From an uncultured virus (IMG/VR IMGVR_UViG_3300049259_000045) (taxonomy: Duplodnaviria; Heunggongvirae; Uroviricota; Caudoviricetes): a stretch of DNA of 29,734 nucleotides. The position numbers and the translations under genes are program-made. How positions within the stretch are numbered: position 1 is the stretch's first letter; each line of letters starts with the position of its first letter. The stretch is taken from IMG/VR virus record IMGVR_UViG_3300049259_000045, one strand, 5' to 3'. The notes under the pieces are model-generated. The model was given only the letters and a program-made list of their open reading frames with translations, was not told the DNA's origin and did no database searches. This document shows positions 1 to 29,734 of the stretch, one piece after another.

Positions 1-45
1 TGGACCGGGAGCAGTGGCCAGACCGGAGACCGGTCCACGCAAGTT

Positions 46-804
46 TCACAAAGATATTCGCCGATACGCGGCTGTGGTAGCTAGCATCCCAAAGCCAATG
101 TATCCGCTGGTATTGGTCGACCCGGTAGGGGTCGGCGATACGATAGCGTCCGGAGAGCAGGTGTACCGGGGTGCCGTTGTATCGAAGTTATCAACCGGAG
201 AGCAGGTGTACGCCACGCCAGCCGGATCGGTGTAGGTCCAACCGGCGGGAGGCTGTCCGGGGGTCCCGTCGGTGCCGTCTCGACCGTCTGTACCGTTAGT
301 TCCGTCCTTGCCCGCAGCGCCAGCGACTCCGGCCACGCCTTGGTCTCCCTGAGGTCCGGGAACCGTCGAGTCCGCTCCAGGCAGGCCCTGAGCGCCAGAG
401 GGTCCGGGAACCGTCGAGTCCGCCCCCGGTGACCCAGCGACACCCCTCGGACCCGTGGGACCAGGCTCCGGGGACGCTGCAGCTCCGGCCTTTCCTGAGG
501 CTCCCGAAGCCCCCGGAGAACCCGCCGGTCCAGCCGGTCCGGTGACCGCCGGTCCAGGCTCCCCTCGACTGCCGGGGGGACCAGCGACTGGAGACGCGCC
601 CAACTGCTGCACCTGCCGAGCCAGGGCGTCCCGAGCAGCGTTCGCTTGCGACAGGTCGTGGCTAAGTCCCTGCAAAGTGACGACTATCCACGTTAGTACG
701 CCCACAGCGGCCAGGACTTTGGCCGCAAACCACGCATCCTCAATGCGGCGATTCGGCGGTTCTTCCGTAGGAAGGTCCTTCGTCTCTTGACGATGGGAAC
801 TCAC
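46..804 (-). CDS. Membrane-anchored collagen-like (Gly-X-Y repeat) protein
   Basis: N-terminal TM (VLAAVGVLTWIVVTL), short coiled coil, long G-X-Y tract, C-terminal YTCSP x2. Confidence 0.85.
   Translation of the reverse strand: MSSHRQETKDLPTEEPPNRRIEDAWFAAKVLAAVGVLTWIVVTLQGLSHDLSQANAARDALARQVQQLGASPVAGPPGSRGEPGPAVTGPAGPAGSPGASGASGKAGAAASPEPGPTGPRGVAGSPGADSTVPGPSGAQGLPGADSTVPGPQGDQGVAGVAGAAGKDGTNGTDGRDGTDGTPGQPPAGWTYTDPAGVAYTCSPVDNFDTTAPRYTCSPDAIVSPTPTGSTNTSGYIGFGMLATTAAYRRISL
150..423. repeat. Two intragenic direct-repeat pairs in the collagen gene
   Basis: CCGGAGAGCAGGTGTAC at 150-166 and 195-211; GGTCCGGGAACCGTCGAGTCCGC at 353-375 and 401-423. Confidence 0.85.
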
Positions 805-1115
805 CCACCCGCTCCCTTCGCTGCAATATACGCTGTCAGCAGCACCAGCAATACAGGCACGACCAGCGCCGTTAGTATCAAGCGTCGGTCCTGTGCCCGC
901 TGTTTTTCCTTCTCGCGAGCGGCCTCTTCCAGCGCCTTGACGCGCTCCACCAACAGCCGATGACCTTCGTCGCGGGCTTGTTGTTCGAGCAGATATCGCT
1001 CTACAGACACCCGCTTGTCTATCAGTACACCGAGCTGCCTGATATCATCGCGAATGTCGCCGACCCGATCCTCAAAGCGTCGTGCGAGTTCGCCCAAGGT
1101 CGGGTCGTCGGCCAC
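801..1115 (-). CDS. Coiled-coil protein with C-terminal transmembrane helix
   Basis: Charged helix then LILTALVVPVLLVLLTAYIAA; stop overlaps collagen gene start; GTG start at 1115 or 1121. Confidence 0.8.
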   Translation of the reverse strand: MADDPTLGELARRFEDRVGDIRDDIRQLGVLIDKRVSVERYLLEQQARDEGHRLLVERVKALEEAAREKEKQRAQDRRLILTALVVPVLLVLLTAYIAAKGAGG

Positions 1116-1146
1116 GTGCACCCCCGGGGGTCAACCTATGCAGGTT

Positions 1147-1425
1147 TTACAGGTCGTCATCGTCGTCGTCATACAGCACACCAAACACCGAATGAGAAAC
1201 AAACGCGGCGTGGTCGAGCATCGCGGCCATAGATGCAGCCTGCTCCTCGGGTGTCCGGTCGTCCTCTCCGGACAGACCGCGCGCGAACCCTTCGGCGGCA
1301 AGTTGGCCGAACGAAGGTCCTACCCGCTTCCACGGTCGGCCAAACGGCACCCCTGCAAACACCAGGGAGATGGACCGAGCAATGCCGAGCCGGTGCAGAA
1401 TGTACTTCGGCCGGTACTTCTTCAC
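1147..1425 (-). CDS. Hypothetical protein
   Basis: Start overlaps upstream stop (GTGA); acidic C-terminus. Confidence 0.6.
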   Translation of the reverse strand: MKKYRPKYILHRLGIARSISLVFAGVPFGRPWKRVGPSFGQLAAEGFARGLSGEDDRTPEEQAASMAAMLDHAAFVSHSVFGVLYDDDDDDL

Positions 1426-1877
1426 AGCGTCAGATCCCCGAAGTCACGCTCTGCTCGGTTGGTCATCTCTTCGGTGAGCTTCGCGATCTGTGCGTCGATG
1501 TCGTCTACCGTGAGGATCTGAACCTTGGTAGCGCTGTCCAGGCCAAGCATCTTGGCTCGACGCTCCAGGATTCGGATAGCCACCTCGACAGAGCGGGGAG
1601 TGCCGCGTTCGATGCCGGGTTGCAGCGCCAACAGCATCTGGTCCATCCGGCGGCACTCGATCTCGCGCAGAACTTCGACACTGTGATCGGGCGTGGTCAG
1701 CTGCTTGGCCAACGCCTCGTAGATGTCTGCACTGGCAGCGGCCGGACTGACGTAGTTCAACTCAGCGGCAATATCCTCGGGAGAGTACCCGGCAATTCGC
1801 ATCTTGACGGCCTTACCCCGCCGAATCTGTCGCTTCGACCGAGTTGACCGAGTTGCGTCGATAGTGGTCTCAGTCAT
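1422..1877 (-). CDS. Terminase small subunit-like HTH protein
   Basis: N-terminal HTH (AVKMRIAGYSPEDIAAELNY) plus EIECRRMDQM and ILERRAKMLGLD motifs typical of actinophage small terminases. Confidence 0.7.
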   Translation of the reverse strand: MTETTIDATRSTRSKRQIRRGKAVKMRIAGYSPEDIAAELNYVSPAAASADIYEALAKQLTTPDHSVEVLREIECRRMDQMLLALQPGIERGTPRSVEVAIRILERRAKMLGLDSATKVQILTVDDIDAQIAKLTEEMTNRAERDFGDLTL

Positions 1878-2113
1878 GCCGGTACCACCTCCTTAGGGTC
1901 TCTGTTCTTGTTGTGGGGAAGCGGGGGAGCCACGGGGGGGGTTCCGTCCTCGCCCTTGGGCGGGAGTTCGAGCAGGTTGTACCGAACGCCCTTAGGGGTC
2001 ATGTGGCGCTTGATGCGCCCCTCGCTGGCCCAACGCCAGATGGTGCCCTGCGGACGGCCGGTCCACACTGCGGCTTCGATCGACGTCACCAGTATAACAT
2101 CAGCGTCCGTCAT
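1874..2113 (-). CDS. Small helix-turn-helix DNA-binding protein (MerR/excisionase-like)
   Basis: VTSIEAAVWTGRPQGTIWRWASEGRI...RYNL pattern; ATGA overlap with next gene. Confidence 0.75.
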   Translation of the reverse strand: MTDADVILVTSIEAAVWTGRPQGTIWRWASEGRIKRHMTPKGVRYNLLELPPKGEDGTPPVAPPLPHNKNRDPKEVVPA

Positions 2114-2135
2114 CGTTTGTGCCCCCCTGCATAAA

Positions 2136-2176
2136 TTGAGCCCCCTACCACGTGCCTAGTGTGGTAGGGGGCTCAA
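2136..2176 (-). terminator. 16-bp perfect hairpin in the leader of the late/packaging operon
   Basis: TTGAGCCCCCTACCAC-N9-GTGGTAGGGGGCTCAA. Confidence 0.7.
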
Positions 2177-2201
2177 AATCGCTGTGTGCCCATCCAAGAG
2201 A

Positions 2202-2231
2202 ATCCTACCCTTCGTATAGACTCTCTGTCAA
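2202..2231 (-). promoter_or_regulatory. Housekeeping-sigma-type promoter
   Basis: TTGACA-N18-TAGGAT. Confidence 0.8.
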
Positions 2232-2242
2232 GTAGGGCTGCA

Positions 2243-2689
2243 TTACCGCCAACGTCGGCGCTGCACCGCCTGTCGGACGGGTTCACGGTCGGAGCCCATG
2301 ACGGCTCGCACGATCCCCAGAACGATAACCAGCGCTATCACCACAACGATCATCATCAGCGCCAACATACCCAGCAGCGGGATCAGGAGGGGCAGCAACA
2401 CCATCCCGCCAACGATCATCGCCGCGAACGATACTACCAGCGCGACTGCCTTGTCCAGCAGCGGCGACGTGTTGGCCGGGCGGTCAGGGTCTCGCCGAGG
2501 TCGGTACACCTCGGGTTCACAGTCGAAGCAACGACATCCCGCCACGTGATATGTACTGACCGGCGCCTGGTAATAGGTCGGCTGCAACCGAATCGTTGGC
2601 GTGGTGGGCACAACCGGCCTGGCAGGGGCCGGACCGGGGTCGACCCAACCGTGGATATCCTCCTTCTGCCAGTCGTATAGTTCGTCCAT
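2243..2689 (-). CDS. Membrane protein with HxxxCxCxxC motif
   Basis: Long C-terminal hydrophobic stretch; ATG 2689 with AAGGGA RBS downstream of promoter. Confidence 0.75.
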   Translation of the reverse strand: MDELYDWQKEDIHGWVDPGPAPARPVVPTTPTIRLQPTYYQAPVSTYHVAGCRCFDCEPEVYRPRRDPDRPANTSPLLDKAVALVVSFAAMIVGGMVLLPLLIPLLGMLALMMIVVVIALVIVLGIVRAVMGSDREPVRQAVQRRRWR

Positions 2690-2721
2690 AGTAGTCCCTT
2701 CTGGTCTGTCTCGTTGCCTCC

Positions 2722-2750
2722 ATTGTACCATGAGAGTGCTAGCCGGACAA
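2722..2750 (-). promoter_or_regulatory. Promoter
   Basis: TTGTCC-N17-TACAAT with extended TG. Confidence 0.65.
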
Positions 2751-2758
2751 TCGAGGCG

Positions 2759-3097
2759 TTATAGTTTGTGTACGTACACGGACTTGCCGGGTCCCACAAA
2801 CTCCAGCAGGTGCACGTGTCCGCCTCCGACAACGTACTTCGGAGCGGGCAAGTATTCGGCTTTCACTTCGGGAACAGCACACGGGCTACCGTCCTTGGGT
2901 AGCAGTGCGCCCAAAATGAACTCAATCGGCACCGGAGGGTTAGGACCCGGGCAGTTGTACAGGAACGAGTCCCCCGGGCACCCGCAGGATTTCCCAGCCA
3001 TGGCGCATTTCATCTTAGCCACGATCATCCGAGTTCCGGACGGAACCATACTTGCCCATTGGGCGATGTAACTCTCAGCCGCTGCCTGCTCGTCCAT
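2759..3097 (-). CDS. Hypothetical Cys-containing protein
   Basis: ATG 3097 with AGGA RBS downstream of promoter. Confidence 0.6.
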   Translation of the reverse strand: MDEQAAAESYIAQWASMVPSGTRMIVAKMKCAMAGKSCGCPGDSFLYNCPGPNPPVPIEFILGALLPKDGSPCAVPEVKAEYLPAPKYVVGGGHVHLLEFVGPGKSVYVHKL

Positions 3098-3134
3098 AAC
3101 TGTGGTTCCTGTCGGTGAGTGGGCTATTAGTACA

Positions 3135-3163
3135 ACGATACCATACCGAATAGGGCGGCACAA
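3135..3163 (-). promoter_or_regulatory. Promoter
   Basis: TTGTGC-N17-TATCGT with extended TG. Confidence 0.55.
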
Positions 3164-3241
3164 GTCGCCCAGAGAAGGGCCTTCCGAGGGTCTCGCGGTG
3201 CTCTCGCGGGCTTGTGTACCGGCAGTACCCCCAGAGTACGA

Positions 3242-3276
3242 CGAGACCCCCACCGAGCGTCACGGTGGGGGTCTCG
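3242..3276 (-). terminator. GC-rich hairpin
   Basis: CGAGACCCCCACCG-N7-CGGTGGGGGTCTCG downstream of stop at 3299. Confidence 0.7.
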
Positions 3277-3298
3277 CGAGGGCGCTGTGCGTAGGGGG

Positions 3299-3493
3299 CT
3301 AGCTACTTACCGGGGCCTGCAGGACGGAAGTGACCGCGTCATCCACGACCACCCCCGGAACCAGAAAGCCACCGGCTCCCCGCAGGTAGGCGGCAACCCA
3401 CTCGGGGGTGACCTCTTCGTGTCCGTAGTCCGGACCTGCGTCGCCGGTCACGTCCATGAACAGCGTGATAGCGATCTTGTCGCCAACGGCCAT
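3299..3493 (-). CDS. Hypothetical protein (64 aa)
   Basis: Own promoter, GGGAG RBS and downstream hairpin. Confidence 0.7.
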   Translation of the reverse strand: MAVGDKIAITLFMDVTGDAGPDYGHEEVTPEWVAAYLRGAGGFLVPGVVVDDAVTSVLQAPVSS

Positions 3494-3537
3494 AAGAAAA
3501 CTCCCTGTTTGCGGGGACTGTTTCCCCGTGTGTCACC

Positions 3538-3567
3538 ATCGTACCATGGTGGTTCGAACCCGGGCAA
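3538..3567 (-). promoter_or_regulatory. Promoter
   Basis: TTGCCC-N18-TACGAT with extended TG. Confidence 0.6.
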
Positions 3568-3576
3568 GCCCTCACT

Positions 3577-3906
3577 CTACGAGTTATCCACTGTTCCGGA
3601 ATGCAGCTCCATGAGATGCCACACCAGGACGCCCCCCGGAGTCAGGGCGGTGCCGACATAGGCGATTTTGCTGTTCTCGGGCAGTGCCTGGCCGGTGCCG
3701 AACACCCGGAAGTACCGAGGTGCCCGCCCCTTGCCGTCTCGGTCCGTGATAGCCCAGAACTCCACCGAATCCGCCGACCGGCAGTCTACATGAAGCACCC
3801 CGCCGGACAGCCCCACCATGTGCCACTTGTCGTCGCACGGAACTGTGAACCTGCCGACAAACAGAGCACCCTCGGCACCTGACGGAGTCGAGATTATTTT
3901 GTACAC
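3577..3906 (-). CDS. Conserved-looking phage protein of unknown function
   Basis: FRVFGTGQ...YVGTA...LVWHLME pattern recurrent in phage hypotheticals; GTG 3906 follows AGGAGG (alternative start 3933). Confidence 0.7.
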   Translation of the reverse strand: MYKIISTPSGAEGALFVGRFTVPCDDKWHMVGLSGGVLHVDCRSADSVEFWAITDRDGKGRAPRYFRVFGTGQALPENSKIAYVGTALTPGGVLVWHLMELHSGTVDNS

Positions 3907-3929
3907 GGTGCAGTTCCTCCTACGGTCGT

Positions 3930-4379
3930 TCACCAATCGGTGCTGGACTCGCGATCTTGGACCGCTTTGTTTGCTTCCTCGTCGGATCGACGTGCGGCAG
4001 CCGTCAGCTCGTCTGACGCGGTCTTGGGGGACTTGGCCTGACCTAGGTCGTCCAGTCCGGCCGCTACCTTCCGGGCGATCTCGCGATCTATCCCATTATA
4101 CACTGTGACCGCCCAGCCGAGATCTGCAGCGTGATGAGAGGCGGTGGCCACAATCTCCGTGTCGGACAGCTGAGGGTCATGGAACGATCTGGTTACGATG
4201 TCCTCATTGACGCCAGCCTCGATCAAGAACGACTTGAGTTTGGCGTCATGTCCGGGAGCGTAAATCCCGAACGTCGCCGATGTACACCCGGTGGTTTTGC
4301 CGGACTGAGTCCGAAACATACTGCACTGACAGGGTCGAAGTTCCTTCGCCAACCTTCTCAGCTCCTCGGGCCTGTTCAT
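3930..4379 (-). CDS. PGHDAKLK-family putative Zn-binding protein, copy 1
   Basis: PCQC...TGC...YAPGHDAKLKSFLI. Confidence 0.85.
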   Translation of the reverse strand: MNRPEELRRLAKELRPCQCSMFRTQSGKTTGCTSATFGIYAPGHDAKLKSFLIEAGVNEDIVTRSFHDPQLSDTEIVATASHHAADLGWAVTVYNGIDREIARKVAAGLDDLGQAKSPKTASDELTAAARRSDEEANKAVQDRESSTDW

Positions 4380-4771
4380 TTAGGGGGCATCTCCGACGGC
4401 AGCGGCTTCTTGACGTTGGCCGTATTCTGGTTGGATTCGGATACTCGATCGACCAACTTCTTGTACTCGGCCTCGGTGTGGGCGCCCTCGGCCTTACCGG
4501 CCTCCACCACCCTGTATAGTTCCTCTACCCGCTGGTTTGCGGCTTTCAACCGATGCAGCGCCAAATTTCGGGCGTTATCGGCGGATATCACCGCCACCTG
4601 ATTTTGCAACATGGCCTCAGCCAGCTCGTCGCGAGCCGTGCGCGCGGAGTCTCGTTCAGCCGTGACCTGCTTCAACTCCGCGCGCAACGACTTGATTTCG
4701 GCGATAAGTTCCTTCACCCTGTCCGACGCGCGACGTCTACCATTCCCCCTGAACCACCGGTTGAACCGCAC
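4376..4771 (-). CDS. Coiled-coil protein
   Basis: Heptad-rich sequence; GTG 4771 just after upstream stop with GGAGG RBS. Confidence 0.7.
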   Translation of the reverse strand: MRFNRWFRGNGRRRASDRVKELIAEIKSLRAELKQVTAERDSARTARDELAEAMLQNQVAVISADNARNLALHRLKAANQRVEELYRVVEAGKAEGAHTEAEYKKLVDRVSESNQNTANVKKPLPSEMPPK

Positions 4772-4775
4772 TGCC

Positions 4776-5093
4776 TTACGCCTCCTGTGCCTCGGCGCGC
4801 CGTTTGTCACGGGACTCCTTGACATGCTTCTTGAGCCGGTGGTTGCCCACAAGGAACTTCTCGTTGAGCATGTTGCACCCAAGGGCTTCGGGATCCGGCA
4901 ACAGGCCAGCGGCCCAGAGAACTTCCTTGAGTCCGGTCCTGGCTGCGGCTCGGTTCCTGGGGTTAGCCGCCAGGGCCTGCGCTGCCAGTGCCAGGCTGGC
5001 TGTTCCCGCGTCAACATCATCGACTGCGGGAACGTCCGACTCGTCCCAATCTTCGCTGATCAGTCCGACCAGAACCTCGGGAACTTCGGTCAC
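4776..5093 (-). CDS. Hypothetical protein
   Basis: Start overlaps upstream stop; operon context. Confidence 0.7.
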   Translation of the reverse strand: MTEVPEVLVGLISEDWDESDVPAVDDVDAGTASLALAAQALAANPRNRAAARTGLKEVLWAAGLLPDPEALGCNMLNEKFLVGNHRLKKHVKESRDKRRAEAQEA

Positions 5094-5530
5094 TAGTTGG
5101 CCTGCTCCCGCTCGATGTCGAACACCAGGTCAACCAGCTGGTGGACGAGGTTGCGGGAAAAGTCCTCGTCAACCTCCACGACCTCGGCAGCCGGAGGAAC
5201 CGTGGCGATGATGGTACCGTCAGCGTTGACCGCCGACACCGCTCCGTTGATGTCCGTCTCGATGGCGAACGCCATGAACCCGGAGTCGTGGGCGGTGTAC
5301 CGGTGCGGGGTGCCCGGCTCGAACCCCGGGGTCTCCTCGATCGTCGGACGCAGCGGAAGCACCTTGACGCCGATCGGGCTCAGCTCGATGTTGATCTCCT
5401 CGGCCACCAAGTTGGGGTCGGTGGGGCTGTCGGTGAAGTGGTACGACCACTGGTCGGCGTCAACCACCGCTACCAGGTGATGCACGGGACTACCGACTAC
5501 CGTCGACACCGAAGTGTTCTGGTCCGCCAT
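5093..5530 (-). CDS. Hypothetical acidic protein
   Basis: GAGGA RBS, own promoter, GC3-rich codons. Confidence 0.8.
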   Translation of the reverse strand: MADQNTSVSTVVGSPVHHLVAVVDADQWSYHFTDSPTDPNLVAEEINIELSPIGVKVLPLRPTIEETPGFEPGTPHRYTAHDSGFMAFAIETDINGAVSAVNADGTIIATVPPAAEVVEVDEDFSRNLVHQLVDLVFDIEREQAN

Positions 5531-5577
5531 TGTGTTCCTCTCCGTGGTGCGAGGGACACCCCCCGCTCAGTACAACG

Positions 5578-5629
5578 ATCCTATCACACAACGCTGCCCC
5601 CTCGCAAGACTTCGTGCGAGGGGGCAGCG
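5578..5629 (-). promoter_or_regulatory. Promoter fused with upstream hairpin
   Basis: TTGCGA(5607-5602)-N18-TAGGAT(5583-5578); 15-bp stem 5592-5606/5615-5629. Confidence 0.75.
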
Positions 5630-5642
5630 CTAACCGGGCGGG

Positions 5643-5879
5643 TCACGGATACTTGATTCCCATCTCCTTGATGAGTCGGAGGCCGTCAGCCAGAGTTAGT
5701 TGATTCATCCGTCGCGTGGCCTCCGGTTCGACCAGGACCTCGGTGCCCAAGGGAATCTTGGCGCCGTCCTGGTCGAACCTGTACGACTCGAATTCTCGCC
5801 GACCCTTGCCGTCCTCGGTTGGCTCCATCGCCGTTACCCGAAATCGAGTTCCGTCTTCCATCCGGTAAATGAAAACCAT
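5643..5879 (-). CDS. Hypothetical protein (78 aa)
   Basis: GAGGAG RBS, own promoter and hairpin. Confidence 0.75.
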   Translation of the reverse strand: MVFIYRMEDGTRFRVTAMEPTEDGKGRREFESYRFDQDGAKIPLGTEVLVEPEATRRMNQLTLADGLRLIKEMGIKYP

Positions 5880-5907
5880 GACAGCTCCTCACTGATTTGT
5901 TAGTCCT

Positions 5908-5937
5908 ATTTTACCACGGTCGACAGAGACCGCACAA
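5908..5937 (-). promoter_or_regulatory. Promoter
   Basis: TTGTGC-N18-TAAAAT with extended TG. Confidence 0.7.
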
Positions 5938-5941
5938 GCCG

Positions 5942-5973
5942 GAGGCCCGACCTCGTGTTGACGGTCGAGCCTC
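5942..5973 (-). terminator. Hairpin (GGCCCGACC family)
   Basis: GAGGCCCGACC-N10-GGTCGAGCCTC. Confidence 0.65.
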
Positions 5974-5986
5974 ACCTCGCCCCGGA

Positions 5987-6529
5987 TCACTGGGCGATGG
6001 CCGGAACTACCGCAATCGGCTTCATTCCGTTCGCTCCCTTGGCCGCCAGAGCCGCGCTGCTGTGCCAGGAACCGATGACCGTCAGACCATCGCTGAACGT
6101 GTAAACCGCCGCGTGGGTGTAGGTCTTGGTCTTGCTGGTACGAGTCTCCGTGATGTCCCCGTAAGTGGCCGAGAAGGTGGTTCCACGGCCCTTCTTGGGG
6201 GCGGGAACGGCCTCAGCGGCACCCTTGGCGGCCTCGGTCTGGCCAGCCGCCTTCCGGCCCTTCGCGATGCTCTCCAAGACCTTCGCGGCGAACCCAAACT
6301 CGGCGGCTGCCTTCTCGGCAGTGTACTCGCCCTTCTGACCGAACACCAACACCGGCTGACCCGCCACTCCTGCGCGGATCAGAAGACCCTTGAGCTTGGC
6401 GTCATGCCCGGGGGCGAACACGCGACCGGTGTCGGCCTCGCATCCGGTGTTCTCGCCGGTAACTGCGTTGGTAAACGTCTGGCACTGGCAAGGGTAGAGG
6501 TTGTCATTGAGGCTGTTGGACTTCGTCAT
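5987..6529 (-). CDS. PGHDAKLK-family protein, copy 2
   Basis: PCQC...TGC...FAPGHDAKLKGLLI; AGGGAG RBS. Confidence 0.9.
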   Translation of the reverse strand: MTKSNSLNDNLYPCQCQTFTNAVTGENTGCEADTGRVFAPGHDAKLKGLLIRAGVAGQPVLVFGQKGEYTAEKAAAEFGFAAKVLESIAKGRKAAGQTEAAKGAAEAVPAPKKGRGTTFSATYGDITETRTSKTKTYTHAAVYTFSDGLTVIGSWHSSAALAAKGANGMKPIAVVPAIAQ

Positions 6530-6549
6530 TTTGTCTCCCTCGTCGTCGT

Positions 6550-6586
6550 TAATACAATTAAATCACATCAAACAGGACCAACACAA
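6550..6586 (-). promoter_or_regulatory. Class A promoter
   Basis: TTGTGT-N18-TTTAAT within TTGATGTGATTTAATTGTATTA. Confidence 0.8.
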
Positions 6587-6606
6587 CCCCCTACATCAAC
6601 ATAGCT

Positions 6607-6641
6607 GAGGCCCGACCCCCCTCCGCTTGGGGTCGGGCCTC
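6607..6641 (-). terminator. Hairpin (GGCCCGACC family)
   Basis: GAGGCCCGACCCC-N9-GGGGTCGGGCCTC. Confidence 0.75.
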
Positions 6642-6650
6642 GCTGGCCGG

Positions 6651-7211
6651 TCAGACCTGGCTGAACTTGGTGGTAGTCTGGCTGACGCCCTTCTTGTCCG
6701 TGTAGGTGAACTGCGGACCAACCGCCGGGCTGTCGGTCAGGGTGCCCGTGTAGGTCCAGCGTCCGACCTTCGCGGTCACGGTCGGCTTGGCCTCCGCCTT
6801 GGGCGCGTCCGCGTTCATCTTCGCGGCCTTGGCCTGACGCTTGGCAACGTCTGCGTCAACAACCTCATCGAAGGTCTTGGGGGTGGTCGCGGCCAGCTCG
6901 CGGGTCGCCTTGCGGTTGGCCTTCGCGACCTGCTTGGCCTTGCCGTTCTTGATACCCTCCATGACCTTCGAGTAGAAGCCGAACCGGCCGGAGACCTGGG
7001 CGGAAGTCAGCTCACCCGAGATTCCGTCGCTGATCATCTGGTCCTTGATGCCCGCGTTGATCAGAAGACCCTTGAGCTTGGCGTCGTGACCAGGCGCGAA
7101 CAGGCCCTTCGTGTTGGCGGTGCAACCCGTGTGCTCGCCGGTGCTGAGGTTGGTGAAGGCGGAGCAGATGCAGGGCTTGACGGCGGAAGCGGCTTTCGCG
7201 GTGTTCGACAT
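6651..7211 (-). CDS. PGHDAKLK-family protein, copy 3
   Basis: PCIC...TGC...FAPGHDAKLKGLLI; C-terminal AKVGRWTY...FTYTDKKG domain. Confidence 0.9.
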   Translation of the reverse strand: MSNTAKAASAVKPCICSAFTNLSTGEHTGCTANTKGLFAPGHDAKLKGLLINAGIKDQMISDGISGELTSAQVSGRFGFYSKVMEGIKNGKAKQVAKANRKATRELAATTPKTFDEVVDADVAKRQAKAAKMNADAPKAEAKPTVTAKVGRWTYTGTLTDSPAVGPQFTYTDKKGVSQTTTKFSQV

Positions 7212-7251
7212 TTTGGGCTCCTTGGTTCAGTGGGCGGTTCCCCCCGCCCTG

Positions 7252-7288
7252 TAATACAATTAAATCACATCAACACTCCAACGCGCAA
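7252..7288 (-). promoter_or_regulatory. Class A promoter
   Basis: TTGCGC-N18-TTTAAT within TTGATGTGATTTAATTGTATTA. Confidence 0.8.
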
Positions 7289-7307
7289 CCCCTGCCGCAC
7301 ACACGCT

Positions 7308-7337
7308 TCGGCCCGACCTCCTCAGGAGGTCGGGCCG
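7308..7337 (-). terminator. Hairpin (GGCCCGACC family)
   Basis: CGGCCCGACCTCCT-C-AGGAGGTCGGGCCG. Confidence 0.75.
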
Positions 7338-7352
7338 TGGGCGCTTGGCCGA

Positions 7353-7886
7353 TCAGACCAACTTGAACTTGCGGACCGTCTGGACCCGCCCCTTCTTGTC
7401 CGTGAACGTGAACTCGCCGTTGTCCACGGTGCCCTCGTACGTCCACCGACCGATCTTGGCCTTGACGACCTCGGGGACCTCGACCGGAGCGGGCTCCTGG
7501 TCGGCGGTCACGATGCCCGCGTCCTCGGCCAGCTTGCGCTCGGCGGTCTTGCCCTTCGCGGCCTTCTTCTCCGCCTTGGCCTGCGCCTTCTCGATTCCGC
7601 GCCGGATGCCCTCGGTGACCAGGTGGCCGAAACCGAACTGGTAGGCGACGGATTCCGGGCTGACCAGCTCGCCGGACGCCAGCCGCACCAGGTCACCGGC
7701 GATTCCGCGCCGGATCAGCTCGCCCTTGAGCTTGGCGTCGTGGCCGGGGGCGAACGTCCGCTTCGTGCCCATCCGGCACTGGGGCGCCTTCTCGTCGTCG
7801 CCGAAGTTCACGAAGGTGAAGTTGTTGCAGGCGCAGAGGGTGACACCGGACTCGGTACCAACGGTGTTCGCGGTGAGGTTCGTCAT
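7353..7886 (-). CDS. PGHDAKLK-family protein, copy 4
   Basis: LCAC...QC...FAPGHDAKLKGELI; C-terminal AKIGRWTY...FTFTDKKG domain shared with copy 3. Confidence 0.9.
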   Translation of the reverse strand: MTNLTANTVGTESGVTLCACNNFTFVNFGDDEKAPQCRMGTKRTFAPGHDAKLKGELIRRGIAGDLVRLASGELVSPESVAYQFGFGHLVTEGIRRGIEKAQAKAEKKAAKGKTAERKLAEDAGIVTADQEPAPVEVPEVVKAKIGRWTYEGTVDNGEFTFTDKKGRVQTVRKFKLV

Positions 7887-7935
7887 CTGGACCAGCTCCT
7901 TTTTTCCGGGCTTGGGGGCTGTTCCCCCTTGCCGC

Positions 7936-7972
7936 TAATACAATTAAACCACATCAACGGTCCAACGCACAA
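7936..7972 (-). promoter_or_regulatory. Class A promoter
   Basis: TTGTGC-N18-TTTAAT within TTGATGTGGTTTAATTGTATTA. Confidence 0.8.
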
Positions 7973-7984
7973 CCCCCTTTGACA

Positions 7985-8002
7985 ATGTGATGTACGTCAC
8001 AT
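7985..8002. promoter_or_regulatory. Palindromic operator, CRP-family consensus
   Basis: ATGTGA-TGTACG-TCACAT (TGTGA-N6-TCACA) between divergent promoters. Confidence 0.55.
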
Positions 8003-8042
8003 CCGCTAGCCTCCTCACACAAAAAAGGGGAAGACCCGGTAA

Positions 8043-8072
8043 TTGTGCTGGGACTGCTGGTAGTGTTTTACT
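8043..8072 (+). promoter_or_regulatory. Promoter for the plus-strand mini-operon
   Basis: TTGTGC-N18-TTTACT; TGTTTTACTAGG shared with the promoter at 17360. Confidence 0.6.
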
Positions 8073-8102
8073 AGGAGCGTAGCAGAGAGGAGAGGTCGGA
8101 AA

Positions 8103-8387
8103 ATGGTGAAGCTCGTCAACCCCGGGGTTCTCCCGGAAAGCCGACTGGCGGAGATGTCGCCGGATCGGGCAATTCGATACCTGGAGAACTGGCACCGAAC
8201 CTGGGAGATCGTCAACCCGGACAAGATTGCTGGCCCCACGTTCGCCACCGAGCGTGATTTGAATCACAGGCACGTGTGGCACCTGGATACCAGCAAATTT
8301 CACCCCAGGTTGATCGACAGATGGTTCTGCCGGGTTTGCCAAGCTAACACTTTTGATGACCCTCACGCAACTGAGGAGACAGCATGA
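8103..8387 (+). CDS. Hypothetical protein
   Basis: GGAGAGG RBS; first gene of plus-strand operon; CxxC near C-terminus. Confidence 0.7.
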   Translation: MVKLVNPGVLPESRLAEMSPDRAIRYLENWHRTWEIVNPDKIAGPTFATERDLNHRHVWHLDTSKFHPRLIDRWFCRVCQANTFDDPHATEETA

Positions 8388-8527
8388 CGAACCAGGAAAT
8401 GCAGGACCGCGAGGACAAGTGGGCGGACTTGATCGAGCTGGTCAACGCGGGCAGCATGACGCTTCGCGAGGCCAACGACGAGTTCAGTGCGTGGGCGGCC
8501 AAGTACAAGAACTCGGTGAACGCCTGA
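8384..8527 (+). CDS. Small hypothetical protein (47 aa, MTNQEMQDREDKW...)
   Basis: Not in ORF track; GAGGAG RBS, ATGA overlap upstream, TGATG overlap downstream. Confidence 0.7.
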   Translation: MTNQEMQDREDKWADLIELVNAGSMTLREANDEFSAWAAKYKNSVNA

Positions 8528-8679
8528 TGGCCGGGATGCTGGCCGATAGCCGCGACTACCCGGGATTCGACCAGGAGTGGGCTAACGGCAACGCGATCCG
8601 CCGGATGATCCGGCGCAAGGTGAAGCGTCAAGAAGCCAACGCAGTCCGACGCGCGATCAACGAGGAGCGTTCACAGTGA
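8527..8679 (+). CDS. Small basic protein (50 aa, MAGMLADSRDY...)
   Basis: TGATG coupling upstream, GTGA overlap downstream. Confidence 0.65.
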   Translation: MAGMLADSRDYPGFDQEWANGNAIRRMIRRKVKRQEANAVRRAINEERSQ

Positions 8680-9074
8680 ATGTCGTCTGGATTTTGGAAC
8701 AGATGAACGTGGTAGGAACTGACGACTACATGCGCATCGGAGTCTACGCGGAGCCGCATGACGTCCTGGACGATCTGGCGTTGATCGACCTGGCCCGGGA
8801 CTGGGCCACGCGGGGAGACCTGCGGGTAGGGGTAGACGAAGACCAGTACCTGATGTGGTTGGAGAAGGGATCCGACCGCGTTCAGCTCACCCCCGAACGC
8901 CTCGGCCCGAACACCCCGGAACATGAGATGGTGCTCACCGATCACCACCTTCGTGAACTCCGGCGGACGATGGCGGACCTGATGCACTCGATCAGCACCT
9001 CACCCGGAACCAACGCCCACGCGCCTCTCGGCGGATCGTGGCAGTTCGTACCGGACCCCATGACCGAGTTCTGA
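8676..9074 (+). CDS. Hypothetical protein
   Basis: GAGGAG RBS, followed by hairpin. Confidence 0.75.
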   Translation: MNVVWILEQMNVVGTDDYMRIGVYAEPHDVLDDLALIDLARDWATRGDLRVGVDEDQYLMWLEKGSDRVQLTPERLGPNTPEHEMVLTDHHLRELRRTMADLMHSISTSPGTNAHAPLGGSWQFVPDPMTEF

Positions 9075-9087
9075 CGGCAGACAGCGA

Positions 9088-9122
9088 GCGACCCCCGACC
9101 AGATGTACCGGTCGGGGGTCGC
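9088..9122. terminator. Bidirectional hairpin between convergent genes
   Basis: GCGACCCCCGACC-N9-GGTCGGGGGTCGC. Confidence 0.75.
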
Positions 9123-9134
9123 GGCTTGTCCGGC

Positions 9135-9935
9135 TTACGCCGCGTGTCGTTCAGCTCGGTGGCGTAGATCCCTGTCAGGCCAGCGGGCACGCAGGTAAGC
9201 ACCCCAGTCCGCACGTTCAGCGGAGGTCAGCTGAACCTCTCCGCACATGTCGTGCACCGCGCGAATGTTGTCGATCATCTGCGTGTGACTGACCGGCCTG
9301 GGGAACGGCAGGATGAAGTTCTCTCCAGACGGAGCGGGACAGGCTCGGTACCTTCCTTCAAAAACGTTGACGTTCCAGCGATCCATCCTGGCTCGGATGT
9401 CCAGATCGTGCAGTTGGGCGGGCAGCCATACCCGCGCCGACGCTGGCTTATGAAAGTGCTCGTCCCCCGTGCTGACACCGGCGGTGTTGTCCTCGAACGG
9501 GTGAGGCCACCCCATTTGTTTGATGACCTGGAGGGACCAGACGCGAGTCTCACGCTCGCCAGGTGTGAAGTCCCGCAGAAGACCTATCTCGGGAATTACG
9601 TCATTGCCCCCGATGTATCGCCCGATCCTGGGGATGTCTACGTGTCGATGTACCCCGGGCACGGTTCCCGCAGGGATGATTAGCTGACCCCACGTTGTGG
9701 CCAGATCATCGAGCAGATACCTGGAGTACCCGATATACCAGTCCGGCTTGACAGCCCAGTGCCCGATTTCGTGCAGGGAGTGCCACCAAGTCCCGTAGGA
9801 TCGGTTGCGTTCGGCCGGAAACGGTATATCGATGTACGCGCACAGTTCCAGCAGCTCGATATGACGCTCATCGAGCTGATGAGGTCCGTCAAACGCAGGA
9901 AACATGTGCATCAAGCTGAATGTCGGCAACGACAT
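9135..9935 (-). CDS. Putative zinc metalloprotease-like protein (HExxH)
   Basis: LHEIGHW motif plus downstream E (GERETRVW); 24 bp after traB stop. Confidence 0.6.
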   Translation of the reverse strand: MSLPTFSLMHMFPAFDGPHQLDERHIELLELCAYIDIPFPAERNRSYGTWWHSLHEIGHWAVKPDWYIGYSRYLLDDLATTWGQLIIPAGTVPGVHRHVDIPRIGRYIGGNDVIPEIGLLRDFTPGERETRVWSLQVIKQMGWPHPFEDNTAGVSTGDEHFHKPASARVWLPAQLHDLDIRARMDRWNVNVFEGRYRACPAPSGENFILPFPRPVSHTQMIDNIRAVHDMCGEVQLTSAERADWGAYLRARWPDRDLRHRAERHAA

Positions 9936-9959
9936 GTTACTTCTGTTCCTCTTCCCTGT

Positions 9960-12092
9960 TTAGCCGCGACCCTTGGGCTTCGGCTTGATTGCGTAATGTC
10001 CAAACGAAGGCTGGTGGACCCGCTCGTCGGCTTGCAGCCAGCGGGTGATGGTCCGGATAACCGGAACATTCCGACCAGCGAACGACTTGGACAAGGCTCG
10101 GTGGATGTCGGCAGGTTTGATGCCGTCTTCCCCCGAAGCTTTGACGACTCCGAAGACAATGGTCTTGAAGTCGAGACCTCCCTCTTCGGAGTCGTCTTCG
10201 TCGTCAGTCGGCGGAGTCGGCTCGGGCAGGGCAGCCGACCAGGTACCGGGGTCGTCCCAATCCGCCATCCCTTCCAATTTCATGATCCGCTCGAATTCGT
10301 CACGATAGTCAGGCACTTCGTCACCTCCTCCCGCGTTAGCCATGGCCTCCTGTACCTCTCGCTTGGCTGTTTCCGGGTCTCGGGGAGCGCCGTCGAACGC
10401 ATCGGAGATCGGATCCGGAGCAGGCTTCTCGATGGACACGGGCGGAGTTGACGCTCCACCAGAACCGACCGCTACCGGCGCCAGCTTCATGGCCTCAAGC
10501 CATTCAGCCCGCTGCCAGCGTCCCTCATACTGATCACCGGCTGCCTTGAGGGATTCCTCGTCCAACGCAGCTCGTAGATGAGCTGTTCCGACCGTGATGG
10601 CCCTCATGTGCTCCGGCAGGACGCGGTACCCCTTGAACGCCTTAACCACTCCGGTTTCTCCGTCAGCGTACACGCCGTAACCTCGGTCCGGCATGTCCTG
10701 CGGAGTTACCTTGGCCTCCCAGCCTACCAGGTACGCAATCTCGTCTTGATTCTCCATCATCAAGCCGATCTTGACCCGGGACTGGGACTTGACCATGGGG
10801 TCTCCGAACACGTCGGTAGTCGCCCGGAGACCGCAGGTCAGTTCGTTGACACCGACCGATCGAGCGATGCGCAGAACCTCCATGTAGTTGGCCGCAACCT
10901 TGCGCTTGGCCGCGTTATCCGATCCGGTCAGGGTCTGCTGCCCGAGGAATTCGGCGCCCTCGTCCGAGATGATCAAGATGCCCGGCAACTCGGGGGTCAT
11001 CGGCAGCAGGTCGGTGTTGGCCTCGTACATCAAGGTCTGGTACACGATCTTGCGGTGTTTGGCGATGGCTACCGCAGCAGCGGTCATGCACAGGGCCTCA
11101 GCATCGTCGGTAGCCACCCAGTCAACAGGGGGTCGACCGCCGGGTCGGCCTGCTTCGTCCCACGCCTTCATCCATGGAGTGGCCAGGCCACCGCCGTTGT
11201 AGTCGATGATCCAGACCAGCAGGTTAGGCATCCGGAGAAGCCGGGTCATGATGACCCGGAGTTGGTTGGTCTTACCGGCGCCCTTCTGTCCGACCAACAT
11301 CGCAGAGAATTCGCGCAAGTTGATAAGGGCCAGACTGCTGTCCCGCTCCTTACCGATGTCGAAGTGCTTCTCGAAGTCCAGCGGGGTCACATCGAGCGGA
11401 ACGGGGTGCTCTCCGTCCAGCGCGTTGATGAGCGACACCTTGATGACAGCCAGCCCTCGATTAACACCGGGGCCCACCTCCACGCCGCAGCCCTCGGGCA
11501 GCTTGGCGTCGGACGCCAGACCGTCGCTGAATGCTTTGATAGTGCGGTAGGTGTGTCCGCCGGACGGCAGTTCTACCTCTAGGCTGAACCCTGCATCCTT
11601 GGGCCAACCTTTGTCGTCCACCGCGATTACCTTGGTTCCGCGCAGGTTGCACACGCGGTCGATTCGGTCCGCCCACTCGTTGGCTGTCCCCACCTTAGCC
11701 AGGTAGTCAGCAACGGCCTGAGCCTTCTCGTCGCGCTTCCTCTTGCGGTTGGCCAAGTGAGCACCTACCACGCCCATGAAAGCTGCCGACCCGGCCAACA
11801 CGCCTACCGTGGTCGGGTTGATGGGATTGTTGTACGTCAAGGCGTAGCTCATCCACCCTCCGGCTCCGAGCCAGGACGCGACTCGGAACACCAGGGCTCC
11901 ACCGGTTAGCTTCTCCTCGTCCTCACGGGCGAGACCGCCGATGACTCCGCCGACCGACATCACTCCACCTGCCAGCAGCGGCCAGCCGGGGCCAACGTGC
12001 TCCAGTGACGCCAGTGAAGAAATAGCCATGAGTCCGGTAGCGGCGTTGAGTGTGCCGGATGCCGGTCCGTGTTTGGCTGACCAGTCTGCCAT
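9960..12092 (-). CDS. traB: TraB-type FtsK/SpoIIIE conjugative dsDNA translocase
   Basis: N-terminal TM helices, Walker A GQKGAGKT, Walker B ILIISDE, ARSVGV arginine-finger region, C-terminal winged-helix-like domain; architecture of Streptomyces plasmid/AICE TraB. Confidence 0.85.
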   Translation of the reverse strand: MADWSAKHGPASGTLNAATGLMAISSLASLEHVGPGWPLLAGGVMSVGGVIGGLAREDEEKLTGGALVFRVASWLGAGGWMSYALTYNNPINPTTVGVLAGSAAFMGVVGAHLANRKRKRDEKAQAVADYLAKVGTANEWADRIDRVCNLRGTKVIAVDDKGWPKDAGFSLEVELPSGGHTYRTIKAFSDGLASDAKLPEGCGVEVGPGVNRGLAVIKVSLINALDGEHPVPLDVTPLDFEKHFDIGKERDSSLALINLREFSAMLVGQKGAGKTNQLRVIMTRLLRMPNLLVWIIDYNGGGLATPWMKAWDEAGRPGGRPPVDWVATDDAEALCMTAAAVAIAKHRKIVYQTLMYEANTDLLPMTPELPGILIISDEGAEFLGQQTLTGSDNAAKRKVAANYMEVLRIARSVGVNELTCGLRATTDVFGDPMVKSQSRVKIGLMMENQDEIAYLVGWEAKVTPQDMPDRGYGVYADGETGVVKAFKGYRVLPEHMRAITVGTAHLRAALDEESLKAAGDQYEGRWQRAEWLEAMKLAPVAVGSGGASTPPVSIEKPAPDPISDAFDGAPRDPETAKREVQEAMANAGGGDEVPDYRDEFERIMKLEGMADWDDPGTWSAALPEPTPPTDDEDDSEEGGLDFKTIVFGVVKASGEDGIKPADIHRALSKSFAGRNVPVIRTITRWLQADERVHQPSFGHYAIKPKPKGRG

Positions 12093-12162
12093 TTTACCTT
12101 ACCTCCAATTCAAGGCTGAGCCGGGAGCCTCACGACTGAGGCTCCCGGCAGTGGAAGGGCTG

Positions 12163-13641
12163 TCACCGGTTGGCGGTGACGTCCCACTTCTGCTCACCGC
12201 GTCGCGGCGATTCGATCCGAGCAATGTCCACCTGGTGCAGGTTGCGGAACATCGGACCGAGGTCTTCGGCGGACGTGGCTGCTGCGAGCAGCGTCTTGTA
12301 GATGTCGCCCATCGTGTTGATGATGGCCGGGTTGATCGGGTCGTTGTCGTTGGATCGCTGGGTCATCACCCGCAGAGTCTCCGCGACGTTGCGAAGAGCC
12401 AACGGGAGCTGGCTGAGGTCGTTACCGACCTGCATCATGCCCTGGGGGTCGTAAACCGCTGCTGCGCCCATCATCTCGGCGGTAGCGGTCACGAATGCGG
12501 CTGCGGTCATGCTCGGGGTTCCTCCTGTTGTTGTGACCCGACCAAGGCCACCGCCGGTCGAGCCTCCATTCTTTGGGGTTCGTACTGTTGTTCCTACCGT
12601 GCCGGGGGCTGTGGGACTGGTCCCAGTAGCCGGAATTACCGGGGTGGTACCGCCGGGGGCAGCGGTAGACCGTCGATTTTTCCATACCTGCAGTGCTTTC
12701 TTCCACGACCGGCCTCGAATTCCAGCCAGTCCGGCAAAGATGGCAGGCCACAACACTCGCTTGCCCATCTTTGCCAAATTCCGTGCTGCGAACTGCCTCG
12801 GCTTGGCGGTTGCCTTCCAGCCCTTGCGCGCTGTTCCGCCAGCCTTGACAGCAGTACGGCCAACCGCGCGACCTCCGCTCATTGCCGAATTGACGCCGCG
12901 CTTGAGACCGCTGGTCCGGCTCGACGCGTGCCGACCTCCGCCGGACCGACCCTTTGACACACCCAACAGGTCGCCCAAGGTCCGCCCGTTTGAGCTACGC
13001 GGACCACTGGTCCGAGAGCCTGGTCCGGCCGGTCCGCTGGTCCGGCTGCCCGGACCACCAGCCTTAGCGCCTGGTCCGGGCGTGGTCCGGCCGGTCCGCT
13101 GGTCCGGTCCGCTGCTGGTCCGTGGTCCAGAGCCCCCGGATTGTGGTCCGCTGGTCCGTCCTCCTGGTCCGGATCCCAACAGGCCACTGGTCCGGCTGCC
13201 CGAGCCTGGTCCGCTGGTCCGCGATCCTCCACCCGGACCACCCGAGTTGGTCCGTCCGCTGGCGCCTGGTCCGGACCGGACCGGACTGGCTGCCCGGAAT
13301 GCAGCGCCCAGACCGGACCCTGGTCCTCGACGGTACCGGGCGTTGGTCCGGAGCGCGTACACCCCGGCAGCCAGGGCAGCCACCCCAACCACCAGTCCGG
13401 TTTCTGCGCCGCCGATGATCATCGCCGACTCAGCTCCGGCGACAGTGGCCACGTTCACCGCGCCCACCGCCAACGGGACGCCAGGGAGCCCCTTGTTTTT
13501 CTGGGCGCGGGAGCGCTTCGGAGCGGGCTTGGGTGCCGTAGTACCGGCCAGGGGCTGCGGAGCCGCCGGAGGGGCCACCGGAGCCGCCGATGAGGGCGTT
13601 CCGGGGATCTGGATGCTCGGGGTAGGGGCCTGATTGCTCAC
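12163..13641 (-). CDS. TraA-like plasmid transfer accessory protein with Gly/Pro/Ser/Arg low-complexity region
   Basis: Directly upstream of traB; C-terminal FRNLHQVDIARIESPRRGEQKWDV resembles Streptomyces plasmid TraA-type proteins (recognised from memory); AAGGAGG RBS. Confidence 0.65.
   Translation of the reverse strand: MSNQAPTPSIQIPGTPSSAAPVAPPAAPQPLAGTTAPKPAPKRSRAQKNKGLPGVPLAVGAVNVATVAGAESAMIIGGAETGLVVGVAALAAGVYALRTNARYRRGPGSGLGAAFRAASPVRSGPGASGRTNSGGPGGGSRTSGPGSGSRTSGLLGSGPGGRTSGPQSGGSGPRTSSGPDQRTGRTTPGPGAKAGGPGSRTSGPAGPGSRTSGPRSSNGRTLGDLLGVSKGRSGGGRHASSRTSGLKRGVNSAMSGGRAVGRTAVKAGGTARKGWKATAKPRQFAARNLAKMGKRVLWPAIFAGLAGIRGRSWKKALQVWKNRRSTAAPGGTTPVIPATGTSPTAPGTVGTTVRTPKNGGSTGGGLGRVTTTGGTPSMTAAAFVTATAEMMGAAAVYDPQGMMQVGNDLSQLPLALRNVAETLRVMTQRSNDNDPINPAIINTMGDIYKTLLAAATSAEDLGPMFRNLHQVDIARIESPRRGEQKWDVTANR
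12911..13350. repeat. GGWCC repeat cluster 1 (candidate clt/TraB recognition array)
   Basis: 30 GGWCC counted by eye (23 GGTCC, 7 GGACC), including 13 exact CTGGTCCG direct repeats. Confidence 0.8.
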
Positions 13642-13657
13642 GGGTTCACCTCCTTAC

Positions 13658-13672
13658 GTTACTCTGTGTTAG
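13658..13672. promoter_or_regulatory. BldD-box consensus match
   Basis: GTTACTCTGTGTTAG matches NTNACNC(A/T)GNGTNAN; abuts the traA-like RBS. Confidence 0.55.
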
Positions 13673-13675
13673 TGC

Positions 13676-13790
13676 GACAAATCGGACTCGGACAAGTGGG
13701 ACACGGGGGGTGTGTGGGGTCTGTATACCCCACGACCGGCCCGAGGAGGGGTGTCCTACCCCTGTCCGATCTGTCCGAGTCCCACCTGTC
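13676..13790. repeat. Nested inverted repeats in the spdB-traA intergenic region
   Basis: GGACTCGGACA 13684-13694 / TGTCCGAGTCC 13772-13782; inner hairpins 13714-13733 and 13747-13763. Confidence 0.65.
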
Positions 13791-13807
13791 ATACTAACCA
13801 CGGGTGA

Positions 13808-14995
13808 TCACACCGCCTTAAGGTGATCGCCGTAACCGGGCTGAGAACGTCCCCAAGCGGCTACCCTGCCCGCTCGGGTGGTGTTGATGGCCTCTTTGAA
13901 CCCGTCATGGGTTCGGATGACCTCACCGACGTTCCGGCGGTTGATCGTGATGCCGCTCTCAATCATGTACTGGATCGCGCGACGCTCTGTTTCGGTGGCC
14001 TCGAACTCTTCCGGCTGAGCCACCTCGCTCTCAACCGCAGTCGGTTCGGCTTGGACCTGGTCCGCCGGTACAGGCGGAAGTTCGGGGGTGGTCCGGACCT
14101 GGTCCAACATCGGCGCGGTCCGGGCAGGCTGGACCAAGTGGTCCGGCAGCGGGGGGAGCTGGTCTGCGGTCCGGTCCGTGCTGATGTGGCCCCCGACCTC
14201 GTGGACCTGGTCCGCCCGGACCAGCGGACCAGCCTGGTCCAAGGGTGTGGTCCGGCGGGTGAACCAGTTGGTCCGGGCGGACCGCTTGTTGGTCCGGATG
14301 ACCTCGGCAACGGACCACGCTTGGTCCAGGTCTCGCGTACCGGTCCGGACCATCTCGGACCACGCGGTCCACGCGGTCCGGGGGAAGCGGACCCAGCGGA
14401 CCAGACCCATCTTGGGCATCGGCTTGGTCCGCATGTTGGCCTGACGGAGCTTCCGGCGGTGGATCAGTCGAGCGTACAGCTCCCACACCATCAGACCGAT
14501 CATGGTCATTGACGCGAAGGTGACTGACCTCGGGGTCGCCGACCAGTGGTCCGAGTAGTGCCACCACTGCTGCGTAGCCGACCCGGTAGCGAAAGCCCAG
14601 GTCGCCAGCCGGAACTCGATTCCGCTGTCGCCGTCCTTGCGAGCCTCGTGGTACATCCACCCGCAGAACGCGGTGGTGAGTTCGTACGCTGCGGCGTAGA
14701 CGATCGCGGCCGGAAACGTCCAGCCGATGACCTTCATCGCGAATCCGGCCTGACCGGTCCACGCAACGGCCATGGGCGCCAAGATCGGACCGGAAATCAT
14801 CACGGTCCGAGTGGCCAAAGCTACCTTGCTCAGCCGCTGGCGAGTGAGCGCGTCGCGCTCCGCACGGCGGTCGATCTTGTTACGAAGTTCTTCCCGCTCA
14901 TCCAGCCGCTCAAGCTGACGCTTCCGGATCTTGCGATCGACCCGGCGGTCAAGCCAGCCGGAGCGAGGTGTTACCGGGGTGTTTTCCTCGGACAT
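13808..14995 (-). CDS. DUF2637/SpdB-like membrane spread protein
   Basis: N-terminal coiled coil, four TM helices, PKMGLVRWVRFPRTAWTAW motif, Pro-rich linker, C-terminal helical domain. Confidence 0.75.
   Translation of the reverse strand: MSEENTPVTPRSGWLDRRVDRKIRKRQLERLDEREELRNKIDRRAERDALTRQRLSKVALATRTVMISGPILAPMAVAWTGQAGFAMKVIGWTFPAAIVYAAAYELTTAFCGWMYHEARKDGDSGIEFRLATWAFATGSATQQWWHYSDHWSATPRSVTFASMTMIGLMVWELYARLIHRRKLRQANMRTKPMPKMGLVRWVRFPRTAWTAWSEMVRTGTRDLDQAWSVAEVIRTNKRSARTNWFTRRTTPLDQAGPLVRADQVHEVGGHISTDRTADQLPPLPDHLVQPARTAPMLDQVRTTPELPPVPADQVQAEPTAVESEVAQPEEFEATETERRAIQYMIESGITINRRNVGEVIRTHDGFKEAINTTRAGRVAAWGRSQPGYGDHLKAV
14053..14430. repeat. GGWCC repeat cluster 2
   Basis: 29 GGWCC counted by eye (17 GGTCC, 12 GGACC), many as inverted pairs such as GGACCTGGTCC. 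Confidence 0.8.
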
Positions 14996-15040
14996 TGCCT
15001 ACTCCTTAGGCGGATTGTATTAGGGAGAGTGTAGGTTTCC

Positions 15041-15111
15041 ATTCTATCATATCGGTTGCGCATGCAGCAACCCCCCAACCCGGCTTTGACGCTCCGGGCG
15101 GGGGGTTGCTG
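15041..15111 (-). promoter_or_regulatory. Promoter of the spdB-traA-traB operon overlapping an upstream hairpin
   Basis: TTGCTG(15070-15065)-N18-TAGAAT(15046-15041); stem CAGCAACCCCC/GGGGGTTGCTG 15065-15111. Confidence 0.75.
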
Positions 15112-15123
15112 GCGTGACCTTCG

Positions 15124-15312
15124 TCACACGGCCTTGTTGCGGCGGTCCACCCGAGCCTGCGCCAGCCGCTTGACGGCGGACGAGTCCGCGTGCTTGATGA
15201 CCTCTCCCCACGGCAGGGTCACGGCGTAGACCGTGGCGCGGTATCGGTCGCCCCTGACGCCTTCCTTGGTGACGGTGGTCTTGCGAGCCTTGGGGGTCCA
15301 GTTCGCGGTCAT
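15124..15312 (-). CDS. Small basic hypothetical protein (62 aa)
   Basis: AGGGAG RBS, own class B promoter. Confidence 0.8.
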   Translation of the reverse strand: MTANWTPKARKTTVTKEGVRGDRYRATVYAVTLPWGEVIKHADSSAVKRLAQARVDRRNKAV

Positions 15313-15335
15313 TTTGTCTCCCTCGTTGTTCCGGC

Positions 15336-15393
15336 TTGTAGAACAATTTTAACATGACTCGACCCCCTGACGCAAGTCCACGTCAGGGGGTCG
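15336..15393 (-). promoter_or_regulatory. Class B promoter fused with hairpin
   Basis: TTGCGT-N18-TAAAAT then TGTTCTACAA; 13-bp stem 15360-15372/15381-15393. Confidence 0.85.
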
Positions 15394-15413
15394 TTGATGA
15401 AGGTCCGAATCCG

Positions 15414-15599
15414 TCACCCCTCGGGGGTTTCTGCGTTCTTCTCCGCCAACCGAGCCGCCATCCGCTCAGCGCGCTGGGTGCGAACGTCCTCCTCGCGCTG
15501 GCGGACCTCCGCCAGCTCCTCGTCCGTCATCGTCAGAGACTTGCCGATCTGGGAACGTCGGATGATCTGCACTGTCTGGGAAGTGACCTTGCGACGCAT
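15414..15599 (-). CDS. Small helical hypothetical protein (61 aa, MRRKVTSQ...)
   Basis: AAGGAG RBS, own class B promoter. Confidence 0.8.
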   Translation of the reverse strand: MRRKVTSQTVQIIRRSQIGKSLTMTDEELAEVRQREEDVRTQRAERMAARLAEKNAETPEG

Positions 15600-15633
15600 T
15601 GTGTGCTCCTTCGCTGTGGCCGGTCGTCCCGGC

Positions 15634-15699
15634 TTGTAGAACAATTTTAACACACTGCGCGACCCCCGCACAAGTCCTGATGTGCGGGGGTCGCGCAGT
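15634..15699 (-). promoter_or_regulatory. Class B promoter fused with hairpin
   Basis: TTGTGC-N18-TAAAAT then TGTTCTACAA; 19-bp stem 15654-15672/15681-15699. Confidence 0.85.
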
Positions 15700-15702
15700 C
15701 GG

Positions 15703-15864
15703 TCAGCGAAGGGGGGTGACCTCGTCGGAGGAGTGGGTGCCGAGGTAGCCGCCGTGCTCGTTGGCGTCCCAGTTGACTTCGACGCCCTCGCTGTCCTGCT
15801 TGACCACGGTGCCCTCGGCACCGGTCTGGACGTGCTCCACGCGGTCATTCTTGTTGTACGCCAT
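15703..15864 (-). CDS. Small SH3/KOW-like beta-barrel protein (53 aa)
   Basis: DRVEH..TGAEGTVV...VEVNWD pattern; GGGGAG RBS. Confidence 0.75.
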   Translation of the reverse strand: MAYNKNDRVEHVQTGAEGTVVKQDSEGVEVNWDANEHGGYLGTHSSDEVTPLR

Positions 15865-15886
15865 CAGATCTCCCCAATAGTTCCGA

Positions 15887-15941
15887 TTGTAGAACAATTT
15901 TAACACGCCTCCGCCCCCGGTGTCAAGATCACCGGGGGCGG
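15887..15941 (-). promoter_or_regulatory. Class B promoter fused with hairpin
   Basis: TTGACA-N18-TAAAAT then TGTTCTACAA; 12-bp stem 15911-15922/15930-15941. Confidence 0.85.
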
Positions 15942-15954
15942 GGTGGGCGGTCGA

Positions 15955-16146
15955 TCAGACGGCGGGGGTGACCAGCTCCTGGCCCTTGTAGTTGACGATC
16001 GACTGGAAGAGGGTGCCCTTGGCGTCCTCCATCGTCGCGACCTGCAGGCCACCTCGCGTCTTGAGGTTGGTGACGGTCAGCGCGCCAGTGACCTTGTTCT
16101 CTTCGGCGCGGGTCCAGTTGACCTGAGTTCCGACGGTGACCTTCAT
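15955..16146 (-). CDS. Small hypothetical protein (63 aa, MKVTVGTQ...)
   Basis: AAGGAGCACAAAATG start context. Confidence 0.8.
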   Translation of the reverse strand: MKVTVGTQVNWTRAEENKVTGALTVTNLKTRGGLQVATMEDAKGTLFQSIVNYKGQELVTPAV

Positions 16147-16174
16147 TTTGTGCTCCTTATTTTGTCCCGCGTCC

Positions 16175-16253
16175 TTGTAAAACAATTATAACATATTACT
16201 AACATTGAGCACAAGTCCGCCCGGCCACCCAACTCAGGGTGGCCGGGCGGACT
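16175..16253 (-). promoter_or_regulatory. Class B promoter abutting hairpin
   Basis: TTGTGC-N18-TATAAT then TGTTTTACAA; 17-bp stem 16214-16230/16237-16253. Confidence 0.85.
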
Positions 16254-16261
16254 GTTGACCG

Positions 16262-16885
16262 TTACGGCTTGGGGGCAGCCGAGGGGGTCGGAGTGTTGCC
16301 GCCGCTGACCGGGGCGTCCAGCTCGGGAACGTCGCTGTAGATCTTGAGCGGCTGGCTACTGACCACGAACGGCTGATCGGTCTCGACCAGGTTGCCGTTG
16401 GTGGTGAAGAAGAACACCCCGGAGTCACCGCCCTCGCTCGGGCCGTAGCTTCCGTCGTCACCGATGGCCAGGTTGGTGCAGGACTCGTTGGTTCCGCTGT
16501 ACCCGCAGTGGACGTTGATGTCCGTGCTGGTCATCTGCGATCCGGTCGAGGACACCTTGCCGGTGATCACGTAGTAGCCGATGACCTTGTCGGTCATCCC
16601 CGCGAAGACGTAGACGTAGTTCGTGGAGCCCTTGCTGTTGTAGTACTTCAGCCGACGCGACAGGTTCTTCCGCTCCAGCGGGTCCGAGGGCATGGAGCTG
16701 GCGAACGGGTACGGAACCGCCGCGCTGAACTCGTTGGCTTCGTTCGCCGCGATGTTGTTCTGCGACGCCTGCGCCTTGCTGGCCTTGCTGCCGCCACCGG
16801 TGCACGCGGTCATCCCGAAAGCACCGGCCATCAGGAGGAGCACAGCTCCGCCGATGGTTGCCCTTTTGGCCTTGAGTGAACTCAT
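16262..16885 (-). CDS. Putative lipoprotein
   Basis: Basic N-terminus, hydrophobic helix, lipobox-like MTA-C; ATG 16885 with AGGAG RBS. Confidence 0.75.
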   Translation of the reverse strand: MSSLKAKRATIGGAVLLLMAGAFGMTACTGGGSKASKAQASQNNIAANEANEFSAAVPYPFASSMPSDPLERKNLSRRLKYYNSKGSTNYVYVFAGMTDKVIGYYVITGKVSSTGSQMTSTDINVHCGYSGTNESCTNLAIGDDGSYGPSEGGDSGVFFFTTNGNLVETDQPFVVSSQPLKIYSDVPELDAPVSGGNTPTPSAAPKP

Positions 16886-16905
16886 GTTGCTTGATCTCCT
16901 GGGTG

Positions 16906-17316
16906 TCAGTTGGTGGTGCAGTAGTCCGCGACGTTCACGGATGTCGGCAAGCCGACCGGAATCCACTGGTTTCCGAGCACGTTCTGCGCGTCAGCGTTGT
17001 ACGTGGCCACGTCGGTGGCGCAGTTCATCACGGCGCCGTCGAGGTTCATCTGGTCCTGCTTGGTGGCGCCGGTAGCGGTGGCCGCAGTCTGCAGAACGCC
17101 GATGTTGGACTTGTCGGCCTGCAGGTTGTTGAAGTCGGTGTTGTAGGTCGCCGACCAGTGCTCTCGGTTGTTAGAGCTGTTCTGGTCCTTGTGCACCTGA
17201 CCGGAACCGCCGACGCCCGACCAAGCCACGGTCAGTGCCCAGATGCCAACGCCAACCACTATCAACCCGAGGCTGGCCAGCAGCGCGAGGGCTATTGCCT
17301 TGCCGGTACTCATCAT
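16906..17316 (-). CDS. Membrane-anchored/secreted protein
   Basis: N-terminal TM helix, two Cys in the external domain. Confidence 0.8.
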   Translation of the reverse strand: MMSTGKAIALALLASLGLIVVGVGIWALTVAWSGVGGSGQVHKDQNSSNNREHWSATYNTDFNNLQADKSNIGVLQTAATATGATKQDQMNLDGAVMNCATDVATYNADAQNVLGNQWIPVGLPTSVNVADYCTTN

Positions 17317-17359
17317 TCCTCGTTCTAACTCCTAACTGAGTGAGGCGGGTGTGCCCCCT

Positions 17360-17389
17360 AGTAAAACATACTCAGCGGGTACTACACAA
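17360..17389 (-). promoter_or_regulatory. Promoter
   Basis: TTGTGT-N18-TTTACT with extended TG. Confidence 0.6.
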
Positions 17390-17390
17390 G

Positions 17391-18089
17391 CTACCCGGCC
17401 ATCCCTCGGGCCAATATCGGCCACATCAACATGGGCCAGGTTGTCCCGCACTTCGGACACCGGATGCTGAGGGCGCCCACCCTCACCGACAGAGGATGTT
17501 GACACAGCCCTACACCTATGGTGATGGTAGGGCACTTGCCGAGTGGGATTTTGGGAGCGCCGTGGCCAGCCGGGTCTCCTGGGTCGATCACTCTCTTACA
17601 GTCCTGCGTTATGTGATGCAGGTCCCGCTTGAAGTTGCCGAAATCGCGTCGGGTTTCTGTTGCCCAGGGCAGGTTGGACCGCAGCGACTCGATGGCTAGG
17701 TCGAACTGTCCCCTTATCACTTTGCCGTCTGGTCCACGCGAGGTGATCTCGGGTCCGGACCATTCGGGTGGTTTGACTGCTCGGTGAGCGGACCAGTCCT
17801 GCGCCCACCCCTGCACAGTGGTCATGGCTCCCCCCTTGGTGACCACGCTCATTGCGTTGAAATTGAGTGGGGTCGGAGCCTCAACCCTGCGAACCGATAT
17901 CTCGGAATGCTGGGTTGAGGACGACTGGAGGGCGGCTGCCCCCATTTTGATCAAGGTAGCGTACAGTCCGCGTTCCCCGGTCAATTCACTGAAATTGACC
18001 TCGACTTCGGCTTGACACTCGCCGCAAACCAGTCGAGAGTCCCCCTTTATGATCCGGTGGCAGGACACGCACCGAATGTCTTTTTCCAC
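17391..18089 (-). CDS. Phage zinc-ribbon protein
   Basis: N-terminal CVSC/CGEC and C-terminal CP..C/CPKC motifs; architecture common in actinophages. Confidence 0.75.
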   Translation of the reverse strand: MEKDIRCVSCHRIIKGDSRLVCGECQAEVEVNFSELTGERGLYATLIKMGAAALQSSSTQHSEISVRRVEAPTPLNFNAMSVVTKGGAMTTVQGWAQDWSAHRAVKPPEWSGPEITSRGPDGKVIRGQFDLAIESLRSNLPWATETRRDFGNFKRDLHHITQDCKRVIDPGDPAGHGAPKIPLGKCPTITIGVGLCQHPLSVRVGALSIRCPKCGTTWPMLMWPILARGMAG

Positions 18090-18098
18090 TTGCTGGCC

Positions 18099-18815
18099 TT
18101 ACTTGTAGGACGGGAACTGCCTATCCACCTGCTTGGCCAGCCTGCGCGCACGACGCGCATCTGACGTCCCCTGAATCGACCGGAGCGTATCGACCAAGCC
18201 GCCCTGCTCCACCACGTAGAATGTGGAGTCGATTTCTATCCAGCCCCCGGGATGCGAACCCCGGTCGATACGAGCGCCGTCGAGCACTAATATCGAAATT
18301 ACGTGAACCCCGAGAGCGTCCCGAACTCGCGAGGTTTCCCACCTGATCGTGTTGACGTTGTCGGTTTTGCACCACGGACCGTAGTACAGATCGTTGCCGC
18401 GCATGCGTACCGGCGCCTTGTTGGCGTGCCAAGCCTTAGTGTCCCCCACTATGACAGCCTGGCCGGACGGGTGAACCCACACATGATCAAGGTTAGCTTT
18501 GGATCGCGGGATGGACCTATCGTCAAACAGGTACCAGCCGTCCCGCCCCAGCCGCCGGACGATCTTCCCTGTACGGGCCTCACCGGCTGCCCCCTGGCGC
18601 CAGCGCTGCCCTACCTCCCGCACGCCACGGAGACCTACCGTGGCCCCTCCGGCGACGCCGAGAACGGCCCCTGCTGCTCCAGCCCCCGGATTGTACGAGA
18701 GGCCCAGAAGACCCCCTCCGACGGCTCCAGCTATCACCCATCCTTTCGCGCTCTTGACTTTGTCGGTTGTCAGTTGCCTGGCCCTGGCCCTGGCAGAAGA
18801 ACCGGCCTTACCCAC
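18099..18815 (-). CDS. NERD (nuclease-related domain) membrane protein
   Basis: Two TM helices then GAAGEART...DDRSIPRSKANLDHVWV...DTKAW PD-(D/E)xK-type motif. Confidence 0.85.
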   Translation of the reverse strand: MGKAGSSARARARQLTTDKVKSAKGWVIAGAVGGGLLGLSYNPGAGAAGAVLGVAGGATVGLRGVREVGQRWRQGAAGEARTGKIVRRLGRDGWYLFDDRSIPRSKANLDHVWVHPSGQAVIVGDTKAWHANKAPVRMRGNDLYYGPWCKTDNVNTIRWETSRVRDALGVHVISILVLDGARIDRGSHPGGWIEIDSTFYVVEQGGLVDTLRSIQGTSDARRARRLAKQVDRQFPSYK

Positions 18816-18838
18816 TTCTACCCCTCCTTAAATACGAC

Positions 18839-18875
18839 CGACCCCCCGGAGCGAATGTGCCGCCTCGGGGGGTCG
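18839..18875 (-). terminator. Hairpin
   Basis: CGACCCCCCG...CGGGGGGTCG downstream of stop at 18897. Confidence 0.6.
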
Positions 18876-18896
18876 ATTCGGTTGTGTGCGCGTCGC

Positions 18897-19577
18897 TTAG
18901 AAAAGCGACTCGTCGTCGGACCCGTTGGCGTCCGCGTTGGTCTCGGCCGAAGTGGCGCCCTTCGCGTCGGCGGTGGCCTGAGCCGCCGCAGCCGCGTCCT
19001 TGGCCTTCTGTTCGGCCGCAACCTTCTTCGCGGCCTCCTTCTCGGCCTTGGCCTTCTCGGCAGCCGCCTTCTTCTCGGCCTTGACCGCGTCGGCCTTGGC
19101 CTTCTTGTCGGCCTTCTCCTTCTCGCGCTCCGCCTTGGCCGCGTCGCGGGTGGCCGCACCGGCAGCCTTGGCGTCGGCCTCGGCCACCGCGCGAGCGATG
19201 CCGTCCCGGACCTTGGGGCCGAAACCGTACTCGTTGGCCGCGTCCTGCGCGCCCATCTCGATGTCCTCGTCGCCGACCCGCTTGTAGACGGACTCGCCGA
19301 CCGCGCCGAGCTTGATCAGGTGGCTCTTGAGCTTGGCATCGTGGCCCGGAGCGAAGTTGCCGCCGGTCGTCTGGGTGCAGGGGATCAGCTCCTCCAGCAC
19401 CGCCTCGCCGTCGACGTCCACGACCTTGCTGTACAGGCTGCACTTGCAGCGGCTCGGAACCTTGGGCTCCTTGGCCGGGGTCGCGGGGGTGACGGCCTCG
19501 GTCGCTTCGGGGGAAGTGCTCTCGGTCGCGTCCGACTCGGCCTGCTCGACCTCGGGCGCCTCGACTTCGGTGCTCAT
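18897..19577 (-). CDS. PGHDAKLK-family protein, copy 5, with Ala/Lys/Glu-rich tail
   Basis: RCKC...PC...FAPGHDAKLKSHLI; KAKADAVKAEKKAAAEKAKAEKEAAKK tail. Confidence 0.9.
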   Translation of the reverse strand: MSTEVEAPEVEQAESDATESTSPEATEAVTPATPAKEPKVPSRCKCSLYSKVVDVDGEAVLEELIPCTQTTGGNFAPGHDAKLKSHLIKLGAVGESVYKRVGDEDIEMGAQDAANEYGFGPKVRDGIARAVAEADAKAAGAATRDAAKAEREKEKADKKAKADAVKAEKKAAAEKAKAEKEAAKKVAAEQKAKDAAAAAQATADAKGATSAETNADANGSDDESLF

Positions 19578-19622
19578 CTGGCTTGTTCTCCTTGTTAGGG
19601 GGTATTTCTTGCTTGTATCCCG

Positions 19623-19690
19623 ATTCTATCACACCAACCGGGGGTTACACAAGTGGGGCGCGGTACCCGGTTGCCCGAGCCCGCGCCCCA
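19623..19690 (-). promoter_or_regulatory. Class C promoter with adjacent hairpin
   Basis: TTGTGT-N18-TAGAAT; stem TGGGGCGCGG/CCGCGCCCCA 19654-19690. Confidence 0.75.
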
Positions 19691-19700
19691 TCTTGTCAGG

Positions 19701-20081
19701 TCAGCGAACGGTGTGTCGCTGCGCCCACTTGAGCGGAGATTCGAGCACCACCGTGGCGGTTCCCGCCAACGACAGCGACATCAGCGGCCACAGGAAGTTG
19801 CTGACGCCCTGCTGGTGAAGGTACCACCCGGCTGCTCCGCCCAGCACCACCGCCGCGATGGTCTCCACCACCACGTACAGGCTGACCGCCCAGTTCACGT
19901 ACCGGATGCCCGCCTTCTTGACCACGTCGACGTCCACCGCGTTCACGCTGATGTGCGGCCGGTCTCCGTTGTACAGGTAGACCTTGGTTCGGCTGGCGAC
20001 CGTGGCTACCTTGTCGATCTGCCACAGTTCCTGCGTGTCCTTGACTCGGATGATGTCTCCGGGACGGACGAAATTTGCCAC
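19701..20081 (-). CDS. Membrane protein with N-terminal KOW-like segment
   Basis: VRPGDII N-terminus, two C-terminal TM helices; GGAGG RBS. Confidence 0.75.
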   Translation of the reverse strand: MANFVRPGDIIRVKDTQELWQIDKVATVASRTKVYLYNGDRPHISVNAVDVDVVKKAGIRYVNWAVSLYVVVETIAAVVLGGAAGWYLHQQGVSNFLWPLMSLSLAGTATVVLESPLKWAQRHTVR

Positions 20082-20093
20082 TTTTTACCTCCG

Positions 20094-20558
20094 TTACGCG
20101 GCCAGCGCCATCGGGCGGCTGGCCCATTCCAGGTCAAAAGCCGACTCCCACAGGAGGTCGGCGAGGGGAGCGTTTCCGTGCGAGTCTGCGCGGTCGGCTT
20201 GATCCATCAGCTTGCCGGTGATCAGGTCCATCACGTCCATCGGGCCGAGGTCGTCGGACAACTCCATCGGGGTGGTCTGCTCTTCGTGGCCGATGACCTC
20301 GAACTTAGCCGACCGAGAGTGGATGACGTAGCCGCTCAGTCGGTCCAACCGGAACGACTTCTCGATGTTGTCTTCATCCAGGTCCCGACCCACGATCGAG
20401 ATGTTGCCGTCCTGGCTGACCTTGGCGTCGGTCGGCTCGATGTGCCGGGTGCGGGTCTCCTCACCCGGCTTGGTGTACAGGAACGTGATCCGGTGGCCGC
20501 GCTCGGACGCACGCAGGAAGTGGACCAACGTCCAGTACTCGCTGCGGATCTTGCGCAT
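20094..20558 (-). CDS. Stand-alone WYL-domain protein
   Basis: ITFLYTK...RTRHIEP...IVGRD...KSFRLDRL; ATG 20558 with GGGAGG RBS. Confidence 0.85.
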   Translation of the reverse strand: MRKIRSEYWTLVHFLRASERGHRITFLYTKPGEETRTRHIEPTDAKVSQDGNISIVGRDLDEDNIEKSFRLDRLSGYVIHSRSAKFEVIGHEEQTTPMELSDDLGPMDVMDLITGKLMDQADRADSHGNAPLADLLWESAFDLEWASRPMALAA

Positions 20559-20595
20559 TCGGTGCCTCCCGGATCGTCCTCGTTCTTGTAGTACC

Positions 20596-20668
20596 ATTCT
20601 ACCATGGCAGTAGGAGCCCCCACAAGTTGCCGCCCCTGACCGGATCAGCTGGTCAGGGGCGGCAACTT
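20596..20668 (-). promoter_or_regulatory. Class C promoter overlapping hairpin base
   Basis: TTGTGG-N18-TAGAAT; 18-bp stem 20624-20641/20651-20668. Confidence 0.8.
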
Positions 20669-20672
20669 TGGG

Positions 20673-20867
20673 TCAGGTCCGTTCGTACGGTCCTAACTGG
20701 CGTTTGGTCGCGGCAGTCATCAACTGCATCAGGTCTTCGAGGTACTGCTCGGGGTGTTCGCCGGTCGGCTCCAGTCGGGCCAGCTCGGTCCCGTCGGAGC
20801 CGATCACCACGTAGTCCCCCGACTCGTCAACACGAACCTCCAGTAACATTCCAACGGTGGGGGACAC
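20673..20867 (-). CDS. Small hypothetical protein
   Basis: GTG 20867 with GAGGAG RBS (or ATG 20849). Confidence 0.6.
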   Translation of the reverse strand: MSPTVGMLLEVRVDESGDYVVIGSDGTELARLEPTGEHPEQYLEDLMQLMTAATKRQLGPYERT

Positions 20868-20868
20868 G

Positions 20869-21408
20869 TCAACGCTCCTCGGACAGCGAATTGGCCCAAT
20901 CGGCAAGAGACCGGAAGTCGGACGCCAGCAGGCCGAGACTCGGGTTTACCCAATGGGGCATGCCGAACTTCCCGCAAGTGCGCTCAATCAAGTCCTTGTC
21001 GGCAACACCGATCTCGTCATCCACCCATGCAAACGGACGACCATCGGCGTACCGGATAACGTCCTCAGTCTTGAAGTACACTCCGTTGGCGTACCGATAA
21101 GCGTACGGGTCGGACCACTTGATGGCCGGGATGGTCGGCAAGCCGATGTTGGGCCCGATGAATTCGTTGGCCTCGTCCTCCCAGGTGGTGGCCCACACCA
21201 AGTCAAACGGCAGCCGGAGCAGTTCGGCTCCGTGGCCGGGGTTCAGCCACACTCGCAACAGCTTGCGATTCAGGTCGGTCCAACGGATGTTGTTGGGTCC
21301 GATTGTCGGGTTGAGCCGGTGAGTCTGATATCCGGCCGGTCGGCGACCAGCGCTGTTGGCCCGAGGGTTGAGTGGTCCGTCTACGTCGATGAACAGCAGC
21401 GGCTTCAC
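20869..21408 (-). CDS. HAD-superfamily protein (Swiss-Army-Knife RNA-repair-associated HAD type)
   Basis: LLFIDVDGPLN, VWATTWEDEAN, K, FAWVDDE motifs; GTG 21408 overlaps upstream stop. Confidence 0.85.
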   Translation of the reverse strand: MKPLLFIDVDGPLNPRANSAGRRPAGYQTHRLNPTIGPNNIRWTDLNRKLLRVWLNPGHGAELLRLPFDLVWATTWEDEANEFIGPNIGLPTIPAIKWSDPYAYRYANGVYFKTEDVIRYADGRPFAWVDDEIGVADKDLIERTCGKFGMPHWVNPSLGLLASDFRSLADWANSLSEER

Positions 21409-21785
21409 TTCGGGAACCTCTTTCCGGGCAGGGCGGGATGGTTGGCGCCCATGCACACCTGGCTTCGGTGCAGGTGCGGAGCGGCTTTCTTACCCTCGTA
21501 AGAAACGTCAACCAACCTGCCGCACAGCGAGCAGCGGTAGCATCGGACCATCGCAATATGGGTCATCTGAGACGACCATTGGGCAACCCGAACTTCCGGG
21601 TTGTCCGGACCGGTGTGCCGGGAAAAGTCCTCCCCAGCCAACACGGTGTACTCGAAACCCCAGCGAGTCTCTTCGACTCCGGTGATTTTAGCTGTTCCGC
21701 CGATCAGGGACCGAGCCCACTCCTGTCCAACGTGGAAAACCCGGTCCCCGACCTCCAGCTTGGCGTCATGAGCTGGCACGGACAC
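21405..21785 (-). CDS. Hypothetical protein, SH3-like N-terminus and C-terminal Cys/His cluster
   Basis: LEVGDRVFH; CSLC...H...C; AGGAGG RBS. Confidence 0.7.
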   Translation of the reverse strand: MSVPAHDAKLEVGDRVFHVGQEWARSLIGGTAKITGVEETRWGFEYTVLAGEDFSRHTGPDNPEVRVAQWSSQMTHIAMVRCYRCSLCGRLVDVSYEGKKAAPHLHRSQVCMGANHPALPGKRFPK

Positions 21786-21803
21786 CTCCTCTCTGTTGTA
21801 CCC

Positions 21804-21847
21804 ATTCTATCATGGGTGTGGCCCCCGGCACAATCGCTGGGGGCCAC
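21804..21847 (-). promoter_or_regulatory. Class C promoter fused with hairpin
   Basis: TTGTGC-N18-TAGAAT; stem 21818-21829/21836-21847. Confidence 0.8.
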
Positions 21848-21863
21848 CGACGGAACGGGCTGT

Positions 21864-22070
21864 TTAGAGGACCTTGCCGGTCTGGTTGAAGTGGCGGATC
21901 GTCAGGGAGGCGTTCGAACGGCGCTTGGCGTCCAGGGCGGAGAGGGTGCCCGCCCGGTTCAGCTTCGCGTTGATCTCGTTCAACGTGCTCTGCGCGAACT
22001 CGACGCGCTTGCGGCTGGAGCGCTCAGCGGGGAGGAGCCGGGTGATCTGAGCCTCGGTGACGTTCTGCAT
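21864..22070 (-). CDS. Small basic hypothetical protein (68 aa, MQNVTEAQ...)
   Basis: AAGGAGCACAAAATG start context. Confidence 0.8.
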   Translation of the reverse strand: MQNVTEAQITRLLPAERSSRKRVEFAQSTLNEINAKLNRAGTLSALDAKRRSNASLTIRHFNQTGKVL

Positions 22071-22097
22071 TTTGTGCTCCTTCGTTGTTCCCCGACC

Positions 22098-22137
22098 TTG
22101 TAAAACAATTATAACATGTCGGAGCACATTAACGCAA
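22098..22137 (-). promoter_or_regulatory. Class B promoter
   Basis: TTGCGT-N18-TATAAT then TGTTTTACAA. Confidence 0.85.
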
Positions 22138-22155
22138 CCCAGTTCGGCAATTCGA

Positions 22156-22398
22156 TCAATGCGATCCTTCGAACTGGGCTGATGACCACGTGAAGCTGAC
22201 GATCTGAACCATCCGGGGGTCCAAGTCGGGGTCGATGTGATCGAGCGCCCACGCGATAGACGAAGCTTCCACGTCGTCCTCGGTGAACGGACCTGACACG
22301 CTTCCCGACCCGTTGCTCTGGCCCAGTTGAAGCTCTCCGTACTCGTTGCTGATGCTGAGTTCGACGTGCCACACGAACTCGGTTACCTCGTTGCCCAT
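22156..22398 (-). CDS. Small acidic hypothetical protein
   Basis: GGAGG RBS, own promoter. Confidence 0.75.
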   Translation of the reverse strand: MGNEVTEFVWHVELSISNEYGELQLGQSNGSGSVSGPFTEDDVEASSIAWALDHIDPDLDPRMVQIVSFTWSSAQFEGSH

Positions 22399-22433
22399 GA
22401 CGTGTCCTCCCCAATCCGGCCTGTGTTAGTACC

Positions 22434-22477
22434 ATTCTAACACGCTGCTGCCCCCGGCCACAATCACCGGGGGCAGC
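22434..22477 (-). promoter_or_regulatory. Class C promoter fused with hairpin
   Basis: TTGTGG-N18-TAGAAT; stem 22447-22457/22467-22477 with the -35 in the loop. Confidence 0.8.
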
Positions 22478-22491
22478 TGACCTGCAGGCTG

Positions 22492-22899
22492 TCAGTGGTC
22501 GAACGACCGGTCGGCGAGGATGCGGAACAGGTCGTTGGTGCCACCCTCGTCGGGTGTGTCCCACTTCCCGCGAGCCAACTCGCGGCCGGTCGAGTCCTCC
22601 GTGACCAGGTTGCCGTAGCCGTCCGTCACGAACGTCAGGACGTGGAACCCGCCGTTGCCCGCGTTGATGGTCATGGGCTCGACCCTGACGTCCTCGTTGC
22701 GAACCGCGTGCGGGCTGAGCTTGTCCTCAAGGGCTTCGGCCAGCAGCTTGGACAGCAGCTCGTGAGGGGTCACACCCGCTGCCTTGGCGACATGCTTCAC
22801 GGTTCGGGCGGTGGCCCCCGTGAGTCGTCCGTCGAAGTTCACGAACTCCAACGCTTCGGGCAGCTCGGTGTCCGGAGTCGTCTGGTTGGCGTTGTCCAC
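22492..22899 (-). CDS. Hypothetical protein, possible ribbon-helix-helix N-terminus
   Basis: GTG 22899 with AAGGAG RBS; TVKHVAKAAGVTPHELLSKLLAEAL resembles RHH helices. Confidence 0.7.
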   Translation of the reverse strand: MDNANQTTPDTELPEALEFVNFDGRLTGATARTVKHVAKAAGVTPHELLSKLLAEALEDKLSPHAVRNEDVRVEPMTINAGNGGFHVLTFVTDGYGNLVTEDSTGRELARGKWDTPDEGGTNDLFRILADRSFDH

Positions 22900-22938
22900 G
22901 ATGCGCTCCTTCGCGGTCAGGGAGCCGGGTGCCCCCTC

Positions 22939-22989
22939 TACAACAATTAAAACATGCCTCGACCCCGGAGGCAACCCCCGGGGTCGAGG
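22939..22989 (-). promoter_or_regulatory. Promoter (A/B hybrid) fused with hairpin
   Basis: TTGCCT-N17-TTTAAT then TGTTGTA; stem 22957-22968/22978-22989 with the -35 in the loop. Confidence 0.75.
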
Positions 22990-22993
22990 ACGA

Positions 22994-23659
22994 TCAGAAC
23001 CCGGCCACCTCGCGGAAGTAGTGGTAGGCCACGTTGTAATCGGCGTTGTCGATGGTGGTCGTCCGCAGCTCGGTCTTGTCGCGGAGCCACGCTTTGGCGG
23101 CTGTGGTGAACTCCTCCAACGCGGCGGCTTCGCCGACGAAGCTTGCACCGATCGGCTCTTGGCTGTTGCGCTGACCATCCGCGCGCTGCAGGTTCCGCAT
23201 CACGGCCTTGGTGGCGGAACCCTCGCCGCGAGCCTTCTTCTCCGCGCGGTCGATCCCCTTCGCTACCTGGATCGAGAACCCGAAGTCGCGGGCAGCCGCG
23301 ATGCTGTGCTCATAACCACCGAACATCGGGTAACCCCAAGCCTTGATCAGGATCGACTTGGCCTTGGCGTCGTGCCCGGGAAGGAACTTCCGGCCGTTGC
23401 CGGGGGTCCGGGTGGTGTCGCAACCGGTGTGCACAACCTCGCCATCCTTCCGAAACCCGAGACTGGCGCACGCGCACAGGTTGTGCGGGGTAAGGTCGCG
23501 GACCGGCACGTCCACCCAACCGGTCGGGGTGTCGTGCGAGAACGAGGGCAGGAGTTCCAGGCTGACGACCTGATTGCCGGACGGCATGTCCACCGGCTCA
23601 GTGCGAACCCATCCGATGGTGCCGTACACGGTCTTGACCACGGTCCCGATTTCGAGCAT
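22994..23659 (-). CDS. PGHDAK-family protein, copy 6, with extra N-terminal SH3-like domain
   Basis: LCAC...TGC...FLPGHDAKAKSILI; N-terminal EIGTVVKT..GTIGWV. Confidence 0.85.
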   Translation of the reverse strand: MLEIGTVVKTVYGTIGWVRTEPVDMPSGNQVVSLELLPSFSHDTPTGWVDVPVRDLTPHNLCACASLGFRKDGEVVHTGCDTTRTPGNGRKFLPGHDAKAKSILIKAWGYPMFGGYEHSIAAARDFGFSIQVAKGIDRAEKKARGEGSATKAVMRNLQRADGQRNSQEPIGASFVGEAAALEEFTTAAKAWLRDKTELRTTTIDNADYNVAYHYFREVAGF

Positions 23660-23681
23660 TTCTGGCCTCCCTTGTTGCTGT

Positions 23682-23754
23682 TAACACAATTAAATCACAC
23701 CAGAACGGTAGAACGCAAGTCCCCCCGCCCGTTGACCTTGGGCGGGGGGACTTG
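23682..23754 (-). promoter_or_regulatory. Class A promoter overlapping hairpin base
   Basis: TTGCGT-N18-TTTAAT within GTGTGATTTAATTGTGTTA; stem 23716-23730/23740-23754. Confidence 0.8.
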
Positions 23755-23764
23755 AAGTGTGTGA

Positions 23765-24055
23765 TCAGGCGGAAACGGCGGCCTGAGCGTCGAGGTAAAC
23801 CGGAAGGTCGCGCTCCAGCATCTTCGGGCACTTCTTCTGAACGTCCGCCGGGATGGTCTTGCGGGGGTCGCTGGTCGCGATTCGGCCAACAACTGCCTGG
23901 AGAAGCGTGGTGATGTCCTGCGGCTGGCTGGCCATGTCCATCTTGGTGGTGCCCGAAGAGTGCTTGATGGTGTATCGAACCCGGGTGTCTCCGGCAATCT
24001 GAACGGCGGTCATCGTGAAGTTTCCGAACTGCGCGGTCCCGGTGGTGTTCGACAT
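23765..24055 (-). CDS. Hypothetical protein (96 aa, MSNTTGTAQF...)
   Basis: AAGGAGCCGAAAATG start context. Confidence 0.8.
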   Translation of the reverse strand: MSNTTGTAQFGNFTMTAVQIAGDTRVRYTIKHSSGTTKMDMASQPQDITTLLQAVVGRIATSDPRKTIPADVQKKCPKMLERDLPVYLDAQAAVSA

Positions 24056-24092
24056 TTTCGGCTCCTTGTTCCCGAGGGCGGTTTCTCCGTCC

Positions 24093-24166
24093 TTGTAAAA
24101 CAATTATAACATGCGAAGGCACGTTAACGCAAGTCCCCCCGACCAGCTCGGTCGGGGGGACTTGCG
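24093..24166 (-). promoter_or_regulatory. Class B promoter overlapping hairpin base
   Basis: TTGCGT-N18-TATAAT then TGTTTTACAA; 17-bp stem 24128-24144/24150-24166. Confidence 0.85.
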
Positions 24167-24176
24167 GGGGAGCCGG

Positions 24177-24440
24177 TCAGAAGATCACGGCGAGTGTGGC
24201 CTGCTCGCGCGTCGGACGGTGAGGGCCCCACCCGAGGGCGTTCGGCTTGAGGAAAACCCACTTGCTGGAACCGGTCTTGGTCACCCAACCGATGTGGGTC
24301 CACTCCGCCGGACCGAACGCGTCAGCGGACGGCGCCCAGTGGCCGAGGACGTCGGCAGTCTTCTTGACGAAAACATCGAAGTCGCCGACGTTCGCGGGGT
24401 GTCCGTTGACGGTCTCAGCCTTCTCGAAGCGAATGTCCAC
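24177..24440 (-). CDS. Hypothetical protein
   Basis: GTG 24440 with GGAGG RBS; the ATG at 24488 overlaps a -10 box. Confidence 0.7.
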   Translation of the reverse strand: MDIRFEKAETVNGHPANVGDFDVFVKKTADVLGHWAPSADAFGPAEWTHIGWVTKTGSSKWVFLKPNALGWGPHRPTREQATLAVIF

Positions 24441-24486
24441 GGGGACCTCCAAGGTGGGGGCGGGCAGGGTGCCCGCCGTTGAGACC

Positions 24487-24516
24487 ATTCTACCACGTCA
24501 ATTCAGTCCCGCACAA
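24487..24516 (-). promoter_or_regulatory. Class C promoter, -35 inside the upstream gene's 3' end
   Basis: TTGTGC-N18-TAGAAT with extended TG. Confidence 0.7.
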
Positions 24517-25133
24517 GCATCGTCCCCGGTTCCGTTAGAGGAACTGGGGACGGCGTAAGCGGCCTTGTCCTCGTCGGTGTGCTGGTCAGCCCAGACCAGG
24601 CTCATGTCCGCACCGCATTCCGGGCACTCCAGGTCATCCGGCCTGGCGGTGTCGTGCTCGCACTCCGGCTCGTCCGGAATGGTCACGGAGGGGGTGATCG
24701 TGGCCTTGATCTTGCCGGACTCCAACGCCTTCTTCTCCTTGGCCGCGTCACGCTCGGCTTTCTTGGCGGCCTTGACCGCTGCCCGCTCCTGCGCCCGGAC
24801 GATGCCCGCAACCACCATGTGCCCGAATCCGTAGCGCTTGGCGTGGCCGACCGCGTCATCGCTGACGGCCACGCCGCCCTCGTGCCGACGGATCTCGTGG
24901 CCAAGCAGTTCGTGCTTGATCAGGAACGACTTGAGCTTGGCGTCGTGGCCAGGCGCGAAAGTGTTGCGGGTGTCCTGGGTGCAGTACGTCTCCCAGGAGT
25001 CGTAGTCACCGTTGGCCAGGCTCTCCTCGGTGAGCTGGGCGCTGTCTAGGGCGTCGAACTTCTGGCACTCGCACGGCAGGGGTTCGTTCTTGTCCGCGTC
25101 AGTCGCCACGGTCACTGCGGTGTTCTCGGTCAT
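24498..25133 (-). CDS. PGHDAKLK-family protein, copy 7, with C-terminal Zn-ribbon
   Basis: PCEC...YC...FAPGHDAKLKSFLI; tail CEH...CPECG. Confidence 0.9.
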   Translation of the reverse strand: MTENTAVTVATDADKNEPLPCECQKFDALDSAQLTEESLANGDYDSWETYCTQDTRNTFAPGHDAKLKSFLIKHELLGHEIRRHEGGVAVSDDAVGHAKRYGFGHMVVAGIVRAQERAAVKAAKKAERDAAKEKKALESGKIKATITPSVTIPDEPECEHDTARPDDLECPECGADMSLVWADQHTDEDKAAYAVPSSSNGTGDDACAGLN

Positions 25134-25180
25134 CAGGTCCTCTTTCGCCGGACGAGGCCCGGAGCCACGTCGTTAGGACG

Positions 25181-25210
25181 ATTCTACCATGCGTCGGGAG
25201 GTTGACGCAA
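25181..25210 (-). promoter_or_regulatory. Class C promoter
   Basis: TTGCGT-N18-TAGAAT with extended TG. Confidence 0.75.
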
Positions 25211-25225
25211 CCCTCTGACACGCCT

Positions 25226-25250
25226 GAGCGCTCCCGCAAGGAGAGCGCTC
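25226..25250 (-). terminator. Short hairpin
   Basis: GAGCGCTC-N9-GAGCGCTC self-complementary arms after stop at 25267. Confidence 0.45.
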
Positions 25251-25266
25251 GACTTGAGGTTGGAGG

Positions 25267-25476
25267 CTATTCGTCGTCCTCCTCCGGCGGAAAGAGTCTG
25301 ATCCAGCACTCCCCACAGGTCTTGCTGATGAACATCTCCCGCTCCGCCGGGGTCAAGTAGGGAAAGATGTCCTGAATGTGATCTTCCCCTCGCTCGAAAG
25401 CGTCGAGATCCGACTGGTTAACCTGCATTCGGACCTGCTTCCAGCATCCGCAGCAAGTAAGGCCGATGACCTTCAT
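25267..25476 (-). CDS. Small CxxC phage protein
   Basis: CCGC...IQDIFPYLTPAEREMFISKTCGECW, a motif recurrent in phage hypotheticals. Confidence 0.75.
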   Translation of the reverse strand: MKVIGLTCCGCWKQVRMQVNQSDLDAFERGEDHIQDIFPYLTPAEREMFISKTCGECWIRLFPPEEDDE

Positions 25477-25487
25477 TTTTCCGCAAC

Positions 25488-25877
25488 CTAACTTTCGTTG
25501 ATGGTGATCTGGTGGAGAGGCGTCGACAGGAGTTGGAATCCAGCCCCTTGGCAAGCAGTGTAGCTACCGGCCGAGGGAGCCGCCCAGATGACAACCGACT
25601 TGCTGTTGATGTAGGGAAGTTCCCAGGCGCTGGTTTTGCCAAGGTTGAGCAAGCACCTGGTCATCGGTCCCATCCTATCAGCACGGGACATCGTCCACAC
25701 CTCCGACGCGGATCGACACCACCCGCAAAAGCCGCATCGGCCGCTGGGTGAGTTGCACCCGTCTTCAAGATCTATCGCCAAGCCGTGCGCCAAGCTGGTA
25801 AGCTGGCGAACAGACACAGTCAACGAAGACGAGCATCGGAGGATAGTGTCCCCCATTCCGACGTGGTAGTGATTCAT
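25488..25877 (-). CDS. Cys-rich hypothetical protein
   Basis: AAGGGG RBS, own promoter; CGFCGWC. Confidence 0.65.
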   Translation of the reverse strand: MNHYHVGMGDTILRCSSSLTVSVRQLTSLAHGLAIDLEDGCNSPSGRCGFCGWCRSASEVWTMSRADRMGPMTRCLLNLGKTSAWELPYINSKSVVIWAAPSAGSYTACQGAGFQLLSTPLHQITINES

Positions 25878-25920
25878 TGGTACCCCTTACTTTGCTGGCG
25901 GGGTGACCGCCGTTGTACCT

Positions 25921-25950
25921 ATTCTACCACGTGTGATCTGTTCGTTACAA
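25921..25950 (-). promoter_or_regulatory. Class C promoter
   Basis: TTGTAA-N18-TAGAAT with extended TG. Confidence 0.75.
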
Positions 25951-25953
25951 CCA

Positions 25954-25983
25954 TTGTGCCGACCTGGGGAAACATGATTTAAT
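25954..25983 (+). promoter_or_regulatory. Divergent promoter
   Basis: TTGTGC-N18-TTTAAT with extended TG. Confidence 0.7.
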
Positions 25984-26013
25984 GGGTACAACGTACACAG
26001 AGAGGGTGTCGCC

Positions 26014-26304
26014 GTGGCCGGTAAAAAGAAGGCAGCCGTTCCCAAACCTCTGCTGATGGAGGTGGAAGGGTTGACGTTGTTCAAGTTCCCGACCAAGCGC
26101 CTTCCGTACGACAGTGTCAAACTGAGTCAGAAGTCTTCGGAGACGCTGGGGTTCAAGCGACGGGTGGTTCGATCGGGTCACATCGAGTTGTATCAGGTGT
26201 ACGGACCCGGCAACTTGAGTTACGTCAAGGTGATCACGCTCGGGCCTGACGGGCCGAGGTTCATAGTACCGAACAGCCGAGTCAGTTACGGAAAGGACGC
26301 TTGA
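26014..26304 (+). CDS. Basic hypothetical protein
   Basis: GAGGG RBS downstream of plus-strand promoter. Confidence 0.7.
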   Translation: MAGKKKAAVPKPLLMEVEGLTLFKFPTKRLPYDSVKLSQKSSETLGFKRRVVRSGHIELYQVYGPGNLSYVKVITLGPDGPRFIVPNSRVSYGKDA

Positions 26305-26513
26305 TGTTCGGAGCAAACCGGGACAAGGAGATCCGCGAGGCGACCGAAGCAGCTAAGGCCGCCGTAATCGCTGAGCACGAAAAGGGCGCTGCCTACTGGG
26401 AGGAGCAAGCCGACTTCCAGGAGGCAATGGGGGACTCTGAGGGGGCCAACAGCCTGCGGGACCTGGTCCAGTTCGGTCGCGAACACGTCATCGACCCCAT
26501 CCGAAAGATCTGA
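26304..26513 (+). CDS. Small hypothetical protein
   Basis: TGATG coupling, AAGGA RBS, hairpin downstream. Confidence 0.7.
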   Translation: MFGANRDKEIREATEAAKAAVIAEHEKGAAYWEEQADFQEAMGDSEGANSLRDLVQFGREHVIDPIRKI

Positions 26514-26519
26514 ACAAAC

Positions 26520-26554
26520 AGGTGCCCCCTACCCTCGACGGGTAGGGGGCACCT
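26520..26554. terminator. Bidirectional hairpin between convergent genes
   Basis: AGGTGCCCCCTACCC-N5-GGGTAGGGGGCACCT. Confidence 0.75.
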
Positions 26555-26561
26555 CGCTGTG

Positions 26562-27947
26562 TCAGTTCTCGGGAAGGTCCCGACCGATCATCCGAGCCAG
26601 GTAGTCGAACACGTGCCGGGTGCCGGAGATTTGCGCGTTGAAGTCGCACGCCTCCTGCAAGTCGACCCAGTTCGGATTGAACTCCGGGAAGTTCTCATCG
26701 GTGATTTTGCCGGTCCTGATCCACATCCGAGCGGTCGAGGTTACGTCTCGATGGAACTTGATGCCGAGACCTCGATTGTAGTTGTCGAACGCCTCCTTGA
26801 CCAGGCTCCAAGCGGTGTCGGGGTCGAGGCCCTGCCGGACCAGCCAAGTCCGCGCGGTGGCGCTGTTGATCTCGGACTCGAACCGATAGACGTTGTCGAG
26901 CATCTTGTCTGTGTTGACCTGCAGGTTGGCGATGAGGTCAGTTGCCTTAACCACCATGTGGTCCAGCACGATGAGGGCGGTCGGCAGGGCCACACGCTCG
27001 ACACTACTGTGGCTGATATCGCGCTCGTGGTAGAGGGCAACATCCTCCAGCATCGGACCGACCTGCGCCCGGACCAACCTGGCCAGGCCGGTCAGGTTCT
27101 CGCTGGTGATCGGATTGCGCTTGTGCGGCATCGCCGACGAGCCCACTCGGTTGGCAGCGTCCCCTTCGGCCAGCTCGCCCACCTCGGATTGCATCGACAA
27201 GCGGACCTCCAAGGCCAGCGTCTCGATGACGGAAGCGGCCTGAGCGCACGCAAACACCAGGTCGGCGAGGCTGTCCCTGGCCACCACCTGGGTTGCTGTC
27301 ATCGGAGGTCGTCCCTCCGGACCGATCAAGAGTTGAGCAAACGCCAACTCCTGCTCTCGGGTAACGTGCTTGTAGTCGCCGACCGGACCAGACATCTTCG
27401 GCCGTCCGGCAGCCCTGGCTGCCGACCTGAGGTGACTGTGCGCCCGAACCGCCATGTGCGTGATGTCGGCAACTCGATAGCCCCAGGTGCTGACCTCAGC
27501 AATCTGGCCATGCGTTCGGGCCACCCGCAACGTTTTGCGATGCTGCAGGGAATGCTCCACCATCGTCCGGATGAATCGATCCATGTGCCGGTGGATGATC
27601 ATCTCGGAATTGATCACGGTCAGGGCCAGAGCCGAGTCTACCAGGTCAGAGCTGGTCATTCCTCGGTGCACCCAACCGTGAGCCGCCGGGTCCATCCCGT
27701 TCTTCCAGGCTGCCAGGAAAGCCACCACGTCGTGACCGCTCCTGGCCTCTTCTGCGGCCACCTGATCGGGGGTGGGCACCGCAGCCGCCGTCATGGCCGT
27801 GATGACCTCCGAGGGGGCGCCCTGGGCCTTCGCGGCGGTGAACTCCACAGCGGCCCAGTTCCGGTATCGGGTCTCCTCGGACCAGATTCCGGCCATCTCC
27901 GGCCCGATGTACCGCTTGGGTACCGGGATTTGATCGAGACTGTTCAC
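26562..27947 (-). CDS. purB: Adenylosuccinate lyase
   Basis: Fumarase/ASL signature GSSAMPHKRNP, plus HDVVAF, VHRGMTSSD, ARTHGQ, HERDISHSSVER motifs. Confidence 0.92.
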   Translation of the reverse strand: MNSLDQIPVPKRYIGPEMAGIWSEETRYRNWAAVEFTAAKAQGAPSEVITAMTAAAVPTPDQVAAEEARSGHDVVAFLAAWKNGMDPAAHGWVHRGMTSSDLVDSALALTVINSEMIIHRHMDRFIRTMVEHSLQHRKTLRVARTHGQIAEVSTWGYRVADITHMAVRAHSHLRSAARAAGRPKMSGPVGDYKHVTREQELAFAQLLIGPEGRPPMTATQVVARDSLADLVFACAQAASVIETLALEVRLSMQSEVGELAEGDAANRVGSSAMPHKRNPITSENLTGLARLVRAQVGPMLEDVALYHERDISHSSVERVALPTALIVLDHMVVKATDLIANLQVNTDKMLDNVYRFESEINSATARTWLVRQGLDPDTAWSLVKEAFDNYNRGLGIKFHRDVTSTARMWIRTGKITDENFPEFNPNWVDLQEACDFNAQISGTRHVFDYLARMIGRDLPEN

Positions 27948-28093
27948 TTGTTGGCCTCGTCGGAGCTCTTGCCGTCCTGGAGGTACTGCACGCAGTCATC
28001 TCGGACGGACTTGTCCGGCTCGCTGGCGTCCAGATCGGCAAGCGCCCACTGAGAACCGGCGAACTGAGCGGGGGTGGATTCCTGTGCTGCCAT
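27944..28093 (-). CDS. Small acidic protein (49 aa, MAAQESTPAQF...)
   Basis: Not in ORF track; AAGGA RBS, GTGA overlap with purB start. Confidence 0.55.
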   Translation of the reverse strand: MAAQESTPAQFAGSQWALADLDASEPDKSVRDDCVQYLQDGKSSDEANK

Positions 28094-28109
28094 CAGATTT
28101 GGTTCCTTT

Positions 28110-28259
28110 CTACTGAGAGTTGGTTACAGCCAGCACAAACAGGCCGACCGACGTCAGGAGTATGGTGATGATCCACAACCACGGGTGCTTGCGGCTGTTC
28201 AAGAAGTCAACCATGGGCTCCCAAATTCCGTCAATAACGGCTTCGATGAAATCGTCCAT
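28110..28259 (-). CDS. Small membrane protein (49 aa, MDDFIEAV...)
   Basis: Not in ORF track; TGATG coupling; one TM helix. Confidence 0.65.
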   Translation of the reverse strand: MDDFIEAVIDGIWEPMVDFLNSRKHPWLWIITILLTSVGLFVLAVTNSQ

Positions 28260-28414
28260 CAGCGCTCACACCAACCTTTGCCGTCACACGGTCCTTGCTG
28301 GGCGTCCGGGCAGTCGCACCTGATCGGCAAGCCGGTGATCGGGTCCCGCTGGATGCGTTTCTTGGCCTGCCGTTCGAATCGAGCGTCCGCGCTGAACGGG
28401 TTTTTGATCTTCAT
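28259..28414 (-). CDS. Small Cys-containing protein (51 aa, MKIKNPF...)
   Basis: Not in ORF track; ATGA overlap upstream; CDC...C...C. Confidence 0.6.
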   Translation of the reverse strand: MKIKNPFSADARFERQAKKRIQRDPITGLPIRCDCPDAQQGPCDGKGWCER

Positions 28415-28617
28415 GCGTTCCCCAAATCGTACCACAGGGAGTGAGCCGCGTCCTTGGCGTTGTCGACGGCCTTCTTGAGGTTGTCTCGCTCGTTGGTTCG
28501 CTCTTCGAGATCCTCCTTGAGCTGCTTGTTCTCCGACTCCAGGTCGGTGATGTTCGCCTCCAGCTCCTCGACGCGGTTTTCGAGTTCCTCGATCTTGTCG
28601 TCGGTCTGCGAAGTCAC
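28411..28617 (-). CDS. Small coiled-coil protein
   Basis: Clear heptads IEELENRVEELEANITDLESENKQLKEDL; overlaps on both sides. Confidence 0.8.
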   Translation of the reverse strand: MTSQTDDKIEELENRVEELEANITDLESENKQLKEDLEERTNERDNLKKAVDNAKDAAHSLWYDLGNA

Positions 28618-28907
28618 TTGAGATTACCGTCCTCGTCCTTGGGGTTGATCGCTACCACTGTCCGCATGAAGTCGATCGCGTTTTTGAGAGAAACCCGCTG
28701 GTTGCCGTCGTCCGGGCTGGCAATGTACACCGAGCGCGGGGTTTTGTTGTTGTTGATGTGCACCCGCCAGAACCGCCGAGAAATGCCGTTCCCGAGGGGG
28801 CGCGGGTAGTCGAACGTGAGGTGTCCTGAGCTGTCCTCGTGCACGCACTCGGTGGCCACGAAACCGCAACGTTCGGCCTCTTCGATGACCTGTTCGACCG
28901 TGGCCAT
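28614..28907 (-). CDS. Hypothetical protein
   Basis: Abuts upstream stop, GTGA overlap downstream. Confidence 0.75.
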   Translation of the reverse strand: MATVEQVIEEAERCGFVATECVHEDSSGHLTFDYPRPLGNGISRRFWRVHINNNKTPRSVYIASPDDGNQRVSLKNAIDFMRTVVAINPKDEDGNLK

Positions 28908-29009
28908 CTAGTCCTCTTCCTGAACCAGGATGCGGATGGCCTCCAGGTCGGCGGCAGCCTTGTCAAGCTCAGCCTGCGCCTTAGCTGCCGCCTCATCGAA
29001 CTCGTCCAT
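28908..29009 (-). CDS. Small acidic helical peptide (33 aa, MDEFDEAAAK...)
   Basis: GGAG RBS; stop abuts next ATG. Confidence 0.55.
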   Translation of the reverse strand: MDEFDEAAAKAQAELDKAAADLEAIRILVQEED

Positions 29010-29027
29010 GACGCTCCATCTATGAGC

Positions 29028-29058
29028 GGGAGCCGACCGGAGACTCCGGTCGGCTCCC
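29028..29058 (-). terminator. Hairpin
   Basis: GGGAGCCGACCGG-N5-CCGGTCGGCTCCC. Confidence 0.7.
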
Positions 29059-29065
29059 TGGTTTG

Positions 29066-29143
29066 TCAGTGTCCCTTGCACTGATCCGTACGTTTGCCGC
29101 ACAGCGGGCAGTACCGATTCAGAAGAATTACGATCAAGGACAC
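29066..29143 (-). CDS. 25-aa micropeptide MSLIVILLNRYCPLCGKRTDQCKGH
   Basis: AGGAGG RBS, own promoter, hairpin right after stop; CxxC-x6-C-x2-H. Confidence 0.55.
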   Translation of the reverse strand: MSLIVILLNRYCPLCGKRTDQCKGH

Positions 29144-29188
29144 TGGGCCCCCCCTCCTGCTCGACCTCCCGGTGAGGCCGTTACTACT

Positions 29189-29217
29189 ATTCTACCATAC
29201 TAGATGGCAGTGCACAA
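29189..29217 (-). promoter_or_regulatory. Class C promoter
   Basis: TTGTGC-N17-TAGAAT with extended TG. Confidence 0.7.
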
Positions 29218-29226
29218 GCCGGACGG

Positions 29227-29734
29227 TCAGCGTCCGGTCGAGCCGAATCCCTTCAAGCCGCGAACCTTGGGACGGGTCTGGCCCCACTGGGCGGTGAAGC
29301 CGAGAGCCGAGGTGGGGAGCAGAATGAGCTGCGCGACGCGCTCACCCGCCAGAACCGTGACCGGCTCCGTGCTGAGGTTCTGGCACCCCGCGAACAGGAC
29401 GCCCGTGTACCCGTTGTCGATGATTCCGGTGGCCACCAGGAGCTTACGTGTACGCAGGGTGGACGACCGGCCCGTGATCATGCCCCACAGGCCGTCCGGC
29501 AGGTCCACGGCTACCCCCGTGGGAACGTCCACGAACTCGCCCGGCGGGATGACCGTGTCCTGCACCGTGTACAGGTCGTATCCCGCGTCGTCGTCGTGTC
29601 CGCGCGCCGGCAGGGTAACCTCGGGGTACTCCGGGGAGGCCTCGAAGATGAGCGGGGTCGGGCTGAGGTGCGCGTCGATCCGGTCGGCCTCGTATCGGGC
29701 ACTGGTGTCGACCACCCACGTGGCCAGCTCCGTG
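29227..29734 (-). CDS. dut: Trimeric dUTPase-family protein (frame open to window edge; 5' end may lie outside)
   Basis: All five motifs: AGYDL, GRSS, GIIDNGYTG, ERVAQL, RGLKGFGSTG. Confidence 0.92.
   Translation of the reverse strand, partial: TELATWVVDTSARYEADRIDAHLSPTPLIFEASPEYPEVTLPARGHDDDAGYDLYTVQDTVIPPGEFVDVPTGVAVDLPDGLWGMITGRSSTLRTRKLLVATGIIDNGYTGVLFAGCQNLSTEPVTVLAGERVAQLILLPTSALGFTAQWGQTRPKVRGLKGFGSTGR

Follow-up and report, generated by a model that had tools for sequence, protein, structure and literature searches.

Seven open reading frames of a single protein family, all on the minus strand, lie in a 29.7-kb stretch from a soil Streptomyces-type phage (hereafter the window; part of a 91.7-kb contig). 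Their alignment shows a core of about 60-90 residues common to all seven, with an invariant C-x-C, a further Cys and PGHDAK-K-LI; in copy 1 numbering the invariant positions are C17, C19, C32, P42, G43, H44, D45, A46, K47, K49, L52, I53, G88, V93 and I97. Every copy carries the signature C-x-C, C, G-H-D-A-x-x-K, followed by helices with F, V and G. The spacings given in an earlier note on this DNA are correct, with 12-27 residues from the C-x-C to the third Cys and 7-11 before (F/Y)xPGH; from the third Cys to the His there are 10-14 residues in all seven. Whole-protein identity between copies is only 26-36%. A six-frame profile scan of the window returned exactly these seven copies (E 2e-15 to 1.1e-33), and together with the alignment it bears out the proposal of one paralog family in which a constant Cys3-His core carries swappable tails. 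The copies are:

3930-4379, minus strand: copy 1, 149 aa, pI 5.6; core and a short acidic tail ending ...STDW
5987-6529, minus strand: copy 2, 180 aa, pI 9.3; core and a beta-rich tail, KKGRGTTFSATY...GSWHSS...
6651-7211, minus strand: copy 3, 186 aa, pI 9.7; core, Lys/Ala-rich linker and C-terminal beta module (6654-6785)
7353-7886, minus strand: copy 4, 177 aa, pI 9.1; usual family architecture
18897-19577, minus strand: copy 5, 226 aa, pI 4.9; acidic N-terminal extension, core and a long Ala/Lys/Glu tail ending ...GSDDESLF
22994-23659, minus strand: copy 6, 221 aa, pI 7.0; 56-residue N-terminal extension, core and tail ...AKAWLRDKTELRTTTIDNADY...
24498-25133, minus strand: copy 7, 211 aa, pI 4.8; core with a 27-residue insert, helical linker and tail C-x-x-C...WADQHTDEDKAAY

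The differing attachments of the copies are real, and each is found again in relatives elsewhere. The tail type of copy 2 also occurs in P0057 and P0161, the tail of copy 6 in P0031 and P0073, the N-terminus of copy 6 in P0138 and P0149, and the HTDEDKA of copy 7 in P0130 and P0132, while tails ending in W like that of copy 1 were found in 6 of 50 family proteins without the beta module. The core of copy 6 is the most divergent of the seven (PGHDAKAK; profile E 2e-15), and copy 7 matches the profile at E 1.1e-33. Against zinc-ribbon models the tail of copy 7 reached only E 0.04-0.7, below the cut-off.

Predicted promoter elements precede six of the copies:

6550..6567, minus strand: promoter box TGTGATTTAATTGTATTA, upstream of copy 2
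7252..7269, minus strand: promoter box TGTGATTTAATTGTATTA, upstream of copy 3
7936..7953, minus strand: promoter box TGTGATTTAATTGTATTA with one mismatch, upstream of copy 4
23682..23699, minus strand: promoter box TGTGATTTAATTGTATTA with one mismatch, upstream of copy 6
19623..19631, minus strand: extended -10 box TGATAGAAT, upstream of copy 5
25181..25189, minus strand: extended -10 box TGGTAGAAT, upstream of copy 7

Allowing up to three mismatches, the 18-mer TGTGATTTAATTGTATTA has four matches, those upstream of copies 2, 3, 4 and 6, and none in 100 shuffles; copies 5 and 7 are preceded by TGnTAGAAT. Copy 1 is without a promoter of its own; its start and the stop of the upstream ORF 4376-5020 overlap. 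The suggestion that six of the seven copies have their own promoters is supported by these predicted boxes. Own promoters are not peculiar to the Cys3-His family, since 17 TGNTANAAT boxes (extended -10), all on the minus strand and against 0.43 expected, precede most small genes of the window.

Extent, architecture and age of the family

Among 1.84 billion cluster representatives, the profile matched 548 proteins under a cut-off of E <= 0.001, of which 241 also passed E <= 1e-10, which excludes chance as the source of the shared core. Across 240 members, conservation is 100% for the three C, the G, H, D and A and the second K, and 94-100% for the signature residues including the helix F, V and G. 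The usual architecture is the core, then a charged helix, then a small C-terminal beta module with the signature K-x-G-R-W-x-Y ... F-x-Y ... G. In the full-length model of copy 4 (pLDDT 90.8) these parts span residues 15-86 (core), 87-122 (long helix) and 140-171 (beta module). Within the window the beta module, described in the earlier note as a GRWTY/TDKKG domain, is indeed confined to copies 3 and 4 (E 6.6e-15 and 1.1e-16) and the other five copies are without it; in the family at large it is the usual C-terminus rather than one option among several, and 109 of the 150 best representatives (73%) have it. The core accompanies it in 72 of 73 further matches, and the sole exception starts at the end of the core.

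Each of the five related phage genomes carries family genes, with two to seven copies per genome, and Hiyaa-like Streptomyces phages have five to seven promoter-driven copies. In the tree no two copies of the window are sisters. Copy 1 is paired with L002:12715-13167, the orthologs of copies 3 and 4 are L002:9833-10492 and L002:8782-9846, that of copy 5 is L017:9713-10450 (core identity 72%), and the orthologs of copy 6 form a clade from six other loci. Because every copy of the window has its partner ortholog in some other phage, the paralogs are judged by this tree to be old subfamilies instead of products of a recent, local expansion. Both the subfamilies and their tails are kept between phages with only 55-72% core identity. 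By a crude estimate, dN/dS falls only moderately short of 1: the 25 closest pairs span 0.10-0.66, the median over 270 pairs is 0.66 and the maximum is 1.24.

Parts of the family already stand in databases. Copies 3 and 4 match phrog_5390 (E 6.5e-6 and 0.0025), which is the same family; the other five copies have no match to it at E <= 0.01. Similarly, "hypothetical proteins" of Streptomyces phages Hiyaa, Keanu, Spocter and Galactica belong to it without name or function, with copy 3 being 44-49% identical to Hiyaa gp109 and its counterparts.

Probable metal site, fold and comparison with known families

The three invariant Cys and one invariant His most likely hold a structural metal ion, which judging from the invariance of these residues is probably zinc. 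The core is modelled with confidence (pLDDT 92.7). It has no family match in Pfam, NCBIfam or PDB and no solved fold above Z 4.1, in agreement with the earlier view that it belongs to no characterised family. The family is real and unnamed. For the beta module, compared with solved SH3-like and Tudor-like domains among others, Foldseek returned weak rows only (biotin-ligase C-terminal domain, Tudor-SN, MscS beta domain; E 0.1-0.9), and a wide fold search including this module was filled by matches to the helix.

The SWIM zinc finger (PF04434) resembles the core in several ways: an aromatic residue comes after the C-x-C, another Cys and a helix-opening His lie further on, and the module is small and joined to varied partners. 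However, in the SWIM signature CxCxnCxH the third Cys and the His are one residue apart, as against 10-14 in the core. The SWIM assignment was rejected, as there was no Pfam match at E <= 1, the pattern C-x-C-x(n)-C-x-H was absent from all seven copies, and hhalign against 12 SWIM domains from Streptomyces-type genomes gave 0.3% probability over 5 aligned columns. As an analogy only, two-domain DNA-bridging nucleoid proteins of the Lsr2 and H-NS type resemble the family in their small size, in combining two small domains and a charged linker, in being carried by mobile elements and in their presumed early expression. The family, whose DNA binding is conjectural, is without sequence or fold similarity to them.

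Association with PurZ phages and DNA-handling proteins

Beyond the earlier note, the analysis adds a link to purZ phages, minimal forms of the module on DNA-handling proteins, and chromosomal copies beside serine recombinases. Among phages, the module was found only in actinobacterial phages with purZ, the gene through which 2-aminoadenine (Z) takes the place of adenine in phage DNA: 38 cultured phage records carry it, a PurZ-like gene was verified in 35 and none lacked it, the other three being unchecked. The background of PurZ-like genes is 193-199 of 50,697 records (about 0.4%), and the 5 Streptomyces and 6 Gordonia PurZ-like records of the cultured collection are exactly the module-bearing records of those hosts. 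A PurZ-like gene occurs in 16 of 24 family-bearing viral records (6 of 7 of those at least 90% complete), and in 11 of 31 viral loci it and the family gene fall inside a single 20-kb locus. The module is found together with PurZ-like genes, in many cases no more than a few kb away, yet it is not homologous to the PurZ, PurB, Dut-like/DmtZ and DpoZ enzymes of the Z-genome gene set and is without a catalytic signature. It was not found in Vibrio phage phiVC8, the one Gram-negative Z phage examined, and the portions of the Z-pathway literature searched do not mention it.

The window itself holds genes of this kind:

26562..27947, minus strand: adenylosuccinate lyase (PurB-like) gene, E 9.4e-62 to solved adenylosuccinate lyases; 2-aminoadenine pathway cassette
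29227..29715, minus strand: dUTPase-like gene, positioned as Dut-like genes are in PurZ phages (PMC12884076)

The PurB-like gene is syntenic with Hiyaa gp76, and in Hiyaa PurZ adjoins PurB-like and Dut-like genes syntenic with those of the window. No PurZ-like gene lies within the 29.7-kb window; the closest relative of the window phage, G006, has PurZ, and synteny suggests that the window phage carries it as well.

Minimal forms of the module are joined to other proteins. In Olihed it ends a SprT-like protease adjoining a helicase; DrRobert gp28, three genes downstream of a helicase gene, and Hiyaa gp38, between an HNH endonuclease and a helicase, both end in it, as does Ghobes gp47, a Zn-ribbon protein 1.4 kb upstream of purZ. 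The core is also fused to WYL in P0067 and P0226 and to an XRE HTH in P0262. In relatives WYL is either fused to the core or adjoins it, and the window has a WYL-domain gene two genes upstream of copy 5:

20094..20597, minus strand: WYL-domain gene, WYL E 3.9e-6

Two helices of the core carry six conserved basic positions, of which three follow an i, i+4, i+8 spacing. Net charge of the core averages near zero (-0.3, sd 3.8), and three copies of the window are acidic (pI 4.8-5.6), a combination that would fit protein docking as well as DNA binding.

Proposed role and alternatives

The seven genes are long-diverged paralogs, and the unnamed family to which they belong is one of actinobacterial mobile elements. 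In the modelled core, the His of the putative Cys3-His metal site opens a helix and three more helices come after it. Most members continue with a stiff charged helix and the family-specific beta module, and some paralogs have other tails in place of that end. We tentatively favour a zinc-stabilised module that docks on DNA or the replisome and tethers varied tails, though we hold this at somewhat less than even confidence. Under this reading the core would associate with DNA or the DNA-replication machinery, the tails would bring different partners to its docking site, and host RNA polymerase would make the proteins early in infection from strong individual promoters.

Research on 2-aminoadenine phages has so far centred on nucleotide enzymes and polymerases. 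Since the module is restricted among phages to purZ actinophages, it may be a missing piece of how these phages handle their unusual DNA. Four features make it a concrete candidate for the non-enzymatic component still missing from Z-genome biology: among cultured phages it was found only in PurZ actinophages, its minimal form occurs on DNA-handling proteins, it is expanded to five to seven copies in Hiyaa-like phages, and it has no family or fold match. A more specific form of this idea, which we consider quite improbable, is that the Cys3-His module reads 2-aminoadenine DNA by sensing the extra minor-groove amino group of Z:T pairs. The phage could then tell its own Z-DNA from host A-DNA, the paralogs would deliver their various tails, be it the beta module, the tip like that of single-strand-binding protein (SSB) or the zinc ribbon, to a single type of DNA, and the minimal forms would do likewise for the protease and replication proteins. 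Alternatively, the PurZ link could reflect common ancestry of replication modules instead of function. Z-DNA is not required for the family, as 39 bacterial loci carry it and none of these has a PurZ-like gene within 8 kb. Should the Z link be one of lineage only, the family would still deserve a name, comprising at least 548 clusters.

The docking target could instead be a single conserved protein of the host, for example RNA polymerase or the principal sigma factor, or an SSB partner, with the tails blocking or redirecting the target and the PurZ link being one of lineage only. The near-neutral core and the three acidic paralogs agree with this, as do the early-type promoters and an acidic-Trp motif (EPEWDD) in the linkers of 28 of 327 members as against 3.5 in shuffles. 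Copy 5 and its orthologs, moreover, end in acidic-x-[LMP]-F, resembling the SSB end ...SDEPPF; the SSB tip is ...S(D/E)EPPF in four element-bearing genomes against ...SDDESLF in copy 5, both follow a long low-complexity region, and the likeness is a short motif in one subfamily only (6 of 50 members without the beta module). Such a host target is nevertheless somewhat unlikely given the minimal forms joined to DNA-handling proteins within replication modules and the conserved basic stripe along the helices. That there is no common function, the core being a stable scaffold displaying fast-changing tails, for instance decoys or inhibitors against host defence, would suit the diversity of the tails, a copy number varying from two to seven between related phages, the position of the genes within a region of small accessory genes, and the moderate dN/dS. 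However, the conservation of subfamilies and tails between diverged phages, and the retention of an identical type of beta module by most of the best representatives, make a mere scaffold unlikely; no PADLOC model matched, in a library of defence rather than anti-defence proteins.

In bacteria the family occurs as single copies directly upstream of large serine recombinases; under a strict rule this same-strand position is found in at least 18 of 39 bacterial loci, and 28 of the 39 have a recombinase somewhere in the locus. This co-oriented position directly upstream of the recombinase is also that of the directionality factors of large serine integrases (phiC31 gp3; Bxb1 gp47), and known factors such as Bxb1 gp47 are also found in phages without integrases. 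The protein of the integrated elements might thus be the recombination directionality factor, or excision helper, of the adjacent recombinase, with the phage copies ancestral to or derived from that role. We regard this as very doubtful, as none of the five related phage genomes has a serine or tyrosine integrase despite two to seven copies of the family, and there is no similarity to phiC31 gp3 (best match of either profile in the whole phiC31 genome E >= 1). The position in Streptomyces elements does hint at a new excision helper that might serve integrases employed as genetic tools. Lastly, the Cys3-His site might hold an iron-sulfur cluster in redox- or NO-sensing regulators. The hosts are actinobacteria, WhiB-like proteins are common in actinophages, and in CDGSH proteins a site of three Cys and one His can hold a 2Fe-2S cluster. 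This seems highly improbable given that WhiB and CDGSH Pfam models had no match among the seven copies (E <= 1) or, across 82 relatives, among the 25 most frequent of 61 weakly matching families, and that the spacing of the core differs from the CDGSH signature. In distant members, the first Cys pair is replaced by C-x-C-x-C or C-x-H-x-C, which looks like a small zinc knuckle.

The seven copies and their predicted promoters

The window comes from a soil metagenome and belongs to the non-structural arm of a Streptomyces-type phage, with a parent contig of 91,734 bases. The stretch is present in four DNA-type soil-metagenome sequencing runs of one study, and no RNA sequencing runs were listed as containing it. 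The minus strand carries nearly all of its genes, and the features that matter here are as follows.

46-804: collagen-repeat protein matching tail-fibre PHROGs (phrog_18350, E 5.3e-32)
3930, minus strand: family copy 1
5987, minus strand: family copy 2
6651, minus strand: family copy 3
7353, minus strand: family copy 4
8103-9074, plus strand: open reading frames of 94, 108 and 132 aa
9960-15000: FtsK/SpoIIIE-like translocase (710 aa, phrog_31069, E 2.8e-92), then a 492-aa Gly/Pro/Ser-rich protein and a 395-aa membrane protein
18099-18815: NERD-domain protein (E 2.2e-7)
18897, minus strand: family copy 5
20094-20597: short WYL-domain protein lacking a recognisable helix-turn-helix
22994, minus strand: family copy 6
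24498, minus strand: family copy 7
26562-27947: PurB-like lyase (E 9.4e-62 to solved adenylosuccinate lyases)
29227-29715: Dut-like gene, at the window end

The tail-fibre-type protein at the window start marks the beginning of the structural arm. The three plus-strand frames, for which no family match was found, break the minus-strand array between copy 4 and the FtsK-like gene, and copy 5 is flanked by the NERD-domain and WYL-domain proteins.

The seven paralogous reading frames described in the earlier note all exist at the coordinates it gave; they share an alignable core of about 90 residues, and its Cys and His spacings are correct. Invariant in all seven (copy 1 numbering) are C17, C19, C32, P42-G-H-D-A-K47, K49, L52-I53, G88, V93 and I97. 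The copies share 26-36% identity over whole proteins and 33-49% between the core of copy 3 and the others, and a scan of the six frames of the window with a core profile returned exactly these seven copies and no others.

A near-consensus extended -10 box, TGNTANAAT, occurs 17 times between 2722 and 29197, always on the minus strand, where 0.43 occurrences would be expected, and four TGATTTAAT variants lie in the same range. The boxes stand in short gaps ahead of genes, usually right after a G+C-rich hairpin, so that nearly every small gene is predicted to have its own terminator and promoter; many of the boxes also share a downstream run, AATTGT..TACAAG. Copies 5 and 7 use the TGNTANAAT form, while copies 2, 3, 4 and 6 have a common 18-mer variant, TGTGATTTAATTGTATTA (at most one mismatch), found nowhere else in the window; copy 1 overlaps its upstream gene. 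A promoter of its own for six of the seven copies, as had been proposed, is thus matched by predicted boxes at six of seven, a property likewise of most small genes in the window. Expression of the copies from these boxes is a prediction. Were 2-aminoadenine present in the phage DNA, boxes of this strength might compensate for promoters being harder to melt.

An old, unnamed family with a defined architecture

The family is real, old and unnamed, with a defined architecture and predicted promoters. A search with a profile of the core, in line with the one that the earlier note had proposed, recovered 548 proteins at E <= 0.001 from 1.84 billion cluster representatives, 241 of these proteins reaching E <= 1e-10. 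The source names seen were 'hypothetical protein' or an equivalent, save one 'helix-turn-helix transcriptional regulator' and one 'Lipoprotein'. Scans of the seven copies against Pfam, NCBIfam and PADLOC gave nothing above cut-off. With Pfam, 32 long relatives yielded a single WYL domain and a single weak LysW ribbon only, 82 relatives scattered weak matches only, and 16 distant members together with gp38 of the Streptomyces phage Hiyaa nothing useful; phrog_5390, of unknown function, matches copies 3 and 4 only. A sequence profile search of the PDB gave no match at E <= 10. The nearest signature, the SWIM zinc finger, was rejected on its different spacing and a profile comparison probability of 0.3%.

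The AlphaFold model of the core (pLDDT 92.7, pTM 0.82) has short strands at both the C-x-C and the third cysteine, a helix opened by the invariant His, another two pairs of short strands and two more helices; full-length copy 4 (pLDDT 90.8) adds a long helix (87-122) and a four-strand C-terminal module (140-171). With the core model, Foldseek against the PDB reached E 3.5 at best, and a wide VIA-align search gave at best Z 4.1 (rmsd 2.4 over 58 residues), with none of 48,161 chains at Z >= 5. Repeated with the full-length model, this wide search was taken up by coiled coils that matched the helix. The ESM Atlas gave no usable match by features and structure rows all with TM < 0.5, and a viral structure library yielded nothing beyond family members and weak matches from Hiyaa, Ghobes and MeganNoll. 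The earlier view that the domain cannot be assigned to a characterised family is therefore borne out in Pfam, NCBIfam, PADLOC, the PDB and the fold searches. No paper was found for Hiyaa or the core motif strings, nor anything relevant to the family in the literature on satellites and serine integrases.

The C-terminal beta module of copies 3 and 4 (K-x-G-R-W-x-Y ... F-x-Y-x-D ... G) is present in 109 of the 150 best cluster representatives, and a search with this module only found 73 further proteins, 72 of which also have the core, the exception starting at the core's end; core, charged helix and beta module are thus the usual form. The differing tails noticed earlier on the window copies are real, and each recurs among relatives. 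Among the 50 members without the beta module, six share the copy 5 ending (...DDESLF) and another six a C-terminal Trp in the style of copy 1. P0057 and P0161 carry the beta-rich tail of copy 2, and P0130 and P0132 the HTDEDKA stretch of copy 7. Copy 6 shares its tail with P0031 and P0073, and its N-terminus with P0138 and P0149. Core or module is fused to a WYL domain in P0067 and P0226 and to an XRE helix-turn-helix domain in P0262. A WYL gene adjoins or shortly precedes the family gene in four loci (L033, L035, L017 and L008), and that of the window lies two genes upstream of copy 5.

Of 327 member linkers, 28 contain an acidic-Trp motif, mostly EPEWDD, against 3.5 in shuffled linkers. The SSB tail of host-type genomes carries a DDPWA motif, and the two are possibly a shared peptide ligand. 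The end of copy 5 (...SDDESLF) resembles the ...S(D/E)EPPF SSB end of four element-bearing genomes, a likeness that is a lead only.

Family matches number seven in the related phage genome G006, six in Hiyaa, five each in G007 and G008 and two in G009, each count including one weak partial match (gp38 in Hiyaa). In a FastTree phylogeny of 44 core sequences, built on this short domain, none of the window copies has another as its sister. Each of copies 1, 3 and 4 has a G006 gene of locus L002 as its partner, and copy 5 one of locus L017; copy 6 falls in a clade of six orthologs and copy 7 among orthologs from L023 and L017. Crude core dN/dS, a measure limited by saturation and strong codon bias, was 0.10-0.66 in the 25 closest pairs, with a median of 0.66 and a maximum of 1.24 over 270 usable pairs.

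Phage copies are restricted to PurZ-bearing actinophages

Among phages the family is restricted to actinophages bearing PurZ, the PurA-like adenylosuccinate synthetase of the 2-aminoadenine (Z) pathway, the census of PurZ-negative phages being made by tblastn with three queries. Of 24 family-bearing viral records, 16 have a PurZ-like gene (PF00709), as do six of the seven that are at least 90% complete, the sole exception among these seven being classed as a provirus; in 11 of 31 viral loci PurZ lies within the same 20-kb locus as the family gene. Between 193 and 199 of 50,697 cultured phage records have a PurZ-like gene, and the five from Streptomyces (Hiyaa twice, Spocter, Keanu and Galactica) are exactly the five records with the family. 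Gp47 of phage Ghobes, encoded 1.4 kb upstream of purZ, ends ...C-V-C-G-C ... Y-L-P-G-H-D-A-R (core profile E 2.3e-7) and as a query matches 33 records. The six Gordonia records among these are the six Gordonia PurZ records, and PurZ was verified in 21 of 22 from Arthrobacter, two of four from Microbacterium and the one from Micrococcus, the other three being unchecked. Vibrio phage phiVC8 gave no match to the module, nor did phiC31, a Streptomyces phage without PurZ.

The 29.7-kb window itself has no PurZ gene. In Hiyaa, PurB-like and Dut-like genes in the same order as in the window flank the PurZ gene, which lies between polymerase I and the Dut-like gene, and by this gene order the window probably ends 1-3 kb short of purZ. 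Ghobes and Wayne are treated as phages with Z-containing DNA, and their Dut-like enzymes hydrolyse dATP and dGTP (PMC12884076, Nucleic Acids Research 2026); the words 'zinc' and 'hypothetical' are absent from the main texts of that paper and of bioRxiv 10.1101/2025.10.22.683976.

Chromosomal copies and the possible role of the core

Outside phages, the family is placed beside serine recombinases in bacteria. The 39 bacterial loci, with one copy each, comprise 27 from Streptomyces, four from Nocardiopsis, one each from Halostreptopolyspora, Frankia and a Tepidiformaceae MAG, and five weaker ones from Chthoniobacter-type MAGs. Of these loci 28 contain a serine recombinase, which by a strict rule immediately follows the family gene, in the same orientation, in 18. 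In 23 loci a PrimPol-type gene precedes the family gene by a few kb, and the element end adjoins rpsB-tsf in three of the four Pfam-annotated loci. Loci L033-L064 (Streptomyces, Nocardiopsis and Frankia) hold a conserved integrated element consisting of a PrimPol/D5_N or AAA_25 helicase gene, small genes, the family gene and a large serine recombinase with DUF4096; this element could be a small prophage or satellite.

Phage relatives of the module also occur in replication regions. Hiyaa gp38 (MK279841.1 28863-29399; L085:4864-5400), a Cys-rich protein encoded in the replication module between HNH endonuclease and helicase genes, has a minimal C-terminal form (C-G-C-G-C-G ... F-R-P-G-H-D-S-K-L); a weak match of this type occurs once in each of the five related phage genomes. 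A protein search with it found gp38 orthologs only, all unnamed, and in 56 of 84 database matches the module is 74-97% identical to Hiyaa's. In Olihed the module is joined to a SprT-like protease encoded directly after the helicase gene, and DrRobert gp28, a module-bearing Cys-rich protein, is encoded in the replication module three genes downstream of the helicase gene.

In 240 members the three Cys, together with the G, H, D, A and second K of PGHDAKLK, show 100% conservation, and from this invariance we infer that the Cys3-His set probably binds zinc. That the set would instead hold an iron-sulfur cluster, making the family a sensor, seems highly improbable to us. Six further positions are Lys or Arg in 77-100% of members, and three of these follow an i, i+4, i+8 spacing along the last helix; besides the D no acidic position is conserved in the 240 members. 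With these basic positions and the replication-region neighbours in mind we tentatively favour, at somewhat less than even confidence, a core that, stabilised by a metal, would dock on DNA or on the replication machinery, with the varied tails setting what is brought there. The mean net charge of the core is about zero (-0.3, sd 3.8), that of the beta module +2, and docking of the core on a host protein is a rather unlikely alternative. That the core would be a neutral scaffold for diversifying tails we regard as unlikely.

In the boldest reading the module would tell Z:T from A:T pairs, which we consider quite improbable. None of the 39 bacterial loci has a PurZ-like gene inside the locus, so the family is not confined to Z-DNA. 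In the integrated elements the family gene occupies the position expected of an excision helper. A phiC31 gp3-type directionality factor was rejected in comparison with phiC31, as was a general directionality-factor role for the phage copies, an integrase being present in none of the five related phages; a function as excision helper in the integrated elements is, in our estimate, distinctly improbable. At L047:9010-12840 a single open frame of 1276 aa covers both a serine recombinase and a PNKP ligase domain (E 1.7e-170), and may be two genes merged by the ORF rule. The set at 9960-15000 of the window is conjugation-like, in a phage whose five relatives are without integrase, and 11 of the 31 viral loci have an FtsK-like gene no more than 10 kb from a family copy.

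Follow-up and report, generated by a model that had tools for sequence, protein, structure and literature searches.

In plasmids, TraB together with a clt site is described as sufficient for transfer, and the spread across septa is attributed to Spd proteins acting with TraB (PMC4447253), the clt sites being described as 7-9-bp repeats that may overlap the tra coding sequence (PMC3583192). Precedents in phages are the plasmid-phage pZL12/phage ZL12 (Zhong et al. 2010, J Bacteriol), whose transfer function is described as characterised (PMC3583192, PMC4487206) and reportedly needs tra and two adjacent genes (PMC3583192), the remark of Thoma et al. (2015; PMC4447253) that homologues of SpdB2 are present on the actinophages phiC31 and VWB and may help phage DNA to spread, and isolated Hiyaavirus carriers, in GenBank, of the module analysed herein. 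In this study we analysed a stretch of 29,734 nucleotides from an uncultured virus (hereafter the window), in which an operon derived from the actinomycete machinery of dsDNA conjugation and spread was identified. With a probability of roughly one half, we consider that this operon moves phage DNA between compartments or hyphae without virions.

Genomic setting and transcription of the module

The window is a section of a soil tailed phage of Streptomyces-type bacteria, with a genome of about 92 kb and a family-level relationship to the Hiyaavirus phages of Streptomyces; the contig carrying it is 91.7 kb in length, and the gene content was read for the window stretch. Virion genes had been expected on the same contig, and this expectation held for a collagen-like tail fibre (46-804; phrog_18350, 5e-32), which is the only virion gene within the window, a second one not being detected there. 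A profile scan with Pfam and PHROGs also indicated that a dUTPase and a PurB-like lyase are encoded in the window, and the module is located in the non-structural genome arm, amid nucleotide-metabolism genes. Pfam and PHROGs scans of the 55 ORFs of the window revealed no integrase, Rep or GntR protein, and a direct-repeat search of the window found no repeat bracketing the module, in agreement with the initial observation of flanks free of integrase, Rep, att site and GntR repressor. Since the Kil-Kor partner (GntR-type TraR/KorA) is absent from the window, the regulation differs from that of the plasmid systems.

The module forms a single minus-strand unit from the promoter at 15041-15070 to the hairpin at 9088-9122, carrying in this order the genes for a DUF2637-family protein, a 492-aa membrane protein, a 710-aa TraB-like translocase and a 266-aa ORF. 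All of these ORFs are on the minus strand, as proposed for the DUF2637/SpdB-like and TraB genes lying co-oriented among phage genes. The promoter word that heads the module on the minus strand, TTGCTG-N18-TAGAAT with a TG-extended -10 (15041-15070), precedes the 395-aa ORF by 46 nt, and in the relative L008 the same word is located at 3655-3684, just 5' of the first module gene. A total of 8 exact copies of TTG-N21-TAGAAT were identified in the window, all on the minus strand (0.02 expected; 0/100 shuffles reached 8), and the word is common to the module and other genes of the window phage. Within the module no further sigma-70-like site was detected except for a weak consensus match (15014-15041) beside the promoter. 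A G+C-rich hairpin (15068-15108, minus strand), which overlaps the -35 of the module promoter, is probably the terminator of the upstream unit; after alignment of nine promoter regions, similar inverted repeats were found to precede several other promoter copies. Both the word copies and the inverted repeats support the original prediction that the module is headed by the promoter and hairpin type of the neighbouring phage genes.

The intergenic region of 166 nt at 13642-13807 (minus strand) contains a long inverted repeat, after which come AAGGAGG and the GTG codon that starts the next gene. Its predicted RNA fold (-80.6 kcal/mol, z=-5.1) was not matched by any of 200 shuffles, and the L008 counterpart, 77% alike, is less structured (z=-2.5, 3/200 shuffles). 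The G+C stem-loop of 13 bp at 9088-9122, between the convergent ORFs 9135-9935 (minus) and 8676-9074 (plus), likely represents the end of the transcription unit, and was missed by the terminator scan because it is without a T run. The last ORF of the unit (266 aa; 9135-9935, minus strand), located 24 nt downstream of traB, gave no match in Pfam, PHROG and NCBIfam at E<=0.01 and nothing above 0.85 in the Atlas search, and its counterpart is absent from both L008 and Galactica.

The TraB-like translocase and its membrane partners

The 710-aa TraB-like dsDNA translocase (9960-12092, minus strand) was recognized from its PHROG match (phrog_31069, 'FtsK/SpoIIIE-like protein', E=2.8e-92), its fold and its Walker motifs, Walker A (G268...K274 T275 N276) and Walker B (D377 E378) being invariant across 25 aligned TraB homologues. 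The AlphaFold model (mean pLDDT 81) includes hydrophobic N-terminal helices (10-30, 36-54, 64-84 and 93-147), a beta domain, an FtsK-fold motor, a disordered linker and a winged-helix-like C-terminal domain (H-H-H-E-E, 642-702), so that the alignment and the model bear out the intact Walker A/B, membrane anchor and winged-helix-like C-terminus that had been claimed. The best Foldseek matches of the model were TcpA of pCW3 (3.3e-17) and the FtsK motor (9.3e-16). Because Pfam FtsK_SpoIIIE (PF01580) was matched by 0/25 family members and the sequence profile against PDB was weak (E=0.013), membership in TraB rests on fold and context. The sequence identity is 75% to L008, 41-43% over 99% of the length to the Hiyaavirus phages, and 24-38% to homologues of plasmids and AICEs (integrating conjugative elements); 33 plasmid records matched, and RepAM, Prim-Pol or integrase was found near the TraB homologue in 29 of the 53 genome loci.

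The 395-aa membrane protein (13808-14995, minus strand; SpdB-like) consists, on alignment, of a basic N-terminus, a conserved hydrophobic core, a variable linker and about 60 conserved C-terminal residues, with hydrophobic segments at 55-114 and 157-179. It matched phrog_10376 (8.5e-12), and its own match to Pfam DUF2637 (E=0.045) was below the cut-off; the assignment to DUF2637 was made because family members match PF10935, which is carried by 18 among 120 listed homologues and was matched at E<=0.001 by 7/27 aligned members. The identity is 42% to Galactica gp96 and 63.5% to L008. The 492-aa membrane protein (12163-13641, minus strand), the 'TraA-like' partner, carries a pair of hydrophobic helices (50-101), then a region of low complexity in G/S/R/A/T/P (106-370), and at its C-terminus a conserved domain (~375-492) with the family motif FRxxHxxDIxRxExPR..E..W[DN]V; this domain is located directly upstream of the TraB homologue in 50/53 actinomycete genome loci, and the protein is 37% identical to Galactica gp98 and 54% to its L008 orthologue.

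These protein features bear on two other functions. The translocase might help replication, recombination or packaging by resolving or moving concatemers in the cell, the membrane partners being incidental, for which its place in the non-structural arm among nucleotide-metabolism genes could be taken as a sign; with four N-terminal hydrophobic helices in TraB, hydrophobic segments in both partners and a terminase of its own in the phage lineage, however, this is quite improbable. Alternatively, an FtsK/SpoIIIE-like pump might clear or move phage DNA across closing septa inside an infected hypha, the genomes then reaching new compartments or spores (a carrier state or pseudolysogeny) but not uninfected cells. 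By Foldseek, FtsK and conjugation proteins match the motor fold equally well, 'DNA segregation' was proposed by the authors of related phages (PMC4569894), as was a link to host development (PMC13587820), and for a phage such as the relative G001, with no recognisable integrase, another way of persisting would be useful. This interpretation is nevertheless doubtful, since the closest kin in cells are the Tra proteins that AICEs and plasmids encode, rather than chromosomal FtsK, and since the module includes a Spd-type membrane partner and a TraB-linked partner gene as well.

The CGGACCA word array and virion-free spread

New in this study is the array of the word CGGACCA within the two partner genes. 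A total of 35 copies were found in the 2.9 kb of both genes, in all three reading frames, as compared with 12 in the other 26.8 kb of the window. The dense polar array in the 492-aa gene (12912-13350, minus strand) includes 17 coding-strand and 3 reverse copies, and 13 copies of this array occur as CGGACCAG. The 17 copies (10/6/1 in reading frames 0/2/1) are far more than in synonymous shuffles, which gave means of 1.6-2.95 and at most 8 copies in 500, and over 300 shuffles no 7-mer of this gene occurred more than 8 times; the L008 orthologue carries the word 19 times against a shuffle maximum of 10. A second cluster, of mixed orientation, in the 395-aa gene (14058-14553, minus strand) lies in frames 0 and 1, encoding different peptides, and is barely above shuffles for both its 9 coding-strand copies (mean 2.4-3.4, maximum 7-8) and its 6 reverse copies (maximum 5-6). 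Of the copies in G001, 36 are located in the module as against 24 in the remaining 86 kb, and in Galactica and Hiyaa no 7-mer is above shuffles; a clear array is limited to the subclade of the window and, with another word, one temperate relative. Slippage is an alternative origin of such repeat-rich linker DNA.

Judged from the sequence, the array is a candidate clt or translocase docking site written into linker codons, and its concentration on the phage's own module fits self-recognition. In a crude look across 17 loci the C-terminal helix of TraB did not co-vary with the enriched word, and therefore TraB may not be its reader. The module could also be directed at other DNA or competitors, through mobilisation of host or plasmid DNA, exclusion of plasmids, AICEs or phages, or perturbation of septum or envelope that aids lysis. 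The sources describe that TraB of pSVH1 also binds clt-like chromosomal sites (PMC3218068), that SpdB2 forms pores and permeabilises membranes and that unregulated TraB is toxic (PMC4447253); against this stands the concentration of the enriched word on the module of the phage itself (35 of the 47 window copies, 36 of 60 in G001), and we regard such targets as unlikely.

Because a conserved DNA pump is carried together with its partner genes, the phage may spread through the mycelium without particles, and we consider such virion-free spread of phage DNA plausible. One strong host-type promoter would transcribe the whole operon, and the three proteins would assemble at hyphal cross-walls or contacts during infection. 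The DNA-binding tail of one module protein would then dock on the CGGACCA array, and the motor, of the FtsK-type hexameric-motor fold, would drive the phage DNA under replication into compartments or hyphae nearby. Assembly and docking, as well as the transfer and its benefit, are proposed here by inference, and from plasmid biology (PMC4447253) we infer that the genome may move without virions and bypass receptors. If true, the phage would extend through the mycelium of its host independently of virus particles, and many compartments would be infected from one adsorption event.

Origin of the module and comparison with known systems

The order of the three genes recurs in Galactica and Hiyaa, both phages of Streptomyces, and in a viral contig of 89 kb, and homologues of TraB and the 395-aa protein are present also in Keanu and Spocter. 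Among the 116 features of Galactica, a complete siphovirus, gp96-gp99 represent the module, and the viral contig of 89 kb, the 99%-complete relative G001, encodes TerL, tape measure, tail fibre, endolysin and DNA polymerase. The absence of lysogeny genes was checked on these two: Galactica is without annotated integrase, and G001 gave no match to PF00589 or PF00239 and no integrase or ParA above the cut-off. In the TraB tree, the 15 Hiyaa-like rows form one clade (SH-aLRT 100), and its sister of 13 rows includes every one of the 6 loci marked by terminase or portal, together with a 'plasmid' of 51.7 kb that is really a complete phage. The 26 rows marked by Rep or Int all fall outside, the AICE copies standing apart from both clades, and the module TraB is of single origin within phages. 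With dN/dS of 0.17-0.34 against L008, the module is under purifying selection.

Alternatively, the module might be a passenger, a recently captured fragment of an AICE or plasmid with no benefit to the phage. AICEs and plasmids commonly carry homologues and the downstream 266-aa ORF is variable, but the single origin with deep divergence inside phages (41-75% identity), the conserved gene order, the phage promoter, the dN/dS values and the flanks clean of Rep, integrase and att largely refute this reading, which is very improbable. The module is an old, conserved and domesticated part of the phage, as had been proposed, and not a passenger plasmid.

The module agrees with the Streptomyces plasmid TraB-clt-Spd systems (pSVH1, pIJ101, pSN22 and pWTY27) in the membrane-anchored FtsK-like translocase with winged-helix-like tail, the polytopic Spd-type partner in the tra operon, and the repeats of short DNA words in or close to the tra region. 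It differs from them in its location in a tailed phage without Rep, integrase and GntR TraR/KorA, in the promoter shared with other phage genes, in the far larger word array, which spans 1.6 kb with 35 copies (4-9 in described clt sites) and is placed within linker codons of both partner genes, and in a TraB clade that PF01580 fails to detect. FtsK/SpoIIIE and TcpA of pCW3 share with TraB the Walker A/B and the motor fold (Foldseek 3e-17 to 9e-16; for FtsK and TcpA, TM by target 0.58-0.73 at 14-16% identity), and the module TraB is different in its N-terminal membrane domain and C-terminal reader and lacks a Pfam FtsK_SpoIIIE or FtsK_gamma match. Like the window phage, pZL12 is described as the genome of a tailed Streptomyces phage that encodes a Tra-type translocase, but this translocase is only distantly related to the module TraB (tblastn, 26.7% identity over 54% of the length), and pZL12 persists as a plasmid with ParA/ParB, whereas G001 gave no ParA above the cut-off. 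Besides the module, the Hiyaavirus phages share with the window phage genes of the same arm (dUTPase, PurB-like lyase, NERD protein and a paralogue family). The amino-acid identity to these phages is only 34-55%, with no nucleotide match; in contrast to the window phage, Galactica and Hiyaa are without a clear word array or an exact promoter-word copy. The module genes of the Hiyaavirus phages are annotated only as 'membrane protein' and 'FtsK-like DNA translocase', the middle one of Hiyaa on the opposite strand. For phiC31 and VWB a Spd homologue alone is described (PMC4447253), whereas the window phage carries the full set with TraB and its partner.

Transcription unit and promoter of the module

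The window, about 62% in G+C, carries nearly all of its genes on the minus strand, and on this strand an apparent transcription unit was recognized between 15111 and 9088 from its ORFs, promoter and hairpins. The unit starts with a hairpin (15068-15108), which in the alignment of promoter regions overlaps the -35 element of the module promoter (15041-15070; a TTG-N21-TAGAAT word), followed by ORFs of 395 aa (13808-14995), 492 aa (12163-13641), 710 aa (9960-12092) and 266 aa (9135-9935, 24 nt past the 710-aa ORF), and at the unit end a 13-bp G+C stem-loop (9088-9122), read from the sequence, faces a convergent gene. A consensus scan gave no further promoter within the unit except one weak match beside the module promoter, and a terminator scan gave no convincing minus-strand terminator inside it.

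The promoter word is present in 8 copies in the window, all on the minus strand, against 0.02 expected, and 9 of the 10 TAGAAT hexamers in the window lie on that strand. The aligned copies share the pattern TTGTG...TG-n-TAGAAT-n-G, which we take to resemble the vegetative Streptomyces promoter consensus, and the same word stands directly 5' of the first module gene in the 75%-identical relative L008, an IMG/VR viral contig. The original prediction that the module is headed by a promoter shared with neighboring phage genes is thus borne out. The same promoter type also heads each of two other window genes, encoding a NERD-domain protein (18099-18815) and a WYL-domain protein (20094-20597). The NERD protein is conserved in Streptomyces phage Galactica (gp90) and in L008, and a WYL gene lies just 3' of traB in L012, a prophage-type locus.

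Two non-coding elements were noted along the unit. The 395-aa and 492-aa genes are separated by a 166-nt spacer (13642-13807, minus strand), of which the predicted RNA fold is a long hairpin (-80.6 kcal/mol, z=-5.1), the arms containing CGGACA/TGTCCG words. The counterpart of this spacer in L008 is 77% alike and less structured (z=-2.5); the spacer may act as an RNA element or belong to the cis site. A repeat of about 55 nt is present in four copies just upstream of the module (15325-16218), at spacings of 250-300 nt. On the minus strand the copies resemble a second promoter type, TTGCGT-N18-TAAAAT with TG before the -10. Each copy is followed by a small ORF (62-76 aa), and spurious 'LKLFYKP' ORF starts arise from the repeat itself.

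Predicted proteins of the module

None of the four module proteins matched a model of Pfam or NCBIfam at E<=0.01. The 395-aa protein reached PF10935 (DUF2637, presumably the SpdB2 family) at E=0.045 with 14.1 bits, the cut-off being 22.8; this model is carried by 18 of its 120 listed homologues and is matched at E<=0.001 by 7 of the 27 aligned members of the family. Its hydrophobic core matches DUF2637-annotated genes in Streptomyces phages of about 130 kb as well as genes of 72 plasmid records, and the family alignment combines a conserved membrane core with a C-terminal block, likewise conserved, of about 60 residues, the two being joined by a linker that is variable in both length and sequence. 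SpdB2 is polytopic with four helices and is encoded with traB; in the 395-aa protein, encoded in the same operon as traB, three hydrophobic stretches were predicted at a low threshold. The family profile gave no meaningful match to PDB, the profile-profile comparison with the TraB family gave a probability of 4%, and a BLASTP comparison between the 395-aa protein and the DUF2637 protein encoded by NZ_CP108596.1, a record deposited as a Streptomyces plasmid, gave E=0.68.

In the 492-aa protein, two hydrophobic helices were recognized together with a stretch enriched in G, S, R, A, T and P residues. At 50 of the 53 loci from actinomycete genomes its C-terminal domain is encoded immediately 5' of the gene for the TraB homologue, and the protein is therefore a conserved partner of TraB. 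For the 266-aa ORF, no relatives were detected in the comparisons made (L008, Galactica and the protein Atlas); in the Atlas every match stayed below 0.9 and the model was poor.

The 710-aa protein, although recognized by no Pfam or NCBIfam model, matches phrog_31069, 'FtsK/SpoIIIE-like protein', at 2.8e-92. Walker A (G268-N276) and Walker B (D377/E378) are invariant in 25 aligned homologues. Its AlphaFold model (mean pLDDT 81, pTM 0.57) begins with four N-terminal helices (10-30, 36-54, 64-84 and 93-147), followed by a beta domain and an ATPase domain; beyond a disordered linker stands a C-terminal domain with the order helix-helix-helix-strand-strand (642-702, block pLDDT 88-93). Hydrophobic segments were located at 14-33, 35-56, 62-82 and 90-115. 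With this model, Foldseek retrieved TcpA of pCW3 (3.3e-17) and the FtsK motor (9.3e-16), and the sequence profile gave only weak matches to PDB (best E=0.013). The protein thus has an FtsK/SpoIIIE-like motor domain with both Walker motifs, and a predicted N-terminal membrane anchor. By sequence it matches 33 plasmid records and is homologous to the Tra genes of Rep/Int elements, the copies of which share one tree with it. PF01580 matches none of the 25 aligned family members, so surveys based on this model would overlook the clade, of which the genes are labelled 'hypothetical' or 'FtsK-like'.

Phage ownership and TraB phylogeny

The window also has genes for a collagen-like tail fibre, dUTPase, PurB-like lyase, NERD protein and WYL protein, and the original observation of co-oriented module genes among phage genes is upheld. 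A tblastn search with TraB against phages matched 8 records in all, including full-length homologues in Streptomyces phages Keanu, Galactica, Spocter and Hiyaa (41-43% identity) and partial homologues in Thermobifida phage P1312 (32%) and phage ZL12 (27%); megablast of the module against phages gave no match. Galactica, a complete siphovirus, encodes terminase, portal, capsid, tail and endolysin besides replication functions of its own, and none of its 116 features is annotated as an integrase. Its gp96-gp97-gp98-gp99 represent the same module in the same order, and it also has in common with the window the dUTPase, the lyase, two more genes and a multi-copy paralogue family. With no megablast match at the nucleotide level and with proteins in common that are 34-55% identical, the window phage is, as judged from its sequence, a relative outside the genus Hiyaavirus.

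The closest relative, the 89,118-bp contig L008 (G001 in the genome set), is rated 99% complete and is syntenic with the window over 18 kb. PHROGs identified in it TerL, tape measure, tail fibre, endolysin, DNA polymerase and primase; the TerL of Galactica found no match in this contig, of which the virion genes were recognized through PHROGs. The contig matched neither PF00589 nor PF00239, and is thus without recognizable tyrosine or serine recombinase; for plasmid maintenance it gave only a sub-threshold CbiA match inside a RecA/Sak4-like ORF. Likewise, no ParA/ParB, replicon or integrase, the features of a pZL12-type plasmid-prophage, was found among the window ORFs. The database contig of the window's own protein is 91,734 bp long. 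The sequencing runs listed for this sequence are 4 DNA runs from 2 studies, with no RNA run among them, and identical module pieces lie on contigs of three soil runs. The one 'skip' joint, from 12559 to 14720, was rejected as unreliable (depth 2, with only 21 letters on the shorter side).

Comparison with L008 gave dN/dS values, approximate because dS is near saturation, of 0.17 for TraB, 0.29 for the 395-aa gene and 0.34 for the 492-aa gene, and no direct repeat bracketing the module was found. Together with the synteny in Galactica and the relative and with the phage promoter, these values and the lack of a bracketing repeat favor the view, proposed from the sequence at the outset, that the module is domesticated and not a passenger.

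Several features of the surrounding genome arm were noted in passing. Seven window ORFs (3930-4379, 5987-6529, 6651-7211, 7353-7886, 18897-19577, 22994-23659 and 24498-25133) share a domain of about 90 residues, with counterparts in Galactica gp87, 102, 104, 106 and 110, the paralogues being scattered through the genome arm. The PurB-like lyase and dUTPase genes of the window (26562-27947 and 29227-29715) have beside them in the relative a phrog_1211 adenylosuccinate-synthetase-like gene (L063:12050-13153, L063 being the same contig as L008), and Galactica has 'PurA-like' and 'PurB-like' genes. This gene set resembles that of phages in which 2-aminoadenine takes the place of adenine; were this the case here, the DNA words described below would contain modified bases. 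In Hiyaa, the gene between gp99 and the translocase (gp100, L002 7158-8969, L002 being the Hiyaa genome) is annotated on the opposite strand, and its plus strand is open for a 604-aa frame where Galactica has gp98; the gp100 annotation is probably a strand error.

For the origin of the module, one genome per species was scanned and 53 TraB loci were collected, with context markers taken from Pfam-scanned examples within a radius of 10 kb: terminase, portal or ClpP was present at 6 loci and RepAM (DUF3631), Prim-Pol or integrase, as in integrating conjugative elements (AICEs), at 29, the context of the other 18 being unclassified. A quick maximum-likelihood tree was then built of 63 rows (LG+G4, SH-aLRT support only), from which the truncated L057 locus was excluded and in which some N-terminally over-extended ORFs were trimmed by column filtering. 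A single clade (support 100) holds 15 Hiyaa-like rows, of which five are verified phages (the window, L008, Galactica, Hiyaa and Keanu) and ten are labelled by similarity and contig size. Its sister of 13 rows (support 100) includes all 6 terminase-marked loci and NZ_CP108596.1, and the node uniting both clades has support 98. The Rep/Int-marked rows of the tree, 26 in number, all fall outside the two clades.

NZ_CP108596.1 was deposited under the name 'plasmid unnamed1' from a Streptomyces strain; it is circular, 51.7 kb long, and has genes for terminase, portal, capsid, tape measure, LysM protein and serine recombinase in addition to DUF2637, partner and TraB genes. On this gene content it is a complete temperate phage, and at least one deposited 'plasmid' is then a complete phage with the module. 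Its position in the sister clade indicates that at least two phage lineages own this type of TraB, and the tree and its phage identity together argue that the phage copies are not recent captures.

The CGGACCA array and known transfer systems

The 8-mer CGGACCAG occurs 23 times in the window (2.4 expected) and the 7-mer CGGACCA 47 times (8.2 expected), 35 of the latter falling in a 2.9-kb stretch that begins with the 395-aa gene and ends where traB starts. The 492-aa gene carries 17 coding-strand copies, of which 10, 6 and 1 are in frames 0, 2 and 1 and encode R-T, G-P and D-Q, respectively. Synonymous-codon shuffles of this gene averaged 1.6-2.95 copies of CGGACCA and never gave more than 8 (500 shuffles); for any 7-mer the highest count was 8 (300 shuffles). 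The excess is marginal in the 395-aa gene (9 against a shuffle maximum of 7-8; in reverse, 6 against 5-6). The relative retains the word although its two partner proteins share only 54-64% identity with those of the window: 19 copies were counted in its orthologue of the 492-aa gene, where shuffles reached at most 10, and 36 copies lie in its module against 24 in its other 86 kb. These counts indicate that the array is selected as DNA. Described clt sites, the cis-acting repeats at which TraB docks, are 7-9-bp repeats bound by Tra/TraB that may overlap tra coding sequence (PMC3583192), and this description together with the excess, frames and conservation makes the array a candidate clt.

NZ_CP108596.1 carries a different word, CGGGGCG, in 17 copies and three frames (shuffle maximum 12), and a complement-type word in its DUF2637 gene. 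In Galactica and Hiyaa no 7-mer exceeded the shuffles, and the commonest 7-mer is the complement of CCGGACC. Among 17 loci no co-variation between enriched word and TraB C-terminal helix was evident, the helix being nearly constant while the words differ. Separately, GTTACCCC/GGGGTAAC clusters (4-5 copies each way) lie in Galactica (L001 17716-18048, L001 being its genome) and Hiyaa (L002 19509-19859), in a stretch of about 0.8 kb close to the right end of the genome, where no genes are annotated; such clusters might represent iterons or an origin.

The boldest reading, to which we give roughly one chance in three, is that an apparently non-temperate tailed phage sends its replicating genomes through hyphal cross-walls or contacts by means of a conjugation-derived dsDNA pump, which docks on the word array within the linker codons of its own partner genes. 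Virion-free movement of phage DNA is what we infer, with good motivation, from the module. If true, this would be a virion-independent cell-to-cell movement of a bacterial virus, likened to that by the movement proteins of plant viruses, and a plaque would be partly a 'pock'. For the unsolved question of phage spread in a multicellular, septated mycelium, a phage-owned TraB/Spd machine would offer a concrete mechanism, genetically testable because the isolated relatives Hiyaa, Galactica, Keanu and Spocter grow on laboratory strains of Streptomyces. Such a machine would blur phage infection and conjugation, and would affect the understanding of host range and receptor resistance in actinomycetes.

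For Streptomyces plasmids, PMC4447253 states that TraB and clt suffice for dsDNA transfer, and that spreading across septa is directed by TraB with SpdB3, Spd79 and SpdB2. The plasmid-phage pZL12 requires for transfer tra and two adjacent genes, as cited in PMC3583192 and PMC4487206. In plasmid pSQ10 a GntR gene lies close to the Tra homologue, whereas the window module is without one: a Pfam scan of 55 window ORFs gave no GntR-type TraR/KorA (Kil-Kor) repressor. FtsK-like genes are mentioned only in passing in phage papers, and no description of a full TraB-Spd module in a non-temperate phage was found in the full-text literature, a corpus with most subscription journals outside it. Compared with the published record, the new elements are the setting, a large phage lineage without recognizable lysogeny genes, and the word array, which is large, spans several reading frames and is shared by a close relative.

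Follow-up and report, generated by a model that had tools for sequence, protein, structure and literature searches.

A lineage-specific DNA word overprinted on two adjacent membrane-protein genes of a Hiyaavirus-like element changes with the C-terminal tail of one of the encoded proteins

A short DNA word was found in this study to be selected as DNA, to be restricted to two neighboring genes, and to change in step with the C-terminal tail of ORF B, the product of one of them. The window, by which we mean the whole stretch of 29,734 nucleotides that was analyzed, comes from an element that, judged by its sequence, is a Hiyaavirus-like phage or phage-plasmid and encodes a TraB/FtsK-like pump as well as two Spd-like membrane proteins. 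We suggest, with a probability of about one half, that the two word arrays are docking words, under selection as DNA and written over linker codons, that their likeliest reader is the helix-turn-helix tail of ORF B, and that they would tether DNA to the membrane. The features discussed are collected in Table 1.

Table 1. Positions of the word arrays, the two membrane-protein genes, the pump gene and the candidate readers in the window
Feature	Position	Strand	Description
TraB/FtsK-like membrane DNA translocase (pump), 710 aa	9960..12092	-	Walker A GQKGAGKTN, DEGAE box
TraB-like C-terminal domain, about residues 635-710 (rival reader)	9963..10190	-	Aligned to the winged-helix region of relatives; helix 3 VPVIRTITRWLQADERV
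ORF A, 492 aa	12163..13641	-	Hydrophobic N-terminal segment, word-saturated linker, basic stretch, conserved C-terminal helical domain
Array A	12911..13350	-	30 GGWCC, 13 CGGACCAG all sense; consensus cCGGACCAg; in the Gly/Ser/Arg/Thr/Pro linker of ORF A, about residues 98-245
ORF B, 395 aa	13808..14995	-	DUF2637/SpdB2-like membrane protein; long N-terminal helix, membrane helices, disordered linker, three-helix C-terminal tail
ORF B C-terminal tail, residues 326-395	13811..14020	-	Three helices, pLDDT 93-96; proposed word reader
Array B	14053..14431	-	29 GGWCC; in the juxtamembrane helices and disordered linker of ORF B, about residues 188-314

Results

A first-pass annotation had reported a dense run of GGWCC in array A, and an exact recount between 12911 and 13350 gave the same 30 sites, compared with about 1.7 expected per 440 bp from the density of about 4 per kb in the remainder of the window. 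The 13 exact copies of CTGGTCCG in this interval were likewise confirmed, all on the + strand, and the whole window contains 23, against 2.25 ± 1.40 in dinucleotide-preserving shuffles (n = 100; maximum, 6; 0 of 100 reaching 23). Read on the coding (-) strand of ORF A as CGGACCAG, the 13 copies fall in three reading frames, as had been claimed: frame 0 (Arg-Thr-Ser) holds 7, frame 2 (x-Gly-Pro-Gly) holds 5, and frame 1 (Pro-Asp-Gln) holds 1. Of the 6-mer core, CGGACC, ORF A has 21 copies in sense (12/1/8 by frame) and 8 in antisense. The spacing is irregular, and TRF detected only short local runs with a period of 8-9. A second array, absent from the first-pass annotation, lies upstream at 14053-14430 in ORF B, which as a whole carries CGGACC 15 times in sense and 10 times in antisense. 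Together, the two arrays hold about 54 CGGACC cores in 2.8 kb; the word is asymmetric, 7-8 bp long, and within one array 80-100% of its copies point in the same direction. GGWCC is a type II restriction site, and a reading of the arrays as restriction sites was dropped because the selected word is longer than GGWCC and asymmetric.

All six frames are open across array A, so that an open frame by itself is no proof of coding. ORF A is taken to be coding because, in 38 of 38 related loci, its frame runs from a hydrophobic N-terminal segment through to a C-terminal domain, both of them conserved. Annotation pipelines at times overlook the array or divide the gene. The label "traA-like" that ORF A had been given found no counterpart in Pfam, NCBIfam, or PHROGs, and an ESM Atlas search with its C-terminal half returned unnamed clusters only.

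That the low-complexity peptide arises mainly as a side effect of selection on the DNA word, as had been suggested, was supported. When the array A peptide was synonymously resampled with the codon usage of the window, 0.77 ± 0.81 copies of CGGACCAG were obtained (maximum, 5 in 5000) against the 13 observed. The rare codons CCA and GGA spell the word: CCA makes up 53% of the Pro codons in the array and 7% elsewhere, and CGG makes up 81% of the Arg codons in the array and 28% elsewhere. The word CGGACC is found in three frames, on both strands, and in two genes, and also within a conserved non-repetitive segment. The homologous codons of the conserved juxtamembrane segment read Arg-Thr (CGG ACC) in the clade of the window, whereas they read Arg-Ile (CGG ATC) in the clade with the word CGGATC, and the choice between Thr and Ile thus tracks the word. 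In the relative L003, whose TraB-like protein is 75% identical, the domains on either side of the linkers in ORF A and ORF B can be aligned well; the linkers themselves have many indels and divergent peptides, yet 27+8 and 13+6 CGGACC are retained. The first-pass annotation had held that its reading would fail if homologs kept the amino-acid repeats without the DNA motif; the opposite was found, the DNA word being kept and the peptide lost.

The confinement of the word was scanned on the 89-kb record of L003 (CheckV 99%), taken as a proxy for the genome of the window. There, 36 of 60 copies of CGGACCA are packed into 1.6 kb, and the remaining 24, spread over 87.5 kb, match the total of 26 found for a control word.

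Slippage and local codon bias in a fast-evolving Gly/Pro/Ser/Arg/Thr low-complexity linker might produce such arrays with no function at the DNA level. Short local tandem runs are indeed present, the region encodes a disordered linker (ORF B residues 264-327, pLDDT below 50), and in the relative L012 the top 6-mer, GTAGCG, keeps to one frame in 15 of 15 occurrences, as a duplicated Gly-Ser unit would. However, slippage in a peptide linker does not agree with a word that is spelled by rare codons in excess of the peptide expectation, in different frames, strands, and genes and in a non-repetitive segment, and that is conserved where peptides diverge; nor does it agree with the finding that in many relatives the word of ORF A is the reverse complement of that of ORF B. 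We consider this explanation very improbable, and these observations largely refute it.

The setting of the array in a TraB/Spd-type transfer module, which had been proposed earlier, was borne out, with a TraB/FtsK-like gene adjoining ORF A immediately downstream. The pump protein has 41-43% identity to the FtsK-like translocases of the Streptomyces phages Hiyaa, Galactica, and Keanu, its tblastn matches are annotated as DNA translocase FtsK, and it matches phrog_31069 ("FtsK/SpoIIIE-like") with an E value of 2.8e-92. Across 23 aligned homologs there is no variation in Walker A (GxxGxGKT) or in the DE box, and by these motifs the pump is a P-loop motor of the FtsK/HerA type. In Pfam, PF01580 was not matched and DUF87 (E 0.03) was the sole hit of the pump; none of ORF A, ORF B, and the pump was matched at default thresholds in Pfam (39 ORFs) or NCBIfam (12 ORFs). 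With the pump, PADLOC gave only a weak P-loop hit, a PDB sequence search gave nothing relevant, and a metagenome scan gave 14 pattern matches, 0 of them confirmed. The G+C content is about 62% in the window versus 68-74% in Streptomyces relatives.

ORF B matched PF10935 (DUF2637) with an E value of 0.045 and 14.1 bits, under the 22.8-bit cutoff; among the matches listed, 18 of 120 ORF B homologs carry this family, and a plasmid homolog is annotated as DUF2637. In the AlphaFold model of ORF B, helices 14-90, 94-120, 126-147, and 155-185 are followed by the linker and the tail. The architecture matches an SpdB2-like layout: a coiled-coil-like helix at the N terminus, about four membrane helices, and an extended C-terminal region, in a gene next to traB. 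The gene order around ORF B is kept in relatives. In the tail, we propose INTTRAGRVAAWGR as the recognition helix. The lowest-rmsd structural neighbors of the tail are winged-helix DNA binders, with matches below significance, and the best of them, the gamma domain of FtsK (2ve8/2ve9), gave a Z score of 4.8 and an rmsd of 2.4 Å over 53 residues, also below significance. Searches with the ORF B model and with the tail alone returned nothing at E ≤0.001 in Foldseek (E above 1) and Z scores that stay below 6, at most 5.8, in the VIA fold search, where the top two rows are ribosomal stalk helices with an rmsd of >5 Å. The three C-terminal pieces (of ORF A, the ORF B tail, and the TraB-like protein) had no match in Pfam. 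Since the fold matches are below significance, the tail as a winged-helix DNA binder is only a lead.

Relatives carry lineage-specific words at the same two gene positions, namely, CGGACCA, CGGATC, CGCCCCG, CGCCACG, CGCTACG, CCGAAGC, CGAACCA, and others. We compared word and protein segments pairwise across 34 related loci, and among these pairs, which are not independent, the word was common to 33 of 33 with ORF B tails (last 45 aa) at least 80% identical and to 65 of 68 at no less than 60% identity. Among six protein segments, the tail is the one whose similarity correlates best with that of the word (Spearman coefficient, 0.74; 0.55 after partialling out the TraB motor). Segments that are physically closer fared worse at 60% identity or more, the word being common to 17 of 26 pairs for the membrane part of ORF B and to 77 of 193 pairs for the C-terminal domain of ORF A. 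The tail INTTRAG occurs with CGGACC, IATKRAA with CGGATC, SRRH.Q.LR with CGCCCCG, SRQ[YF]A.KLR with CGCCACG, and SRAQAGKIR or SEQQARKIR with CGCTACG. A prediction of this tail-word pairing also held: CGGATC is enriched in the ORF B-ORF A region only with the IATKRAA tail (inside/outside counts of 27/7, 17/7, 21/8, 14/6, 12/11, and 14/7), compared with 3/11 in the window and 4/11 in L003. The ORF B tail is encoded between the arrays, so that linkage alone gives some covariation.

Another earlier claim was that TraB has CGGACCAG as its cognate recognition sequence (TRS) and that array A is a clt locus, which would load and orient the TraB-like hexamer via its putative C-terminal winged helix. 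This domain of about 65 aa is conserved and alignable across the family, with no Pfam hit. The 13 co-oriented 8-mers are found upstream of the pump gene at distances of 70-1260 bp, and in the clade of the window helix 3 of TraB differs from that of the CGGATC clade, both as expected of a TRS. A separate TraB site was searched for as well. Between 7800 and 10200 of the window no repeat family stands out, and in 22 loci, the window and 21 relatives (15 relatives with the helix PHAATIGRWL and 7 phage-type loci including the window), the 7- and 8-mers that are shared or locally enriched near the 3' end of the pump gene were GC-rich low-complexity words only, which leaves array A without a competitor at or after that end. 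The TRS of pSVH1 is reportedly GACCCGGA, and exact copies of it in 17 loci scanned were scattered and unclustered.

A TRS is read by helix alpha-3 of the TraB wHTH, and the repeat should therefore change with that helix. The relatives do not follow this rule: different words were found in 55 of 107 pairs, again not independent, whose TraB helix 3 and wing are at least 80% identical. PHAATIGRWL occurs with three words (CGCCCCG, CGCCACG, and CGCTACG) and PSRSAITDWLKAEP with four (L013, L015, L030, and L043). Conversely, at least four TraB helices accompany CGCCACG (PHAATIGRWL in L011, PNTTVIARWL in L020, PSPETIGRWL in L017, and PN..VIGRWL in L041, L026, and L084), and five helix variants accompany CGGATC. 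Within the Streptomyces-type groups, the TraB wHTH alignment has no column that tracks the word, and on the TraB motor tree, whose Streptomyces-type backbone is poorly supported, the word classes are scattered, each with its matching tail. In the small clade of the window itself, TraB helix 3 and the ORF B tail both change with the word, so that TraB is disfavored here by the family-wide pattern only. Known clt loci, according to PMC3583192, are at or after the 3' ends of tra genes and are not made of about 50 copies across two upstream genes. The claim of a cognate TRS is thus not supported, the word following the ORF B tail across the 34 loci, and we regard TraB as an unlikely reader.

The sites might be real and have another reader or purpose, which we also think improbable: the C-terminal domain of ORF A, a host nucleoid protein, or the ORF B tail acting in autoregulation or segregational stability. 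By AUC for same- versus different-word pairs, which are not independent, the C-terminal domain of ORF A (0.942) equals the ORF B tail (0.943), and at no less than 80% identity of this domain 38 of 38 pairs share the word. At 60% identity or more, however, the word is shared by 77 of 193 pairs, and the domain is acidic to neutral and gave no family or atlas lead. A host factor would leave the change of words between elements of similar hosts unexplained. Regarding purpose, SpdA2 of pIJ101 is described as binding palindromes within the gene that encodes it, and their synonymous removal as affecting plasmid stability and not transfer or pock formation (PMC4170104); traB-traR systems are described as Kil-Kor pairs, so that expression control matters (PMC4447253); about fifty sites are nevertheless many for a simple operator. 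In the autoregulation variant, the ORF B tail would be a roadblock in its own toxic operon; the stability variant would resemble SpdA2/sps.

Discussion

We return to the docking of the words to the ORF B tail as the explanation that we favor. The words are overprinted on the linkers of two adjacent membrane-protein genes that belong to a TraB/Spd-type module for double-strand DNA transfer. We predict that they are read by the C-terminal helix-turn-helix tail of ORF B, which would lie in the cytoplasm and hang from a disordered linker some 80 residues long. With many tails on an oligomeric membrane protein and many words on the DNA, this part of the element would be held at the membrane next to the TraB-like pump, whose gene is just downstream, and the arrays would serve in cis as the docking site for transfer, spreading, or positioning. 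We infer the binding of the word by the tail, the cytoplasmic location of the tail, and the purpose of the tethering.

Several observations do not sit easily with the tail as the reader. A plain tether does not need the co-orientation of the words, which is expected of a polar translocase signal, and no other repeat array suited as a TraB site was found near the pump gene. The difference of TraB helix 3 between the clade of the window and its sister clade, the non-independence of the pairs, the equal AUC of the ORF A C-terminal domain, and the low significance of the fold matches belong here as well.

A tentative extension, which we regard as possible and no stronger, is that word and tail form an exchangeable specificity cassette, in which the membrane protein would capture the DNA that encodes it and pass it to the TraB-type pump as self-addressed loading in cis. 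Capture might take place as ORF B inserts into the membrane next to its gene. If this is true, a tailed phage genome could spread between hyphal compartments without virions, and the lineage-specific words would be an identity code that separates co-resident elements.

If the tail reads the word, the cis site of at least this large actinomycete family of double-strand DNA transfer would be a dense coding-sequence array with an SpdB2-like reader and no small intergenic clt read by TraB. The most conserved and least understood Spd protein would gain a specific role in DNA recognition, and the hypervariable linkers of these genes would be explained. The arrays would also take dual coding to an extreme, with the choice of amino acids (Thr versus Ile) imposed by a binding word, and word/tail pairs that lie one or two bases and a few residues apart (CGGACC/NTTRAG versus CGGATC/ATKRAA) would provide a natural series for the evolution of specificity.

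One of the closest known systems is TraB/clt of Streptomyces plasmids and AICEs (pSVH1, pJV1, and pWTY27), which likewise have an FtsK-like membrane pump in a tra/spd operon. As described in PMC4447253 and PMC3583192, the DNA-reading domain is C-terminal on the pump, and nearby 7-9-bp repeats are mostly direct and element specific; the 13 co-oriented CGGACCAG are also short, mostly direct repeats near a traB-type gene. Known clt loci are reported to be small (50-175 bp), that of pWTY27 consisting of 16 bp inside traA and 159 bp adjacent to it (PMC3583192). In contrast, the repeats here, about 50 in number, are placed within the coding sequences of two upstream genes and show no covariation with TraB helix 3.

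SpdA2/sps of pIJ101 and other Streptomyces plasmids (Thoma et al. 2014) has sites within the own gene of an Spd-module DNA binder, which fix the peptide motif SRDD/E and can be removed by synonymous recoding, according to that report (PMC4170104). Array B lies in the gene of ORF B itself; its word changes with the ORF B tail, and the Thr/Ile codons go with the word. However, sps is described as a conserved 12-bp palindrome in 2-3 copies that is near-identical on all plasmids, and SpdA as small and soluble (PMC4170104), whereas the word here is asymmetric, of 7-8 bp, in about 50 copies, and lineage specific, and its presumed reader is the tail of a 395-aa polytopic membrane protein.

FtsK gamma/KOPS (or SpoIIIE/SRS) also has a small winged-helix domain reading an asymmetric 8-bp word, with the co-orientation that is seen within the arrays here. 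KOPS are spread genome-wide with strand polarity, whereas here the word is at background outside the two arrays in L003, and the presumed reader is separate from the motor protein.

SpdB2 of pSVH1 (Thoma et al. 2015, PMC4447253) shares, by its description, the architecture of ORF B and is encoded beside traB. It is reported to bind double-strand DNA, to interact with TraB, and to have homologs on actinophages (Tiffert et al. 2007, as cited in PMC4447253). Its DNA binding is described there as non-specific, which speaks against specific binding by the tail, whereas ORF B would recognize a specific word; the ORF B relatives carry Pfam DUF2637. In the literature searched, we found no description of word arrays inside spdB-type or DUF2637 genes or inside those of pZL12/phiZL12 or Hiyaavirus. 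The plasmid-phages pZL12/phiZL12 and the Hiyaavirus phages with FtsK-like translocases resemble the element of the window in that tailed-phage genomes carry a plasmid-type tra gene with adjacent membrane-protein genes.

Two arrays of one short word

Recounting bore out the first-pass annotation of array A as written. The array contains exactly 30 GGWCC sites, where about 2 had been expected and the density outside the arrays (about 4 per kb) predicts about 1.7 in 440 bp. It also holds 13 exact copies of CTGGTCCG, which had been described as mostly in one orientation and are all on the plus strand. The motif falls in different coding frames, as claimed: the coding-strand copies of CGGACCAG in ORF A lie in frame 0 (7/13, Arg-Thr-Ser), frame 2 (5/13, x-Gly-Pro-Gly) and frame 1 (1/13, Pro-Asp-Gln). 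The 6-mer core CGGACC occurs in ORF A 21 times in sense and 8 times in antisense. The whole window carries 23 copies of the 8-mer CTGGTCCG, compared with 2.25 ± 1.40 (largest 6) in 100 dinucleotide-preserving shuffles. A second array, absent from the earlier annotation, was found in ORF B.

Features of the window
Feature	Position	Strand	Remarks
Collagen-repeat tail fibre gene	46-804	-	PF01391, E 7.6e-11; phrog_18350, E 5e-32
Hairpin	9088-9122		perfect, 13 nt, GCGACCCCCGACC / GGTCGGGGGTCGC; directly past ORF 9135..9935
TraB/FtsK-like translocase (pump)	9960..12092	-	710 aa; directly downstream of ORF A
Inverted repeat	10143-10196		26 nt, imperfect; 3' part of pump gene
ORF A	12163..13641	-	492 aa
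Array A	12911-13350		within ORF A
Tandem pair	13676-13706		15 bp, 2.1 copies, GACAAATCGGACACG; ORF B/ORF A spacer
ORF B	13808..14995		395 aa; next gene upstream of ORF A
Array B	14053-14430		29 GGWCC, within ORF B
NERD nuclease-related ORF	18099-18815	-	upstream of transfer module
Nested tandem repeats	18991-19136		periods 48, 33, 18, 15; GCCTTCTT/GGCCTT-rich unit; in ORF 18808..19632 (-)
WYL ORF	20094-20597	-	upstream of transfer module
Lyase_1 ORF	26562-27947	-	fumarate/adenylosuccinate lyase family domain; upstream of transfer module

We fetched the loci of relatives (L numbers), 33 from viral contigs and 54 from genome contigs. In most relatives that are close enough, the strongest local 7-mers are found upstream of the pump gene, at about 1.1-1.4 kb in ORF A and about 2.0-2.4 kb in ORF B, and the words are lineage specific. 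Several loci use all three frames (11/6/8 and 9/8/12), whereas in L012 the word is confined to one (0/15/0). In many Streptomyces-type loci the ORF B word is the reverse complement of the ORF A word, and the two arrays are mutually inverted in most loci of this type; the strand counts in ORF A and ORF B are 25:4 versus 0:20 in L002 and 29:6 versus 0:21 in L049. The two arrays point in the same direction in the window, L003 and L026. Within each array, 80-100% of the words are co-oriented in the window and in L002, L003, L011, L023, L026, L044, L045 and L049.

Words of the arrays and matching ORF B tails
Word	Loci	ORF B tail
CGGACC (cCGGACCA)	window, L003	INTTRAG.VAAWGR
CGGATC(T/G)	L005-L010; weaker in phage Galactica	IATKRAA..A.WGR
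CGCCCCG	six loci	SRRH[GA]Q.LR
CGCCACgg	six loci	SRQ[YF]A.KLR
cCGCTACgg	ten or eleven loci	SRAQAGKIR / SEQQARKIR
CCGCCAG, CCGAAGC, CGAACCA, CCGGGCA, CGGAACC	single loci	

Selection of the word as DNA

The word is selected as DNA. When the array A peptide was held fixed and synonymous codons were drawn from the window's own usage (5000 draws), 0.77 ± 0.81 copies of CGGACCAG were obtained (maximum 5) versus 13 observed, and resampling with the array's own skewed codon usage gave 3.6 ± 1.6, still below 13. CCA makes up 53% of the Pro codons in array A versus 7% elsewhere, and CGG 81% of the Arg codons versus 28%. In L003, an 89-kb IMG/VR record whose pump is 75% identical, the domains flanking the arrays in ORF A and ORF B align nearly without gaps. 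The linkers differ from those of the window in length and peptide, yet they are saturated with the word in both genes (CGGACC: ORF A, 27 sense and 8 antisense; ORF B, 13 sense and 6 antisense). L003 therefore shows the opposite of peptide repeats that are kept while the DNA motif is lost, and the earlier claim of overprinting stands. Within 1.6 kb of this record lie 36 of its 60 CGGACCA, and the remaining 24 are close to the total for a control word (26). CGGATC is the word enriched in the sister clade, and homologous codons in a conserved juxtamembrane segment of ORF B read Arg-Thr (CGG ACC) in the window's clade versus Arg-Ile (CGG ATC) in the sister clade. Low-complexity linkers could accumulate such repeats by slippage, but because of these four lines of evidence it is very unlikely that the arrays are a mere by-product without a function at the DNA level.

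As none of its frames contains a stop codon, the word leaves all six frames open across the array, and an open frame is no proof of coding. We consider the array to be translated as a linker because in 38/38 related loci one frame (446-651 aa) spans the array and has a conserved, hydrophobic, Ala/Gly/Val-rich segment on its N-terminal side and a conserved domain on its C-terminal side. By our own hydropathy threshold, 29 of the 38 segments pass, and the other 9 loci have a similar segment with lower scores. The label "traA-like" for ORF A found no support in any library searched. In plasmid NZ_CP108596.1 (L002, 4410-5255), no gene is annotated across the array in the ORF A homologue and a 242-aa gene is annotated just past it, although a 495-aa frame is open across the array; word arrays may cause systematic misannotation. 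The 15-bp tandem pair, which lies between ORF B and ORF A in a spacer of 166 bp, is a possible promoter or operator element.

Candidate readers of the word

It had been proposed that the word is the recognition sequence (TRS) of TraB. We aligned the pump C-terminal domain in 35 loci (L024, cut by the contig end, was left out of the counts), and the result argues against this proposal: among pairs with TraB helix 3 plus wing at least 80% identical, the words differ in 55 of 107. The helix PHAATIGRWL is paired with three words (CGCCCCG, CGCCACG and CGCTACG) and PSRSAITDWLKAEP with four (L013, L015, L030 and L043). CGCCACG occurs with at least four helix variants (PHAATIGRWL in L011, PNTTVIARWL in L020, PSPETIGRWL in L017 and PN..VIGRWL in L041, L026 and L084), and CGGATC with five. 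Considering that helix 3 too changes with the word in the window's own clade, that the words are co-oriented, as they should be in a polar translocase signal, and that no other candidate TraB site was found near the pump gene, we retain reading by the TraB-like pump as an improbable alternative; TraB is probably the wrong reader.

The sequence classes of the last 45-70 residues of ORF B (the tail) match the word classes. The word is common to 33/33 pairs with tails at least 80% identical and to 65/68 pairs at 60% identity or more. Segments equally close to the arrays served as a linkage control and did worse, with values at 60% or more of 17/26 (ORF B membrane part) and 77/193 (ORF A C-terminal domain). 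Over 34 loci, word similarity correlates most strongly with the ORF B tail (Spearman 0.74; 0.55 after regression on pump-motor identity), compared with 0.64 (0.30) for the ORF A C-terminal domain and 0.58 (0.29) for the TraB C-terminal domain. In a maximum-likelihood pump-motor tree, CGCCACG loci occupy two separate positions, one next to the CGCCCCG clade and one next to the main CGCTACG clade, each as a sister group with support 100/99 and each with its matching tail. The tree implies at least two or three independent word switches, which is only a lower bound because the backbone of this part is unresolved. A proxy that uses only protein sequences, applied to 120 ORF B homologues, is consistent with this covariation: linkers behind NT[TA]RAG tails (5 proteins) contain 5.7-7 Arg-Thr and no Arg-Ile dipeptides, and those behind ATKRAA tails (51 proteins) contain 1.4 and 1.7, respectively. 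Another reader or purpose, such as the ORF A C-terminal domain, autoregulation, or stability as for SpdA2/sps, is about as doubtful as reading by TraB.

The ORF B protein

The AlphaFold model of ORF B (43 sequences, mean pLDDT 76) has a long N-terminal helix that continues into the membrane region, three more long helices (94-120, 126-147 and 155-185), juxtamembrane helices, a disordered stretch at 264-327 (pLDDT below 50) and a confident three-helix tail (335-347, 353-362 and 372-384; pLDDT 93-96). The tail folded alone gave the same three helices (pLDDT 86, pTM 0.73). Fold searches with the tail (VIA, Foldseek) gave no significant match; their nonsignificant low-rmsd rows include the winged-helix DNA binders FtsK gamma domain (VIA Z 4.8, rmsd 2.4 Å over 53 residues; Foldseek rmsd 1.8 Å over 52 columns, E 2.3), arginine repressor and PadR. 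These predicted neighbours are compatible with the tail being a DNA binder but are not proof.

ORF B matches Pfam DUF2637 weakly (E 0.045), and PF10935 is found on 18/120 of its homologues among the matches listed. Both termini are probably cytoplasmic because basic residues precede the first and follow the last membrane helix. This architecture fits the published description of SpdB2 of pSVH1 (PMC4447253). SpdB2 is described there as an oligomer in the membrane, with a coiled coil at its N terminus and four predicted helices; it binds dsDNA and interacts with TraB, and homologues of it occur on actinophages. The DNA binding of SpdB2 is called nonspecific there, which counts against the ORF B tail as a specific reader. 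HNH_3 and NUMOD4 domains are also present in one ORF B homologue (P0163) and point to fusion with, or insertion of, a homing endonuclease.

The transfer module and its element

Hydrophobic segments lie in the N-terminal part of the pump and a conserved domain of about 65 aa at its C terminus; the protein also has a DE box and a Walker A motif (GQKGAGKTN). A Pfam search gave no match, and PHROGs gave phrog_31069, "FtsK/SpoIIIE-like protein" (E 2.8e-92). In tblastn, the FtsK-like translocases of four Streptomyces phages (Hiyaa, Galactica, Keanu and Spocter) match the pump at 41-43% identity across 99% of its length, and it is 29-38% identical to genes on plasmids of Streptomyces, Frankia and other actinomycetes, some annotated as DNA translocase FtsK. 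The order membrane protein, (small ORF), membrane protein, translocase is common to phage Galactica and a Streptomyces plasmid, in which the first gene is annotated as DUF2637. The earlier assignment to a TraB-type transfer module is in agreement with these results. The tail fibre gene places the window in a tailed-phage genome (its own contig is 91.7 kb), and together with the pump matches and the gene order we therefore conclude that the element is a Hiyaavirus-like phage or phage-plasmid with a plasmid-type TraB/Spd module.

Some TraB-like relatives (L017, L023, L026, L044, L084 and protein P0117) have a second C-terminal domain beyond the usual one, which resembles the FtsK gamma domain (PF09397 on P0117); such pumps are predicted to have two DNA-reading modules each. 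The 13-nt hairpin looks like a terminator. The nested tandem repeats are unrelated to the CGGACC word.

Proposed role and comparison with known systems

The feature is real: two arrays share a single lineage-specific word, which covaries with the ORF B tail. We suggest, with a probability of about 0.5, that the arrays are docked by ORF B tails at the membrane beside the pump and act in cis. Each tail would bind the word, and many tails of oligomeric ORF B, on long flexible linkers, would bind many words. The element DNA around the arrays would thereby be held at the membrane, adjoining the TraB-like pump from the same operon, and the arrays would act in transfer, spreading or positioning. This is close to the idea of a clt locus in the first-pass annotation, of which the overprinting and the transfer module stand, but with another reader.

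Our literature search found no description of such arrays; the primary TraB/TRS paper and field reviews were not covered, and a prior description is possible. In clt regions, the cognate TraB recognises 8-bp direct repeats (PMC4447253, PMC4170104); pJV1 has nine 9-bp repeats and the 175-bp clt of pWTY27 lies at the end of traA (PMC3583192). The arrays are unlike clt in position, number and covariation. SpdA2 of pIJ101 binds 12-bp palindromes (sps) within its own coding region, and removing these by synonymous codon changes lowered plasmid stability but not transfer (PMC4170104). The arrays are unlike sps in their form, number and variability, and in the kind of protein that would read them. 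With their proposed cis role, they would be a new version of the cis-acting sites known from actinomycete dsDNA-transfer modules.
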